A DNA stretch of 64,000 nucleotides from Bdellovibrionales bacterium. Its GTDB lineage: Bacteria; Bdellovibrionota; Bdellovibrionia; Bdellovibrionales; JAUICD01. Position numbers and translations under genes: made by a program. Below the pieces are notes generated by a model, which saw only the letters and a list, made by a program, of their open reading frames with translations, made no database searches and was not told where the DNA came from. Below, in pieces: positions 1-64,000 of this stretch (position 1 is its first letter; every line of letters starts with the position of its first letter). Where the stretch lies: contig CBDANC010000013.1 of the NCBI GenBank assembly GCA_965197425.1, forward strand, positions 1 through 64,000, in the 5' to 3' direction.

Positions 1-692
1 GTATATCCAGAAGCAGTTGGCCTATTTATGTCAATTTCTTCAACATTTAAAAGCCGTGTCACAATATCATGATGTCCATGTTCAGCTGCAAAATATAAGG
101 CAGTTTCACCAAAAATACTCTCTGAGTTAACATCAATTATGCCTTTTTCCAACAATACTTCAACTAGAAATACATAGCCTTTTATTGATGCCCATGAAAG
201 AAGACTATCTCCCAACAAATCTACAGCACTAACATCTATTTCAGGTCTTTCTAAAAGAACATACATTACATCTAGGCTTTCACCAACCATAGCTTCGCTT
301 AGAGGTGTTTGTAAAATATAGTTTTGCTTGTTTACATCTAAATTTGGATTTTCAATAAGTAGCCTTGCAGCACCAACATTGTTAAATCTTGCTGCTATAA
401 TTAAAGGAGTATTACCACTTCCATACTCTGCTAAATTTACATCAACATTAGGAGATGAAAGCAGCACTCTAACTATGTCATTATTCCTTTTGTAAATTGC
501 CCATAGTAAAGCTGTCATGCCATTTTCATCTTGAGCATTCACATCTATATTGGTGGCTTTAAGTAAATTTGAAACAACGCCAACATCTCCACTCTTGATG
601 GCTAATATTAAAACAGGAGTTTGAGCATATACCGATACTGTTAAAAATAACATAATGGGTACAATTATTAGGCTTCTAATTATTACTCTCAT
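1..692 (-). CDS. Secreted ankyrin-repeat protein (3' end runs off window)
   Basis: Not in ORF track. Manual translation from ATG 692 (GGAGG RBS upstream): MRVIIRSLIIVPIMLFLTVSVYAQ signal peptide, then repeats such as DVNAQDENGMTALLWA, GNTPLIIAA, GETALYFAAEHGHHDIV. Confidence 0.9.
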   Translation of the reverse strand, partial: MRVIIRSLIIVPIMLFLTVSVYAQTPVLILAIKSGDVGVVSNLLKATNIDVNAQDENGMTALLWAIYKRNNDIVRVLLSSPNVDVNLAEYGSGNTPLIIAARFNNVGAARLLIENPNLDVNKQNYILQTPLSEAMVGESLDVMYVLLERPEIDVSAVDLLGDSLLSWASIKGYVFLVEVLLEKGIIDVNSESIFGETALYFAAEHGHHDIVTRLLNVEEIDINRPTASGY

Positions 693-953
693 ATGAACCT
701 CCTGTGGTTTAAAGTGGTGATTCGAACTTAATATATACGATTCAAGTAAGTATAATCTAAATACACATAATTTAACTGGCAGCGGATTCGCTTGTACCTT
801 TATAGAATTCTTAAAAAATACCACATTTTTTAAAGTGCAACAATTGTTGTCACTTTTATGATATAAATTAAAGTGAAAATGATAAAAAATTGTAAGATTT
901 ACTAATCAAATACAACAATTGTATACGTTAATACTGTCTGTTTTAAAAGGATC

Positions 954-1577
954 TTATTTAATACCGTTTTCTTTATTTCTTAGGCTTGTGTATTCTTCTA
1001 TTCGATCTGCAATTTCTAAATATCCAGCTCCTCTTGCAAGATCTGAAGCTCTCATATTGTCCACACTTATGTTTAAATCAGGGTTTGATTTGAGCAAAAG
1101 ATTAACAACTTCTTTATGCCCTTTTAAACTAGCCCACATTATGGGTGACATTCCGTCATTATCTACAACATTTAAATAAATACCATGAGTTGATAATAAA
1201 ATCTCAATTATCTCTACATGCCCAGCTATACTAGCTAACAGCAGAGGATTTAATCCCGAATCTTCTAATGTGGTATTCACATCTATACGTCGTTTTGAAG
1301 GACTTAAAAATAAATCAACAAGCCCTACTCTGCCATAATAACTTGCCCATCTTAGTACAGAACCTTCGTCACTATTACCCAGTACCACATCTATTTTTTT
1401 GTTCTTAAGTCTTTTAATCGTATCATTTTCTTCGACCACAACTGTTGAGCGAGACACTTTATTTAAACCAGAATCATCGTCATAGCCCAATGCAGCTCTG
1501 CAACCCATGCTATTAGAACCAAGGACCGACATAGGAACACATAGAGACAGTAAAAAAATAAAATAAAATAATCTCAT
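954..1577 (-). CDS. Secreted ankyrin-repeat protein
   Basis: Signal-like N-terminus MRLFYFIFLLSLCVPMSVLG; ankyrin motifs GLNPLLLASIAGHVEII and GMSPIMWASLKGHKEVV. Confidence 0.88.
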   Translation of the reverse strand: MRLFYFIFLLSLCVPMSVLGSNSMGCRAALGYDDDSGLNKVSRSTVVVEENDTIKRLKNKKIDVVLGNSDEGSVLRWASYYGRVGLVDLFLSPSKRRIDVNTTLEDSGLNPLLLASIAGHVEIIEILLSTHGIYLNVVDNDGMSPIMWASLKGHKEVVNLLLKSNPDLNISVDNMRASDLARGAGYLEIADRIEEYTSLRNKENGIK

Positions 1578-1659
1578 ACCTAAAAGAACCACTACATTTA
1601 TAGTGATTTTAACAATTTAGCAGTTTGCAAAAACACATCCTGCTATAATATATCGGTAC

Positions 1660-1759
1660 AAAGGTGAGCTTAATGAGGCAAAAATAAAGAGGCTCCACTT
1701 ACTTTTTTTGCCAAATGGCTGCTTCCTGGTGGACACGATGTTGATCCTGTAACTAAAGG
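1660..1759 (+). repeat. Modular hairpin element copy (TAAAGG family)
   Basis: AAAGGTGAGCTTAATGAGGCAAAAA...TTTTTTTGCCAAATGGCTGCTTCCTGGTGGACACGATGTTGATCCTGT matches modules at 27835-27920 and 60416-60458. Confidence 0.75.
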
Positions 1760-1770
1760 CGAAATACTTT

Positions 1771-2944
1771 CTAAAAACCGTTAATTTCTAACTCTTTTAT
1801 TTTTCCTAGCGCTTGAGACTTGTTTTTAATCAATTCATTTAATTGCATTTTTCTTATTATCTTTAGTATTTTTCCAATTTTACGTTTTTCCACTTTAGTT
1901 TTTATATCATTCCCATCTATAAGCGGCGGGGGTAAATTTGGATATTTTTTACTTATTTGTTTGAGTTTATTGATTTCACAAGTTCGATTTTCTGATTTTA
2001 ATGCATCTATTATATGCAAATTTTCATTAATTTCTCTAAGTTCACACAATTCTAATGACATAATATTTTTTTCTAAAATTTTACAAATATCTAATACCAT
2101 ATTCAGATTTTTTTTATTAATAAAAAATTGCTCCAGTTTTTGCTTATCACTTGTGTAGAGCAATGCCGCAAGTCTAGCTTCATAGCTTCCATATAAATTT
2201 GTAAGAGTATTTATTTTTTTGCTCTAGTTCTTTTAAGTCAAATAACAAATAATTTTGCAAAAGTTTAGTATCTAATAACATTTTTAAACCCTTTATTGGA
2301 TTGGAAGAAAGTATTATTTTATCAAATTCAGTTTGCCACCTGGGCTTGCTTATAATGTCTATATCAGAACTTAGTATTTTTATGACTTCATATGTTTTAT
2401 TGTCAATTTCCCAACCTAGTTCTGACACAAATCTAATTGCCCTAAGCATTCTAAGCTTATCTTCTCTAAACCTATCTAAAGGATTACCTACAGTTGTAAT
2501 GATCTTTGATTTTATGCTATCTAACCCCTTTATATGGTCTATTAATTTTTGTTTGCTCAAATCAAAATATAGAGCGTTACAGGTAAAATCTCTCCTCATT
2601 GCATCAGTTTTTAGATCACCAAACTCTACTCCACTAGGATGTCTGCCATCATAGTTAAAATCTTTTCTAAATGTTGTAATCTCAAAAGAATAACCATCTA
2701 AAAATACCGTGATTGTGCCAAACTTTTTTCCTATATCCAAAGTATTTTCAAATATGTCTGCTACAATATCAGGTGTTGCACTTGTAGCAAAATCAATATC
2801 TTTTACTTTTCTTTTTGCTAAAATATCCCTAATGCATCCACCAGTAAGATACACTTGATAATCTTTTAATTTATCTACTATCTTTTTTATTGAAGCATAG
2901 GTGGGTAGTTTCTCTATTGCATCTAAAATAAAGTCATGTGTCAT
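1771..2944 (-). CDS. cca: CCA tRNA nucleotidyltransferase, split by a single-base frameshift
   Basis: GGCIRDIL, DIDFAT, RRDFTCNAL, EDKLRMLRAIRF in 2180..2944; C-terminal PLIDGNDI in 1771..2163; removing one base from the 2214-2220 homopolymer joins the frames (QKINTLTNLYGSYEARLAALLY). Confidence 0.88.
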
Positions 2945-4076
2945 ATAATAGCTTGACCCATCTTTTCTCTTACAGCCTGCAAAGTTTTTGCATTAGAAAC
3001 ACACTGCCCGTTCCAACTCAAACTATCCCAAGTTTCAGGAGAATCTATAATTAACTCCGTTTCATGCAAAGTCTTGTTATCATAAACTGGAAAAATACCT
3101 ACGCCTTGTTGTTTAGGAAAATTAACAATTTCAACAAATTTATTTGTTTTGTTTTCTAAAATTTGCTTTACCTTCAAAGATAATAGTTCGTATTTTTTGT
3201 CATCATAGCTTGAAGGAACTCTAAGCCAACAATTCATATAATTATTTGATATGGTTTTTTGCAAAATCATTAAATTTTCATGACTCCATGGAAGATATAT
3301 GTCTTCTAAATTTACAAAATGTACTGGCAACAAATCAAATACTTGAGAAGGAAAAGAAACCTTATATCTGACCCAATACCAAACAGGTTTTACTACCTTT
3401 TTAAAAATTTTATTTCTAAGTTTCGGTAAAAAGTAATCCGTTTCAAATGAAGATAACATCCACACCAAGTTTTTTATACTCAACAACTGTTTTACCTAAA
3501 CTTACTGTCTTACTACTAAAAGTGATATTATCTATGGAATTATAAACATCTACTCCTAACCCTTTTAATTTTTTTTTAAAGTCCGAAACACCCCTTCTGG
3601 TTGTCAGCCTATAATAAAATGGACTAAACATAGGGGTAAGTAGACCAGAATCTAAAGCATCTGCGTTGCTTCTAAAAGCAGTAGAGCTTAATTGATGAGA
3701 TAAATGAGCTAGCCAACTTTTATCAAAGTCGATACCAGTTGGTACATTGGACAGATCATTTAAATAGCCTATTGTATCTTTATTAATTTTAGAGAACTGA
3801 AATTTTGAAATAGGACCTCTAAACTCTAGAATAGAATTTTTCAACCAAACAGTAAAACCATTATCAGCATGCAATAAAGGACTTTCATTTTCTAATCTAT
3901 CCGCAAAAGACTCCAAAAGCTTCGTTTTAAAAATACCAAAAGGGCCCTCCATATCCTCCGATGTAAAATTTAAAACCAGAATTTAGATCAACTAAAATTA
4001 CACTATAACCTAGACGAGCAAGCTCAAAGGCCAACCAGTCTCCCCTACCATAAATAGAAACTATAACAATATACAC
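2941..4076 (-). CDS. Hypothetical protein with N-terminal Rossmann-like segment, split by two frameshifts
   Basis: Upstream frame VYIVIVSIYGRGDWLAFELARLGYSVILVD joins ORF 3443..3952 via a shift at ~3965-3968; that ORF joins 2941..3486 via a shift in the T6 run at 3470-3475. Confidence 0.6.
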
Positions 4077-4308
4077 AGCCAAATTTATACAATCTATTTA
4101 ATTTCAAAACAAGAAAATCAAAAAACCACACTTTTTTATATTAAACTAAAATATTATGATACTCTAATAACTATTTTAATATACTAATAAAATTAATAAT
4201 TTTATTTTAATAATCTACGGGTCCGAGAAAGCAGGCCAATTATTTGCTGGACTCAATCAGTGTTGGGGTTTTAGAAGATATTTTGTATCATCGCAAATGG
4301 AGGAAAAA

Positions 4309-4564
4309 ATGGCCAGCATAACTATTTACACCAAAACATACTGCCCGTACTGCGATAGAGCTAAGGCTCTTCTAAAAGATAAAAATCAAACATACAAAGA
4401 AATAAACTTAGATGATGATCCAAATGAGTTTGAGAATTTAAAGAAAAAAACCAACCTAAAAACCGTTCCACAAATTTTTATAAATGATAGGTGTATAGGT
4501 GGTTTTTCAAGAACTAGTAAAACTAAACTCATCAGATGAATTAGACAAATTATTAAATGATTAG
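4309..4564 (+). CDS. grxC: Glutaredoxin 3, with 3' frameshift
   Basis: CPYC, TVPQIFI, IGGF; deleting one T of the run at 4503-4507 gives a normal C-terminus GGFQELVKLNSSDELDKLLND*. Confidence 0.9.
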
Positions 4565-4573
4565 AAAATATTT

Positions 4574-6433
4574 TTATGAGCCAAATTTCAAATTACTTTT
4601 GATTTTATAATACTCTGCTAGAGTTTTATCATATGGTACACTTTCATTATTAAAAATCTTAAAAAGAGTAGGTTCCATCTTCTTTCCACTTTTAGTGTAT
4701 GGGATATAACTCACTCTATATATGTACTTAGGTACATGTCTGGCGGTAAGTTTTTTCCCTATGATTTTTAAAATATCATCTAGATCTACATCTCTATCTA
4801 AGATAACAAATAAAACCACAACCTCATCAGACCCACAACATACACCAACACATATACTATCCACCACACCATCTACACACTCTACACTTCTATAAATTTC
4901 AGAAGTCCCAATTCTAATACCTCCAGGATTTAATGTATAATCAGATCTTCCAAAAATTCTAACCCCTCCATTTTTTAAAATCTTTATATAATCACCATGT
5001 CTCCAAACAGCATTATATTTAGAAAAATAAGAGCTTCTGTATTTTTGCTTACCAGGATCATTTAGAAAATAAATAGGCTGAGACGGAAAACTTTGCCTAC
5101 ACACCAACTCTCCTTCATTTTCTGTAAGCTTACCATCTTCATCAAAAGCAGCGATATCCATACCAAGTCCTTTACAGGTTACCTCTCCCCTACTCACTGG
5201 CACAAGAGGATTAGCTAACATAAAACATCCCAAAATATCAGTACCACCCGATATACTAGACAATCTTACATCTTTTTTGATTTTATTATACACAAAGTCA
5301 AATTGCTCATCGTAGAGTACTGAACCAGTGGACAAAATAGATTCTAAACTTTCTAATTTTAAATTATTATTATACCCTGATTTTTCTAACGCTCTTAAAA
5401 ACTTAGGACTTGTTCCAAAAATATTAATTTTATTTCTATCTATAATTTTTAGAAAGTTTAGAAAATTTTTAACTGACCCTTCATACAATGTTATTTTTCC
5501 AAAAAACAAACCACTAATAAGCCAGTTCCACATCATCCAACCACAAGTTGTATAATAGAAAAGATTTTTTATAGAATTCATATCACAATGAAGGCCCAGC
5601 TCTTTTATGTGTTGCAAAAGAGTTCCACCTACAGAATGCACAATACACTTTGGACTACCTGTAGTACCAGAGGAAAACATAATATATAAAGGAGAGTTAA
5701 ACCTAACTTTCACAAACTTAAGCTGTCTTTTTGATTTTTCAAAATTCCATGGATCACCTAAAGCCTGACAATTATTAAGCCCTAGAAAATCTACTATGAT
5801 TACTTTTTTTATAGATTTAATCTTTTTTAAAATAGTCTCAATGTTATTTTTCAAACAATATTGCCTGCCATTATAACTATATGATGAGACAGTGACTAAA
5901 ACTTTTGGATTTAAATCAAAAAATCTATCGACTACTCCATCTGCACCAAAATTACAGCCAACAGAACTAAATACTCCGCCTGAGGCAGTGGTTCCTAACA
6001 TAGCTATAACAGTCTCTGGAATATTAGGCATATAGCTTGCCACAATATCTCCAACACCTACAACATCACTTATATAATGCTGGAAACAAGCTGTTTTGTT
6101 TATGATTTCTTCCTTGTCTAAAGTTTTAGATAAACCAGACTCATGTTCAAAATAAATTTTGTCACAGTTGTTTAATAAGTTTTCTGCAAAATTTAAGTAT
6201 AACTTAGGAAACCAATTATATTCTAAAAAAGTTTTTTTAGAATAAACACAATCACAATCACCTTCAAAAATAACATCAAAATATAATAAAAGATCTTGCC
6301 AAAAAAAATCTTTACTTTTATCTTTTTCTATACTGTAATTATACAACTCCTCGTAAGTTTTGAAGTTTAAACTCTTCATAAATTTATACATATGTGTGTT
6401 TTGAATATCAGTTGGCGTGTAAAGAACACTCAC
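4574..6433 (-). CDS. Acetoacetate--CoA ligase
   Basis: LNFAENLL, YIMFSSGTTGSPKCIVHS, TTCGWMMWNWL, SISGGTD, GRSDYTLNPGGIRIGT. Confidence 0.92.
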   Translation of the reverse strand: MSVLYTPTDIQNTHMYKFMKSLNFKTYEELYNYSIEKDKSKDFFWQDLLLYFDVIFEGDCDCVYSKKTFLEYNWFPKLYLNFAENLLNNCDKIYFEHESGLSKTLDKEEIINKTACFQHYISDVVGVGDIVASYMPNIPETVIAMLGTTASGGVFSSVGCNFGADGVVDRFFDLNPKVLVTVSSYSYNGRQYCLKNNIETILKKIKSIKKVIIVDFLGLNNCQALGDPWNFEKSKRQLKFVKVRFNSPLYIMFSSGTTGSPKCIVHSVGGTLLQHIKELGLHCDMNSIKNLFYYTTCGWMMWNWLISGLFFGKITLYEGSVKNFLNFLKIIDRNKINIFGTSPKFLRALEKSGYNNNLKLESLESILSTGSVLYDEQFDFVYNKIKKDVRLSSISGGTDILGCFMLANPLVPVSRGEVTCKGLGMDIAAFDEDGKLTENEGELVCRQSFPSQPIYFLNDPGKQKYRSSYFSKYNAVWRHGDYIKILKNGGVRIFGRSDYTLNPGGIRIGTSEIYRSVECVDGVVDSICVGVCCGSDEVVVLFVILDRDVDLDDILKIIGKKLTARHVPKYIYRVSYIPYTKSGKKMEPTLFKIFNNESVPYDKTLAEYYKIKSNLKFGS

Positions 6434-7905
6434 TACTTATACCTTAAGGGGCGTTTACTTTTTGGTAGTACCTTATTAGTAGTTTTTATGTTATGCACCT
6501 GAACAGAATTAGTTGAACCTGTTTTTAATAGTGGGAATCCAAGGGTTATAACAATATTATCACCATGCTTTACGACAGCATTGTTAATCAAAAAATCCTT
6601 AACGCTCTCTATAACTTCTTCAATTCTTTTGTAAGGTTTTAAAAATAAAGTTTGAACTCCCCACATAAGCTCTAATTTATTTAGTGTCTCTTTTATATGA
6701 GTGGCTGCTAATATTCTAGCATAAGGTCTGTACGAGGAAATTAATCTGGAAGTTGTCCCAGTATTAGTGAGCGACACAATTAACTTTGCGTCTACTTTTA
6801 GAGCCATTAAACAAGCACTTTCTGCAACAGCATATGCGACTGTACGTTCTTCTTGTTTATGATCTATGAAAGAGTAGTTTTTGAACATCGACTTTTCTAC
6901 ATCTAAAATAATCTCATTCATAGTTTGTATACACTTATCAGGATACTTACCTACCGCTGTTTCTGCACTTAACATTACAGCATCTGTGCCATCTAATACT
7001 GCATTTGCGATATCAGTTACCTCAGCTCTGGTTGGCCTAGGCTTATCTATCATGCTTTCTAACATCTGTGTGGCTGTAATTACAGGTTTACCAAAATAAT
7101 TACACTTTGTTATTATTTTTTTTTGGATGGAAGGTAGTTGGCTTTGACCTACTTCAACTGATAAATCTCCTCTTGCAACCATTATTGCATCACTATGCAT
7201 GGCTATCTCATCTAAACCATTTATAGCACCTAATCTTTCAATTTTTGCTATTACTCTAGTCTCTGGTGAGTTTGATTTTTTAATAATATTTTTTAGTGTC
7301 TGTATATCATGGTAGTTTTTAACAAAACTTAAAGCAACATAATCGACCTTACAAGATAGACCAAATTTAAGATCTAGTATGTCTTTTTTGGTTAATGCAG
7401 ATTGATTTATCTTGCTATCGGGAAGATTCATGCCCTTTCTATTAGTTAAAACACCACCATACACAACCTTGGAATATAATATTTTATTTTTTTTACTAGT
7501 AACTCTCAGTTCAATTATTCCATCATCAAGTAAAATCCTATCTCCAACAGAACAGACATCATAAATTTTTGAAAAATCAGAAGATATTTTGTTGGCTTTG
7601 CCTATTTTAAATTTGGAAGATACTTCTACAGCACTACCTTCCTTTAATTTCATTTGCCCATTTTCAATCATACCAGTTCTTATCTTAGGACCTTGTAAGT
7701 CCTGTAGAATTGTTACAGGAGCAGCAAATTTTTCTGATAATTCTCTTATATGACTAATAACAGTTTCATGCTCTTTATGGGTGCCATGGGAAAAATTTAA
7801 TCTCAGAGCATTTACACCAGATCTTATAAGTTTTTCTATAGAAACCTTGGAACTTGTGGCAGGACCTATGGTAGCTACTATTTTTGTTCTTCTATCAGAT
7901 ATCAC
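6433..7905 (-). CDS. pyk: Pyruvate kinase
   Basis: RRTKIVATIGPA, RLNFSHG, IMVARGDL, ATQMLESM, PRPTRAEVTD. Confidence 0.97.
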   Translation of the reverse strand: MISDRRTKIVATIGPATSSKVSIEKLIRSGVNALRLNFSHGTHKEHETVISHIRELSEKFAAPVTILQDLQGPKIRTGMIENGQMKLKEGSAVEVSSKFKIGKANKISSDFSKIYDVCSVGDRILLDDGIIELRVTSKKNKILYSKVVYGGVLTNRKGMNLPDSKINQSALTKKDILDLKFGLSCKVDYVALSFVKNYHDIQTLKNIIKKSNSPETRVIAKIERLGAINGLDEIAMHSDAIMVARGDLSVEVGQSQLPSIQKKIITKCNYFGKPVITATQMLESMIDKPRPTRAEVTDIANAVLDGTDAVMLSAETAVGKYPDKCIQTMNEIILDVEKSMFKNYSFIDHKQEERTVAYAVAESACLMALKVDAKLIVSLTNTGTTSRLISSYRPYARILAATHIKETLNKLELMWGVQTLFLKPYKRIEEVIESVKDFLINNAVVKHGDNIVITLGFPLLKTGSTNSVQVHNIKTTNKVLPKSKRPLRYK

Positions 7906-7938
7906 AAAAACCTTCTTAAAATTAAGGTTATAGTTTAT

Positions 7939-10382
7939 TTAGTTAAGTTCACTCAATTGCTCTGCTAACCTTTCAAACCAATATTCTCTAGTATGCCTTA
8001 AATTTTCTAAGTCTTCTTCATACAAAATCTCGTCTAACTCATATAACATTTGCAGTGTATCCATAGTTAACCTTAAATCAGGCAGAATTTTTTGATTTTC
8101 ATTTATTCTATAAAAACCCAAATCTTCGTCAAATAGTTTATTATTCATAGTGCGATATGTGTCTGTAATAACAAGTTTTACTAAATTAGACTCCCACTCA
8201 TGGTTGTGCATTGCTACAAGCCCTCGTATTGCATGTACTTGAGTGTCAAGTGACAAAGTCTGTTCTCTAAAATTGGTGTCTAAATAATATGAGTCATAGA
8301 ACCCACCTTCTCGTTGTTGTAATTTTGAAGTCAGCAAAAAACCCAAACCTAATATCATTCTTCGTATTAAAACTTTGGAGTCATGAAATATCGGAGCTCT
8401 AAAGACACCTCTAAGCACATCTTCTTCATCAAAGCTATCTATATTAATAGAATTCATAAACCTTAAAAGCTTATCAATTGAGATAATAAATTTAGATATA
8501 TCCTTGGTTACAATCTTATGATGTTGAATATTGTTGGTCACATCACTTACCGACATCATAATGCCACGTGCCTCTTTTAAATCATCACCAGTGAAAGTTC
8601 TATGTTCTCCTGTTTCATCATATAAAAGAACACCTTTCTTTTTCAAATTAGTAAAGACAACAGATATCAATCCCAAATTTAATAAAAATAATGAGTCTTT
8701 TGGAAACATTTTATGATTACCAACATATTCATTACCCATAGCTATATCAAAATTATTAGGTCCTTGATCAGTTCTAAAAAATTCCAGAACCTCAGTAATA
8801 CCCTCGATATATTCTGCCTGCGATAGTACAGTTGTTTTTATATCTGGTGTATTTGTGCCTTCAAATCAATTTCAAATCCGCTCCTAATCATTAAAGTCTC
8901 AGGCATGCCAAAGTAAGTTGGGTTCTCATTATCATAATATGTTCTAATATCTATTTTGGAATTGGTAACATTATCAATACTATCAAATGGTAAAAAAGAT
9001 CCTTTATAAACATCCAAATCTTCTTCGTCCTTAATATAACCTACGACACTAGATGATTTGTTGATTAAAGAAAACAATACTTGCTTGTATTTTTTGTCAA
9101 ACGGATTGTCATTTGACTCTTCTAAAAACTTAAGCCTTTCTAGCATAAGAGGCATAGATAAAGCCCATGTATTAGCAGTAGTTACTTTCTCATGCTCTGA
9201 TATTAATGGTTTATCAAAAACGACATTATTATCATGATCAAGATATGTCTCTACATTAGAAAACTCAATTGCAGGAGCTACACCTCCATCTCCATTAAAA
9301 GCCAAATCATCAAACATACCTCCCATAACTACATGGATGGAATCTTTAAATCTTTTGTCATCATTTAATAACTCATTAAGCTCTTGTTCAAAAATATTTG
9401 AGATAATTTCTGGTATTTTATTTAAGTGTTCGACAAAAAAGTTTGCAAGATCCATTAAAAGTTGTTCATTAGATATGTTTTTTCCAAGGATTCTAGATAC
9501 TATATCTGCAAAAAATTTACGCCATCCTGTAGTTTTTATTGCTTCGTCTATATTTCCTAAGATTTGCTGACCTATTTCGGTATTTTGTATAAATTCGTTG
9601 TCACTTATAATATTTTTTACATTCTTTATATTTTCATCAAAAGTATGTCTTATATTTACACCTGCTAGTAAATCTGACTCCAGCTTGCGTATTACCGGTA
9701 TGTATTTGTCTTTTATTATACTTCTAACAGCATCTATAATAGATTCGTCAATTGATCCCTCCAGTTTATCATCAATTCGACCAACAAAATCTACTATTTC
9801 ATCAAAATAACGTTTTAACTCATAGTCCTCAAATTCAGATATTTCTATAAATTTAGTTTCACTAATTGTCATATCTTTAATGAGATCTTTTATTGTTGAA
9901 ACAAGCTCTAAAGCCATCTCTTTTGTAGAGTCTAAAATTTCATTGTTATTTTTTGCATCTTCCTCAAAAAACAAATAGGCATAAGGGGTTCTGTTTGGTC
10001 CATAAGCGCTGTAATGCTCCCTGTTAGCATAAAATCTCTCAGTTAGCCTATTGCCCAATTCAATCAAATCTTCATTATCATGTTCAGTTCCCATATCAAT
10101 CATAGTGTTTAGAAATGAAAACAGATCTTCAGTATTTTTTAAGAGCAGTACTCTTTCATCAGCAGTATCAGGCAAAAAGCTAATGTTACGGTTAATAACT
10201 ATACCTCGTTTAGGCACTCTAGGGAGTATAGAAAAAGGTTGGATTTGATTTTTTTTGTCTAATATACTCCTCGTACAACCTACACTACTTAAAACAAATG
10301 CTATCAAGATAAATTTAGCTACGCTTGTTCTAATTATTTTTAGATTTACTTTTTTGTTTGTTTTTATCACATGCCTTCCCAC
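7939..10382 (-). CDS. Large hypothetical lipoprotein (~810 aa), split by a frameshift
   Basis: Lipobox-like FVLSSVGC; ORFs 8838..10382 and 7939..8739 join if one base is added at ~8864 (IDFEGTNTPDIKTTVLSQAEY...DIAMGNE). Confidence 0.6.
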
Positions 10383-11622
10383 TAAAAAAATAAAAGTATA
10401 CTAATCTCTTGTCTTGATTGTCTTATAACATTAACTCCTGCTAGTACATCAGAGTAATAATAGTTAATCATAAATGGGAATGAAAATCTATGTTGCATAA
10501 ACCACTTCGAGGTATTAAAAGTTAAGCCCATTTTAATAGTAAAACTTTTAGAGTCTGTATTATTAGATAATAAGGAATAATCAGAAAATTTGCTACCTGT
10601 ATATTTATCTCTGTTTTTAAAGTTATAAGCTAAGTTTGCATTTAATATCAAAAAATCTGTTAGATCATATCTAGAATATAAATCCAAAGAATAACCTTGG
10701 CCATAGTATGCTTTTAATTCTTCTTTTCTACTCTCCTCTGGGAGTATGTCCATTGAATCCTTTGGTACTCTTTTGGTTACCTTAGTAGGTAAATTAAAAG
10801 TTGTTCCCAAAGCAGTACCAACTAATATATCTGAACCAACAGAAAACTCATGATGAGATTTTAAATTAAAAAATGTCTTGTTGAACTCATTAATACTAAT
10901 AAGATCATCAGGGTTAGGTTTAATACCAGTAGGAAGATTAAGTATTCCTAAAAGATAAAAGTTCATAGATTTCTTATTTAAATAATTATAGGCGTTTAAA
11001 ACTTGGTAAATCACCAAGGCCATTCTCATTTCTATAAGATATTGGGTCATAACCCATTTTCTCCTTCTTCATCTCAGTATTAAAGTGTTCTATTAATTTT
11101 ATATTAGTCATCTCGTCAAAAGCCTTGCTAAATTCAGAGTCCTCTCCACCAATGTCAACTCCCTCTTTTGCTATCATTTCTCTAATGTTTTGAGAGTTGT
11201 TCTGCCCAGTTTGAAGAATCCCAATTTCTCCTCTAAGAGTTACAATAGGAAGTGCCACACCAACTGTCCATTTGTCAGAAATTCCATATGCCAAAGCAGG
11301 AACAAAATAAGAAATATTTAATCCTCCTGAAAACTCTAGCCTTCCTAAATTGAACTGATCTCCTATATTATAACCAGGAGAATACATGTTAAGCACATCT
11401 GCTAATGTACCAAACTTAGTGATATACTTTTTTAAAAAGTCAGAGGTTAAAGGTTTGATTGAACCTACCAATCGAATTTAATTCACCTTCATTGTTAAAC
11501 TCACTGGAGATCTCCTTTACAGTACCAAATATAAATCTGGGATGCCAAATACCCTTAGGAAGAGTAGTCTGAGCAAATGCTGCATTGGTAGATATTATAA
11601 ATATTACAAAAAATTTCTTCAT
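10382..11622 (-). CDS. Putative outer-membrane beta-barrel protein, split by two frameshifts
   Basis: Signal peptide MKKFFVIFIISTNAAFA; GLGDL motif and alternating aromatic strands, C-terminal Phe; three ORF pieces join at ~11445 and ~11006. Confidence 0.65.
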
Positions 11623-11653
11623 ATTGATTAGGTTCTTTTTAGACCTTTGTGAA

Positions 11654-11728
11654 ACCGGTAAGTACCCCACTGGTAGTGGGTACCCCACCCGTGGTGGATA
11701 CTCCACTCGTAGTGGATACTCCACTAGT
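11654..11728. repeat. 18-bp micro-palindrome array, 4 units
   Basis: accggtaagtaccccact / ggtagtgggtaccccacc / cgtggtggatactccact / cgtagtggatactccact. Confidence 0.92.
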
Positions 11729-11944
11729 ATCTGATTTTATGGAATTTGTTTTTGTCATAATTTTAAATTAACCCATCATAACCCTTAGCTTCCGAAACCG
11801 TCCAAACCGGGGTACTATAGCATATAGCTAATGAAAACTAAAACACTCGTATATATCATATAAAAGCTATATGTCTTATGGTTTTTTTAGAGGCGTGGGA
11901 GGTACAAAAAAGTTAAGTAAAACCAAGCTATTATTAGTTGAATG

Positions 11945-13345
11945 TCAAGGCCCATCACAAAAACCCGTTGACCCACAAGAATTGGTACAGCCTGGGCATA
12001 CCAAAGGACCTAAGTTAAGACAGTCAGCACTAGTGTTACAAGCTGGTATCTGACAGGCAGGGTCGTCAGGTGTGTGCAAATAGCATACTAAAGGGTTACC
12101 GTTGTTGAACATACACTTTGTCCCAACATAGTCATAACAATTTTGTTTAACTGCATCTGATCCAATCAGATCATAATCAGACTCATTGAATAGTCTACTA
12201 CCAAAGTTGCTACATGTTTTTCTGGCACACGTTCCTGCAACCTCACATCTACCGCAGTCAGTGGGTGGAGGGCATTCTGTACTGGTTAATAGGTGCTTTT
12301 CAAAACAAAAGTCCTCGGTCATAACATAGTATTTACCTTGATCCCACCTTGATGGTGGAGCAGGTACTTTTTTTAGACAATGAACACCAATTGTTATCTG
12401 GGGTGAGTAAGGGTTTTCAATTCTTTTATCAAACAAGGAGATATATGATCCCCCAGGTGGATAATCATTACACCCCACTTTTACTACATTTGGATTTGCG
12501 TTAATTACTAATCCAAGCTCTTCCATATCCAACAAAACTGTCTGTACATAGTACAACCCATCACCAGGACATGGCTGACTTCTAGGAAGTGTAGGTGTTG
12601 TTGGCCTTTTTGCAGTTGGAGTACCTGCTACTAGTTCTAAAGTGTTGCACACGACTATATCAATACACTGGGTGTTCTCATCTTCACATCTTCTACATAC
12701 TTGAGAACCATCTTTTCCACCGCAATATGGTGAATAGCTATTAATAACTCCTATTGAAACAACTGTGTTTGGGCTAGAAGGAGGATGTGTGGTTGTAGTG
12801 GTGGTGGTAATAGGCGTGCCTGGAAGTGGAATGGTCATTAGAGTTGAAGGCAAATCTGATCTATAGTACTGAGCGCAGTATTTGACCAAATCATACTCAA
12901 CACAACCAATATCAGCCCCACTAATAAACAAGAGCCTTAGATCATCAGCCTCAACATATCCTGTCTTTAAACCATTTTTTGTTACATACAACCTAGTATC
13001 TCCTAGGGCAAGAGTAGTAAGAGTATTTCCAGGTGGAATATATTCTATTGCTTCCTGCATATTGTATGCAAGCAGATCCATTACATCCATCATTGCATGA
13101 TTTCTTTTCAAGTCAGCTGTACTAGTATTTTTTCTATTGACTGCGTATAAAACAGTTGCACCTATCGTTGAAAGTGCTGCCAAACTCAAGACCGATACAG
13201 CCAAAATAGCAGCAAATCCATTACAAGGTCTTCCGAACGAAGCAAAAACAAGTAGGCTTCGTAGGCTTCGCCTACTTTTTTTGCTGAATGGTTGCCCAAC
13301 TCTGGACACTGATGCCGACAGTTTTTCTCGTTTATTTAAAAGCAA
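11945..13345 (-). CDS. Prepilin-like (G-F cleavage site, no Glu+5) Cys-rich surface protein
   Basis: GAGG RBS before TTG; NGFAAILAVSVLSLAALSTIG hydrophobic helix; Thr/Pro linker; Cys-rich C-terminal half; same architecture as 14332..15612. Confidence 0.65.
   Translation of the reverse strand: MLLNKREKLSASVSRVGQPFSKKSRRSLRSLLVFASFGRPCNGFAAILAVSVLSLAALSTIGATVLYAVNRKNTSTADLKRNHAMMDVMDLLAYNMQEAIEYIPPGNTLTTLALGDTRLYVTKNGLKTGYVEADDLRLLFISGADIGCVEYDLVKYCAQYYRSDLPSTLMTIPLPGTPITTTTTTTHPPSSPNTVVSIGVINSYSPYCGGKDGSQVCRRCEDENTQCIDIVVCNTLELVAGTPTAKRPTTPTLPRSQPCPGDGLYYVQTVLLDMEELGLVINANPNVVKVGCNDYPPGGSYISLFDKRIENPYSPQITIGVHCLKKVPAPPSRWDQGKYYVMTEDFCFEKHLLTSTECPPPTDCGRCEVAGTCARKTCSNFGSRLFNESDYDLIGSDAVKQNCYDYVGTKCMFNNGNPLVCYLHTPDDPACQIPACNTSADCLNLGPLVCPGCTNSCGSTGFCDGP
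13225..13321 (+). repeat. Modular hairpin element copy lying in frame inside the 11945..13345 leader
   Basis: AAGGTCTTCCGAACGAAGCAAAAA...TTTTTTTGCTGAATGGTTGCCCAACTCTGGACACTGATGCC. Confidence 0.88.
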
Positions 13346-13605
13346 AAAACCACCTCGATATTTCTAAAACAAATACCACTAGAATTCTAATACAAAAACA
13401 AACAGCAGTAAAAGACAAAGCTTGCAGACATGGCCATAAAACAACTCCACCACACAAATGCATCTATTTAATACATTACTTTATAAAACAAATATAACTA
13501 TCTAAAAAGATGTATCTAATATGACAAACTCTAACAAAACCAAAGGAGGTTTGTTTGGCAAATTAATGGGATGAACTATAATATGTACTATGCTAGCTTT
13601 TTGTC

Positions 13606-14073
13606 ATGAAACAGTATTGGTTAATGAAAACAGAGCCTACTAACTATTCTATAGATGATCTAAAAAAAGAAAAAGAGTGCATGTGGGATGGTGTCAGAAA
13701 TTATCAGGCTAGAAATTTTATGATGAAGGATATGAGAGTAGGTGATGAAGTGCTGTTTTATCATTCCAGTGCTATTCCACCTGGGATCGTGGGGCTTGCT
13801 ACGGTGTCAAAAGAGGCCGTTGTTGATGACACACAATTTGACAAAAAAAGTAAGTATTATGACAACAAAGCCACACCAGCAAAACCAATCTGGTATTGTG
13901 TATATGTCAAATTTAAAAAAAAATTAAAAATACCTATTACACTGTCACATATTAAACAGCACAAAGAATTACGCAAAATGATGGTAGCAAAGAGAGGCTC
14001 AAGGCTATCCATACAGCCTGTAACTAAAGATCAATATAACACCATACTTAACATAATAAAAATTAACCACTAA
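13606..14073 (+). CDS. EVE domain-containing protein
   Basis: YWLMKTEP, WDGVRNYQARNFM, GDEVLFYHS, SRLSIQPV. Confidence 0.95.
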   Translation: MKQYWLMKTEPTNYSIDDLKKEKECMWDGVRNYQARNFMMKDMRVGDEVLFYHSSAIPPGIVGLATVSKEAVVDDTQFDKKSKYYDNKATPAKPIWYCVYVKFKKKLKIPITLSHIKQHKELRKMMVAKRGSRLSIQPVTKDQYNTILNIIKINH

Positions 14074-14331
14074 CACTGAGAGGCCACTGACAACAAACTG
14101 ACTGGTTGATTTTTAATAAGTGGTCCTACGTTCCGGCACAGTCGCTTAAAATCCTAACTTCTCAAGACTTTGTTTACTTTTTGTCATCTAACCCCATCGC
14201 TAAGCATGTATAGGACCCTAAAGATATCGGTATTTAGTCTGGCAATTCCTACGGTGCATCACCTTACTTTTAGTTTTTTATTTTTGTTGCTATACTTGTT
14301 TGTTGTTATACTTGGGCTATAAGGAAAAACC

Positions 14332-15612
14332 GTGATGTCGAAGCACTTACTGTCTAATCAAAGTGGCTTTTTTGCAATGTTATTGGTGGCTGTTACTTCA
14401 TTTGCCTTATGGAGTACAATGAGCACTATGCATACATATTCTACAAACAAATCTGATACTCTAGCTAAAATAAAAGAAACCGTGGATATGAATGCTGTTA
14501 TGTCTGATTTTGCCATTGAAGCACAAGCTGCTTTTTATAGACACTATATAGCAAATAATGGCGATTTGTCTGGACCTGATTGCCCCGATTCTAATAAAAA
14601 AAGCTGTACACTGGGTAATCAAGATATGCTTTGTCTTAATAAAACGGACTGTAGTACATGCTTGGAAGTTGTTTATGGAAAAGATTCGTTTGGAAATGAG
14701 GTTTCTGAGGATTATTGTGCTACTTTTTCCGATTTTAGTAGTGTCGATGCTTTCGGAAACTGTTCCAACGATAAGGTATTATGTGTAACAGTTGCTATAG
14801 ATGCTAATGACAAAGAGAATCCTCCTGCTACTGCCGATCTTGCGGAGTGTAAGTCATGCTTTGTTCAACCGTTAAAAATATATTTGGATATACCTGATAC
14901 CACATGTACTACTCCAACTTGCATAGCAGATTCTACTACCTGTGAAACATGCCCCAACGGCCTATGTGGCGCCCAAGAGGCATGCCCACCAGGAACAACA
15001 TGTGATGGTGCTGGTATTTGTACCCCCCCTACTTCATGTACCGATGGAAGTTGTGCTGTTGATAGTGATTGCAATAAATGTGGAGCAACCTGTAACAATG
15101 GTTGTTGCAACGGAGGACAAGCATGTACAGGGCATTATACGATATGCAGTGCTATAAGAACATGCGAGAGACTTCAGATAGGCTGCGACAGAGATTCATG
15201 CTGTGATCGAACAAGTGGTGGTAGTTTCCCATGCCCAAATAAACTCCAGGATTCAAGTTCAGGATTGTGTACATTAAAGTATCCTTGCATAGACAGAACA
15301 TTGGGCAACAAGTGTTACAAATGTAACCCAGTACTCAATGAAGCTTCATGTGACGAGTCGCCCACACCAATTACATGTCCTCTAGGACAGACCTGCAACC
15401 CAGGCACAGGACTTTGTGAAGGGCAATGTAGGGGCTTTACGTGTACTGATGATCAAAGCTGCGGCTACGATGATTCCAATACCTGCGGAAGCAGATGTGA
15501 AAGAGTTAGCCCTTATAGCACATGTATGAAATGTTCTCGTGGCGAACAATGTAACAGTAATCAGGTTTGCAAGTGGGGTGCGTGCCAAGACCCCAACAAC
15601 ATTCAACCCTAG
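14332..15612 (+). CDS. Prepilin-like Cys-rich surface protein
   Basis: SNQSG|FFAMLLVAVTSFALW class III-like leader; C-terminal region densely packed with CxxG/C-x-C modules. Confidence 0.7.
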   Translation: MMSKHLLSNQSGFFAMLLVAVTSFALWSTMSTMHTYSTNKSDTLAKIKETVDMNAVMSDFAIEAQAAFYRHYIANNGDLSGPDCPDSNKKSCTLGNQDMLCLNKTDCSTCLEVVYGKDSFGNEVSEDYCATFSDFSSVDAFGNCSNDKVLCVTVAIDANDKENPPATADLAECKSCFVQPLKIYLDIPDTTCTTPTCIADSTTCETCPNGLCGAQEACPPGTTCDGAGICTPPTSCTDGSCAVDSDCNKCGATCNNGCCNGGQACTGHYTICSAIRTCERLQIGCDRDSCCDRTSGGSFPCPNKLQDSSSGLCTLKYPCIDRTLGNKCYKCNPVLNEASCDESPTPITCPLGQTCNPGTGLCEGQCRGFTCTDDQSCGYDDSNTCGSRCERVSPYSTCMKCSRGEQCNSNQVCKWGACQDPNNIQP

Positions 15613-15725
15613 CGTTTTTTGTCATAAAAATGTTTAATCTTTCTTGCTAATACATTCATTATATCGTTGATTGATATAGAAAAAATGTTAGCGTAAAAAC
15701 AGTATAAAAAGGAGAGTACAAAAAA

Positions 15726-16478
15726 GTGAAAAGTGTGCTTGTTACCGGTGCTACCTCTGGTTTTGGTAAAGCAATTGCCGAACAGTTTGCCAAAAAAGGC
15801 TACAGCGTAATTATAACCGGTAGAAGAAAAGAAAGATTAGCCAAAATAGAGAAATCTCTATCTAACACTTATGGCGTTAGCGTAACCTCTCTTTGTTTTG
15901 ATATTTCTAATTTGTCTGAGTGTAAACAATATCTAAACAAGATTAAGTCCTTGGATATTTTAGTTAACAACGCAGGATTAGCTCTAGGCACTGATACAGT
16001 TGATAGAGCTAATATAGAAGATTGGGAAAAAGTTATTGATACAAATATCAAAGGTGTTTTATACACCACAAGACTTTTACTACCTGCTTTGAAAAAATCT
16101 AAAGGCCACATTGTGAACATTGGCTCCACCGCAGGAAGATGGTCTTATCCTGGTGGAGGTGTTTACTGTGCCTCTAAATTTGCCATTAGAGCATTTTCAG
16201 AAGTCCTAAGATGGGACCTTGATAATTCTAAAATTAGGGTTAGCAATGTATCACCCGGTAGAGCTGAAACAGAATTTAGTGTTGTAAGATTTAAAGGAGA
16301 TGTTTCCAAGGCAAAAAAGGTCTATGAAAATTCAACCCCCCTTAGCTCAGAAGATGTGGCTGCTGCTGTTATTTGGTGCGTCGATAGACCAGCTCATGTA
16401 AATATACAAGAATTGGTTATAGTGCCTACTGATCAACCTGGTGTTCCGGTACCTCCAAAGGAGAGAACAAATGAGTGA
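15726..16478 (+). CDS. SDR family NAD(P)-dependent oxidoreductase (YdfG-like)
   Basis: [29 protein letters not shown]. Confidence 0.92.
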
Positions 16479-17829
16479 ATATAGAATAGAAAAAGACACG
16501 ATGGGTGAAGTAAAAGTTCCAAAGGATAAACTCTGGGGAGCCCAAACTGAACGTTCGAAGGAAAATTTTAAAATCAGTAATGATAAATTTCCCAGAGAAT
16601 TTATACGGGCTTTTGGAATTGTTAAAAAAGCCTGTGCCTTTAGTAACTTTAAAGTCGGTCTTCTGGATAAAGACAAATACGAAGCCATCACCACCATTTC
16701 AGAAGAAATTATTTCTGGAGGGCTAGATGAACACTTTCCCTTAGTAATTTGGCAAACCGGTAGTGGCACTCAAATGAATATGAATTTAAATGAAGTAATT
16801 TCTAATAAAGCAAAAAGTGGATACTCCACCCATATAAATTTACACCCAAATGATGATGTAAATTTAGGCCAAAGCTCCAACGACACTTTCCCCACCGCTA
16901 TGCATATTGCTACAGGTGAGCAATTAGAAAAACTCTCAAACTCACTTAACTTGATATCCAGCAGTTTATCTAAAAAAATAGAGGAGTTTGATGGAATTAT
17001 TAAAATTGGCAGAACCCATTTTATGGATGCTACCCCTATCACATTATCTCAAGAGTTTTCTGGCTACCTCACTCAAATTGAACAGTCAATTAAGCGAGTG
17101 AATGATGTAAAACCTTTTATTTATGAACTGCCATTAGGTGGCACAGCAGTTGGAACTGGAATTAACACAGACAAAAATTTTTCAAAACATGCTGTTAGCT
17201 TTATATCAAAATACACGGGCTTAAAGTTTACAGAAGCAAAAAATAAGTTTGAAGGTATTGCTGCACACGATGCAATGGTTCAGGTTAGCGGAGTACTAAA
17301 GGTTATAGCATGCTCTGTTATGAAAATTGCAAACGATATTAGAATGCTCTCAAGCGGCCCCAGGTGTGGAATCGGTGAGCTAATTTTACCTTCAAATGAA
17401 CCAGGTAGCTCTATTATGCCAGGAAAAATAAACCCAACTCAGTGTGAAGCACTCACTATGGTTTGTGCCCAAGTAATGGGTAATGATACGGCAGTTGGTA
17501 TTGGCGGTTCAAATGGTCACTTTGAGCTTAATGCCTTCAAACCTATGATAGTGTTTAATGTATTAAATAGTATTAGATTGCTTTCAGATGCGTTGAGAAA
17601 TTTTAACGATAAATGTCTAATAGGTATTACGCCTAATGAAAAGAGAATAAAAGAACATTTAAATAATTCACTGATGTTGGTTACTGCACTAAACCCTCAT
17701 ATTGGATATGAAAAAGCGGCTATAATTGCCAAAAAAGCATATGAAAATGGCACAACTTTAAAAGAAGAAGCAGAAAAACTTGGAATTAAAAATTTTGATA
17801 AACTAATAGATCCTAAAAACATGGTTTAG
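16471..17829 (+). CDS. fumC: Fumarate hydratase class II
   Basis: [44 protein letters not shown]. Confidence 0.97.
16816..16830. repeat. Micro-palindrome unit inside fumC (encodes SGYST)
   Basis: AGTGGATACTCCACC in the variable loop just before HPNDDVN. Confidence 0.75.
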
Positions 17830-17835
17830 TCCACC

Positions 17836-18579
17836 ATGTTTTTAAGTTTTATCATAGATATTATAGCCTCAATTATATTAGGTCTTTCAGCAGGAATTTT
17901 GTCTAATTTATTTGGTGTAGGTGGCGGAGTGCTATTTATAACCTTTCTTCCTTACTTGGGTTTTTCCGAAATCTCTTCGATTGCAACAAGTCTTGCCATT
18001 GTATGCTTAATTGCTCTTATGAATTCAGTTAGATTTCAGAGATTGAAGCTAATAAGGTGGAAAGTTGTGCTTAAAATTATACCTTTTGCTTTGATTTTTT
18101 CTTTTAGTACAACATTTATTTCTCATGGCTTTGATCCTTTTAATTTAAAACTTATTTTTGCCACAGTTATTAGCTTGTTTTTTATATTTTCCCTAAAACC
18201 GATAAATATTGATTTTATTCCTGATAAATTTAAAAGCCCTTTTGTAGGGACTGTGGCAGGTAGTATTGCTGGCTTTACTGGTCTAGGTGCAGGAGGGATA
18301 ATGTCTTTTTTATTGTTAAGTTGGAAGGTTATAAAAAGCAAAAATATTGTCCCAACCATAAATGCAATTATGGTGTTTACAACCTTTGTGGCCAGCATCA
18401 CACACTTTAGTGTAATAAAGAATTTTAGACCAGACATTATAATTGTGGTTTTCTTATCCGCTCAAATTGCAGGAGCTTATTTGGCGGATAAGCAAAAAAA
18501 GTTGTCAGATACAACCAGGCGAACTGGCCTCATTTATATTTTTGGTATAGTAGCTTTAAAATCTTGGTTGGAATTGTGA
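17836..18579 (+). CDS. TauE/SafE (TSUP) family membrane transporter
   Basis: Two GxGGG motifs (LFGVGGG, GLGAGG), IATSL, multiple transmembrane helices. Confidence 0.85.
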   Translation: MFLSFIIDIIASIILGLSAGILSNLFGVGGGVLFITFLPYLGFSEISSIATSLAIVCLIALMNSVRFQRLKLIRWKVVLKIIPFALIFSFSTTFISHGFDPFNLKLIFATVISLFFIFSLKPINIDFIPDKFKSPFVGTVAGSIAGFTGLGAGGIMSFLLLSWKVIKSKNIVPTINAIMVFTTFVASITHFSVIKNFRPDIIIVVFLSAQIAGAYLADKQKKLSDTTRRTGLIYIFGIVALKSWLEL

Positions 18580-18590
18580 TCAGACAATTG

Positions 18591-18655
18591 GGCAGTCGGG
18601 CAATCTGTTATCTGGGATCGGTTATCTGTTGCCAGTTTACCCGATTGCCAGTTAT
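18591..18655. repeat. 7/8-mer tandem repeat forming a hairpin between convergent genes
   Basis: GGCAGTCG GGCAATCT GTTATCT GGGATCG GTTATCT ... CCCGATTGCC; related copy at 28047-28107. Confidence 0.7.
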
Positions 18656-18664
18656 TTGGTCCAA

Positions 18665-19372
18665 CTAAAGGTTTTTCAATATACTTTTTGTGATCTCACA
18701 AAACCCTTTTCCTCCAGGAGATTTAGCAATAACTTTTGGTTTAAATTTGAGCTGATCTAGATAAGGCTTAATATTGGATACCGCATACGAATTTTGAAAA
18801 AACTCAAAACAAGGTTCATCATTAGGAGAGTCCCCTACATATACACAATTACCTTCATCTATATTTTCTTGCTCCAGCAACTTTTTGATCATAGTAACTT
18901 TATTATAATCTCCAAACCACCCATTGATATGAATTGAACTCTGCTTAACACACGCACCGTTTTTGCTAAAAATTCGTTTGATCTGCTCAATCTCAGAATT
19001 GGTAAGCTTAACATCTTCGGCAATATCTATAGCCAAATCATATTGCCTTGAAAATTGATCACTCGCCAGCTTTGCATTTGGCACTTCACTTAAAATCTGT
19101 TTTTTTATATTTTCTAGTGAGTTAGAAGAAAGTTTTTCAAAAATACATGAACTTTTATCTAAACTTAAAAAAAATGCTCCATTCTCTCCAACTACCCCAA
19201 AGACTGGCCACATCCTGACAATCATCTCACACCAAGCCCTTGATCTGCCAGTAACAGGAACTATAAGTTTTTTAAAATTTCTTAAGCTCCATAAGGCTTT
19301 ATAGGCTTCCCAACCAAGCTTACCGTCAAAGGTCAAGGTATCGTCAATATCTGTAAATACATACTTAATCAT
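18665..19372 (-). CDS. HAD-IIB family hydrolase
   Basis: TDIDDTLT, VTGR, SSIHINGWFG, GDSPNDEP. Confidence 0.9.
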   Translation of the reverse strand: MIKYVFTDIDDTLTFDGKLGWEAYKALWSLRNFKKLIVPVTGRSRAWCEMIVRMWPVFGVVGENGAFFLSLDKSSCIFEKLSSNSLENIKKQILSEVPNAKLASDQFSRQYDLAIDIAEDVKLTNSEIEQIKRIFSKNGACVKQSSIHINGWFGDYNKVTMIKKLLEQENIDEGNCVYVGDSPNDEPCFEFFQNSYAVSNIKPYLDQLKFKPKVIAKSPGGKGFCEITKSILKNL

Positions 19373-19530
19373 AAATTAACGCCATGTGACTATTATTGTT
19401 TGTAGAATATATCGTTCTAGTTTTAGATTTGCAATTTTTTATGGTCACAGACAATATTGATGCTAAAAGTTTTTTTAACTTATGTATTTATGAAGTTAAA
19501 AGACATTTGATAGTAAAAGAAATTTTGATT

Positions 19531-19566
19531 ACTAGTGGAGTATCCACTACGAGTGGAGTATCCACA
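19531..19566. repeat. 18-bp micro-palindrome array, 2 units, upstream of topA
   Basis: actagtggagtatccact / acgagtggagtatccaca. Confidence 0.9.
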
Positions 19567-19590
19567 AATAGAGTTTTGGAAGAGTAAGTT

Positions 19591-22101
19591 ATGTCTAAGA
19601 AATTATTGATTGTAGAATCCCCTACTAAGGCTAAGACCATAAAAAAGTTTTTAGATTCTAAGTATGAGATTACCTCTTGTGTGGGGCACATAAGGGATCT
19701 CCCTCAAAGTGCTAAGGATATTCCGGAGAAATACAAAAAAAAGCCATGGGCCAACCTTGGGGTAAATACCGACAATAAGTTTGAGCCAATTTACTGCATA
19801 CCAAAAGACAAAGATAAAGTTATCAAACAAATTAAGTCCAAGCTTAAGGAAGCAGATGAGCTCTATCTTGCTACTGATGAAGATAGAGAAGGTGAAAGTA
19901 TATCTTGGCATTTAGTCCAAGTTTTAAAACCTAAGATAAAAGTAAAGAGAATGATTTTTCACGAAATAACCAAGAGTGCTATCAAGGAGGCTTTAGTTAA
20001 TACAAGGGATATTGATGACAACCTGGTAAAAGCTCAAGAAGCTCGCAGGATCTTAGATAGACTTGTGGGTTATACCATTTCACCTCTTTTATGGAAAAAA
20101 CTTGCCTATGGGCTTTCTGCAGGTAGAGTCCAATCGGTTGCAGTTAAGATACTTACAGCTAGAGAGATGGAGCGGATTAACTTTGTCCCTGCAAAATATG
20201 GTAGTGGTACAGCAACCTTTGTTGTTAAAAACAAAAAATACCAGGCTAAATTAAAATCTGTACCTGGTAAAAATGTAGCTGTGGGTACAGACTTTTCACC
20301 TACTACGGGAAAACTAAACAATAAAAAAGTAGTAGTGTTGGACAAAAAAATCTTTTCTAAAATTGAAAGTTCGAAGAATAAACCTTGGGAAGTATCCAAA
20401 GTAAATGAAAAACAGATAACAAAAAAACCGCCCCCTCCATTTATCACCTCCACTCTACAACAGGTTGCAAGTCGTAGATTTTCTTGGAGTGCTTCTAAAG
20501 TCATGAAGGTGGCTCAAAGTTTATATGAACAAGGGTTTATTACTTACATGAGAACTGACAGCACTTCTATATCAAAGGATGCCATTAAAAAAGCAAGGGG
20601 CATCATAGAAAAATTCGGGAAAGAATACTTGCCCTCCTCCCCTAATGTTTATAAACAAAAATCCAAATCTGCTCAAGAGGCACATGAAGCAATAAGACCT
20701 GCAGGTGATTTTATTCACCCCGATAAAATTACAAAAAACCTTCCTGCAAAATCAAATGGTGAACCAAAACTTTATGAACTAATTTGGAAAAGAACTTTAG
20801 CAAGTCAAATGACAAACTCTATCCAAAAACAAGTGAGCTTGGAGATTAAACCAAAAGGCACTGATTATACTTTTGTATTATCTGGGACAACAATAGAATT
20901 TGATGGGTTTCTAAAGCTCTATAATGATGAAAATTACGAAACTACTGTTTTACCTAAACTCAAAGTAGGTGAAAATTTAAAATGTGCTGATTTGGAGTAT
21001 AAGGAACATGAAACAAAACCACCTTTTAGGTACTCCGAGGCCATGTTGATTCAAACTATGGAAAAAGAAGGCATTGGAAGACCTTCTACCTATGCACCCA
21101 CAATATCAAATATTATTCAGCGTGGATATGTAACCAAAGATAAGACATCATTGATACCAACATTTAAAGCCATGATGGTCTCTAAGCTTCTTACAAAATA
21201 TTTTCCAGAATATGTTGATCTTAGTTTTACATCAAAAATGGAAGAGGATTTAGATAGAATAGCAGCAGGAAAATTAAATCATGTAGATTATTTAGATAGT
21301 ATATATTCAGGTAAATCAGGGCTTAAGGATAAGGTTTTGAAAAAAGAGAAGCTCATAGACCCATCAGAATCTAGAACTTTTTTAATAGAAAAACTTAAAA
21401 AATATGAATTTAAAATAGGACGTTTTGGAACTTATGCCTGCACTAAGCAGGGTAAGGAAGAAGTAAAAATTAATTTGCCAGATGATCTTGCACCATCTGC
21501 TGTTGATGAAAAACTTTTGTTAGAATTTTTTAAAGGCAAAGAAAACAATAAAATAGGTGTAGATAAAGAAACTGGATTAACTATATATGCTTTAAGCGGA
21601 AAATATGGCCCTTATTTACAGCTGGGTGAAAATGACAAAAAACCAAAACGTATTAGCATCCCAGAAGAATTAGACCCGTCTTCCATTACCCTAAAACAAG
21701 CTACATTCCTTTTAAGCTTACCAAGCAAACTTGGTGTTTTGAAAAAAAATGTGGATACTCCATCCGTAGAGGTCATGCTTGGAATAAGTAGATTTGGAGT
21801 TTATGTAGCTTGCGATGGAGAATATAGATCTGTTCCAAAGAATGTAAGTATATTTGATGTTGATTTAAAATTAGCCAGTGATCTGCTTAAGCAAGAGAAG
21901 CGATCTTGGAAGAAAAAAAGTAATGCTATAGATTTAGGACCATATCCTAAAACAAAATCAAATATTTTTGTACATAATGGTAAATATGGTCCTTATATTA
22001 AGTTTAAAAACAAAAATTACTCGATTAAAAAAGATTTAAAGCCAGAAGAGGTTCAACTATCAGATGCCCTTGAGATAATAGATTCAAGTAAGCGTAAGTG
22101 A
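19591..22101 (+). CDS. topA: DNA topoisomerase I with C-terminal Toprim_C repeats
   Basis: LIVESPTKAKTI, ATDEDREGE, SAGRVQS, ITYMRTDS, GIGRPST, GRFG/GKYGPY repeats. Confidence 0.97.
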   Translation: MSKKLLIVESPTKAKTIKKFLDSKYEITSCVGHIRDLPQSAKDIPEKYKKKPWANLGVNTDNKFEPIYCIPKDKDKVIKQIKSKLKEADELYLATDEDREGESISWHLVQVLKPKIKVKRMIFHEITKSAIKEALVNTRDIDDNLVKAQEARRILDRLVGYTISPLLWKKLAYGLSAGRVQSVAVKILTAREMERINFVPAKYGSGTATFVVKNKKYQAKLKSVPGKNVAVGTDFSPTTGKLNNKKVVVLDKKIFSKIESSKNKPWEVSKVNEKQITKKPPPPFITSTLQQVASRRFSWSASKVMKVAQSLYEQGFITYMRTDSTSISKDAIKKARGIIEKFGKEYLPSSPNVYKQKSKSAQEAHEAIRPAGDFIHPDKITKNLPAKSNGEPKLYELIWKRTLASQMTNSIQKQVSLEIKPKGTDYTFVLSGTTIEFDGFLKLYNDENYETTVLPKLKVGENLKCADLEYKEHETKPPFRYSEAMLIQTMEKEGIGRPSTYAPTISNIIQRGYVTKDKTSLIPTFKAMMVSKLLTKYFPEYVDLSFTSKMEEDLDRIAAGKLNHVDYLDSIYSGKSGLKDKVLKKEKLIDPSESRTFLIEKLKKYEFKIGRFGTYACTKQGKEEVKINLPDDLAPSAVDEKLLLEFFKGKENNKIGVDKETGLTIYALSGKYGPYLQLGENDKKPKRISIPEELDPSSITLKQATFLLSLPSKLGVLKKNVDTPSVEVMLGISRFGVYVACDGEYRSVPKNVSIFDVDLKLASDLLKQEKRSWKKKSNAIDLGPYPKTKSNIFVHNGKYGPYIKFKNKNYSIKKDLKPEEVQLSDALEIIDSSKRK
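21751..21765. repeat. Micro-palindrome unit inside topA (encodes VDTPS)
   Basis: GTGGATACTCCATCC in a C-terminal repeat loop. Confidence 0.6.
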
Positions 22102-22110
22102 GCAAACCCA

Positions 22111-22839
22111 ATGAAAGGCTCAAGCAAGAGTTTTTATTTTTTTGATTTAGATGATAATATTTTTTATCTATCATCTTATGTAACCATGTATCATAAGATC
22201 ACTAACAAACCCATTAAAGTTAGCACAAGTGAAATATCAAAATTAGATAGTTGTAAAATGTATCAGTCTAAATTTAAAGACTATCAAATGAGAGAGACTT
22301 CAGATGGTAATGATAGTTTTAAAAGATTCAGAGATCATGGGCTAAAGGTGGAGGCTTTTGAGGAAGATATATCTAAAGTAATTACCAGACAAAATTACAG
22401 TTGGCAGGGTCCTTCTTGGGAAGCATTTGCTTATGCTGTTGGAAAAAATAGACCAATTTCTATAATAACTGCCAGAGGTCACTCTGATGAGACAATCAAA
22501 AAGGGCATTAAGTTATTTTACAAGAAAGGGTTTATTTCAAAAGAACCAAACTACCTATGTATATTCGCTTTAAACAATAAAAACACCCAGTCGAAGTTGA
22601 CCAATGACGAGAAGATTTCATTGGCAGAGCTTAAAAAATTAGCTGTCATAAAATCAGTTGAAATTGCAATGCAAAAGTATGGAGTTAATGTCAAGCATAA
22701 GTTTGGCGTGTCAGATGACAATCTGAAGAATATGGAACAGATTTATAAAGCTATGAAAACTATGAAAGAAAGATACCCTCAAAATGAGTTTTATTGTTTC
22801 CATATGGATGGCACGAAAAAAATAGTAAATATCCTATAG
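22111..22839 (+). CDS. HAD-superfamily hypothetical protein
   Basis: FFDLDDNI motif I, ITARGH motif II, GVSDDN motif IV. Confidence 0.7.
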   Translation: MKGSSKSFYFFDLDDNIFYLSSYVTMYHKITNKPIKVSTSEISKLDSCKMYQSKFKDYQMRETSDGNDSFKRFRDHGLKVEAFEEDISKVITRQNYSWQGPSWEAFAYAVGKNRPISIITARGHSDETIKKGIKLFYKKGFISKEPNYLCIFALNNKNTQSKLTNDEKISLAELKKLAVIKSVEIAMQKYGVNVKHKFGVSDDNLKNMEQIYKAMKTMKERYPQNEFYCFHMDGTKKIVNIL

Positions 22840-22920
22840 GACCTTTTTGGGTTGTAAGAAGAGGTTTTATGCTTTACTCTAGCTCACTGGTTGTGTGTAT
22901 AACTTGTTAAGGATCAAAAA

Positions 22921-24900
22921 GTGAGAACTATTAAATTGAGAGTTGTTAGGCTCATAGTTTTTTGTTTAAGTTTAGTCTTAGTTAGTGAAAAAGCTTTTTC
23001 AAATGACAAGCTTTCTTGTCAGTATGTTCACCCAATAATGCAGGCAATGTTAAAAAATCATATTCTGTATAGCAATCTGACCTCTCATTTAGAAACCAGA
23101 ACCGTAGAAGGTTACTTAAAATCAGTGGATCCTGGAAAGGTTTATTTTACTAGTGCTGATGTTGAACAAATAAGCAACCTGTTTGAAGGCATTTTTGATG
23201 ATTTAAAAAAAGAGCAGTGTGCTAGGTTACAGACCGTACACTATATCTATACTAGTAAGGTTTCAGACAGGTCCAATGTGGCTAAAAACTTTTTGGATGA
23301 TTCTTATAAAATTGATGAAACCATAACTCTTCTTATAGATTATGATTTGATTCCCATACCTACAAACAAAGAGGATAGTGACAACTTATTTAAAAAAAGA
23401 ATTCACCTTCAGATTGCTAATTTGATTTCTGCCGATGTTACGTTGGACAAGGCCAAAGAATTGGTAACCAAACGATATGAAAGGCATCTTAACTCTTTAA
23501 AGGATTTAGCGACAGAAGATTTGTATGCTCAATGGCTTTATATATTCTCGAGAAGTTTAGATCCCCACACAAATTTTATGTCAGCTCCTGATGTTGATAA
23601 CTTTCAACTACAAATGAAGCTCGCCTACGAAGGTATTGGTGCTGTGCTTGTTTCTCAGGAAGGTTATGTTGTTGTTGATAGATTAATAAAAGGTGGCGCG
23701 GCTGATGTTTCTGCTTTGATTAATGTGCAAGACAAGATAGTAGCTGTAGCTCAGGGGAACGAAGGAGAGTTTGAACCTGTTATTGATGTGCCTTTAGGTG
23801 ATGTTGTCCAGTTAATAAGAGGTCCTAAAGGTACTACTGTTAGACTTAAGATTTTAAGGCAAGTTGGTGGAAAAAGTGTTTCTATGATTATTCCGTTGGT
23901 AAGGGATAAAATAAAATTAGAAGAAGATGCAGCTAAGATAAGGTACATAACCAGAACTATAGATGACAAAGAGGTTTCGGTTGCTATTTTAGAGTTACCT
24001 GCATTTTATCAAGATGATAGACTTAATGGAAGATCTAGCTCTAGAGATGTAAACAACTTATTAAAAGAAGCTTCTGAGAGAAATGTAGTTGGTTTGGTTT
24101 TGGACTTCTCTTCAAATGGTGGTGGCTCTTTAGAGGAATCTATAAAAACAGCTGGTCTATTTTTGAAAAATGGCAACATTGTACGTACCATTGGAAGTGG
24201 TGAAAATAAAATTTTATCTGATAAAAATGACGACATCAGTTTTACTAAACCTGTGGTAGTTTTAAATAGCAGGTTTACTGCCAGCGCTTCTGAGATTGTA
24301 TCTGGCGCGTTGCAATCTTATGGACGTGCTGTGATAGTTGGGGCTGATCACACTTTTGGAAAGGGAACTTTTCAAACCATCATTCCTATTTCAAAACACA
24401 TAGGCCACTTTAAAATAACTGCTGGTATGTTTTATATTCCAGATGGATATTCTACTCAGTATAGAGGTGTAGAGTCCGACATAGTTTTACCTTCTATATA
24501 TTCAGTTGATAGTATAGGAGAAAGATCACTCCCCTACTCTTTACCCGAAAAGGTAGTAAAACCTTTTATATCCAGTAGAGAGACTTCAGGAGCGGGTATT
24601 TGGACACCTATTACTACTGATGATTTGGAAATTTTAAGAAACAACTCTAAAAAGAGAGTTGATGAAAGCAAAGAGTTTAATGACATCAAAGAAGAGCTAT
24701 CCAACATTAGAAAAGAAATAAAGTTATCTGATATCCTTTCCAATGAGGAGAAAGATAAGAAAAAGCAAAATGGAGAGACTGTGCGTCGGCTAAAAACAGA
24801 TGAGAGTTTCAGAGAGGAGCGGTATTTGAATGAACCTCATCTTAAGGAAGCCATAGATGTTCTAGTAGATCTTGTCAAAATTAATGGAAACAAAAACTAA
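22921..24900 (+). CDS. prc: Carboxy-terminal processing protease (S41, PDZ domain)
   Basis: LDPHT, EGIGA, IRGPKGTTV, NGGGSL, ASASEIVSGALQ, TFGKGT. Confidence 0.92.
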   Translation: MRTIKLRVVRLIVFCLSLVLVSEKAFSNDKLSCQYVHPIMQAMLKNHILYSNLTSHLETRTVEGYLKSVDPGKVYFTSADVEQISNLFEGIFDDLKKEQCARLQTVHYIYTSKVSDRSNVAKNFLDDSYKIDETITLLIDYDLIPIPTNKEDSDNLFKKRIHLQIANLISADVTLDKAKELVTKRYERHLNSLKDLATEDLYAQWLYIFSRSLDPHTNFMSAPDVDNFQLQMKLAYEGIGAVLVSQEGYVVVDRLIKGGAADVSALINVQDKIVAVAQGNEGEFEPVIDVPLGDVVQLIRGPKGTTVRLKILRQVGGKSVSMIIPLVRDKIKLEEDAAKIRYITRTIDDKEVSVAILELPAFYQDDRLNGRSSSRDVNNLLKEASERNVVGLVLDFSSNGGGSLEESIKTAGLFLKNGNIVRTIGSGENKILSDKNDDISFTKPVVVLNSRFTASASEIVSGALQSYGRAVIVGADHTFGKGTFQTIIPISKHIGHFKITAGMFYIPDGYSTQYRGVESDIVLPSIYSVDSIGERSLPYSLPEKVVKPFISSRETSGAGIWTPITTDDLEILRNNSKKRVDESKEFNDIKEELSNIRKEIKLSDILSNEEKDKKKQNGETVRRLKTDESFREERYLNEPHLKEAIDVLVDLVKINGNKN

Positions 24901-25891
24901 ATTACCCGAAAAAAAAAACAAGTTGCCTAAAAGTTTGTTAGTACAGATGTACGAGCAGATGCTTGAATCTCGCCTTTTGGAAGAAAGGTTGATTAAGATC
25001 TATAAAAGTGGGGGGGGTTATTTTTGGATAGGTGGCCCTGGGGAGGAGGCATTCGGGGTACCACTTGGTCATTTAATTAAAAAAGGGCATGACTATTTAC
25101 ACCCTCACTACAGATGTACACCCACAATGGTAGCTTTAGGTATGGATACTAAAGAGTCAATTAGAATGATGATGAATAAGGCTACAGACACACACTCAGG
25201 GGGAAGAAATTTTGTGAATCACTATTGTAACAAAAAATGGAATGTCATGCCGGTTACCTCTACTATTGGAGTGCAATATAGTATTGCAATTGGCACTGCA
25301 TGGATACAGAGAAGATCTTCTAGTGATGATATAACCGTTGTAACTGGTGGTGATGCTGGAACTGCTGAGGGTGATTTTGCTACATGTTTGATTTGGTCAT
25401 CTAGACCCAAAAAAGAACTTCCAATACTTATCACTGTACAAAATAATAATTGGGGTATTTCCACTCATTACTCTGAACAACATAGTGAAAAAAACATTGC
25501 TGATAGAGGCAAGTGTTTTGGAATAAAAACATGTGTTATAGATAGCATGGATCCTGAGGAGACGTACCTTAAATTGAAAGAACTTTTCTCTTATGTAAGA
25601 ACACAAAGAAAACCAGCTTTGGTCGAAATCAAGGTCTCTAGACTTTACGGCCACTCTTCAGCAAGCGGAGCTAATTTTATAAATGAACCTGACCCATTAA
25701 AAATGTTTGAACAAAAATTATTAAAGCTAGACATTATAAAAGAATCACAAGTTACTAAACTATATAAAGAAATTAACAAAAAATTAATTCTTGAAACAAA
25801 ATCCATAGTGGCAGATCCGGATCCCAGTCCTGCTAGTATTTGGGATAGTATATACTATAAAAATGAAAATGCTGATTGGAGAAAATTTTAG
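24884..25891 (+). CDS. 2-oxoacid dehydrogenase E1 alpha subunit
   Basis: TPP motif GDAGTAEG...NNNWGIST; RLYGHSS. Confidence 0.9.
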   Translation: METKTKLPEKKNKLPKSLLVQMYEQMLESRLLEERLIKIYKSGGGYFWIGGPGEEAFGVPLGHLIKKGHDYLHPHYRCTPTMVALGMDTKESIRMMMNKATDTHSGGRNFVNHYCNKKWNVMPVTSTIGVQYSIAIGTAWIQRRSSSDDITVVTGGDAGTAEGDFATCLIWSSRPKKELPILITVQNNNWGISTHYSEQHSEKNIADRGKCFGIKTCVIDSMDPEETYLKLKELFSYVRTQRKPALVEIKVSRLYGHSSASGANFINEPDPLKMFEQKLLKLDIIKESQVTKLYKEINKKLILETKSIVADPDPSPASIWDSIYYKNENADWRKF

Positions 25892-26926
25892 ATGGCTAAT
25901 ATGTCCCAGGCTATTCGGTTGGGTTTACACTACGGTGAACGTAACCTTGGTGTGGTTGACATTTTTGGTCAAGATGTAGGTCCGCCTTTAGGTGGAGTGT
26001 TTACTGCAACCCAGGGTTTGAGTACAACTTGGAATACGCCTTTGGATGAACGCGGCACTATAGGAATGGCAATTGGTATTGCTATGACTGGTTCTAGATG
26101 TGTAGCTGAAATTCAATTTGTTGATTATATTTTTAATACTATAGATTTATTAAAAATTGCTGGTAATACTTGTTGGTCTTCTAATGGTCAGGTCAACTTA
26201 CCTCTGGTATTGATGACTCCTAATGGTAGTGGCATTAGAGGCTCTATCTATCATAGTCATAGCTTTGATTCCTTTGCATCTAGGATACAAGGTTGGAAAG
26301 TTGTGATGCCTTCAACTCCTCTTGATGCCTATGGACTTTTAATTTCTGCAATTGAAGATCCCAATCCTGTTATGTTTTTAAAACCTAAGGCACTTTTGAG
26401 AACACCAGGAAAAGAGTTATTACCTGGAGAGACAGCCGATTTAAAAAACAGAATTGATGCTCCTATAGGAAAAAATAAAGAAGATTGGACGCCTAATTGG
26501 CCTGATATGAAATATCACTCTATACCTATAGGAAAAGGAAAAATTGTTCAAACTGGTAATGACTTAACAATTGTTACTTACGGTAGGATGGTGGAAGAAT
26601 GTATCAAAGCTTCAAAAGGGTTTGATGCTGAAATAATAGATCTTAGATCGTTGTACCCTTATGATTGGCAGATAATAAAACATTCTTTATTAAAAACAAA
26701 AAAAGTTTTGTGTGTAAATGAAGATACTGATGTCATAAATTTTGGAGAACATATTATTTACAGAATAAATGATGAACTGTTTTATAATTTACATGCAAGC
26801 CCAAAATTACTTGCTGGGGCAAATGTACCTGGAATAGGTCTTCATGATAATCTGGAGACCGCAAGTATACCTGGTGTAAATGCAATTGCAAAAGAAATCA
26901 GAAACCTAATAGAAGAGAAACCATGA
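25892..26926 (+). CDS. 2-oxoacid dehydrogenase E1 beta subunit
   Basis: FGQDVG, GGVFTAT, NTPLDE, AEIQFVDY, IIDLRSL. Confidence 0.9.
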   Translation: MANMSQAIRLGLHYGERNLGVVDIFGQDVGPPLGGVFTATQGLSTTWNTPLDERGTIGMAIGIAMTGSRCVAEIQFVDYIFNTIDLLKIAGNTCWSSNGQVNLPLVLMTPNGSGIRGSIYHSHSFDSFASRIQGWKVVMPSTPLDAYGLLISAIEDPNPVMFLKPKALLRTPGKELLPGETADLKNRIDAPIGKNKEDWTPNWPDMKYHSIPIGKGKIVQTGNDLTIVTYGRMVEECIKASKGFDAEIIDLRSLYPYDWQIIKHSLLKTKKVLCVNEDTDVINFGEHIIYRINDELFYNLHASPKLLAGANVPGIGLHDNLETASIPGVNAIAKEIRNLIEEKP

Positions 26927-27705
26927 AATTTGATAAGTATAAGCTTTACTTAGCATCTGTACAAGATCCTGAAGCGGATGTAGATTTTTTTGAAATGGTG
27001 TGGGGAGAGCTTAGGCCAAAGAAAAAACTTATAAGTTTAAAGGAAGATTTTTGTGGCACATTTGCAGTGTGCTGTCAGTGGGTAAAATCTGATGACAGTC
27101 GCCAAGCAACTGGTGTAGATTTGGATAAAATTCCTCTTCAGTATGGTTTGGACAATTATTATTCTAAATTAAACTCTGCTCAACAAAACAGAATTACTAT
27201 ACACAATAAAAATGTTTTAGATTTGAAAGTATCAGGATTGGATATTGTTACAGCCAGCAATTTTTCTTACTATATTTTTAAAGAAAGAAAAAAACTTTTA
27301 GCATATTTTAAAGTTGCAAAAAGTTCGATTAATAAGAACGGTTTATTTGTAATTGATTGTTTTGGAGGGAGTGACTGTTACGAACCAAATGAAGATAGCA
27401 CAAAATATAAGGACTTCACATATTACTGGGATCAAGATAGTTATAATCCAATAAATAATGCAGCAACTTTTTATATACATTTTAAAAGAAAAAATGAGAA
27501 AAAAAGAAATAAGGTTTTTAGTTATGACTGGCGTTTATGGAGTATTCCTGAGTTAAGAGATGCTCTATATGATGCTGGATTTTCTAAAACTCATGTTTAT
27601 TGGGAAGGTACTGATGATAAAGGTGATGGAAATGGAGTTTACACAAGAACGAATCAAGGAGAGGTCTGTGAATCTTGGATTGCGTATATAGTGGCAGAAA
27701 AATAA
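26923..27705 (+). CDS. Class I SAM-dependent methyltransferase
   Basis: EDFCGT, GVDLD, F-x-YDWRLWSIPEL. Confidence 0.85.
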   Translation: MKFDKYKLYLASVQDPEADVDFFEMVWGELRPKKKLISLKEDFCGTFAVCCQWVKSDDSRQATGVDLDKIPLQYGLDNYYSKLNSAQQNRITIHNKNVLDLKVSGLDIVTASNFSYYIFKERKKLLAYFKVAKSSINKNGLFVIDCFGGSDCYEPNEDSTKYKDFTYYWDQDSYNPINNAATFYIHFKRKNEKKRNKVFSYDWRLWSIPELRDALYDAGFSKTHVYWEGTDDKGDGNGVYTRTNQGEVCESWIAYIVAEK

Positions 27706-27709
27706 ACCT

Positions 27710-27921
27710 CAAGGTCTTCCGAACGAAGCTAAAAAATAGATTGACGGAACGACCGCACGTAGTGCAAGTGAAGTCAGAATATTTTTTAGCTTCGTGGTTG
27801 CCCAGCTTTGGACACCATGCTGATCCCGTTCCATAGGGCCTTCCTAATGAGGCTAATGAGGTAAAAAACAAGGAGGCTTCGCCTACTTTTTTTTGCCAAG
27901 TGACTCCTTCCTGGTGTAACT
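27710..27921 (+). repeat. Modular hairpin element, two tandem modules
   Basis: AAGGTCTTCCGAACGAAGCTAAAAAATA...TATTTTTTAGCTTCGTGGTTGCCCAGCTTTGGACACCATGCTGATCCCGT, followed by a second module. Confidence 0.88.
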
Positions 27922-27963
27922 AAGACTAGAGGGTTTGCTTCAAGGTAAGCTGTTTCAGTTAAT

Positions 27964-28040
27964 GCGTCAGTAGCTCAATTGGATAGAGCATCAGACTTCG
28001 GATCTGAGGGTTAGGGGTTCGACTCCTCTCTGACGCACCA
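27964..28040 (+). tRNA. tRNA-Arg (anticodon UCG)
   Basis: GCGTCAG/CTGACGC acceptor stem, TCAGA-CTTCGGA-TCTGA anticodon arm, TTCGA loop, encoded CCA. Confidence 0.96.
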
Positions 28041-28046
28041 ACTACA

Positions 28047-28107
28047 GGCAGTCTGGCAATCCGGGATCTGTTATCTGGGAACTGATATCGGAAATCAGGT
28101 AACCGAT
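28047..28107. repeat. 7/8-mer tandem repeat directly after tRNA-Arg
   Basis: GGCAGTCT GGCAATCC GGGATCT GTTATCT GGGAACT GATATCG GAAATCA GGTAACC. Confidence 0.7.
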
Positions 28108-28267
28108 TTAATTTTTTCAAAAAGGAAGTAGATATATTAGGGGGATTCTTATACCAATTATGGAAAAATACATAACCTATACAGTGATAATGCCTGATTG
28201 AGAGATGTTATAAAATAATTTTAAATTGGTTAAATAAAAATTTAATAAACTATTCATTTATCGTATA

Positions 28268-29026
28268 ATGTTACTTAATATGAAGAAGTTAGTTTTAGTT
28301 TTGTTTTTTACTACCCCTTTTGTCACTGAGGCAGAAGGTGTATTAAATGAGAATCAAACTGACCAGATAAGTTCTGAGCGGACAGATTTTTTTGATAAAA
28401 GTTTTGGTCGTTATTTAAAAAATGATTATGATAAGTGGCGATTTGCTGTTTCAGTACCTGCTGTTGTGAGATTTTCGTCTAAACTTAAATATTTACCAAA
28501 TGATGATGCCAGTACCGAAGAGCAATTAGTTACAACTCTATTTAATAGGTTTGCCTCTTTAGAGTCAAAGGACATACCTGCACTTGGATTAAGGGCTGAT
28601 ATTTATAGAATTTTTTCGAACAATTTGTTTTTAAATGTGGGTGCTGAGTCATTTATTTTAAAGAAAGCCCGTGTTCCAATGGGACAGATAATAAAAAGAC
28701 AACTTGATTACATACAACCGTATTCTTTGTATTTAAATTTAGGCCATGTATTCCCTCAAACTGCAACAAGTAGTTTTAATGTATATTTAGGATTAGGCTA
28801 TAACTTATTAACTTACAAAACTACTGACGGTGGTTCAAAAATAAAAGCTGACAAAGATTTTTCATATCAGGCTGGTATAAGTTATACGTTAAAAAGAGTT
28901 TTTCTAGATGTTAGATATTCTCTTATACAGGACAATAAAAATATATATGAAGAAGTAAAAGACAGGCAAAGAAAAATAGAACTAAGCTTTAAGCTTATAA
29001 CTCTCAATGCAGGCTTCTACTTTTAA
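28268..29026 (+). CDS. Outer-membrane beta-barrel protein
   Basis: Signal peptide, YLGLGY and YQAGISY strands, C-terminal GFYF. Confidence 0.75.
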   Translation: MLLNMKKLVLVLFFTTPFVTEAEGVLNENQTDQISSERTDFFDKSFGRYLKNDYDKWRFAVSVPAVVRFSSKLKYLPNDDASTEEQLVTTLFNRFASLESKDIPALGLRADIYRIFSNNLFLNVGAESFILKKARVPMGQIIKRQLDYIQPYSLYLNLGHVFPQTATSSFNVYLGLGYNLLTYKTTDGGSKIKADKDFSYQAGISYTLKRVFLDVRYSLIQDNKNIYEEVKDRQRKIELSFKLITLNAGFYF

Positions 29027-29028
29027 TA

Positions 29029-29296
29029 TAAAGGTTTTCCGAATCAAGCTAATAAGATGGATTGGCGAAATGTAAGACGGAGTCCAAATGCAGCCAAGAC
29101 ATCTTTTGGCTTGATGGTTGCCCAGCTCTGGAACAAGATGCTGATCCCAGTCCATAAGGTCTTTCGAACGAAGTCAAAAATAAGTGGCTTGTTCACTTTG
29201 ATTCAATTGGCTTACGGGATAAATCTTTATATTTTCCAATTGAAAGAACCTCCCTGACGGTCGGTTTTTGGCCGAGTGCCTGTTTCCTGGCGGCTG
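29029..29296 (+). repeat. Modular hairpin element, two tandem modules
   Basis: TAAAGGTTTTCCGAATCAAGC...GCTTGATGGTTGCCCAGCTCTGGAACAAGATGCTGATCCC, then TAAGGTCTTTCGAACGAAG... Confidence 0.88.
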
Positions 29297-29308
29297 TTTT
29301 TAATAACA

Positions 29309-29666
29309 TGGTGGAGGCGGTGGGTTTCGAACCCACTTTACTTCAAGTCTTCTTCTAAAAGGTACTACATGTTTAGTCTATGATTAATACCAAAGGAAGT
29401 AAGTTCACAGACAGACTCTTTCCCATGGCTAGCCTTAAAGCTTCGGTTAATTGATCAAGGCTAAAAATCTCAACTAACCTACAATTGCTAAGTGACAACC
29501 AAACTGATAGACACAATCAAACTATCAAAGGTTGGGCAGTCTTATTAACTAAGCTGCCAAAGCGTAATCGTTGCCAATTACTATTTGTCGGGTCTTAATA
29601 ACGGGAAACCCAACCCAACATGCACCTTAAAGTTTCATCACCCAAAGTCGAGGCCAATTCGCCCCC
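29309..29666 (-). ncRNA. ssrA: tmRNA
   Basis: 5' GGGGGCG...CTCGAC, 3' GGTTCGAAACCCACCGCCTCCACCA with G3-U70 pair; internal tag ORF GGC AAC GAT TAC GCT TTG GCA GCT TAG (GNDYALAA*). Confidence 0.96.
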
Positions 29667-29757
29667 AAGTCGGTCATTGTAACATATAGGTGTAAAATAT
29701 TTAACCAAAAAGTGTAAACCATATCCCTTGTAGTACAACCGGGCTATATTACACATT

Positions 29758-29856
29758 GCAGAGCTGGGCAACTCTAATACTGAAAGCACCTTGGCTACAT
29801 TTGTGCTTCGCACTGCACTTCACCAAGGCAACTTTCAGTTTTAGCGAAGACCTTTA
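29758..29856 (-). repeat. Modular hairpin element copy beginning at the M23 stop codon
   Basis: TAAAGGTCTTCGCTAAAACTGAAAG...CTTTCAGTATTAGAGTTGCCCAGCTCTG on the minus strand. Confidence 0.8.
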
Positions 29857-30852
29857 TTCTAAGATGTAAGATTCCGGATCTACGGGTATTCCATGTACCC
29901 TAACCTCATAATGCAAATGAGGACCTGTTGATCTTCCAGTACTACCCATACCAGCTATTACATCTCCCCTACCTACACTTTGATTTAGTACCACATATGT
30001 CTGTGAGTTATGACCATACCTAGTCACAACACCATACCCATGATCGATACTAATAAGCTTTCCATAGCCAGAGTCATAACCTATGTAAGAGACCATTCCA
30101 TCAGCAGCAACCCTAACAGGAGTACCAGAAGAACCAGCCACATCTACACCGTAATGAAATGAAATATGCCCAGTTTGAGGAGAGGTTCTATACCCAAATC
30201 TTGAGGAAATCCAACCTCTTGCAGGGCTTATTGAAGGTGTGCTCTTCATTAAACTTTTCCGCCTGGATAGGTCATCCCAAAGCTCCATTAATTCATATCT
30301 TCTAACTTGGGAGCTATTAACAGCCTTTGATAACCTAATGCTTAAAGTCTTATAATTTTGTGCATCATAAACCGCTAGTTCACCACCACCTGTATCTAAA
30401 ACAGGTGAACTTAAAAAAGCCTCTTCTTGAGGCTCAGCTAGTATTGGAGAATCTTCCTCAACATTGGCTATATTTCTATCAATATCAAATGTATTGCTTT
30501 GGGCCATAGTGGGAACACGAAGGTTAAAAATACGATCTTCAGTGTTTATGTCGGTAATTGTTCTAAGTTTCGCTTTCCATGTTCTAACATCTTCCAACTC
30601 ATTTTCTAAACTAACTAGTTTGTTCTCAAGCAATACAAACTGACCAGCCAATCTGTCGTTTTCCAACTTTAATATTTTATTTTGATTTGTGGTAACAACA
30701 AGACCCATGTAGTCTACAAAGATACCGGCAAGCAGAACACAAAATACAACCCCACCAAGAATCGCAGCCTTCACCATTACAGAAGACAACACAAAGCGCC
30801 TAACTACGCCCTTGCGATTACTAACCAACATCAATGTAAACTGCTTTTTCAA
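29854..30852 (-). CDS. M23 family metallopeptidase with N-terminal TM and coiled coil
   Basis: TPSISPARGWISSRFG, HYGVD, TRYGH, GSTGRSTGPHLHYEV. Confidence 0.93.
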   Translation of the reverse strand: MKKQFTLMLVSNRKGVVRRFVLSSVMVKAAILGGVVFCVLLAGIFVDYMGLVVTTNQNKILKLENDRLAGQFVLLENKLVSLENELEDVRTWKAKLRTITDINTEDRIFNLRVPTMAQSNTFDIDRNIANVEEDSPILAEPQEEAFLSSPVLDTGGGELAVYDAQNYKTLSIRLSKAVNSSQVRRYELMELWDDLSRRKSLMKSTPSISPARGWISSRFGYRTSPQTGHISFHYGVDVAGSSGTPVRVAADGMVSYIGYDSGYGKLISIDHGYGVVTRYGHNSQTYVVLNQSVGRGDVIAGMGSTGRSTGPHLHYEVRVHGIPVDPESYILE

Positions 30853-31595
30853 GACTCCACTGCCTTTAAAACCAACACAGTGATGTTATCTTCTCCGCCA
30901 TTTGCATTGGCCAAATCCACCAACTTAGAAGGTATCTTTGATGCATCACTTGTCTTCCTTAAAACTTGAGTTATTTCTGCATCATTGACCATACCATAAA
31001 GTCCGTCAGAACACAGCATGACAATCTCACCAACAGCAGGCTTGCGCTCAAAAATATCACATTTAATAGCAGATTTAGACACAATAATTGCCCTAGTTAG
31101 TACATTTTTCTTAGTAATACCAGACAAGTCATCAACACTGCCCACCTTGATAAGCTCATTTACCAAAGTGTGATCTTCAGTAATCTGCCAAAGATTCTCA
31201 TCTTTATACAAATAAGCCCTGGAATCACCCACATTTGCTATATATAACTTCTCATCATTTTTGCAATACAAAGCCAAAACAATGGTGGTCCCAAGCCTCT
31301 TTAAATCCTTTCTCTTCCTTGCAAAGGAATTAAGAGATTCCCTAGCTACATTGTATAGATTTTGTATAAGCTCATGATACTGCTTTGTAGTAAACTCCCC
31401 ATCCTTCTTTACTACCTTTGTGAGTTCATCTTTTATGGAATTTATAGAAATCTCAGAGGCTTCCCCGCCACCAGGCTGACCACCCATTCCATCAGCCAGG
31501 ATATACAGACCCAACTCACTGTCCAACAAGTAAAAGTCCTGATTGGTTTTTCTGCGCTTACCCACATCCGTCTGACACCAAGATAATAATTTCAT
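30849..31595 (-). CDS. PP2C-family Ser/Thr protein phosphatase
   Basis: TDVGKRRKTNQD, ADGMGG, NVGDSRAY, CSDGL, GGEDNIT. Confidence 0.94.
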   Translation of the reverse strand: MKLLSWCQTDVGKRRKTNQDFYLLDSELGLYILADGMGGQPGGGEASEISINSIKDELTKVVKKDGEFTTKQYHELIQNLYNVARESLNSFARKRKDLKRLGTTIVLALYCKNDEKLYIANVGDSRAYLYKDENLWQITEDHTLVNELIKVGSVDDLSGITKKNVLTRAIIVSKSAIKCDIFERKPAVGEIVMLCSDGLYGMVNDAEITQVLRKTSDASKIPSKLVDLANANGGEDNITVLVLKAVES

Positions 31596-31641
31596 TGCAC
31601 TACCATAATAATCTAGCTATAAAAAAATTGCATCTTAAGAG

Positions 31642-32439
31642 ATGACACTAAACACTGCCATGAAAACAGGCGATAACGTAACCATGAAGCCTCTCTTAAA
31701 GCCAACAATAATCTCCATCACAATACATATTTTACTTGCACTATATTTTATAACCACTCAATATCACAGTGAAAATACCAATAAATCAAATGATAATAAT
31801 GTAGAAGTTACTTTGATTTATGATAACAAGCAAATTGTAGAGCAGTTAGGAAACAATAATAAACATTCTGAAAATGCAAGCTTTTTAAGTAATGCTGATA
31901 ACTTCACTGAGAGGCAGACAAAGCGTAAATTTTCTCATGGAATTGTGGGTAACATGCCTCAAAATCAAATTGTAGGCACTATTCCGACTAAACATAAAAA
32001 TTTTGATTATTCTGGCCTTCACAAAAGAGCTATTGCATCAGATTTGAATGAGACAGAGTACAACTATCTGGAGATTGAAGAGGGTAGCGAGACAATTTTA
32101 AACACAAGAGAATTTTTATATTTCACCTACTACCTTCGAATAAAACAACAGCTTCAAGGGTATTGGGAACATTACATCAAACAAAAAATTAATGAACTAA
32201 TAATCTCAGGCAATAGTTATTTAGGATTAAATAAAAGAGCAAAGTTGTTAATAGTACTAGATGAGACGGGGCACTTAACTAATGTAGATATCTTGGACAA
32301 ATCAGGGTTTACAGGACTAGATGAGGCTGCAATGAACGCTGTCCAGGATGCCAACCCTTTCCCACCTCCTCCAAAGGGACTTTTACAAGATAACGAAGTG
32401 ATGATTGCTTGGGAATTTATTTTATATAACAACAATTAA
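31642..32439 (+). CDS. TonB/TolA-family energy transducer
   Basis: TM helix with SxxxH (SITIH), LNTREF, KSGFTGLDEAAMNAV, PFPPPP. Confidence 0.85.
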   Translation: MTLNTAMKTGDNVTMKPLLKPTIISITIHILLALYFITTQYHSENTNKSNDNNVEVTLIYDNKQIVEQLGNNNKHSENASFLSNADNFTERQTKRKFSHGIVGNMPQNQIVGTIPTKHKNFDYSGLHKRAIASDLNETEYNYLEIEEGSETILNTREFLYFTYYLRIKQQLQGYWEHYIKQKINELIISGNSYLGLNKRAKLLIVLDETGHLTNVDILDKSGFTGLDEAAMNAVQDANPFPPPPKGLLQDNEVMIAWEFILYNNN

Positions 32440-32441
32440 GC

Positions 32442-33629
32442 TTAACTAAGAGTACTGAAGAATTTAGACATTTTATTTATGGCTTTTTTTATTACTTTTT
32501 CATCTAAAGCGTAGCTCATTCTTATAAACCCTTCTACACCAAAAGCACTACCAGGGACAACCACCACATGCTTTGAGTCAAGCAGAGCTTTTGCAATATC
32601 ACCACTGGTTTCTAATCGCACACCATTAAACTTTTTATTCAAAAAGTATGAAACATCTATCCAAAGGTAAAAAGCTCCACCAGGAGATTTTACCTTTAAG
32701 CCATTAATTTCGGAGATTAAGTTACATGCAGTATCTCTTCTTTTTTTCAAAGTACTAATAACATCTGTTAAGTTTTGATTTTTCAGCGCTGTAACACTTG
32801 CTTTTTGGCAAAAACTAACCGCACAGCTCACAGATTGACTTTGAAATTTGCTCATAGCTTTTATTACTGTTTCAGGACCTATACCCCACCCTATTCTCCA
32901 ACCTGTCATAGAAAAAGCTTTTGACATTCCGTTTATAATAACGGTTCTATCAATTAACAAAGGATCAGCATTTAGAATATTAGGTGCATGTTTACATTCA
33001 AAAACCAGTTTATTATAAATATCATCAGATAAAATCGTCACCTTATCATGTTTGGACAAAACATCAGCCAAACTTTTTAACTCATCTAGTGTATATACTT
33101 CGCCTGTGGGATTATTAGGAGAATTTAACATAACAAGCTTTGTTTTTTTGGTTATCGAAGTTTTTAGATCATTGGCTGTGAGTTTAAATCTATTTTCTGA
33201 CCTACACGGCACAACAACCGGAACACCTCCAGCAAGTGTTACCATATCAGGGTAGCTAACCCAATAGGGACTGGGGATAATTACTTCATCCAGCGGATCT
33301 ATAACAGATTGCAAGCAGGAAAATATAGAAAACTTAGCTCCTGAAGTAACACTCACATTCTTTGCAGTGTAGTCAGTGTTTAGATATGAATTAGTATCTT
33401 TTGCTACAACTTCTTGTAAGTCTAAAATTCCGGCTGCAGGGACATACTTAGTAAAGCCAGATTTTACTGAATCACAAAGTGCATCTATAATATCATCAGA
33501 TGTGTTCCAGTCAGGTTCCCCAACTGAAAGGGCTATTACATCTTTTCCCTCTTTTTTGAGACTCCTAGCTTTGTCGGCAAGTGCTAAAGTTGGAGAAGGA
33601 TTTAGGTTTTTTATTTTTTTAGATATCAT
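32442..33629 (-). CDS. aspC: Aspartate aminotransferase (class I/II PLP enzyme)
   Basis: VGEPD, NSPNNPTG, SDDIY, NGMSKAFSMTGWRIG. Confidence 0.9.
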   Translation of the reverse strand: MISKKIKNLNPSPTLALADKARSLKKEGKDVIALSVGEPDWNTSDDIIDALCDSVKSGFTKYVPAAGILDLQEVVAKDTNSYLNTDYTAKNVSVTSGAKFSIFSCLQSVIDPLDEVIIPSPYWVSYPDMVTLAGGVPVVVPCRSENRFKLTANDLKTSITKKTKLVMLNSPNNPTGEVYTLDELKSLADVLSKHDKVTILSDDIYNKLVFECKHAPNILNADPLLIDRTVIINGMSKAFSMTGWRIGWGIGPETVIKAMSKFQSQSVSCAVSFCQKASVTALKNQNLTDVISTLKKRRDTACNLISEINGLKVKSPGGAFYLWIDVSYFLNKKFNGVRLETSGDIAKALLDSKHVVVVPGSAFGVEGFIRMSYALDEKVIKKAINKMSKFFSTLS

Positions 33630-34126
33630 CTAAATTTCTCAGCTAATTTTAAAGCAACAGACTTTGTAACAAATTTTTCCAGTCTGTCGGGTTTTACACC
33701 AAGGCTTGCAAGTTCCTTTACCATACTAGAAGAAGTGAATTGAGAGTTGGACAGCAAAATAAATGTATCAATGTTATGATCACAAGAAAGCAAATTGTTA
33801 GCATATGACATCACACCTTCCCAAACCAAATCTTTCTCCCCTCTTATACCTCTAATAATAGTAGAAATATTATTTTTAACACAATAATCAACGGTCAAGC
33901 CATCAAAACTACAAACTTTAATTCTATCACTTAAAATATCAGTATCTTTTAGAGAGAGTTTTATTAACTCAATTCTCTCATTAGCATCAAAAGTATACGA
34001 TTTATCAGAAGAGTTAGCTACAACACAGTGAATATTAGCAAATTTACTAACAGCCCTCTTGATAAGCTCAATATGACCCAAGGTCACCGGATCATAACTA
34101 CCAGGTAAAACCACATCCATAACCAC
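33626..34126 (-). CDS. coaD: Phosphopantetheine adenylyltransferase
   Basis: PGSYDPVTLGH, IIRGIR, SSSMVKEL. Confidence 0.92.
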   Translation of the reverse strand: MVMDVVLPGSYDPVTLGHIELIKRAVSKFANIHCVVANSSDKSYTFDANERIELIKLSLKDTDILSDRIKVCSFDGLTVDYCVKNNISTIIRGIRGEKDLVWEGVMSYANNLLSCDHNIDTFILLSNSQFTSSSMVKELASLGVKPDRLEKFVTKSVALKLAEKFR

Positions 34127-34215
34127 GATTTACTACAATGCTAAAAACCTAGCAACCAAAGTTTTAATTTTTTATTTCTAGCAAAAAACTCCCGTAGCAA
34201 CCTGTCCAACAAAAT

Positions 34216-34269
34216 ACGTCTGGTGTTACCAGCACGGCCGATGTTATCGGTACGGCTGGTGCTACCAGT
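34216..34269. repeat. 18-bp micro-palindrome array, 3 units with compensatory stem changes
   Basis: acg-tctggt-gtt-accagc / acg-gccgat-gtt-atcggt / acg-gctggt-gct-accagt. Confidence 0.88.
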
Positions 34270-34288
34270 GGTTGGGTGTCAGTGTGTA

Positions 34289-37252
34289 TTACTTAGGAGC
34301 GCTTTGGAGGTCATGGGAGCAAGTGCAAAAGAGATTTTTGTCGCCGTAAGGATTATCAACTCTTCCTACATATGGCCAAAATTTGTTTTGAATTGTGTGA
34401 TTTAGAGGAAAACAAGCTTTTTTCTTTGAGTACGGGTGCTTCCACTCTGAGGCTAAGTGCAAGGCAGTGTGGGGAGCATTTTTTAACAAGTTGTCTTTTT
34501 TGTCCGACTTGCCATTTTCAATATCTAAAAACTCTTTTTTTATTTCAATTAAACAATCACAAAATCTATCTAATTCATCTAAAGATTCACTTTCGGTTGG
34601 TTCTATCATCAATGTACCTCTGACGGGCCAAGACATAGTAGGTGCGTGAAATCCATAGTCAATTAATCTCTTTGCCACATCTTCTACATCCACAGAAGCT
34701 CTTTTTGGCCAATCCCTTAAATCAATGATACATTCATGTGCTACAAAACCATTTTTGCCCGTATACAATATTGGATAGTGAGGAGATAATTTTTTTGCAA
34801 TATAATTTGCATTTAAAATAGCGGCTTGCGATGCCTTTTTTAGTCCAGAAAAACCCATCATCAAAATATACATCCAAGATATAGTTAGGATAGATGCACT
34901 TCCATATGGAGCTTGTGATATTAAACCAATACTTTGTGTGGAATCACTAAAGAGATTGTCTTGTGGAAGATACTCTTTTAAATGCTCTTTTACCAATACA
35001 GGTCCAACTCCAGGCCCTCCACCTCCATGTGGAATACAAAAAGTTTTATGCAAATTCAAATGACATACATCAACTCCATATTCACCAGGGTAACATAAAC
35101 CAAGTTGAGCATTCATGTTTGCACCATCTAAGTAAACTTGTCCTCCATGCTTGTGTACAACATCACATATTTCCATAATATCTTCTTCAAAAACTCCATG
35201 TGTAGAAGGGTATGTGATCATCAAGCTAGATAGATTTTTCTCATGCTCTTTTGCCTTTAGCTTTAGATGCGATAGATCTATATTTCCATTTTTATCACAA
35301 TTAATTTCTACAACTTTTAAACCTGCCATAACAGCACTTGCTGGATTTGTTCCATGTGCCGAAGTTGGTATAAGACATACATCTCTATTTTCACCTTTTA
35401 TTTTATGATATTGTCTTATAACCAATAACCCTGCATACTCACCTTGAGATCCTGCATTAGGCTGTAAGCTTGCAGCATCGAATCTCGTCAATTTACAAAG
35501 CCATTCCTCTAGCTCTGAGATAAGCTCTAAATAGCCCACAACCTGGTTTTCCGGCGCAAAGGGATGTATGTTAGAAAACTCACGCCATGATAAAGGTAAC
35601 ATTTCGGTAGTAGCATTTAGTTTCATTGTACAAGAACCTAATGGAATCATTGAGTGAGTTAGAGATAAATCTCTCATGCAAAGTTGATTTATATAGCGTA
35701 ACATTTTAGTCTCTGAATGATATGTGTTGAAAACTTCATGGGTCATGAAGTCAGTTGTTCTTGCTACAGCTTTATCAATTACCAGTGGAGTATCTACCAC
35801 AATGTTGTCATTATTCACGTTAGATTTTTTAAGATCGAATATTTTAAGGATGTTGTATATATCTTTATCTTTTGTGGTTTCATTGAGTGATATACCAAGT
35901 GTTTCCTTATTGATGTATCTAAAGTTAATTTTGTTATCGTGTGCTTTGTTAATAATTTTTAAAGCATCTTTTGTTTTAATAGTTAGAGTGTCAAAGTGAG
36001 TTTTTGTGACAACCTCCAGTGGAGTATTCACTACTGGTGGAGTATCCACTACCAGTGGAGTATCCACATCGAATGATGATTTTAGACTGTTTTTAAGTAG
36101 TGTAGTAAGTTTATGTATTCTAAGAGCTATATTTTTTAAACCTTTAGGTCCATGATAAACTGCGTACATACTTGCAATTATTGCTAGTAGAGCCTGTGCT
36201 GTACAAATATTGCTTGTGGCTTTAGATCTTCTAATGTGTTGTTCTCTGGTTTGAATACTTAATCTAAGTGCTGGATTACTGTGTACATCTTTTGAAACAC
36301 CTACAATTCTACCTGGTAAAAGTCTCTTATATTTATCTTTAGTTGCGATGTAAGCTGCATGAGGTCCGCCGAATCCCATAGGAACACCAAATCTCTGAGT
36401 AGTTCCAACCACTACATCAGCACCCAGCTCTCCAGGAGGTTTGAATAATGTAAGTGCAAGTAAGTCAGCAATAAAAATTTTTCTTATACTGTGATCATTG
36501 GCTTTAGTTATTATATCTTTGTAAGTGTTCACATTGCCATAGGTGTCAGGGTATTGAATTACAATTGCAAAGTACTTGGATAGATCTAAACTATCTGATT
36601 CAAAATTTTTAATATCCATTTTAATGTTTAAAGGAGACAATCTTGTCTGAAGCACTTTTAGTGTTTGAGGGTGAACAGCATCTGATACAAGCACACTTTT
36701 ACCAGGATCATATGCAAGTGGAGTATCCACTACCGGTGGAGTATCCACTACCAGTGGAGTATCCACCATCATGCTGACAGCTTCTGCGGTAGCTGTGGAT
36801 TCATCCAACATGGATGCATTTGCTATATCCATACTGGTAAGCTCACAGATCATAGTTTGAAAGTTTAAGAGTGCTTCCAATCTTCCTTGTGAAATTTCAG
36901 ATTGATAAGGAGTATATTGCGTATACCAACCAGGGCTTTCTAAAATATTTCTCAAAATTACTTTTGGTGTAATAGTTGGATAATAACCCATCCCTATGTA
37001 ATCTTCATAAACAAAATTTTTTTGTGCTAAACATTTTGCGCGCTCTAAAGCATCATGTTCACTGGTTGGTTTTAGATCTAGAGTTGTATTACTTCTAATA
37101 TTATTTGGAATTGTTTTAGAAGTTAGCTCATCCAAACTGGTAACACCAGCCGTACTGGTAACACCAGCGGTATTTGACAGAGATAAAAATTCAAGCATTT
37201 TAGCTATTTCTTTATCGCCAGGGCCTATGTGTCTATTAACAAACTCTTCCAT
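34289..37252 (-). CDS. gcvP: Glycine dehydrogenase (decarboxylating) P protein with four in-frame repeat insertions
   Basis: FVNRHIGP, YTQYTPYQSEISQGRLE, QTREQHIRR, PLGSCTMKLN, HLNLHKTFCIPHGGGGPG; start taken at ATG of MEEF. Confidence 0.97.
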   Translation of the reverse strand: MEEFVNRHIGPGDKEIAKMLEFLSLSNTAGVTSTAGVTSLDELTSKTIPNNIRSNTTLDLKPTSEHDALERAKCLAQKNFVYEDYIGMGYYPTITPKVILRNILESPGWYTQYTPYQSEISQGRLEALLNFQTMICELTSMDIANASMLDESTATAEAVSMMVDTPLVVDTPPVVDTPLAYDPGKSVLVSDAVHPQTLKVLQTRLSPLNIKMDIKNFESDSLDLSKYFAIVIQYPDTYGNVNTYKDIITKANDHSIRKIFIADLLALTLFKPPGELGADVVVGTTQRFGVPMGFGGPHAAYIATKDKYKRLLPGRIVGVSKDVHSNPALRLSIQTREQHIRRSKATSNICTAQALLAIIASMYAVYHGPKGLKNIALRIHKLTTLLKNSLKSSFDVDTPLVVDTPPVVNTPLEVVTKTHFDTLTIKTKDALKIINKAHDNKINFRYINKETLGISLNETTKDKDIYNILKIFDLKKSNVNNDNIVVDTPLVIDKAVARTTDFMTHEVFNTYHSETKMLRYINQLCMRDLSLTHSMIPLGSCTMKLNATTEMLPLSWREFSNIHPFAPENQVVGYLELISELEEWLCKLTRFDAASLQPNAGSQGEYAGLLVIRQYHKIKGENRDVCLIPTSAHGTNPASAVMAGLKVVEINCDKNGNIDLSHLKLKAKEHEKNLSSLMITYPSTHGVFEEDIMEICDVVHKHGGQVYLDGANMNAQLGLCYPGEYGVDVCHLNLHKTFCIPHGGGGPGVGPVLVKEHLKEYLPQDNLFSDSTQSIGLISQAPYGSASILTISWMYILMMGFSGLKKASQAAILNANYIAKKLSPHYPILYTGKNGFVAHECIIDLRDWPKRASVDVEDVAKRLIDYGFHAPTMSWPVRGTLMIEPTESESLDELDRFCDCLIEIKKEFLDIENGKSDKKDNLLKNAPHTALHLASEWKHPYSKKKACFPLNHTIQNKFWPYVGRVDNPYGDKNLFCTCSHDLQSAPK
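35781..35798. repeat. Micro-palindrome unit in gcvP (VVDTPLV)
   Basis: accagtggagtatctacc. Confidence 0.8.
36018..36068. repeat. Micro-palindrome array in gcvP, 3 units (VDTPLVVDTPPVVNTPL)
   Basis: agtggagtattcact-act-ggtggagtatccact-acc-agtggagtatccaca. Confidence 0.92.
36717..36767. repeat. Micro-palindrome array in gcvP, 3 units (VDTPLVVDTPPVVDTPL)
   Basis: agtggagtatccact-acc-ggtggagtatccact-acc-agtggagtatccacc. Confidence 0.92.
37136..37171. repeat. Micro-palindrome array in gcvP, 2 units (TAGVTSTAGVTS)
   Basis: actggtaacaccagccgt / actggtaacaccagcggt. Confidence 0.9.
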
Positions 37253-37256
37253 TAGC

Positions 37257-37270
37257 AGTGGAGTATCCAC
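37257..37270. repeat. Micro-palindrome unit immediately upstream of the gcvP ATG
   Basis: agtggagtatccac. Confidence 0.8.
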
Positions 37271-37313
37271 AAATTTTTTAGAAGCTACAACACAAAAATA
37301 AGCTAAGCAAGAC

Positions 37314-37440
37314 TAAAGGTCTTCCGAACAAAACCAACAAATCAGCTCTACTGGTTCTTTCAATGAGCAAAATATAAAGTTTAATAATATAGCCCATTGA
37401 ATCAACTGACTTGTTATTTTTTAGCAGGCGAATTACGTTC
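37314..37440 (+). repeat. Modular hairpin element copy (divergent)
   Basis: TAAAGGTCTTCCGAAC start; GACTTGTT...TTTTT..AGGCGAATTACGTT shared with 62117-62255. Confidence 0.75.
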
Positions 37441-37808
37441 CAGTGAATCTCACAACCAACCATTCCACTAAACATTGTCCCCAGTTTGACAACAAAACAT
37501 ATTTTACCTTAATTGTGTCTCGCCTAAAGACATCATTCCGGGAGAATAAAAAATACTGGGATTTTCTAAAAAAAGTTATAGCAATGTGTATCTCGTTTGC
37601 TATGATCTTGTTTCGCCGATCCTGTAACTCTTGGTTCTTAAATTAAAGCGAGTAGAGCTGATTGCCTTTGAGTGCTTTTGTAGCATAGATGGATGAATTT
37701 TGCAATAATAACTTAAGGTTATGTAAAATGTGCGTTCCAAGAAACGGCATAAGCTTATGCCAGTCACTTTTTTGGCAACGGGGATCAGTGTTGGTTTTCG
37801 TTTTCTTC

Positions 37809-38156
37809 TTAGCTTTTCTTTTTGCGTTTTGTTTTTGGTTTAGATTTTTTCTCAATTTCTATGTTGATTTTGAATTTATGATCTTTAATAAATCTGGAAG
37901 CCTCATGCACAAAATCAACTTTATCTAGAGACTTTTTAACTTCTCCACTAATTTTGTCATATAAAGCTTTTTTAGACTGACTAGCACTCTTGATAGCTGA
38001 TTTTAATAAGTCCTTTGGAAGTTTTCTATCACTTAGAGTATTTCTTATAACTTCCTCTGTCGTAAAAACAGTGCCTGCTGCTGCTTCAATAAGATTTTTT
38101 ACAGCTTCAGAAAAGTTTTTATTGTTTGTGCCGCTTTCTTTGCGTTTGTTCTTCAT
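37809..38156 (-). CDS. Hypothetical protein
   Basis: Helical 115-aa ORF co-oriented with and overlapping the upstream SRPBCC gene; basic tail. Confidence 0.7.
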   Translation of the reverse strand: MKNKRKESGTNNKNFSEAVKNLIEAAAGTVFTTEEVIRNTLSDRKLPKDLLKSAIKSASQSKKALYDKISGEVKKSLDKVDFVHEASRFIKDHKFKINIEIEKKSKPKTKRKKKS

Positions 38157-38580
38157 AAAGATCTCTCACTCGTTTGTGGCAGGAGCTCATTACGTTTGGA
38201 AGGTTAACTTCTGCCAGGGTTTTTTCTATTAAATTAGGTACAAACACTTTTAGCTGGTATTTTAGGTGATAAGTTGCCTTACACTTGTTGTCTGTTGGTT
38301 CAAGTTTCCAAAATCCAGAATTTAGTTTAAATATATTATCATCTGCTACCTCCCATGAAATCTTATTGGGAGCTTCTTTTATCATCCACAACTTATAGGT
38401 GAATGCTTTTACAATCTTAACTTCATACTCTACAAGCTGTTTGTTGCCATCAGTTTCTAGTATAATACATTTAGAAATTTCATTTACAAATTCTGGATAA
38501 CTTTCATAGTCCACCAGAATTTTGTAAAACTCATCAACAGAGCAATTAAAAATTTCAGATGTGGTAACTTCTGTCATCAA
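38119..38580 (-). CDS. SRPBCC/START-fold (polyketide cyclase-like) protein
   Basis: ILVDYESYPEFV, ISW...NSGFWKL. Confidence 0.85.
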   Translation of the reverse strand: MMTEVTTSEIFNCSVDEFYKILVDYESYPEFVNEISKCIILETDGNKQLVEYEVKIVKAFTYKLWMIKEAPNKISWEVADDNIFKLNSGFWKLEPTDNKCKATYHLKYQLKVFVPNLIEKTLAEVNLPNVMSSCHKRVRDLYEEQTQRKRHKQ

Positions 38581-38586
38581 CTTTCC

Positions 38587-39543
38587 TCAAAGGTTTTTTT
38601 TATACAACGCATGAGTAGTATCAATATACCTAATTGTACCAGTTTTTGATCTCATCACTATGGAAAATGTTTTAGCCTTTTTATTGGGTAAAAACTTCAC
38701 TCCGTCTAATAATGAGCCATCTGTTACACCTGTCGCTGCAAAGATAACATCATTTCCCGCTAATTCATCTATTGTGTAAACTTTATCAAAATTTGTTATG
38801 CCCATCGATCTGGCTCTATCCTTTTCTTCATCTTTAAATTTTAGTTTGCCCTGCATATCTCCATTTAAACATTTCAGTGCAGCAGCAGCTAATACTCCTT
38901 CTGGAGCTCCTCCGATACCCAGTAACATATCTATCCCAGAATTTGGATATGATGTTGAAATGGCAGCAGAAACATCTCCATCACCTATCATATGTATTCT
39001 CGCTCCAACACTTCTTACTTCACTAATTAAATCCAAGTGTCTATCTCTATCCAGTATTATAGTTGTTAGCTCTTTGGGGCTCTTACCTAAAGCTTTTGCC
39101 ACTTTGTTGATATTATGGGTTGGAGATTTTGTTATATCTATTGCACCCTTAGCTTTGGGACCTACAGCAATTTTGTCCATATACACATCAGGTGCATGAA
39201 GAAAACTACCCTCACCTCCAGCAGCTATCACACTTAAAGCACCATAACCACCATTTGCACAAATAGAAGTACCTTCTAAAGGATCCAGAGCAATGTCTAT
39301 TTTGGGGCAATTTTTTTCTGATTTACCTACGTTCTCTCCGATATAAAGCATTGGGGCTTTATCTCGTTCCCCTTCCCCTATAACTACAGTTCCATCTATA
39401 TCTAGTTTGGAGAAAGCTTCCCTCATGGCATCCACAGCAGCCCTATCAGCAGCCACAGGATCACCTTTGCCCATCCACTTTGAGCTAGCAACCGCAGCTG
39501 CCTCTGTAATCCTAACAAACTCCAAAGCCAGATTTCTGTACAT
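38587..39543 (-). CDS. glpX: Fructose-1,6-bisphosphatase class II
   Basis: VVIGEGERDKAPML, DPLEGT, GDGDV, GGAPEGV, ATGVTDG. Confidence 0.96.
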   Translation of the reverse strand: MYRNLALEFVRITEAAAVASSKWMGKGDPVAADRAAVDAMREAFSKLDIDGTVVIGEGERDKAPMLYIGENVGKSEKNCPKIDIALDPLEGTSICANGGYGALSVIAAGGEGSFLHAPDVYMDKIAVGPKAKGAIDITKSPTHNINKVAKALGKSPKELTTIILDRDRHLDLISEVRSVGARIHMIGDGDVSAAISTSYPNSGIDMLLGIGGAPEGVLAAAALKCLNGDMQGKLKFKDEEKDRARSMGITNFDKVYTIDELAGNDVIFAATGVTDGSLLDGVKFLPNKKAKTFSIVMRSKTGTIRYIDTTHALYKKNL

Positions 39544-39661
39544 AGACCCCCTACAACTAACATACTTTGATAAGCATAATGATCTCTTTCTAAGAAGCTA
39601 TTAATATTATGCGTCAAAAAATAGTTTGTATAAAGTCTGATTAATTATAGTGTATTTATAT

Positions 39662-40219
39662 ATGGACTTTACTTTACCAAACAAAGTTACATTATCCAGG
39701 CTCATTTTAATAACACCTATATTGGCGTTTTTATATGTAGGCTCTTTATGGTCTGAGCTAACTGCTGCTGTCATATTTATAATAGCTGCTATTACTGATT
39801 ATTATGATGGATTTTTTGCTAGAAAATTAAATTTAGGTACTAATTTTGGTAAAATTTTTGATCATTCAGCAGATAAAGGGCTTGTTACTAGTGTTTTGAT
39901 AATGTTGCTTTACCTAAAAAGAATTGATCCATTTTTACTAACGATACTAGTTGTAAGAGACATCTTGGTTAATGGAATAAGAATTAGTGCTGCAAGTGAT
40001 CTTAATGTTATAGGAGCTGGCAAGTCTGGAAAGTGGAAGACTGCTTTGCAGATGAGTGCAATACCTTTGTTATTTGTAAACCCTGACAGTTTAAATTTTA
40101 AAATTTATGATTGGCTTCACCTGGCGGCTTACTATGTGTTGTGGCTCAGCGTAGTGTTCAGTATTGTGTCAGGCTTGGAATACTACAAGTTGTGGTCAAA
40201 GAACAAAACCAACCATTAG
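39662..40219 (+). CDS. pgsA: CDP-diacylglycerol--glycerol-3-phosphate 3-phosphatidyltransferase
   Basis: PNKVTLSR, TDYYDGFFARK...FGKIFDHSADK, GKWKT; followed by tRNA-Gly. Confidence 0.92.
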   Translation: MDFTLPNKVTLSRLILITPILAFLYVGSLWSELTAAVIFIIAAITDYYDGFFARKLNLGTNFGKIFDHSADKGLVTSVLIMLLYLKRIDPFLLTILVVRDILVNGIRISAASDLNVIGAGKSGKWKTALQMSAIPLLFVNPDSLNFKIYDWLHLAAYYVLWLSVVFSIVSGLEYYKLWSKNKTNH

Positions 40220-40275
40220 TTTATGGTTTCTTGACTTACTTTGAGGGTGGTATTAGCTTTTCCAGATCATCATTT

Positions 40276-40351
40276 GCGCAAGTAGCTCAGCTGATAGAGC
40301 GTCGCCTTGCCAAGGCGAAGGTCGCGGGTTTGAACCCCGTCTTGCGCTCCA
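40276..40351 (+). tRNA. tRNA-Gly (anticodon GCC)
   Basis: GCGCAAG/CTTGCGC acceptor stem, TCGCC-TTGCCAA-GGCGA anticodon arm, encoded CCA; non-canonical A19 and U56. Confidence 0.93.
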
Positions 40352-40363
40352 GTTTTTACCCAA

Positions 40364-40543
40364 TTCGGAAGATCTTTAGAGGCCAGATTTGGCATCGTGT
40401 TCCAGAGCTGGGCAACCACTCAGCAAAAAAACCGACCGCAGGGAGATTATTTCAATTGGAAAATATAAAGATTTATCCCGTGAGCCAATTGAACCAAAGT
40501 AGGCATAGCCTCCTTATTTTTTGCTTCGTTCGGAAGACCTTTA
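40364..40543 (-). repeat. Modular hairpin element copy
   Basis: Minus strand TAAAGGTCTTCCGAACGAAGCAAAAAATAAG...GAGTGGTTGCCCAGCTCTGGAACACGATGCC; core closely matches 29155-29296 and 60219-60415. Confidence 0.9.
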
Positions 40544-40593
40544 AATTAAAATTTTTGTTGAACAAACAAGCTACCTAAAATAAAACTTGTAGT

Positions 40594-41073
40594 ATGAACT
40601 TTCAAACAACTATCAATACAACAATGGGAACTCTTGTTCTAATAGCTTCTGATAAAGGTGTAAAAGAACTACACTTTGAAAACAGAGCTTATGAAAAAAA
40701 TATTGCCATCAAAAAATCTACACAAAACCACATAACAAAAGAAGCCACAAAACAACTGAAAGAATATTTTAATGGTAAAAGAAAATCATTCAATATACCT
40801 CTGGATTTAGAAGGCACATCATTTCAAAAACAAGTATGGCAAGCTTTAAGACAAATTAAATTTGGTGCCACAATAAGCTACAAAGAACAAGCCAAAATGA
40901 TCAACAAACCAAAAGCATATAGAGCTGTGGGAACAGCTAATGGGAAAAATCCAATACCAATTATTATTCCTTGTCACAGAGTTGTATCCTCAAATGGACT
41001 AGGTGGTTTTTCAGGAGGAATGCATAATAAAGTATTTTTGCTAGACCACGAAACCAAGCACTTAAATCATTAA
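40594..41073 (+). CDS. ogt: Methylated-DNA--protein-cysteine methyltransferase
   Basis: GTSFQKQVW, RAVGTANGKNPIPIIIPCHRV. Confidence 0.95.
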   Translation: MNFQTTINTTMGTLVLIASDKGVKELHFENRAYEKNIAIKKSTQNHITKEATKQLKEYFNGKRKSFNIPLDLEGTSFQKQVWQALRQIKFGATISYKEQAKMINKPKAYRAVGTANGKNPIPIIIPCHRVVSSNGLGGFSGGMHNKVFLLDHETKHLNH

Positions 41074-41096
41074 AAAATTTTTAGTTCGAAAAAGTT

Positions 41097-41771
41097 TTAC
41101 TCACCCTTGGAGTCAATGAACATGTTGGGCTTTATTGTGTCAACCCAAGCTTTATAACTTTCGTAGATATCTTGATTTTCAAAAGTTTTTACAGGGCCTA
41201 CATGGATAGTAAGTGTTTTGCCATATTTTGCAAACCAATTTGCTTTAGGCCAAGCTTCAAATGCGCCATCTATAAAGAAAAATAAAACTGGAGTATCGGT
41301 TTTTTTTGAAATAATATCAGCACCTTTTTTAAACATATGTATCTTACCATCTAAGGATCTTGTTCCTTCAGGAAATACCAAAAGCCAAACTTTATCTAAC
41401 TTTTTTAAGAGAGACATACATAGCATAAGAGTGTCTTGACCTTTTTCATTTCTATCAACAGGAATAGCCCTCATACAATGTTTCGAAAAAAAACTAATAA
41501 AAGGGTTAGAAAAAAAGTAATCCTTAGCAGCAGTTACATAAAGATCAAAACATCTTTTGGTAGAAACTATCGTTGTAATGGCAGGGGCATCTAGATGACT
41601 TGAGTGATTTGATATAAACAAGAGTTTGGGGTATTTGTCTAACACCTCCTCTATGTTTCCTACAACTTTCAACTTTATATAATACTTAAAAAATATTTTT
41701 TTTAACAGCTTTACAAATAAAACTCTTACCGTCACACCCACTAATTTAAAACTACTACTAAAATGTTCCAT
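41097..41771 (-). CDS. Lysophospholipid acyltransferase (PlsC family)
   Basis: NHSSHLD, AAKDYFF, FPEGTRS. Confidence 0.9.
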   Translation of the reverse strand: MEHFSSSFKLVGVTVRVLFVKLLKKIFFKYYIKLKVVGNIEEVLDKYPKLLFISNHSSHLDAPAITTIVSTKRCFDLYVTAAKDYFFSNPFISFFSKHCMRAIPVDRNEKGQDTLMLCMSLLKKLDKVWLLVFPEGTRSLDGKIHMFKKGADIISKKTDTPVLFFFIDGAFEAWPKANWFAKYGKTLTIHVGPVKTFENQDIYESYKAWVDTIKPNMFIDSKGE

Positions 41772-41827
41772 TGATTACCTATAAACAAGATACAATAATA
41801 AGCAATGCATACTAGTGCCTCAGGATA

Positions 41828-43372
41828 TTAGAAGTTAGAAATTGCAAGTTGAACGGCTCTATAAACATCAAGTATACCATGACCATAAGTGTTGTTTGGA
41901 ATTTTATTTTTATTATTACCACAAACAACTCTCGCAAATTTTGGAGTAGCTGTGTCCATTAAAATTTGAGCGGTTTTATCTACTTGACCAATTAAACTTT
42001 TATTAGCAGACCAAACAAGTGCAATTGCACCAGCAACATGAGGTGTTGCCATCGAAGTACCATACCAATCATCACCAAATAGACCATTTGACAAAGAAGA
42101 CCTAATGTTCATACCAGGAGCAACTATATGAGGTGCAACTTTATTAGTGTAAGATGAAGGACCTCTAGAAGACAAATGCCAAATTTCATCTGTCACATAA
42201 AATATAGCACCAACAGAAAAGGAGTGATCTGTATGCCATGCAGGAGAACTTTCAATACTGGAACAACCAGGGCCGGAGTTACCAGCAGAAACAACCACAA
42301 AAATTCCAGCAGTTTTCAAAATTTTTAACACATCTAATAATTCATCTTGAAAGCAACCCTCAGTGCCAGGGCAACTCCACGAGTTATTTATAATATGTGG
42401 AGCTTTTGAAGGATCACCATCTGTCATATGATCACCTCCTACTTTGTAAGGAGCAAAGAAAAATTCAAAACACCCCAAATAAGTAGACAGGTTACCTACA
42501 CCCATATCCTTATTTCTACACGCAATCCAAGAAGCCCCAGGTGCAACTCCAGTAAAATTTGTTCCATCGCTTCCTACAGCAATTCCCAACACATGTGTAC
42601 CGTGACTGAGATCATCACAAGGTATAGAAGAGCTGTAGCCACATGGATTGTTCTCAGCATAACTTATTAACGAATGCTCAACAGCATCATGCCAATTAAA
42701 ATCATGCTGGGGTTTATCACCTGTTGATCCTCTATATTGATCTACCAAAGCTCCGTGAGACCAATCAGCTCCAGTATCCTGACTTGCAACCACAATTCCT
42801 TCACCATCAGTGAACTCTTCCCAAACTTTATCAGCACCTATATAAGATATATTAGGTTCTACAGAAACTTGTGGTGGATACTCCACTGGTGGCAGTTGCT
42901 GTTTACCACCCAAGCTAGAATTATTGTTTATACCACTTAAACTGGTAACACCAGTAGTATGGGTAACTTCAGTGACATTTGAAATTAAAAATATTCTGTC
43001 TATTTCATTAAATTTAGATAGTTTTTTAACAACTTCTTCCCCAGCAGATTGTACGAATATAGCATTAATCAAGTAATGTCTCTTATACAACACATCAACA
43101 GAGTTTAAAAAATCCACTACATCACGTTGACTATTTAAAGCTAGGTTAGTTAAAAAATTATATAAAACTTTTCCCCTTTCAGAAACAGGGTAAGAAGCTA
43201 TGTGATCTAAAAATACATCATTAAGCTGATCTTTAAACGTAACCATGACAGACACATTACCATTTAAAAGCTTGTCAAAAACTTTAGGTTCTACCCTAGT
43301 GTTTTCTATTACTCTTAAACAAAAGATAAGTGTCGATATGAAAACTAAAGAAAATAAAAAATTTTTTATCAT
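41828..43372 (-). CDS. S8 (subtilisin-like) serine peptidase
   Basis: QDTG, HGTHVLG, SAGNSG, GTSMATPHVAG. Confidence 0.93.
   Translation of the reverse strand: MIKNFLFSLVFISTLIFCLRVIENTRVEPKVFDKLLNGNVSVMVTFKDQLNDVFLDHIASYPVSERGKVLYNFLTNLALNSQRDVVDFLNSVDVLYKRHYLINAIFVQSAGEEVVKKLSKFNEIDRIFLISNVTEVTHTTGVTSLSGINNNSSLGGKQQLPPVEYPPQVSVEPNISYIGADKVWEEFTDGEGIVVASQDTGADWSHGALVDQYRGSTGDKPQHDFNWHDAVEHSLISYAENNPCGYSSSIPCDDLSHGTHVLGIAVGSDGTNFTGVAPGASWIACRNKDMGVGNLSTYLGCFEFFFAPYKVGGDHMTDGDPSKAPHIINNSWSCPGTEGCFQDELLDVLKILKTAGIFVVVSAGNSGPGCSSIESSPAWHTDHSFSVGAIFYVTDEIWHLSSRGPSSYTNKVAPHIVAPGMNIRSSLSNGLFGDDWYGTSMATPHVAGAIALVWSANKSLIGQVDKTAQILMDTATPKFARVVCGNNKNKIPNNTYGHGILDVYRAVQLAISNF
42873..42973. repeat. Two micro-palindrome sites in the S8 propeptide linker (PVEYPP; TEVTHTTGVTS)
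   Basis: ggtggatactccact at 42873-42887; actggtaacaccagt at 42941-42955 plus a degenerate unit 18 bp on. Confidence 0.8.
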
Positions 43373-43402
43373 TACAACAATTAGTTTTGGCTCCTTCGAA
43401 AG

Positions 43403-45490
43403 TTAAATAATCAAAGGGGCTATTATTAATGCTACAATAGACATCAGCTTAACCAAAATATTCATAGAAGGGCCCGTTGTATCTTTGAACGGATCTCCTA
43501 CGGTGTCACCAATAACAGCAGCCTTATGGGCCTCACCACCTTTAGACTCACCACTAAGTTCTCCCTTTTCTATATACTTTTTTGCATTATCCCAAGAACC
43601 ACCAGCATTTGACATCAGTAATGCTAACACCACACCAACTAATAAACTACCAACCAACATGCCACCTAATGATGCTGGTCCTAAACCAAAACCGACCGCA
43701 ACAGGAGCAGCCACAGCTACAACACCAGGAGCTATCATCTCAACTAAAGCAGATTTAGTAGCAATATCTACACATCTTTTAGTGTCAGGCTTACCTTCAC
43801 CTTTTAGTAATCCTGGAATCTCTCTAAACTGCCGTCTAATTTCAGCAACCATTTGAGATGCAGCTTTACCAACAGATGTCATTGTCATTGAACCAGCTAG
43901 TAAAGGGACAACAGCTCCTAAAAATAAACCAATAACAACATTGGGATCAGATACATCCATGCTAAGAAGATCCTTACCAGCCGCGGTTAAGCTAGAGTTC
44001 ACAGCCTGAGTGTAAGCTACAAATAAAGCAAGAGCTGTTAAAGCGGCAGAACCTATTGCAAACCCTTTACCAATGGCAGCTGTAGTATTACCTAAAGCAT
44101 CTAGGTTATCTGTAATCTTACGCACATCACTTCCAAGCCCAGCCATCTCAGATATACCACCAGCATTATCAGCAACAGGTCCGTAGGAATCTACAGTCAT
44201 AGTAATACCAACAGTGGCTAGCATACCAACCGCAGCCATTGCTATGCCATATAGACCAGCTTGATTATAGGATACAAAAATAGAACAACATATTAAAGCT
44301 AAAGGAGCTGCACAGGACTCTAAACCAACCGCAATTCCAGTAATAATATTAGTAGCAGGGCCGGTCTTTGAACTCTCCATTATCCTATAAACAGGTTTGT
44401 CGGCAGTGTAGTACTCGGTAATTTTACCAATGAATGCACCGGCCAGAGTTCCTGACAAAATAGCCCAATAAATTCCTAAACCAAAACCCATCGACTTTAC
44501 ACATATAAAAGTGAAAATTAAAAATAAAATACCACCTGTAAAAGTTGAGAAATTAAGAGCACTACGAGGGTTTAGTTTTTTTAAAAAGTTAATGGAAAAT
44601 ATACCAACCAGTGATGCACACAAACCTAAAACGGACAACATTAAAGGAAAGGACAGTAGTTTTGAGCGCAATATATCCTCATCAGTAATACTAGAGCTTA
44701 AATTAAACATAGCTTCACTGGACATGGTTGCGGCTATTGCAATAGAGGCTATCATTGCACCAACATAGGATTCAAAAATATCAGCACCCATACCAGCCAC
44801 ATCACCTACATTATCACCTACATTATCTGCTATAACACCAGGGTTTCTCGGATCATCTTCTGGAATACCGGCTTCAACTTTACCTACAAGATCACTACCC
44901 ACATCAGCAGCTTTAGTAAAAATTCCACCCCCGACTCTGGAAAATAAGGCAATGGAAGATGCACCCATAGAAAAACCAGAAATCATACCTACAGTTTCAG
45001 GACTACCGCCAAAAAAATAAAACAAAATACCAAGGCCCAACAAACCTAAGCTTGCCACGGATAAGCCCATAACTCCACCACCTTCAAAGGCAATTAGAAG
45101 GCTTTCTGATTCACCTTTATCCTTAGCAGCAGCAGCGGTTCTTACATTTGCCTTAGTTGCAGCCTTCATACCAAGCCAACCGGCCAAAGCACTACAAACA
45201 GCACCACTAACAAAACAAATTGCAGTTTCTACATTAAAGAAAACAGTAAAAACTACAGCCAAAATTAAAACAAAAATACTAAGTACACTGTACTCAGCTC
45301 GCAAAAAAGCCATTGCACCCGAGTGAATTTCTTTTGCAATTTCAATCATCCTGTCAGTACCAGCAGAAGCACGCTTAACTTTGAAATACAAAAAACTTGC
45401 AAATATAAGACCTACAACACCAAAAATACCGGATAATATACCAACATTTATACCAGCTTCGATGCCAGCATTCATATCAACATCACCCAC
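43403..45490 (-). CDS. hppA: Membrane-bound ion-translocating pyrophosphatase, K+-dependent, probably Na+-pumping
   Basis: [50 protein letters not shown] start after GGAGG. Confidence 0.93.
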
Positions 45491-45631
45491 AACAAAACCT
45501 CCAATGGAAATTAGAAAATAATAATCACTGAATAAAACACTGAAAGTATAGTATAAGCAATAAAAACTTGTATAAAATATCAAAAGTTAAAAAAATAATT
45601 ACTTTCTCTTAATATATGCTACGATGGCTTC

Positions 45632-46528
45632 GTGATCTTTGACCCTAAAACAAATAGCATTACCTGCTTTTATAAAACTATATTTTTTGTTGGATTATTT
45701 GGTATTTTAAATACTTCATGTAGCAGTACGGGTACTTACAACAGACATGGTTCTGTTTACGAATATTGCAATCAAGCAGTCAATTTTGATCCTAACTGTA
45801 CCCATAACAATATAAACAACATGCATCGTACTACTGATCATGATCCCTTTGGCCGTGACTCTATACACAAACGAAAACACAAACCCTTTGGACATGATTC
45901 CCTACACAAACGAAAACACAAACCCTTTGGCCGTGACTCTATACACAAACGAAAACACAAACCCTTTGGCCGTGACTCTATACACAAACGAAAACACAAA
46001 CCCTTTGGCCGTGACTCTATACACAAACGAAAACACAAACCCTTTGGACATGATTCCCTACACAAACGAAAACACAAACCCTTTGGACATGATCAGCAAA
46101 TGCATAAACCATTTAGAAACATCGACCCTTTACCTTCTTCGTCTGGTACTCATTATGCTCCTCAACCTAATGCTAACCCTGGTGGCATAAACAGTTTTCA
46201 TATTCCAGACCCTCCATCTGTACCTGAAATTACTCCACCTGTAATTGAAACACCTAGCTTTAATGAACCTTTTAAACCTTACATGCCTCCACCACCACCT
46301 CTTCCTGAACCCCCTAGGCCTTCCTTTTCTTCACCCCATGCTAACCCTGGTGGCATAAACAGTTTTCATATTCCAGACCCTCCATCTGTACCTGAAATTA
46401 CTCCACCTGTAATTGAAACACCTAGCTTTAATGAACCTTTTAAACCTTACATGCCTCCACCTCCTCCTCTTCCTGAACCCCCTAGGCCCTCTTTTCCTTC
46501 CTCTTCACCATGGGTGCCATCGTACTGA
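45632..46528 (+). CDS. Putative lipoprotein with His/Lys/Arg-rich 13-aa repeats and a duplicated Pro-rich block
   Basis: Hydrophobic segment then NTSC; KPFG(R/H)DS(I/L)HKRKH x6; Pro-rich duplication with 56-aa period. Confidence 0.65.
   Translation: MIFDPKTNSITCFYKTIFFVGLFGILNTSCSSTGTYNRHGSVYEYCNQAVNFDPNCTHNNINNMHRTTDHDPFGRDSIHKRKHKPFGHDSLHKRKHKPFGRDSIHKRKHKPFGRDSIHKRKHKPFGRDSIHKRKHKPFGHDSLHKRKHKPFGHDQQMHKPFRNIDPLPSSSGTHYAPQPNANPGGINSFHIPDPPSVPEITPPVIETPSFNEPFKPYMPPPPPLPEPPRPSFSSPHANPGGINSFHIPDPPSVPEITPPVIETPSFNEPFKPYMPPPPPLPEPPRPSFPSSSPWVPSY
45842..46092 (+). repeat. 39-bp coding tandem repeat (6 units plus partial)
   Basis: aaaccctttggccgtgactctatacacaaacgaaaacac and variant ...ggacatgattcccta..., order A-B-A-A-A-B. 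Confidence 0.95.
46171..46497 (+). repeat. 168-bp-period direct duplication (coding)
   Basis: tgctaaccctggtggcataaacagttttc... starts at 46171 and again at 46339. Confidence 0.95.
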
Positions 46529-46612
46529 AAGCCTTTTTTAAAACGCTGAGCTAAAAGCTTGCAAAACCAAATTTTTTAACTTATTCAGTCAGTGTTTAGG
46601 AAGGGATCAGGT

Positions 46613-46972
46613 ATGAGTACGGAATTTTACACAGTTGTTCATTTTGTGGGGATATCATTATTGGTTGTGTCCTTAGGTGGGATGATCCAATTTTCTATTA
46701 CAAACTCTGGTGCTTCTAAAACTCATCTGATGTTGATGCATGGGATATCTCTTCTTTTGATTGCTGTTTCTGGATTTGGTTTAATTGCAAAATTAAATTT
46801 AAGCTTTTCAATTTGGCTTATACTTAAGATATTGGTTTGGATTATATTTGGTGGACTTGTAACTTTAATATTCAAGCTCAATCAAAAATTATTTTTATAT
46901 TTGATAATACCTGTATTGGTGGGTGCTGCTGCTTATTTTGCACAGCATTTACAAAATATCATACCTCATTAG
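46613..46972 (+). CDS. Small four-TM membrane protein (SirB2-like)
   Basis: HFVG, MHGISLLLIAVSGFGL, WLILK. Confidence 0.65.
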   Translation: MSTEFYTVVHFVGISLLVVSLGGMIQFSITNSGASKTHLMLMHGISLLLIAVSGFGLIAKLNLSFSIWLILKILVWIIFGGLVTLIFKLNQKLFLYLIIPVLVGAAAYFAQHLQNIIPH

Positions 46973-48100
46973 CTTGCATGGTATTGCACCATTTAAGAGA
47001 CTAAATTTCTCACATGCTTTCATTGCCAAATTTCTAGTAAGGTTACTATCAGAGCTTAATACCCAAGATGTCCACCCTTTCATTTTGTGTTTTAATGCAT
47101 ATGAGAGATCTTTATAATCATCTGTCAAGCGATCACTATCGAGTCTTTCTCCGTAGGGTGGATTAACTATTATTATTCCTTTGTTACAATTGCACTCTAA
47201 ATCATCAACTGCATGGGCTTTAAAATCTATGTAATCAATTACTCCAGCTTTTTTAGCATTAGATATAGAAGCATCAATTGCATTGCCACTTATGTCAGAT
47301 CCATAAAATTTATAGTCTAAAGATTCTTTTTCATTACTCTCTGCTTCTTCCAGCAACCTACTCCATAAATCGTCATCAAAAGTTGTCCATTTTTGAAAAG
47401 AAAAGGAATTTCTAAAAAGACCTGGAGCTGAGTTTAAAGCAATTAGAGCTGCTTCGATTAATATAGTTCCTGATCCACACATTGGATCTACTACTGGGGA
47501 GTTTTGATCCCAATTAGATAGAAGCAAAATACCAGCCGCCATATGTTCTCTTAAAGGAGCTTTTGTGGAATGCTTTCTATAACCTCTTTTAGATAAAGTG
47601 ATACCGGAGGAGTCTAAAAAAACAGTCATAATATTATGATAAATTTTTATATATATGATGAGATCGGGGTTTTCCTTATCAACAGAGGGTCTATCATTAT
47701 AATCCTTTCTAAATTTATCTACCACAGCATCTTTAGCTTTAAGTGAAACAAATCTAGAGTCTTTAAAAGTACTACCAACTACATCAGCTTCCACCTTTAT
47801 AGTCTGGGATACTGTGATAAACTTAGAAAAGTCCATATCAAACATATTCTGATATAACTCTTCATAGTTTCTAACTTCACAAGATTTAATGTTAATAAGT
47901 ATTCTAGTTGCAGTCCTTAAATGTAAATTAGCTAGGTAACAATTTTCATTTAATGATTTATTTTTGTTATCAAAATATATTCCGTCTTGACTTTTTTTGG
48001 TGTTAAGCCCAAGTTTTCTTAATTCAGAATCCAGCACATCAAACAAACCTTTTGAAGTTTGGGCTAATAAAACCATGGTGTCCGTGTTTGAAGCTGGCAT
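46949..48100 (-). CDS. rlmL: THUMP-domain rRNA methyltransferase (RlmL-like)
   Basis: LRTATRIL, KDAVVD, LSKRGYR, APLREHMAA, DPMCGSGT, NPPYGERL. Confidence 0.9.
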   Translation of the reverse strand: MPASNTDTMVLLAQTSKGLFDVLDSELRKLGLNTKKSQDGIYFDNKNKSLNENCYLANLHLRTATRILINIKSCEVRNYEELYQNMFDMDFSKFITVSQTIKVEADVVGSTFKDSRFVSLKAKDAVVDKFRKDYNDRPSVDKENPDLIIYIKIYHNIMTVFLDSSGITLSKRGYRKHSTKAPLREHMAAGILLLSNWDQNSPVVDPMCGSGTILIEAALIALNSAPGLFRNSFSFQKWTTFDDDLWSRLLEEAESNEKESLDYKFYGSDISGNAIDASISNAKKAGVIDYIDFKAHAVDDLECNCNKGIIIVNPPYGERLDSDRLTDDYKDLSYALKHKMKGWTSWVLSSDSNLTRNLAMKACEKFSLLNGAIPCKLMRYDIL

Positions 48101-48169
48101 GAGTTTGCTTGTAGCATAAAACTTGCACTTAAGTTATCAAATAAGTATATTACACCAACCAAACAGATA

Positions 48170-48255
48170 GGAGGGGTACCAGAGTGGCCAAATGGGGCAG
48201 ACTGTAAATTTGCTGGCTTATGCCTACGGGGGTTCGAATCCTCCCCCCTCCACCA
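48170..48255 (+). tRNA. tRNA-Tyr (anticodon GUA)
   Basis: GGAGGGG/CCCCTCC acceptor stem, GCAGA-CTGTAAA-TTTGC anticodon arm, long variable arm, encoded CCA. Confidence 0.96.
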
Positions 48256-48630
48256 AAAATAAATTCAAAAAATATGAACACCAAACACATGACACGAAAA
48301 CTATCGAGCATGTAAAAAGTAAAAAAGATTAAAATATAAGCGAAATAAATTGAGCTTAAACCACCTTATTTAAGCATATAAAAAAGTGATAATTTTAAGG
48401 ATATTCTTAACTATTTAGATATAAGTATTTAAAATTATTAATATTTTTATTTTTAAAAAATTTCTTGTAACTTTTTTAATTCTGGTGTATCATGCATCCA
48501 TCGCTACGAGTGGCTCAAATTGATACAGGCTAATTCGGTCTTCTAACATCTAACATAGGCAACTTAAGAAATAAAGAAATAACAAAAATCAATAATCACG
48601 AATAAAACAAACAAATGAGGTATATGTAAT

Positions 48631-49677
48631 ATGACAGAAGCAAATGGAAATACGATTTTACCCTACAACACCGATCAACAAGGATCTTCTAAAGGTTATG
48701 TATCTAAAAAATTAGGTACCCCTGTTGTATATAAGTCTCCGGCCATGCACCAGTTGTTTACCATGGTTGATAGAGTTTCTAACTCAAAGGCAAATGTATT
48801 AATTTTGGGTGAAAGTGGAACTGGAAAGGAACTTATAGCTAGAACTATTCATGATAAATCTGACAGAAAGGACAAACCATTCATTGCCATAAACTGTGGT
48901 GCACTAAGAGAATCTTTGCTTGAAAGTGAGTTGTTTGGTCATGAGAAAGGAGCTTTTACAGGAGCCTATCAAAAAAAGATTGGTTTAGCTGAGACTGCTC
49001 ATGATGGAACTTTGTTTTTAGATGAAATAGGTGAGTTATCTCAAGGTATGCAGGCCAAACTCTTAAGATTTATTCAAGAAGGTGAGATTTATAGAGTTGG
49101 AGGTAAAATACCTGTAAAAGTAAATATCAGGTTGCTAAGTGCTACTAACAGAAACATAGATTTTGAGGTTGATAATAACAACTTTAGAGAAGATTTATTT
49201 TACAGAATCAACACAATAACATTGAGTGTACCGCCTCTTAGAAAAAGAAGAGATGATGTACCACTATTAGTAAATCACTTTTTAAATAAAAGTAAGTACA
49301 AACACTTAAACAGAGGTTGTGACATAAGCCCTGAGGCCATGGAAATATTGTGTAAGTATGATTGGCCGGGTAATGTAAGAGAACTTCAAAATATATGTGA
49401 AAGGCTACAAATCCTATCTGAAGGACATACAGTAATGCCAACAGATCTACCTCAGCCTATCCTCTACCCTGATCAAAGAACAGTAACAGAGGACTATGAC
49501 CCTGCTATCACGGTTCATGAACTTGAAAAACGATATATTTTAAGCTCGCTTAAGTATTATGATGGCAACAAAACAAGAGCTGCCAATGCATTAGGGATTA
49601 CTATAAAAACCCTCTACAACAAACTCCATGAATATGGAGAGTTTAGTAACTATGCGGTTCACCACAGATCAAAGTAA
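48631..49677 (+). CDS. Sigma-54-dependent Fis-family activator lacking a sensory domain
   Basis: GESGTGKE, ESELFGHEKGAFTGA, FLDEIG, WPGNVREL, C-terminal HTH. Confidence 0.93.
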   Translation: MTEANGNTILPYNTDQQGSSKGYVSKKLGTPVVYKSPAMHQLFTMVDRVSNSKANVLILGESGTGKELIARTIHDKSDRKDKPFIAINCGALRESLLESELFGHEKGAFTGAYQKKIGLAETAHDGTLFLDEIGELSQGMQAKLLRFIQEGEIYRVGGKIPVKVNIRLLSATNRNIDFEVDNNNFREDLFYRINTITLSVPPLRKRRDDVPLLVNHFLNKSKYKHLNRGCDISPEAMEILCKYDWPGNVRELQNICERLQILSEGHTVMPTDLPQPILYPDQRTVTEDYDPAITVHELEKRYILSSLKYYDGNKTRAANALGITIKTLYNKLHEYGEFSNYAVHHRSK

Positions 49678-49722
49678 AAAAAATAAAACTTCAAACAACA
49701 AACTTATAAATAGAGGTGTTAA

Positions 49723-50256
49723 ATGAAAATACGAAATTTCATTATCATTACATTTTTGCTACAAACTGTGTCAGCTCATGCTCAAGAATCTAAAGAATCT
49801 GCTCTGACCGAAGAAATCCCCGTGAGGAATCTAATAAATGACGAGGGAGAGACAGTATTGATGCATGCAGTTGCTAATGCTGACAGGGATGCTGTTCTAA
49901 GAATTTTAAATGACCCTGATGTGAGAAACTTGTACAGAAGAGATAAAAATGGTCTAACGGCGTTAGACTTGGCTATTAATCTTAAACACCCCGAGATCGT
50001 GGAGCTGTTATTTGAAAAAAAAGAGAACTTTAATCATAAGACACAACCACGATTAATGGACCCAGTAGAAGGTGAGAATGGCAATTTTATTAGCTACTAT
50101 TTTGGTGGATATGTATGGCTATATGATCAAATTACTCTAGATGCTTTCGATTTACACGAAAATGGTGATGAGAATATGTTGGAAGATTTTCTTAGTTGGT
50201 ACTTTAGTGGATACGAATGGCTATATGATCAGGCTAATGAATTGATAAAGGAATAG
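49723..50256 (+). CDS. Secreted ankyrin-repeat protein with duplicated aromatic C-terminal motif
   Basis: Signal peptide ending AHA; GETVLMHAV, GLTALDLA; YFGGYVWLYDQ / YFSGYEWLYDQ. Confidence 0.8.
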   Translation: MKIRNFIIITFLLQTVSAHAQESKESALTEEIPVRNLINDEGETVLMHAVANADRDAVLRILNDPDVRNLYRRDKNGLTALDLAINLKHPEIVELLFEKKENFNHKTQPRLMDPVEGENGNFISYYFGGYVWLYDQITLDAFDLHENGDENMLEDFLSWYFSGYEWLYDQANELIKE

Positions 50257-50454
50257 ATTTTTGGTACCCGCAAAAAACACCCACTACACCCAGATTCTTT
50301 TGGATCCTCTCCTAAGCCCAAATTGCTAAGCTAAGACTCTTTTGAGCATTCACATTTTAATTTCATACAAAATACATTTAACACTAAGCGTAAGCACTTA
50401 TCTTGTAGTGATTTATGGTTAATCTTAGTGATGTAGCTGGAGTAAGAAACAAAA

Positions 50455-50961
50455 ATGAATAGATTCAGAAAGTTTGTATCATTAGTTTTGTTGTTATTGT
50501 TTTGCATAACAAGCTTTGGTTGCGAAAGCCAGGAGTCTATTGAATTAAAACAAGCCTTATTTGAAGCTGTCGGTGCAGGAGATGCAGAAGCTACTCAGCA
50601 GCTTCTTCAAAATTACCCTGAAATAGATATAAACATGCAAAATGAAGCAGGGGAAACACTTCTTATTGTTGCCTCCAAACAAGGAGCTTCATCAATTGTT
50701 AGGCTGCTTTTTATAGTTCAAAATCTAGATGTAAATAAAAAAGATAGAATGGGTAGAACGGCCTTACATTGGGCTGCATTCGAAGGACAATTGGAAATAG
50801 TAGAGACACTACTAGCATCAGGCAGTGAGTTGGATTCAGGTGCAGAGGATAATGATGGGCGTACCGCATCTCGTCTTGCATTGGTACGAGGGTATAACCC
50901 CATTGCCATTCTCATTAACGAACATAGCAGTAACAGAGGCACACCTCAAACAACAAAATAA
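50455..50961 (+). CDS. Ankyrin-repeat lipoprotein
   Basis: Signal with TSFGC; GETLLIVAS, GRTALHWAAFEGQLEIVETLL. Confidence 0.88.
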   Translation: MNRFRKFVSLVLLLLFCITSFGCESQESIELKQALFEAVGAGDAEATQQLLQNYPEIDINMQNEAGETLLIVASKQGASSIVRLLFIVQNLDVNKKDRMGRTALHWAAFEGQLEIVETLLASGSELDSGAEDNDGRTASRLALVRGYNPIAILINEHSSNRGTPQTTK

Positions 50962-51012
50962 AACTGCTGTTCACTAACAACAGTCATAAAAAGAGAACTT
51001 ATCAAAAAAAGT

Positions 51013-52017
51013 TTATGTTAAAAAAAGATTGTCAAATCTAGAAAGTTTGTTTTTATTGATAAAGCTTGCCCTGAATGCATCTTCATTGCATTTAGCAAAG
51101 TCCTCTTTCTCAAAACCACATGCGTTGTGAAGTACTTCATATTCACCAGATATAGGGCAGTCAAAGATTCCTGGATCATCGGAGTTGATAGAAACTTTCA
51201 CACCGTTATTCATTAGTTTTTTTATAGGATGCTCCTTTATGGAATTAACAGAGCCTGTTAGATAATTACTGGTTGGACACACTTCTAAGAGAACATCATT
51301 TTTTAACACCACATCAATTGCTCTTTTATCATTTATTATCTGAATACCATGACCTATTCTACTGGCACCCAAAATTTCTATAGCATCTATAACACTCTGA
51401 GTATTTCCAGGATAAATTGCTTCTCCAGCATGTATAGTTATCTTCATGCCGTTATCTCTTGCTTTGGCAAAAAGAGGAGCAAAGGGTTTACAGTCAAAGT
51501 CTTGTTCATTGTCTGCCAAATCTATTCCCACAAAAGTATCTTTGTTTTTTACAATAAAATCACATACTTTAGTAGCCAGCTCTAATGGATCATTTCTTCC
51601 AATTATGCCAATAATACCAACTTCTATGTCATATTTCTTAGCTTTAGAAACACCAAGTCTTATAAGCTCATGTATTCTTTCGAAGGCAAGTTTGTTATCA
51701 CCGCTTTGTATAAAAGAGGGTGAATACCTAAGCTCTAAAACCTTAACTCCTTGCTTATATGCGTCCTCTATATATTCATAGGCTAACTTTTCTATAAACT
51801 GCTCGTCCTTAAAACACTGCTGGATAATTAAAAACTTACTAAGCGCTGTTTTTAGATCAAGCTCTGGTTTTGTAAGTAAAACTTTGTTTTTAAATTCATT
51901 GATATCGTGCGGAAGTTGAAGCTTTAGCCTTTTTACCACATTAAAAATGGTTTCTAACCTAAATGCACATTCTAAGTGACAGTGTAACTCTACTTTGGGA
52001 AGTTTGTCATAATCCAA
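51013..52017 (-). CDS. add: Adenosine deaminase
   Basis: PKVELHCHL, HAGE, RIGHG, EVCPTSN, NSDDP. Confidence 0.93.
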   Translation of the reverse strand: MDYDKLPKVELHCHLECAFRLETIFNVVKRLKLQLPHDINEFKNKVLLTKPELDLKTALSKFLIIQQCFKDEQFIEKLAYEYIEDAYKQGVKVLELRYSPSFIQSGDNKLAFERIHELIRLGVSKAKKYDIEVGIIGIIGRNDPLELATKVCDFIVKNKDTFVGIDLADNEQDFDCKPFAPLFAKARDNGMKITIHAGEAIYPGNTQSVIDAIEILGASRIGHGIQIINDKRAIDVVLKNDVLLEVCPTSNYLTGSVNSIKEHPIKKLMNNGVKVSINSDDPGIFDCPISGEYEVLHNACGFEKEDFAKCNEDAFRASFINKNKLSRFDNLFLT

Positions 52018-52213
52018 AACATGTGTAGATCTATGTCATTAACTAGTTGCAAGTCAACCTAAAGGTCTTCTTAAAGATAAGCTAGGCTAAGTACTTATTG
52101 AGTATAACAAAAAAGCTGGCTCCCCCAGCTTTCTATGTGTAGTATAACAACTTTACTAACTAAGCTTAAGTCATTTACATTAAGTCTATAAACAATAACT
52201 ACAAGTACAATAT

Positions 52214-53032
52214 ATGATATTAACAAGTAAACTAAAAACTCAAAGTAAAAAAAGCGCAGAGCTTATTTTGAATATGATTTATGAAGCTAAAAGTGGTCAT
52301 CCCGGCAGTTCACTTTCTGCAATAGACATTATTACCACACTGTTTTTTTCAGAGATGAACTTTGATCCAAAAAATCCAAGTGATCCGAACAGAGATAGAT
52401 TTGTTTTAAGCAAAGGACATGCAGTCCCTGCACTATATGCTACTCTGGCTTATTCAGGTTTTTTCCCTCCTGAAGATACTTTAAGTTTAAGAAAATTAAA
52501 TAGCCCATTCCAAGGTCATCCCGATAAGGTCAGACTTCCAGCTGTTGAAGCATCTACCGGATCACTGGGACAAGGATTATCCGTGGCCATTGGTATGAGT
52601 TTATCAGCTAAACTAGATAACAGAGATAACAGAGTATATTGCCTAATAGGAGATGGTGAATCACAAGAAGGTCAAATTTGGGAGGCCATACTATACGCTG
52701 GAAACCGCAAGTTGGATAATCTATGTGTAATACTTGACTGGAACAAATATCAAATAGATGGAAAGGTAACAGACATAATGAGTCTCGAACCAATTAAGGA
52801 TAAATTTAAAGCATTTAAATGGAATGTTTTAAAAGTAAATGGACATAGTTTTACAGCAATGATAAGAGCATTTAAGAAAGCAAAATCAATAAAAAAACCT
52901 ACCATAATCATTGCAGACACCGTTAAAGGCAAGGGTGTTGATTTCATGGAAAAAGATAACAAATGGCATGGTGTAGCACCCAATAAACAAGAACTTGAAA
53001 AAGCTCTTAAGCAAATAAGAGGTCACAAATGA
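52214..53032 (+). CDS. Transketolase N-terminal subunit
   Basis: SGHPGSSLS, DRFVLSKGHA, TGSLGQG, GDGESQEGQIWEA. Confidence 0.94.
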   Translation: MILTSKLKTQSKKSAELILNMIYEAKSGHPGSSLSAIDIITTLFFSEMNFDPKNPSDPNRDRFVLSKGHAVPALYATLAYSGFFPPEDTLSLRKLNSPFQGHPDKVRLPAVEASTGSLGQGLSVAIGMSLSAKLDNRDNRVYCLIGDGESQEGQIWEAILYAGNRKLDNLCVILDWNKYQIDGKVTDIMSLEPIKDKFKAFKWNVLKVNGHSFTAMIRAFKKAKSIKKPTIIIADTVKGKGVDFMEKDNKWHGVAPNKQELEKALKQIRGHK

Positions 53033-53952
53033 AAGCCACAAGAGCAAGTTTTGGCGAAGCTTTACTAGAATATGGAGGAGCTAACAAAAATGTAGTTGTC
53101 TTAGATGCAGATCTTTCAAAAAGTACAAAGTCAGCAAGCTTTGCAAAAAAATATCCGGACAGATTTTTTCAAATGGGAATACAAGAAGCCAATATGATAG
53201 GCGTAGCATGTGGTATGGCATTTGACGGAAAAATTCCATTTCTCTGCTCTTTTGGAGCTTTTTTAACAGGAAGGTTCGACACAATCCGATTAAGCGTCGG
53301 ATACTCGAATGCAAATGTTAGACTCATAGGAACACATGCAGGAGTAGGAGTTGGTGAAGATGGAACATCTCAAATGGCACTAGAAGATATAGCATGTATG
53401 AGATCCATACCTAACATGAACATTCTATCTCCTTCCGATGATCTGGAAACCAAACAAATGATTAAATATCTAATACAAGAACACAAAGGACCCGCCTATG
53501 TACGCTTAACCAGACAGAATGTTAATACTGTTTTTAACAAAGATTATAAATTTTGTTTTAATAAAATAACTAACTTAACACAAGGTGGAGATGCAGCTGT
53601 ATTTGCAACAGGAAATCAAACAAGTCTGGCAATGGATGCTTACAACAAGCTAAAAGAAGATGGTATAAGCATATCTGTAAATAATGTTCATACAATAAAA
53701 CCACTAGATACCTCTTTTATAAAAGAAATAATAAGTAATTATTCTTATATTTTTACGGCAGAAGATCACAATATAATAGGAGGGCTGGGTAGTGCTGTAG
53801 CAGATGTGATGAGTGAAATAGGCACAAGCTCAAAATTAACTAAAATAGGTATCCCCGATGTGTTTGGAGAAAGCGGAACACAAACTGAACTTTACAAAAA
53901 ATATGGCCTAGACGCTTGTGGTATAGCAAATACTATCAAAACAACCCTATAA
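53029..53952 (+). CDS. Transketolase C-terminal subunit
   Basis: LDADLSKST, GIQEANM, GEDG, IKPLD, EDHNIIGGLG. Confidence 0.94.
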   Translation: MKATRASFGEALLEYGGANKNVVVLDADLSKSTKSASFAKKYPDRFFQMGIQEANMIGVACGMAFDGKIPFLCSFGAFLTGRFDTIRLSVGYSNANVRLIGTHAGVGVGEDGTSQMALEDIACMRSIPNMNILSPSDDLETKQMIKYLIQEHKGPAYVRLTRQNVNTVFNKDYKFCFNKITNLTQGGDAAVFATGNQTSLAMDAYNKLKEDGISISVNNVHTIKPLDTSFIKEIISNYSYIFTAEDHNIIGGLGSAVADVMSEIGTSSKLTKIGIPDVFGESGTQTELYKKYGLDACGIANTIKTTL

Positions 53953-54007
53953 AAATAGCTAAGTATATTTTTCTAAACAGAATTTATTTTAATCTTACTA
54001 AGTGCTA

Positions 54008-54523
54008 TTATTTTGGGTAAGAGATTAATTTATTGAAAGGTAAGTATCGTTTTGGATCTATAACAGTTTTGTTGTGCATTAATTCAAAATGTAGGTGAGT
54101 CCCAGTAACAACACCTGTACTACCCATAGTACCAATAACATCCCCTCTTGAAACAAACATTTTTGCTTTAGCTAGGTTTTTATCTAAGTGTGCATATAAT
54201 GTAGCCCAACCTTTTCCACTATCCAAAAGCACCATTTTTCCATAGCCACTATACCCGTTGCCACTATAGATAACATATCCACTGTGGGCTGCTAAAATAG
54301 GTGAACTGTGGGCCCCTACTATGTCAATCCCATGATGTCCTTTTTCATAACCTCTTGAAACTGTGGTCCCAATACCAACAGGCCAAGAAATTAAAGTATA
54401 GTCCTCTTCTTCTGCTGGCATTACTTTTTCTAGCCCATTAAGCCTAGAATTTTTTTTATCAGCAGAGGAGCAAGCTGTTGTGATAGAAAAAAGCAAACAT
54501 AATTTAGTGATCGATCTTAACAA
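54008..54523 (-). CDS. M23 family peptidase lipoprotein
   Basis: LLFSITTAC lipobox; HHGID, LYAHL, GSTG...HLHFE; TTG start inferred. Confidence 0.88.
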   Translation of the reverse strand: MLRSITKLCLLFSITTACSSADKKNSRLNGLEKVMPAEEEDYTLISWPVGIGTTVSRGYEKGHHGIDIVGAHSSPILAAHSGYVIYSGNGYSGYGKMVLLDSGKGWATLYAHLDKNLAKAKMFVSRGDVIGTMGSTGVVTGTHLHFELMHNKTVIDPKRYLPFNKLISYPK

Positions 54524-55493
54524 TTGTTCTTCCCCATGTTTTTCTCTCAAGCATTTTAGCAAAGACCTCATCTAGCTCATCTAGGCTTATTTCATTATAT
54601 ATGTCCAAACAATCTGGCTTTAGTTCATTTGCCAGTTTTGACCAAATAGATTTTTTTAACTCCATATCACAATTATTTGAACTTATTCCCAATATACTAA
54701 CACCTCTTAGTATAAACGGCATAACGGTAGTATTGATTTTGAAACCAGAAGCTAGACCAACGGACGCAATATTACCCCATAAATTTATGTGCGGTATTAA
54801 GCTTGTCAATACATCACCACCTAGATTGTCAACCGCTCCCCCAAACATTCCTTTGCCCAAAGGTTTTAAAGCGTCTAAGTTCAGTTTACCTAATGTAGTA
54901 ACTTTAGAAGCGCCTAATTTTGTTAAAAAATCAAACTGTTCAAGTTTAGAAGTCATAGCAATGACTTCATATCCAAGTTTACTAAATAGATTTATAGCAA
55001 AAGATCCAACACCTCCGGTTGCACCTGTTACCAAAATAGGACCCTTGTCAGGACTCTGTCCATTTACCAGCATTCTGTGTACACAAAGTGCAGCGGTAAA
55101 ACCAGCGGTACCCAGTATCATAGATTCTTTTAATGTCAAACCATCAGGTTTTTTTATAAGAAATTTTTGGTGTATATTTACAATTTGAGAATATCCCCCA
55201 TCTATAATCTCACTTAAACCATTACCGTTTGCCAAAACCTCATCACCAGGTTTAAATTCATCAGATCCACTGGATAAAACCACACCTGAAAAATCAATTC
55301 CTCCATTTAAAGGAAATTTTTTTAAAATTCTTCCTTTACCTGTTCCAGCAAGAGCATCTTTATAATTTACACTGGAATATATTACCTTTACCTGAACATC
55401 TGCTTTAGGTATATCAGAAGAGTCAATGTAAACCACCTTTCCTTTAGAACGGAAAGCAACATCATTATCAATTCTATAGCATTTTACTTTCAT
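54504..55493 (-). CDS. YhdH/AcuI-family NADPH oxidoreductase
   Basis: YSSVNYKDALA, GTAGFTAAL, VTGATGGVGS, TVMPFILRGV. Confidence 0.92.
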   Translation of the reverse strand: MKVKCYRIDNDVAFRSKGKVVYIDSSDIPKADVQVKVIYSSVNYKDALAGTGKGRILKKFPLNGGIDFSGVVLSSGSDEFKPGDEVLANGNGLSEIIDGGYSQIVNIHQKFLIKKPDGLTLKESMILGTAGFTAALCVHRMLVNGQSPDKGPILVTGATGGVGSFAINLFSKLGYEVIAMTSKLEQFDFLTKLGASKVTTLGKLNLDALKPLGKGMFGGAVDNLGGDVLTSLIPHINLWGNIASVGLASGFKINTTVMPFILRGVSILGISSNNCDMELKKSIWSKLANELKPDCLDIYNEISLDELDEVFAKMLERKTWGRTIVKIDH

Positions 55494-55496
55494 GAT

Positions 55497-56309
55497 TTAT
55501 GCTTGTATGTCGAACTCTCTTAGTGCAGAAGTAAGAGAAGTTTTTTTATCTGAACTTTTTGTCCTCTCACCTATTATCATAGCACATGGAATATAATAAT
55601 CACCGCTTGGAAAAGTCTTTTTCCTGGTGCCGGGGATAACAACAGAGTTTTTGGGAACTTTTCCCTTTATATACTTAGCTTCTTTTGATCTTACATCAAC
55701 AATAGGGGTACTCTTTGTTATGGTTACTCCAGCACCCAAAATGGCACCTTCTTCTATTATTACACCTTCAACTACAATACATCTACTTCCAATAAATACA
55801 TTGTCTTCTACCACAACAGGTCTTGCTTGTAGCGGCTCTAAAACTCCGCCTATACCTACACCACCAGATAAATGAACATTTTTACCAATACTAGCACAAC
55901 TACCAACAGTAGCCCATGTGTCAACCATTGTGCCACTACCTACACGAGCCCCTATATTGACATAACTTGGCATAAGTACAGCACTCTTATCTACATAAGC
56001 ACCATATCTTACCACTGCATGAGGCACCACCCTTACTTCATCCTTAGGCTCAAATTCTTTTACTGGAATTTTATCTAAAAAATGTAAATCACCAGCAGTT
56101 ATAGGTTTAATTTTGCTAAGTTTGAAATACAAAAGTATTGCCTTTTTAACCCACTCATTTACCTGCCAATTATCCTGTACTTTCTCACAAACCCTAATCT
56201 GGCCTTTATCCAGTGACTCAATGGTAGAAAACACCACATCTTTTGCAGACTCAGGGTTGTTAGTATCATATGCCTTATTTATAATTTCTTCTTTACTCAT
56301 TGCTACCAT
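55497..56309 (-). CDS. dapD: Tetrahydrodipicolinate N-succinyltransferase
   Basis: VNEWVKKAILLYF, MPSYVNIGA, DTWATVGSCA, GGVLEPLQA. Confidence 0.95.
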   Translation of the reverse strand: MVAMSKEEIINKAYDTNNPESAKDVVFSTIESLDKGQIRVCEKVQDNWQVNEWVKKAILLYFKLSKIKPITAGDLHFLDKIPVKEFEPKDEVRVVPHAVVRYGAYVDKSAVLMPSYVNIGARVGSGTMVDTWATVGSCASIGKNVHLSGGVGIGGVLEPLQARPVVVEDNVFIGSRCIVVEGVIIEEGAILGAGVTITKSTPIVDVRSKEAKYIKGKVPKNSVVIPGTRKKTFPSGDYYIPCAMIIGERTKSSDKKTSLTSALREFDIQA

Positions 56310-56952
56310 AGATTTCTTTAAGAGTGTTCAAAAGAGCTGGTAAATGAACTTTGATAATTTTCTCTACCTCAAGATCCCTTTGTATTTCATAAGTTATTAC
56401 AGGTATTCCCCTCTCTGTGCCATAAGTTCCGAGGTTACCAGGAGTTGGATATCCTATATAGTCCTTTATTTCATATCCAGTATATTTTTGTAATTTTTTA
56501 GCAAAACCTAAACAATCACCATTAATGTTTATCATTGGGTCGTAGGAGTGTAAGCTCACAATTATACTTGGCTTTTCTTTATCTATAAGCTTAGTCAGCG
56601 CTTTTGTCTCAGACTGATTGTTAGCTGATTTTCCAGGGTTATATCTAGGCTTTGCTATCTTGGGACTCCAATCTTTTGTAGGAAGATTTCTGTTTAAATC
56701 CACACCATTTGCATTTACCCTGGTTTTCATAAGCATTCCATCATAGTTAAGTACAGGTATTAGAGTTATATTTGCATTTATATTTGCTAGTTTACAGATA
56801 AGACCTGTGGCTAGTGCTATACCTTCATATTCATCACCATGAACTCCACCAATTATCAGTACATTAGGCCCTGAATTTTTAAACTTATGTGCCACTATAG
56901 GAATGTTGTTTTCTGTATTACCAATTATAAAACCCGAAAAATTAGAATCCAT
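56293..56952 (-). CDS. M14 zinc carboxypeptidase (murein peptide amidase MpaA-like)
   Basis: GGVHGDE, NANGVDLNRN, SLHS, IGYPTPGNLGTY. Confidence 0.82.
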   Translation of the reverse strand: MDSNFSGFIIGNTENNIPIVAHKFKNSGPNVLIIGGVHGDEYEGIALATGLICKLANINANITLIPVLNYDGMLMKTRVNANGVDLNRNLPTKDWSPKIAKPRYNPGKSANNQSETKALTKLIDKEKPSIIVSLHSYDPMININGDCLGFAKKLQKYTGYEIKDYIGYPTPGNLGTYGTERGIPVITYEIQRDLEVEKIIKVHLPALLNTLKEIYGSNE

Positions 56953-57043
56953 AGTACATAACTATATATTGCTTACATCTTTTTAGATCAAATTAAAATT
57001 CTAAAACTTGAACTTAAACCTAAATTCTGCTTAATAGATACAA

Positions 57044-58243
57044 ATGAAAAAAATAACAGTGAAAAAATTTGGAGGAACCTCTTTAGGAACACTGGATAGG
57101 ATTGAGGATGTTGCAAAAAGAGTCCTGGAGGATAAAGCAAATCAAAATCCTGTTGTAGTCGTATCAGCTATGTCTGGAGAAACAAACAAGCTGGTTGATA
57201 TGGCAGATACAATGTATCCAGGATACCGAGGGCCTTGCTATGACATGATCTTGGCCTCGGGTGAACAAGTAAGTGTTGGATTGCTTTGCATGGCAATAGA
57301 AAAAGCAGGGGGAAGTGCAAAACCACTTTTAGCCCACCAGCTTGGTATTTTTACTGACAGTGTATTTTCAAAGGCTAGGATAACCAAAATAGAGACAGAT
57401 AAAATTAAAGACGCACTAAGCAAAGGACAAATACCTGTGATTGCGGGTTTTCAAGGGATAGACAACAATGGGAATATAACAACTCTAGGAAGAGGTGGTA
57501 CGGATACTTCTGCTGTGGCACTGGCCTGTTCTCTAAATACAGACGAATGCGAAATTTATACAGATGTACCAGCTGTATTCACTGCTGATCCAAGATTAGT
57601 ACACAACGCAAAAGAGGTGCACAAAATATCGTTTGAAGAAATGATGGAAATGGCAAGTTTGGGATCTAAAATTTTACACACCAGAAGTGTGGAGCTAGCA
57701 TCCAAATTTAAAATAAAAATACATGTAAGATCGACTTTTAAAAAAAGAAATGGTACATGGGTTGTACCAAAGGAATCTTATATGGAAGAATCTACAATCA
57801 CTGCTGTTACGCACGACACAAGCTCTGCTGTCATAAAACTCTACCCCCTACCCCTTGGAGTTCACATACTATCCGAAATTTTCAGTAAACTAGCTAAGGA
57901 AAATATAGTTGTAGATATAATCACACAAAGTTATAAAGATGAAAAACAAAGATTGGCATTTTCTGTATCTAAAGAAGACGCACCACACGCTCTAAAATTA
58001 CTAAAAAAAATGCTCCCTGATGTAGAAGCCACCCTAATGGAAAATGTTGCAAAGGTTGGTATTGTAGGCATTGGAATGAAGACTCATTTTGGAGTGGCTG
58101 CTAAGTTTTTTTCTACTTTTTCAGAAAACAATATTCCAATTCATTTGGTAACCACTTCTGAGATAAAAATAAGCTCAATAATAGACTTACAGCACTTGAA
58201 ACTTGCCGTGAATAGTTTGCACAAGTCTTTTAACCTATCTTAG
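57044..58243 (+). CDS. lysC: Aspartate kinase
   Basis: KFGGTS, VVVVSAM, TTLGRGGTD, ADPR, TSEIKIS. Confidence 0.95.
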   Translation: MKKITVKKFGGTSLGTLDRIEDVAKRVLEDKANQNPVVVVSAMSGETNKLVDMADTMYPGYRGPCYDMILASGEQVSVGLLCMAIEKAGGSAKPLLAHQLGIFTDSVFSKARITKIETDKIKDALSKGQIPVIAGFQGIDNNGNITTLGRGGTDTSAVALACSLNTDECEIYTDVPAVFTADPRLVHNAKEVHKISFEEMMEMASLGSKILHTRSVELASKFKIKIHVRSTFKKRNGTWVVPKESYMEESTITAVTHDTSSAVIKLYPLPLGVHILSEIFSKLAKENIVVDIITQSYKDEKQRLAFSVSKEDAPHALKLLKKMLPDVEATLMENVAKVGIVGIGMKTHFGVAAKFFSTFSENNIPIHLVTTSEIKISSIIDLQHLKLAVNSLHKSFNLS

Positions 58244-58250
58244 GAATGTT

Positions 58251-59417
58251 ATGGTCTATAAAAAAAACAAACTTTATTTATCTAATATTTGTCTGATAGA
58301 TCTAGTTAAAACTTACAAAGTTCCTATATATGTATATTCCAAAAAGATTATTTCAAATAATTTAACAAATTTTAAAAATGCATTTAAGGGTAAGGCTAAG
58401 ATTTTCTTTGCACTTAAAAGTAACTCTAACAAACAGATCTTATCTTTTTTAAAGTCAAAAGGTATTGGAATAGATGCTGTATCCTTAGGTGAGATAAAAC
58501 TTGCAATCTCAAATGGATTTCAACCTGCAAATATAATATTCTCAGGTGTAGGAAAAACTGAAGAAGAAATTAAGTTTGCAATTAAAACTGGCATTCAAAT
58601 CAATGTTGAAAGCCCTCAAGAATTAGAACGAGCTGGAAAACTTAGCCAAAAACTTAAAAAAAATGTTTTTATAGGTTTGCGTTTTAATCCGGATGTGAAC
58701 CCTGAAACTCATCCATATATTACTACAGGATTTAGAGAGAATAAATTTGGCATGGCCAATTATTTTATTCCAATATTGACCACCATTTTAAAAAAATACA
58801 AAACACTATCTTTAAGAGGGGTAACTTTGCACATAGGGTCTCAACTATTAAAGACAGATGTAATAGGAGAGGCTATCAAAAAAACCATACCAGTCTATAA
58901 GTACTTTCAATCCCTTGGATATGAATTGGACAGATTTAATGTAGGGGGAGGTATAGGGATTAAATATCAAAAAACAGATATTAAAGTCGACATTAATTCG
59001 TATGGAAAAATGATCCTAGAGCTTTTAAAAGATCTAGATTGTGATATTTGTTGTGAGCCTGGCAGGTATATAGTGGGAAATGCTGGTGTGTTGATAACCA
59101 GAATCGAATACATAAAACAAACTCCCTATAAAAATTTTGTAATAACAGACACAGGAATGCACCATTTTTTAAGACCAGCGTTGTATGGTGCGTACCATGA
59201 AATTCTCCCGCTAATAAAAACAAGAGGAGAAAAGATAATGTACGATGTGGTTGGGCCCATATGTGAGTCTTCTGACTTTCTAGGAAAAATGAGAGTTTTT
59301 AGTGGGATAAAACAAGGTGACTTTCTGGCAATAGCAAATACCGGAGCCTACGGATATGTCTTAGTCAACAACTATAACGAACATCCTAAGCCTAAAGAAA
59401 TATTCAAAAGCCTTTAG
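58251..59417 (+). CDS. lysA: Diaminopimelate decarboxylase
   Basis: FALKSN, NKFG, HIGSQ, EPGR, GPICESSD. Confidence 0.94.
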   Translation: MVYKKNKLYLSNICLIDLVKTYKVPIYVYSKKIISNNLTNFKNAFKGKAKIFFALKSNSNKQILSFLKSKGIGIDAVSLGEIKLAISNGFQPANIIFSGVGKTEEEIKFAIKTGIQINVESPQELERAGKLSQKLKKNVFIGLRFNPDVNPETHPYITTGFRENKFGMANYFIPILTTILKKYKTLSLRGVTLHIGSQLLKTDVIGEAIKKTIPVYKYFQSLGYELDRFNVGGGIGIKYQKTDIKVDINSYGKMILELLKDLDCDICCEPGRYIVGNAGVLITRIEYIKQTPYKNFVITDTGMHHFLRPALYGAYHEILPLIKTRGEKIMYDVVGPICESSDFLGKMRVFSGIKQGDFLAIANTGAYGYVLVNNYNEHPKPKEIFKSL

Positions 59418-59534
59418 TACAAGTGACCTTGGTATTGATCTTTATTGCAATTAAATAAATCTAGTCCAAAATCGGTACACAAAAGTTTATTTTCAAAACT
59501 ACAATATGCAATGGATTAAATTTGTGAGGTAGGT

Positions 59535-60215
59535 TTGGATTTAGATTTTAATCAAGTTAACTTTGGTGCGGAAGCAGAGCTAAATAATATAGAAGTAGAA
59601 AAATCTGGTGAACCCAGACTATACGATACACTAGAAGACTTTTTTAATTATAACTACAATGGAAACTGGAGTTTTGTAAAGTACCAAGGCCGTACCTCCA
59701 TGATCACTGGAGGGCGAGTAACAGGAGTAGGTACAAGTGAGGAAAGTTTACTTGGGTTTGGACACATTATAGGCCAGTACTTTCAGGTGCCATATGAACA
59801 GCTTCCACAAATTATGTTAGTGTCGACAACCAGTAAAGCAAGACACTATTATATACCTCAGGTAATAGATGGGTTGCAGGTTTACAACTCAGGAATTCAA
59901 CTATCTGTTGATCTGGAATCAAACTCCATATTTCAAATAGGAAGCACATTAAGAAATCCACAGAATATAGATGAATCTATACATGTGGACCAAATACATG
60001 CATGGGAAATTATAACAAGTTCATTTAAAGAATCTGTTATAAAACTAGATAGTCCCTATAAACCTGTGATCTACTCTGATTATGCAGTTTCAGGAGCAGA
60101 ATTAGCGTGGGTGTTTAAAATAAAAGTGCACTCACAAATAGACCAACAAAGAACAGTAGTAATCGGCGCTGCAACAGGCTTCATACTAGTAAACTCCAAA
60201 TTAGTAATACACTGA
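59535..60215 (+). CDS. Hypothetical protein resembling an FTP/PepSY protease propeptide
   Basis: HYYIPQVIDGLQVYNS (FTP-like); LAWVFKI...VVIGAATGFIL (PepSY-like); no HExxH. Confidence 0.5.
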   Translation: MDLDFNQVNFGAEAELNNIEVEKSGEPRLYDTLEDFFNYNYNGNWSFVKYQGRTSMITGGRVTGVGTSEESLLGFGHIIGQYFQVPYEQLPQIMLVSTTSKARHYYIPQVIDGLQVYNSGIQLSVDLESNSIFQIGSTLRNPQNIDESIHVDQIHAWEIITSSFKESVIKLDSPYKPVIYSDYAVSGAELAWVFKIKVHSQIDQQRTVVIGAATGFILVNSKLVIH

Positions 60216-60218
60216 CCT

Positions 60219-60458
60219 TAAAGGTCTTCCGAACGAAGCCAAAAATAAGTGGACTTGTTCACTTTGGTTCAATTGGCTTACGAGATAAACCTTTATATTG
60301 TCCAATTGGATGAACCTCCTTTGCAGTCGGTTTTTCCAATTGAAATAACCTCCCTGCGGTCGGTTTTTTGACTGAGTGGTTGCCCAGCTTTGGAACAAGA
60401 TGCCAATCCCGTCACTAAAGGTAAGCTTAATGAGGCAAAAAACAAACAAAGCTTCACT
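60219..60458 (+). repeat. Modular hairpin element with internal duplication and partial second module
   Basis: TAAAGGTCTTCCGAACGAAGCCAAAAATAAG...TCCAATTG..AACCTCC..GTCGGTTTT twice...GAGTGGTTGCCCAGCTTTGGAACAAGATGCC...TAAAGGTAAGCTTAATGAGGC. Confidence 0.9.
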
Positions 60459-60536
60459 TGATCCAACTGGCTATATTATTAAAATTTATATTTGCCCACT
60501 GAAAGAACCAGCAGAGCTGGTTTATTGGCCTCGTTT

Positions 60537-61193
60537 TTAAATACCTGTAGCTTGTAGTATAGGTTGTATGTTACTAAAATCTGAAATTCTGATCCCTTTG
60601 TAGCATGAGAAAATATTTTTGTTTAGATCATGTGCTCTGAGTATAAAAGCAACCCCAATTTTATTAGCAGTATCAAGATCAGTTTTAGCATCACCAATAA
60701 ACACAGTTTGTTTTTTATCTAGTTTATACTTATCTAAAATTTCGTTACACCAATCAACTTTATTTTTAGGCGAGCCACAGATTTCTTTAAAAAATTTATC
60801 TATTTCCAGTGCTTTGCAAATTTTTAAAAGTTCATGATGTGGAGTGCCTGAGATAATAGAAAAGTGCATTTGAGAATAATTTTTTGTTATAAAGGTTTTT
60901 ACTCCTTTAATAAACGGAGCATTCGATACATTAGAAACCACTAATTTTGAAAATCTATTAGAAAGAGCATCTATTTGTTCACCAGATAATTCTTGATTTA
61001 GTAATTTTTTATGATAGCTTTTAAATTTTTTTTGCCTGGCAATTCCACCCTCAGCAGTGTAATACTCAAAAACCTTATTAGCTACGTCATTTCCATATGG
61101 CTTATACAGTTCATAAAAAGCCCAAGCTTTAATCTCGTTGCTTTCTACTATTACACCATCAAAATCAAATAATATATTTTTTATCATAACCAC
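60537..61193 (-). CDS. HAD-IA family hydrolase
   Basis: FDFDGVIVES, ISGTP, GSP.NK, IGDAKTD. Confidence 0.9.
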   Translation of the reverse strand: MVMIKNILFDFDGVIVESNEIKAWAFYELYKPYGNDVANKVFEYYTAEGGIARQKKFKSYHKKLLNQELSGEQIDALSNRFSKLVVSNVSNAPFIKGVKTFITKNYSQMHFSIISGTPHHELLKICKALEIDKFFKEICGSPKNKVDWCNEILDKYKLDKKQTVFIGDAKTDLDTANKIGVAFILRAHDLNKNIFSCYKGIRISDFSNIQPILQATGI

Positions 61194-61373
61194 GTCTTAT
61201 AAATAAGAAAAAATGTTAAGTACAATATATCTTAATTATTAAATATCTCAATTATTAAGGATTAAAAACTTGAAATTCTAGCTAAGGATTCTTATCCTAT
61301 TTTTAGCTATATGACAACATTGGTATACTTGTGTTAATAGTGTACTTTTGTTAAAATTTTAAAGGTATTAAAA

Positions 61374-62117
61374 ATGACAAAATTTAAAACACAAATAATT
61401 ATTCTAGCAATTTTGCTGGTCTCAGGCCCAGTTCATTCTTGGGAACCATCTTACTGGTTCGGCGGCGGCGGGATCGTGACAAATTACAGAGGTGATTTTT
61501 TTAATAGAACAGCTTCTGAACCACAATGGCCGATTAACCTGGGAATTACGGCTAACGTTGGAATAACTTTAGGTTTAACAGAATCCCTAGGTATACACAC
61601 ACAAACAGGCTTGTCTCATAACAGAGTAAATATATTTAATATCTCTGACTCTACCAACAAACGCAAAAGGGGTACTCAACTAGCAATGACATCGGTAGAT
61701 CTATCTCCTATGTTAAGACTCTACCTTACTGGCGTTTCACCAAATTTATATATTGGATTGGGATTTAATGTTTCATATCTAATTAAATGCTCAAAAGAGG
61801 GTTTTGATAAGGGAACAACGACTGATGAGTCTGGTGTACAAACTCTTAGTAACGAAAATTTTGTTTCCACAAATTGTTTAGATCCAAATATACAAACTAA
61901 TCAGGTTACACTTGATGTACCATGGTTACTGAAGAGATTTAATTTTGGCTTAACCGCAGGTGTTGGTATGGGCTATAGAAGCTCTGATAACATATACTTA
62001 TCTTTTGACTGTACCTACACATATGGGCTTAGTCCTTCCATAATAAGTGGAGCTCAATTTGGTAATCTTAAAACACAAAACATTTTGCTAACAGTAAATG
62101 TGGGTATTCCTATATAA
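61374..62117 (+). CDS. Outer-membrane beta-barrel (porin-family) protein
   Basis: Signal peptide; YIGLG, FNFGLTAGVG, YTYGLS strands. Confidence 0.7.
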   Translation: MTKFKTQIIILAILLVSGPVHSWEPSYWFGGGGIVTNYRGDFFNRTASEPQWPINLGITANVGITLGLTESLGIHTQTGLSHNRVNIFNISDSTNKRKRGTQLAMTSVDLSPMLRLYLTGVSPNLYIGLGFNVSYLIKCSKEGFDKGTTTDESGVQTLSNENFVSTNCLDPNIQTNQVTLDVPWLLKRFNFGLTAGVGMGYRSSDNIYLSFDCTYTYGLSPSIISGAQFGNLKTQNILLTVNVGIPI

Positions 62118-62255
62118 AAGGTCTTCCCCAACACTGATTGAGCCTAGCAAACAAACCGACTTGTTGGTTTTTTGCTAGGCGAATTACGTTTTGACACAGC
62201 CACTTAAAGTCTAAAACGGAACTAAGACTTTTTGGCCTCGTTCGGAAGACCTTTA
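62117..62255. mobile_element. MITE-like element with terminal inverted repeats
   Basis: AAAGGTCTTCC (62117-62127) ... GGAAGACCTTT (62244-62254); non-coding, between convergent genes. Confidence 0.65.
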
Positions 62256-62263
62256 ATGTTATT

Positions 62264-63181
62264 TTATAAACCTTGTTTTTCTAACCATCTTTCTGCATCA
62301 ATGGCGGCCATGCAACCACTGCCTGCAGCCGTCACAGCTTGTCTATATACTGAGTCTTGTACATCACCTGATGCAAACACTCCATCTATAGAAGTATAAG
62401 TTGAGTTGTCTTTGGTTATGATATAACCATTTTCATTAAGTTTTAGTTGGCCTCTAAAAATTTCAGTATTAGGTACATGGCCTATTGCTATAAATAACCC
62501 CTGACATTTAAGAGTGGTAATTTTGTCACCACTTTTTAACTCCACTGCTTCAACACTATCCTTACCTTTAATGTCATGAATTTCAGAGTTCCATACTACA
62601 TCTATCTTTGGATTATTTATGGCTCTATCGGCCATAATTTTACTAGCTCTAAACTTATCTCTTCTATGGACAATATAAACTCTATTAGCAAATCTGGTCA
62701 AAAAATTTGCTTCCTCCATAGCTGTATCTCCTCCACCAACTACAACAACATCTTGATTTTTAAAAAAAGCCCCATCACAAGTAGCACACGCAGATACCCC
62801 TTTTCCCATTAATCTGGATTCTGATGGAAGCCCTAAAAATTTCGCATTAGCCCCAGTGGATAGAATCACACTATGTGAGTTATATTCCTTATCCCCTACC
62901 CAAACTTTAAAAGGTTGTACATTGAAATCTACTTTTGTAACATCACTTGTGATGTACTCCGTACCAAATCTGCCAGCCTGCTTTCTAAATACATCCATGA
63001 GTTCAGGGCCTGCTATTTTGTTTTCAAACCCTGGGTAGTTTTCCACATCAGATGTAATCATTAGCTGCCCACCTGCACTAAATCCTTCAATACAGAGTGG
63101 GTTCAAGTTAGCCCTGGCTGCATATATAGCAGCAGTTAAACCTGCAGGACCTGAGCCAATAATAATTACCTTATGAATCAT
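62264..63181 (-). CDS. trxB: Thioredoxin reductase
   Basis: GSGPAGLTAAIY, CATCDG, GGGDTAMEEA, GDVQD..YRQA. Confidence 0.97.
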   Translation of the reverse strand: MIHKVIIIGSGPAGLTAAIYAARANLNPLCIEGFSAGGQLMITSDVENYPGFENKIAGPELMDVFRKQAGRFGTEYITSDVTKVDFNVQPFKVWVGDKEYNSHSVILSTGANAKFLGLPSESRLMGKGVSACATCDGAFFKNQDVVVVGGGDTAMEEANFLTRFANRVYIVHRRDKFRASKIMADRAINNPKIDVVWNSEIHDIKGKDSVEAVELKSGDKITTLKCQGLFIAIGHVPNTEIFRGQLKLNENGYIITKDNSTYTSIDGVFASGDVQDSVYRQAVTAAGSGCMAAIDAERWLEKQGL

Positions 63182-63272
63182 AGAGGAAGTTGTAATATCA
63201 GTAATACAAATTGTAAACAGTAAAACACCAAATAACTATAAAAAAGCAAAATTGCTCTTACACAAAGCAAGG

Positions 63273-64000
63273 TTAGTTAACAACTGGCCCACCTTTTGGT
63301 GGATTGTTTCCAAATAGATTATTCATATTGTCTATAAATCCTATGGCTAATGTTTTAACTTTCTCCCCTTTAGGTATTGTAAGAAACTTTTTATCGACAT
63401 TTGCCAACGACTTTGGAACATAAAAACCAAAAATAGGATGTTGTGTAAAATCACAGACTATTTCATTTTTTTGAATACTACTTACTACAGCTCTAGAAAT
63501 ATCTATTGGAAACCTGCTACCCGTTTCATAGTCACCACCTGTCCAACCTGTGTTTACTAACCACACACTAGCGTTGCTTTTTTTAACATACTCACTTAGT
63601 AACTTAGCATATACCATAGGGTGCCTTGGCATAAATGGTGCTCCAAAGCAGGCACTAAACACGCACTCAGGTTTTTTAACACCAATCTCAGTACCTGCAA
63701 CTTTTGCAGTATAGCCTGAAATAAAATAGTAAATTAACTGATCATTGGTAAGTTTAGCTACTAGAGGTAATGCTCCAAAAGCATCAGCTGTTAAAAATAT
63801 TATTGATTTAGGGAAGTCTGCAATTTTAGATTGATCAAACACACATCTTAATGCATCTAGTTTGTAAGAACCCCTCGTATTTTCTGTTCTACTACTGTCG
63901 TTAAAGTCAACTGTTCTAGCGTTTTCATCCATAACAACATTTTCTAATATCGAACCAAATAAATTGGCTGCCTTAAAGATTTCAGGTTCATTATCTTTAG
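63273..64000 (-). CDS. pckA: Phosphoenolpyruvate carboxykinase (ATP), C-terminal part
   Basis: EPEIF...LENV, TENTR, FLTADAFG, FISGYTAKVAGTE, FSACFGAPF, WLVNTGW. Confidence 0.95.
   Translation of the reverse strand, partial: KDNEPEIFKAANLFGSILENVVMDENARTVDFNDSSRTENTRGSYKLDALRCVFDQSKIADFPKSIIFLTADAFGALPLVAKLTNDQLIYYFISGYTAKVAGTEIGVKKPECVFSACFGAPFMPRHPMVYAKLLSEYVKKSNASVWLVNTGWTGGDYETGSRFPIDISRAVVSSIQKNEIVCDFTQHPIFGFYVPKSLANVDKKFLTIPKGEKVKTLAIGFIDNMNNLFGNNPPKGGPVVN

Follow-up and report, generated by a model that had tools for sequence, protein, structure and literature searches.

An 18-nt hairpin-forming unit is dispersed through the small genome (1.6 Mb, 99% complete) of an uncultured Bdellovibrio-like (Bdellovibrionales-like) bacterium, mostly within protein-coding genes. 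The presence of this dispersed repeat was confirmed by all counts given below. We consider it probable, at about 0.7, that the unit is a lineage-specific, non-autonomous and very small mobile palindromic element, copied with defined ends into new sites; its mobile and selfish nature is what we infer from the observations.

In the window, the whole 64,000-nt stretch of DNA that was analysed, AGTGGAGTATCCACT gave 19 matches with at most 3 mismatches; 100 shuffles gave 1.26 on average, and none of them reached 19. A pair-aware scan yielded 23 units at 12 loci, close to the approximately 24 units counted at the same loci in the first-pass annotation. Over the whole 1.6-Mb genome, about 154 units were detected at 102 loci with a threshold of at least 14 bits. 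Two order-4 Markov simulations gave 8 and 3 unit matches, and the genomic number is thus far beyond chance. The whole same-genus genome gave 8 matches; it is equal in size and G+C content, yet is without these units. A 13-mer core is present in 45 copies in this genome, in none in the same-genus genome, and in at most one copy each in 29 other relatives. The two-unit pattern had no match in genome_contigs or in metagenome_contigs.

The unit consensus is ACN-R-GTGGA-GTW-TCCAC-Y. As originally described, it was a covarying palindrome of 18 nt with a 6-bp stem and a 3-nt loop. Its length, its loop and its covariation were all borne out, but the stem is 5 bp because the outermost putative pair is not paired: over the genome, just 50 of 144 units have a Watson-Crick pair there, and 9 of the 21 distinct rows in the window leave it unpaired. 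Covariation was observed at four stem pairs. In the window, 92.1% of cells were paired, against 26-60% in slid controls, and 16 cells were altered on both sides, a number reached by none of 500 shuffles. Stem pair 2 is C-G in 13 of 144 units, and both the loop GT and the spacer AC are nearly invariant. The unit ends are defined to within 1 nt; at 14 gap-free loci, the best fit was with the boundary at 0 or −1 from the unit start, and larger shifts fitted worse.

The loci in the window, together with the gene that hosts most of the internal ones, are as follows.

11657..11728, minus strand: intergenic array of 4 units; the distance is 186 nt to ORF 10986-11471 (start side) and 216 nt to ORF 11945-13345
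16816..16833, minus strand: single unit within fumC (16441-17829, plus strand), read SGYSTH
19531..19566, plus strand: array of 2 units, with the topA ATG (19591) following 24 nt downstream
21750..21767, minus strand: single unit with the variant stem ATGGA/TCCAC, within the C-terminal portion of topA (19591-22101, plus strand), read VDTPS
34216..34269, plus strand: array of 3 units, 19 nt past the gcvP stop codon and at a distance of 90 nt from coaD
34289..37270, minus strand: gcvP, with four internal loci and one unit at its start
35781..35798, plus strand: single unit within gcvP, the gene strand reading VDTPL
36015..36068, plus strand: array of 3 units, DVDTPLVVDTPPVVNTPL, within gcvP, an exact 54-bp insertion
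36714..36767, plus strand: array of 3 units, VDTPLVVDTPPVVDTPL, within gcvP, in a loop of variable length among orthologues
37136..37171, minus strand: array of 2 units, CTGGT/ACCAG subfamily, TAGVTSTAGVTS, within gcvP, an exact 36-bp insertion
37254..37271, plus strand: single unit at the extreme 5' end of gcvP
42873..42890, minus strand: single unit within a subtilisin-like protease gene (41828-43372, minus strand), read PVEYP
42941..42958, minus strand: single unit, CTGGT/ACCAG subfamily, in the same subtilisin-like protease gene (41828-43372, minus strand), read TTGVTS

The host names fumC, topA, gcvP and S8 protease proposed in the first-pass annotation all proved correct, the S8 protease being subtilisin-like. 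Among the four loci that it placed between genes, 11657, 19531 and 34216 are intergenic, but the status of 37254 is uncertain because this unit overlaps the gcvP start: the first in-frame GTG of the ORF (37270) lies inside it, and the next ATG (37252) is 2 nt downstream of it. Compared with the same-genus genome, the unit at 37254 adds 18 nt. Compensated stems were observed within arrays, GTGGG/CCCAC in two units at 11657..11728, and CTGGT/ACCAG and CCGAT/ATCGG among the divergent stems at 34216..34269.

Within ORFs of at least 100 aa, which make up 87% of the genome, lie 77 of the 102 loci, and each copy inside a gene encodes six amino acids. Alignments of DNA to orthologous sequence gave gaps of exactly 18, 36 or 54 bp; these 18n-bp gains in length differ from the trait of DNA uptake sequences, over-represented short motifs that build up by substitution without length change. 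For GcvP, FumC and the protease unit at 42873, the units are clean insertions, as predicted. GcvP carries four insertions absent from all 11 orthologues, the region around 35781 being variable in length. The fumC unit is an exact 18-bp gap in the alignment to the same-genus genome, within a loop of greater length in solved FumC structures, and the protease unit at 42873 faces a gap in the same-genus orthologue. At topA 21750 and protease 42941 the protein regions are poorly aligned, and a clean insertion is not demonstrable at protein level; at 21750, alignment of the joined flanks to the same-genus genome leaves small gaps.

The insertion test covered 86 pairs of host ORF and locus, 70 with a spanning tblastn match and 40 with at least 50% identity. 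In these 40, at least 70% of unit residues were opposite gaps in 24 pairs, the overlap was partial in 7, and below 30% in 9. The nine well-aligned loci without a gap count against the mobile-element reading; about five of them look like chance look-alikes in conserved sequence. The joined flanks of 19 loci were colinear with the same-genus genome.

The spread into genes in frame is true, but it is automatic, because the unit length is 18 nt. By locus, the frames read TSGVST (25), VDTPL (23), GGYSTG (13), PVEYP (12) and QWSIH (6); all five stop-free frames are used, in both orientations, and the stop-containing frame at no locus. Covarying stem positions join a synonymous Gly third position to a non-synonymous first position. 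It is very improbable that the repeats are selected as peptides, as Ser/Thr/Gly-rich linkers or modification sites with an incidental DNA palindrome. Many copies do read TSGVST or GGYSTG, resembling flexible linkers, and several are in large surface-type proteins or right behind signal-peptide-like N-termini; but the five frames give five unrelated peptides, about a quarter of the loci are outside ORFs, and the covariation couples a synonymous with a non-synonymous site. Selection at the peptide level is thus contradicted by frame usage, and the original view that the DNA structure, not the peptide, is conserved holds on the same evidence, with copies in both orientations and between genes. 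Copies inside genes would be tolerated because they add six codons and are stop-free in five of six frames; selection would purge copies in the stop-containing frame or at intolerant protein positions, and leave those in loops, termini and linkers.

An origin of the repeats in assembly or sequencing error has a negligible probability. Contigs of an independent assembly break at arrays and the depth is low, about 3-4, as an artefact might have it; but the units recur with 0 differences in Logan contigs of what is probably the source run, one of these contigs spanning 41000-44000, reading frames stay open through units at 77 loci, and the 19531 array recurs in contigs from runs of two other studies with its own variant (T>G at 19533). 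The units are thus present in independent assemblies of reads. The proposed search for empty and filled sites among strains was also productive. In a contig of run X4, a related strain from another study, exactly the 18 nt of the protease unit 42873 are left out (at 42871), and another run X4 contig is 18 nt shorter at 36037, the gcvP array at 36015 having 2 units instead of 3. The empty site, in a strain about 4% divergent, suggests recent activity of the mobile element; against this reading, each of the two strain differences depends on a single low-depth contig (depth 3 and 4.6).

The insertion sites have a sequence preference. On the 5' side of the ACN end, C at −5 was observed in 63 of 94 flanks in this genome, A at −3 in 52 and Y at −1 in 90. 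Of 19 empty sites in the same-genus genome, 10 have C at −5 (p=5.5e-4), 13 have A at −3 (p=1.4e-3) and 14 have Y at −1 (p=0.03), indicating that the preference was already there before the unit. The preferred flank resembles the 3' end of the unit itself (CCACY), and the right flank gave no motif signal. Arrays are strictly head-to-tail with a period of 18, up to 72 nt long, and their units are more alike within arrays than between them (Hamming distance 2.9 vs 5.3; as low in 0 of 2000 permutations). Among 95 distinct flank contexts in all, compensated variants recur at many loci with distinct flanks: GCGGA at 22, GTGGT at 8, GTGCC at 8 and CTGGT at 6. On contig C13, GCGGA is found in all 8 loci at 265-300 kb and in none of the 20 outside this interval (Fisher 3e-7). 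Compensated stem variants seem to spread locally.

From these properties we infer a course of events for the mobile element. Insertion would be sequence-directed, directly 3' of a CNANY pentanucleotide resembling CCACY, and a new copy would often land behind an old one to form a head-to-tail array, in which replication slippage may then alter unit numbers. Compensated stem variants would arise rarely and be copied mostly over short distances. No host function would be required, and any enzyme involved is predicted to work in trans.

No mobiliser had been noted in the window, and none was found genome-wide either. PF01797 (RAYT/IS200, Y1 transposase) had 0 matches in this 99%-complete genome, while a control search was positive in 6 of 14 named genomes. 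PF07282 (TnpB), PF00078 (reverse transcriptase) and PF04480 (DUF559) had no match in the genome, the sole PF01541 match lies in UvrC (TIGR00194, 512 bits) with no stand-alone GIY-YIG gene, and no HUH domain was detected among 138 genome-specific ORFs scanned. A genome-specific T5orf172/DUF4041 protein is present, with no link to the units. Orientation of units against local GC skew was unbiased (37:37), the skew signal being noisy in this draft genome. Both the failure to find a candidate mobiliser and the missing orientation bias, unlike single-strand transposition of the IS200/IS605 type, count against a mobile element, as does the weakness of the single hairpin, −3.4 kcal/mol as DNA.

Local clustering of subfamilies and a microhomology-like target also suit copying without a dedicated enzyme. 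By replication template switching, a nascent strand with a CNANY-like end would pair wrongly with the CCACY of a unit close by, be extended over at least one unit and then switch back. Arrays would grow by slippage, and the complementarity of the arms would be maintained by hairpin-templated correction. The lack of a detected transposase or nuclease partner and of replication-strand bias, and the likeness among units of one array, agree with this course of events. It is nevertheless unlikely: the ends vary by no more than 1 nt over 14 loci, the return side has no matching motif, the microhomology is just 3-4 nt, and the same-genus genome of equal size and G+C content has none of these units.

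It is quite improbable that the unit is retained because its DNA or RNA serves the host, whether as a DNA-binding-protein site, as a hairpin that stabilises or attenuates transcripts or as a signal of the uptake type, with gene copies as side effects. The near-invariant loop and spacer, the copies adjoining gene starts or ends (19531, 34216, 37254) and the excess of G-T over A-C pairs on the unit strand (32 to 17, stem pairs 2-6) are in line with such a function, but three quarters of the loci are within ORFs in both orientations, the sister genome manages without units, one copy is absent in a close strain, and no Rfam family matches the unit. A family of multi-HTH proteins, present in this genome and missing from the sister genome, would also be in line with such a function, but it is found in a relative without the unit as well.

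Returning to the mobile element, we offer one tentative and rather doubtful extension, that a single 18-nt hairpin suffices as a complete mobile unit and follows an insertion rule of its own. The hairpin might be copied by machinery other than Y1/RAYT, TnpB, Ssn or DUF559, or by the replisome, landing behind a CNANY that mimics its own 3' end, seeding head-to-tail arrays and spreading mainly nearby. If true, it would be the smallest mobile DNA to combine defined ends with a target rule, and would steadily supply core enzymes with loop insertions of six residues.

Rickettsia palindromic elements, reportedly described by Ogata and co-workers in 2000, are said to be in-frame palindromic repeats that add peptide segments to housekeeping genes; we know of no mobiliser for them. 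RPE-1 measures some 100-150 bp and codes for tens of residues. Insertion into genes in frame is common to both, but our unit is 18 nt with 6 residues, in arrays of at most 72 nt. Cyanobacterial small dispersed repeats (SDR) were reportedly described by Elhai and co-workers in 2008 (in Genome Res 18:1484). In the excerpted accounts, SDRs are about 20 nt, tandem, variable in copy number and thought to be mobile, with no known enzyme (PMC3116915, PMC5861425, PMC2884548). By description rather than by sequence, they resemble the unit in size, tandem copies and site preference; however, excerpts of PMC5861425 report SDRs only in Nostocaceae and give HIP1 as the SDR5 insertion-site preference, where our unit has a Bdellovibrionales-like host and a CNANY target.

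The REP GTAG super-family, in the portions of PMC3733652 (Di Nocera et al. 2013) that concern it, has elements of 20-40 bp with stems of 6-13 bp (5 bp in Thauera), mostly extragenic, with HH/TT dimers dominant and HT dimers rare; RPE-1 is mentioned there. GTAG/CGTC-tagged REPs inside genes are described for Thauera (GTAG-1, 5-bp stems), Opitutus terrae and R. conorii (RPE-4/RPE-6). Like the unit, these intragenic REPs are short stem-loops with a 2-3-nt loop and complementary stem changes between subfamilies, occur singly and in clusters, and lie whole in ORFs, adding residues, many near N-termini. On the opposite strand, most units start with GT(A/G)G like the REP tag: they read NGT-R-GTGGA, with R being A in 66 and G in 21 of 94 first units. 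The REP tag, GTAG/GTRG, is unpaired, whereas the last G of this 'tag' is the first stem base (pair 2) and covaries. The unit, 18 nt with a 5-bp stem, is below the stated REP size and near the Thauera case; it is mostly intragenic, strictly head-to-tail with period 18, and its genome is without a RAYT gene, unlike REP/RAYT systems (PMC3733652; PMC8266576).

According to the relevant sections of PMC8266576 (Corneloup et al. 2021), REP/RAYT and IS200/IS605 share with the unit a hairpin with a short 5' guide-like tetranucleotide, a C-pyrimidine dinucleotide beside the hairpin, and a short specific target without target duplication; the 3-nt loop is as in the 23-nt S. maltophilia REP. Unlike IS200/IS605, the unit has no GC-skew orientation bias, its genome has no Y1 transposase or TnpB match, and its stem is just 5 bp. 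NTS/SRM repeats, in the sections of PMC11893778 on them (Chenal et al. 2025), are likewise short with hundreds of copies, but are tied in other bacteria to the sequence-specific Ssn GIY-YIG single-strand nuclease, and our sole GIY-YIG match is UvrC.

Very small dispersed palindromes are thus known, and their movement is unsolved wherever RAYT is absent. The present case is unusually clean: one 18-nt hairpin at about 95 independent sites, a sister genome supplying empty sites, ends defined to within 1 nt, a measurable target preference, suggested recent activity, and no sign of the usual partner enzymes. The system is tractable for the question whether such elements require a dedicated enzyme at all, and is an example of six-residue loop gain in conserved enzymes such as GcvP and FumC. 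The first-pass annotation did not recognise a described family; this family and its small size are new, but the kind was already known, and the unit behaves like intragenic REPs (PMC3733652), Rickettsia RPEs and cyanobacterial SDRs.

The 18-nt unit, of the type ACN-R-GTGGA-GTW-TCCAC-Y, was found to be repeated far more often than expected by chance. In the window, the type sequence with up to three mismatches gave 19 matches, compared with a mean of 1.26 in shuffled sequences, and none of 100 shuffles reached 19. The search for units was then performed with a scoring model in which stem positions are evaluated as pairs, using three rounds of iteration and a cut-off of at least 14 bits. This pair-aware model identified 23 units at 12 loci in the window, the same 12 loci at which the first-pass annotation had counted about 24 units. 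Throughout the genome under study (G000; 1.60 Mb, 15 contigs, 35% G+C), in which the window belongs to contig C13, 154 units were detected at 102 loci, whereas order-4 Markov simulations of the genome gave 8 and 3 hits, indicating that the genome-wide number is far above chance. Of the loci, 70 hold a single unit, 18 hold two, eight hold three and six hold four. Distinct flanks were found at about 95 loci, and the remainder are copies in paralogous genes.

The distribution among relatives is narrow. The 13-nt core of the unit is present 45 times in G000, is absent from the same-genus genome G001, and does not exceed one copy in any of 29 other relatives. The model scan of G001, covering this genome up to its last 901 bases, yielded 8 hits at or above 14 bits, no more than expected by chance, and no hairpin array with period 18. 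A two-unit IUPAC pattern gave no match in a genome collection (one genome for each of 185,579 species) or in a metagenome contig collection, from both of which the window's own records were possibly excluded. The units matched no family in the Rfam search, and literature searches returned no description of an 18-bp element in Bdellovibrionales.

Within the unit, hardly any variation is seen at the A and C in the spacer or at the G and T in the loop. The palindrome was originally described with a 6-bp stem, but only 50 of 144 units have a Watson-Crick combination at the outermost position, and covariation between the R base and the final base is absent; the stem is thus 5 bp long. Covariation was observed at four of these five pairs: G-C/C-G in 116/13 units, T-A/C-G in 111/24, G-C/C-G in 127/8, and A-T/T-A/C-G/G-C in 97/16/12/4. 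Across the 23 units in the window, pairing holds for 92% of cells, compared with 26-60% when the partner is slid, and the 16 cells changed on both sides were reached by none of 500 shuffles, in agreement with the covarying palindrome noted at first sight. When the unit is read as peptide, the two sides of the innermost pair fall on the third position of a Gly codon and the first position of a Ser, Thr, Pro or Ala codon, and this covariation is therefore not the product of peptide-level selection. As DNA, a lone hairpin has little stability (-3.4 kcal/mol). The arrays fold well, with z values of about -3 to -4.4, except for the array at 11654 (z -1.6).

As 77 of the 102 loci fall within ORFs of 100 aa or longer, which together make up 87% of the genome, coding DNA is only mildly avoided. 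The reading frame is kept because the unit length is 18 nt. Counted by locus over both orientations, the frames used were TSGVST (25), VDTPL (23), GGYSTG (13), PVEYP (12) and QWSIH (6), and the stop-containing frame was never used. The use of five frames in both orientations, together with the covarying stem, upholds the proposal that the DNA structure rather than the peptide is conserved. The first 35 residues of the host protein hold 17 of the 77 intragenic loci. At the 5' end of gcvP, a unit within window positions 37252-37271 contains the first in-frame GTG, and the same-genus gene carries ATG GAT at this position. The start codon may have been replaced by this unit, or translation may now begin at the ATG lying 2 nt downstream.

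The units in fumC, topA, gcvP and the S8 protease gene had been proposed to be insertions into the host proteins. By tblastn against G001, 86 pairs of host ORF and locus were compared, and 70 gave a match across the site. Forty pairs reached 50% identity; in 24 of these, 70% or more of the unit residues faced gaps, seven were partial, and in nine less than 30% faced gaps. For GcvP and FumC the proposal stood; topA 21750 and S8 42941 are among the nine and can be regarded as possible insertions. About five of these nine are isolated hits with low scores that fall in conserved sequence, the marginal one at C14:210647 (IVDTPLV against ITYAPIV, no gap) being an example; they are probably chance look-alikes and were set aside, their number being that of false positives predicted by the simulations. 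At the DNA level the gaps were exactly 18, 36 or 54 bp without target duplication, and the joined flanks of 19 loci were colinear with G001. Comparison of GcvP with 11 orthologues indicated inserts of 12, 18 and 6 residues and an 18-residue insert in a loop of variable length, all absent from the 11 orthologues including the 77%-identical same-genus protein. The loop that holds the six residues in FumC is longer in fumarases of solved structure. An AlphaFold2 model of GcvP, built from a 12-sequence alignment, was poor, with a mean pLDDT of 60.5 and 396 of 987 residues below 50. The four inserts were modelled as coil with pLDDT below 50, as was much of the remaining model, and this faintly hints that they are placed in loops.

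The insertion boundary was examined by using 14 gap-free loci. As the boundary was shifted away from the A of ACN, the reconstructed empty site became steadily poorer against G001, with the optimum at 0 or -1. On the 5' side of the ACN end, 63 of 94 loci have C at -5, 52 have A at -3 and 90 have a pyrimidine at -1, and the opposite flank gave no base signal. Of the 19 empty sites in G001, 10 already have C at -5, 13 have A at -3 and 14 have Y at -1, indicating that the flank motif is a target preference and not a part of the element. Since this CNANY target is similar to the unit's own 3' end, CCACY, an existing unit would be a good target, and head-to-tail arrays without spacer would then be formed. 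Differences affect 2.9 of 18 positions between units of one array and 5.3 between units of different arrays, a value as low as the former being found in none of 2000 permutations; arrays thus grow locally. Compensated stem variants were identified at many independent loci, GCGGA at 22, GTGGT at 8, GTGCC at 8 and CTGGT at 6. All eight loci at 265-300 kb of contig C13 are GCGGA, compared with none of the 20 other C13 loci. Because these subfamilies occupy independent loci and are clustered, the stem variants are copied, mostly nearby. Orientation gave no bias against GC skew (37:37), which is noisy. The GTGCC/GGCAC units (C15:87420-87607; C12:155253, 159318, 215090 and 215176; C14:71008) are for the most part located between genes and have longer flanks in common, for instance three copies 85 nt apart, and may represent a module of another repeat instead of free 18-nt units.

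The presence of the units was confirmed in independent assemblies of sequencing reads. In contigs of such an assembly of the probable source run, the units are present with no differences, and contig breaks at arrays are as expected for repeats near the word length of the assembler. Two runs from other studies contain a related strain with a few percent divergence, in which the topA-upstream array is present with its own spacer variant at 19533. In one contig of a run from another study (X4) holding a related strain, exactly 18 nt are missing at 42871, with flanks of 160 and 62 nt; as these are exactly the protease-gene unit, the site is empty. A second X4 contig is 18 nt shorter in the array at 36015, having two units instead of three. 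Each of these strain differences is seen in one low-depth contig. Since G001 is also empty at the protease site, the simplest reading of these sequences is that the protease-gene unit was gained in the G000 lineage after its split from the X4 strain.

No mobilising enzyme had been noticed in the window, and the same was true of the whole genome, which is 99% complete by markers: profile searches of G000 detected no PF01797 (Y1/RAYT), PF07282 (TnpB), PF00078 (reverse transcriptase) or PF04480 (DUF559), and the only GIY-YIG (PF01541) match was UvrC. Among 177 ORFs without tblastn match in G001, the Pfam scan covered 138, with 35 ORFs below 120 aa and four above 1300 aa set aside. These 138 ORFs include an IS4-like transposase, a DDE_Tnp_1 transposase, a T5orf172/DUF4041 protein, many defence genes and six multi-HTH proteins consisting of repeated HTH_Tnp_1 modules, and no HUH enzyme was found among them. 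None of the genes named here is flanked by units. The multi-HTH proteins (283-576 aa) contain almost only HTH_Tnp_1-type modules and no catalytic domain, and are encoded as follows:

C15:241255-246286, three tandem multi-HTH genes
C15:188267-189319, multi-HTH
C15:344777-347098, multi-HTH

Multi-HTH matches numbered 12 in G000, 5 in one family-level relative lacking the unit and 0 in G001, and their genes have no positional link to the 18-nt units. The genome-specific defence genes, at C13:119022-120925, C13:190900-192123, C15:307570-309068 and elsewhere, include patatin with SMODS (CBASS-like), a DarT-macro fusion, ThsB-TIR, AbiJ-like, HipA and several restriction endonucleases. The IS4-like (DDE_Tnp_1_7) transposase is encoded on the 7-kb contig C9 (C9:1031-2389), adjoining an array of 36-nt period (C9:6107-7148; about 16 copies at 61% match, plus two shorter arrays) that contains CCCTAATTAGGG.

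Other repeats were also observed. Larger dispersed palindromic families of tens of bases, built around hairpins such as GGAGGC-NNN-GCCTAC, TCTGGC-NNN-GCCAGA and GTTGGC-NNN-GCCAAC, are located at 13261, 27872 and 40499 of the window and on C12, C14 and C15. G001 has larger palindromic families of its own, differing from those of G000. The window ORF at 45632-46528, without match in G001, includes a 39-nt tandem repeat (45845-46086; 6.2 copies, 92% match) and two copies of a 168-nt repeat (46170-46500), and a large gene on C15 carries eight tandem copies of a 153-nt repeat (155232-156361). The window also contains these RNA genes:

27964-28037, plus strand, tRNA gene
29309-29666, minus strand, tmRNA
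40276-40348, plus strand, tRNA gene

These observations altogether confirm the repeat as first noticed and support its interpretation as a minimal, putatively selfish hairpin element entering genes. The 18-nt unit belongs with the known gene-entering dispersed palindromic repeats, and what is new is this particular family and the very small size of its unit. What makes it valuable is its simplicity, a measurable insertion rule, indications that it was recently active and the lack of any known partner enzyme. In the account of Di Nocera et al. (PMC3733652), GTAG- and CGTC-tagged REPs have loops of 2-3 nt and complementary stem subfamilies, with stems down to 5 bp in Thauera, and are found inside ORFs of Opitutus, Rickettsia conorii and Thauera, many near N-termini. 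As with the REP tag, most units begin with GT(A/G)G on the other strand, but the last G of this sequence is paired and covarying in the unit. Unlike REPs, the unit has no RAYT in the genome and lies predominantly within genes, and its arrays are strictly head-to-tail in place of inverted dimers. RAYTs are described as using the tag as a guide that picks a CT or CA cleavage site (Corneloup et al., PMC8266576), and of the known mechanisms this comes closest to a short target placed next to a hairpin. The most similar behaviour, as judged from descriptions in citing papers (PMC3116915, PMC5861425, PMC2884548), is that of the cyanobacterial SDRs, which are about 20 nt long, occur in tandem copies, are perhaps mobile, have no known enzyme, and show a preferred insertion site.
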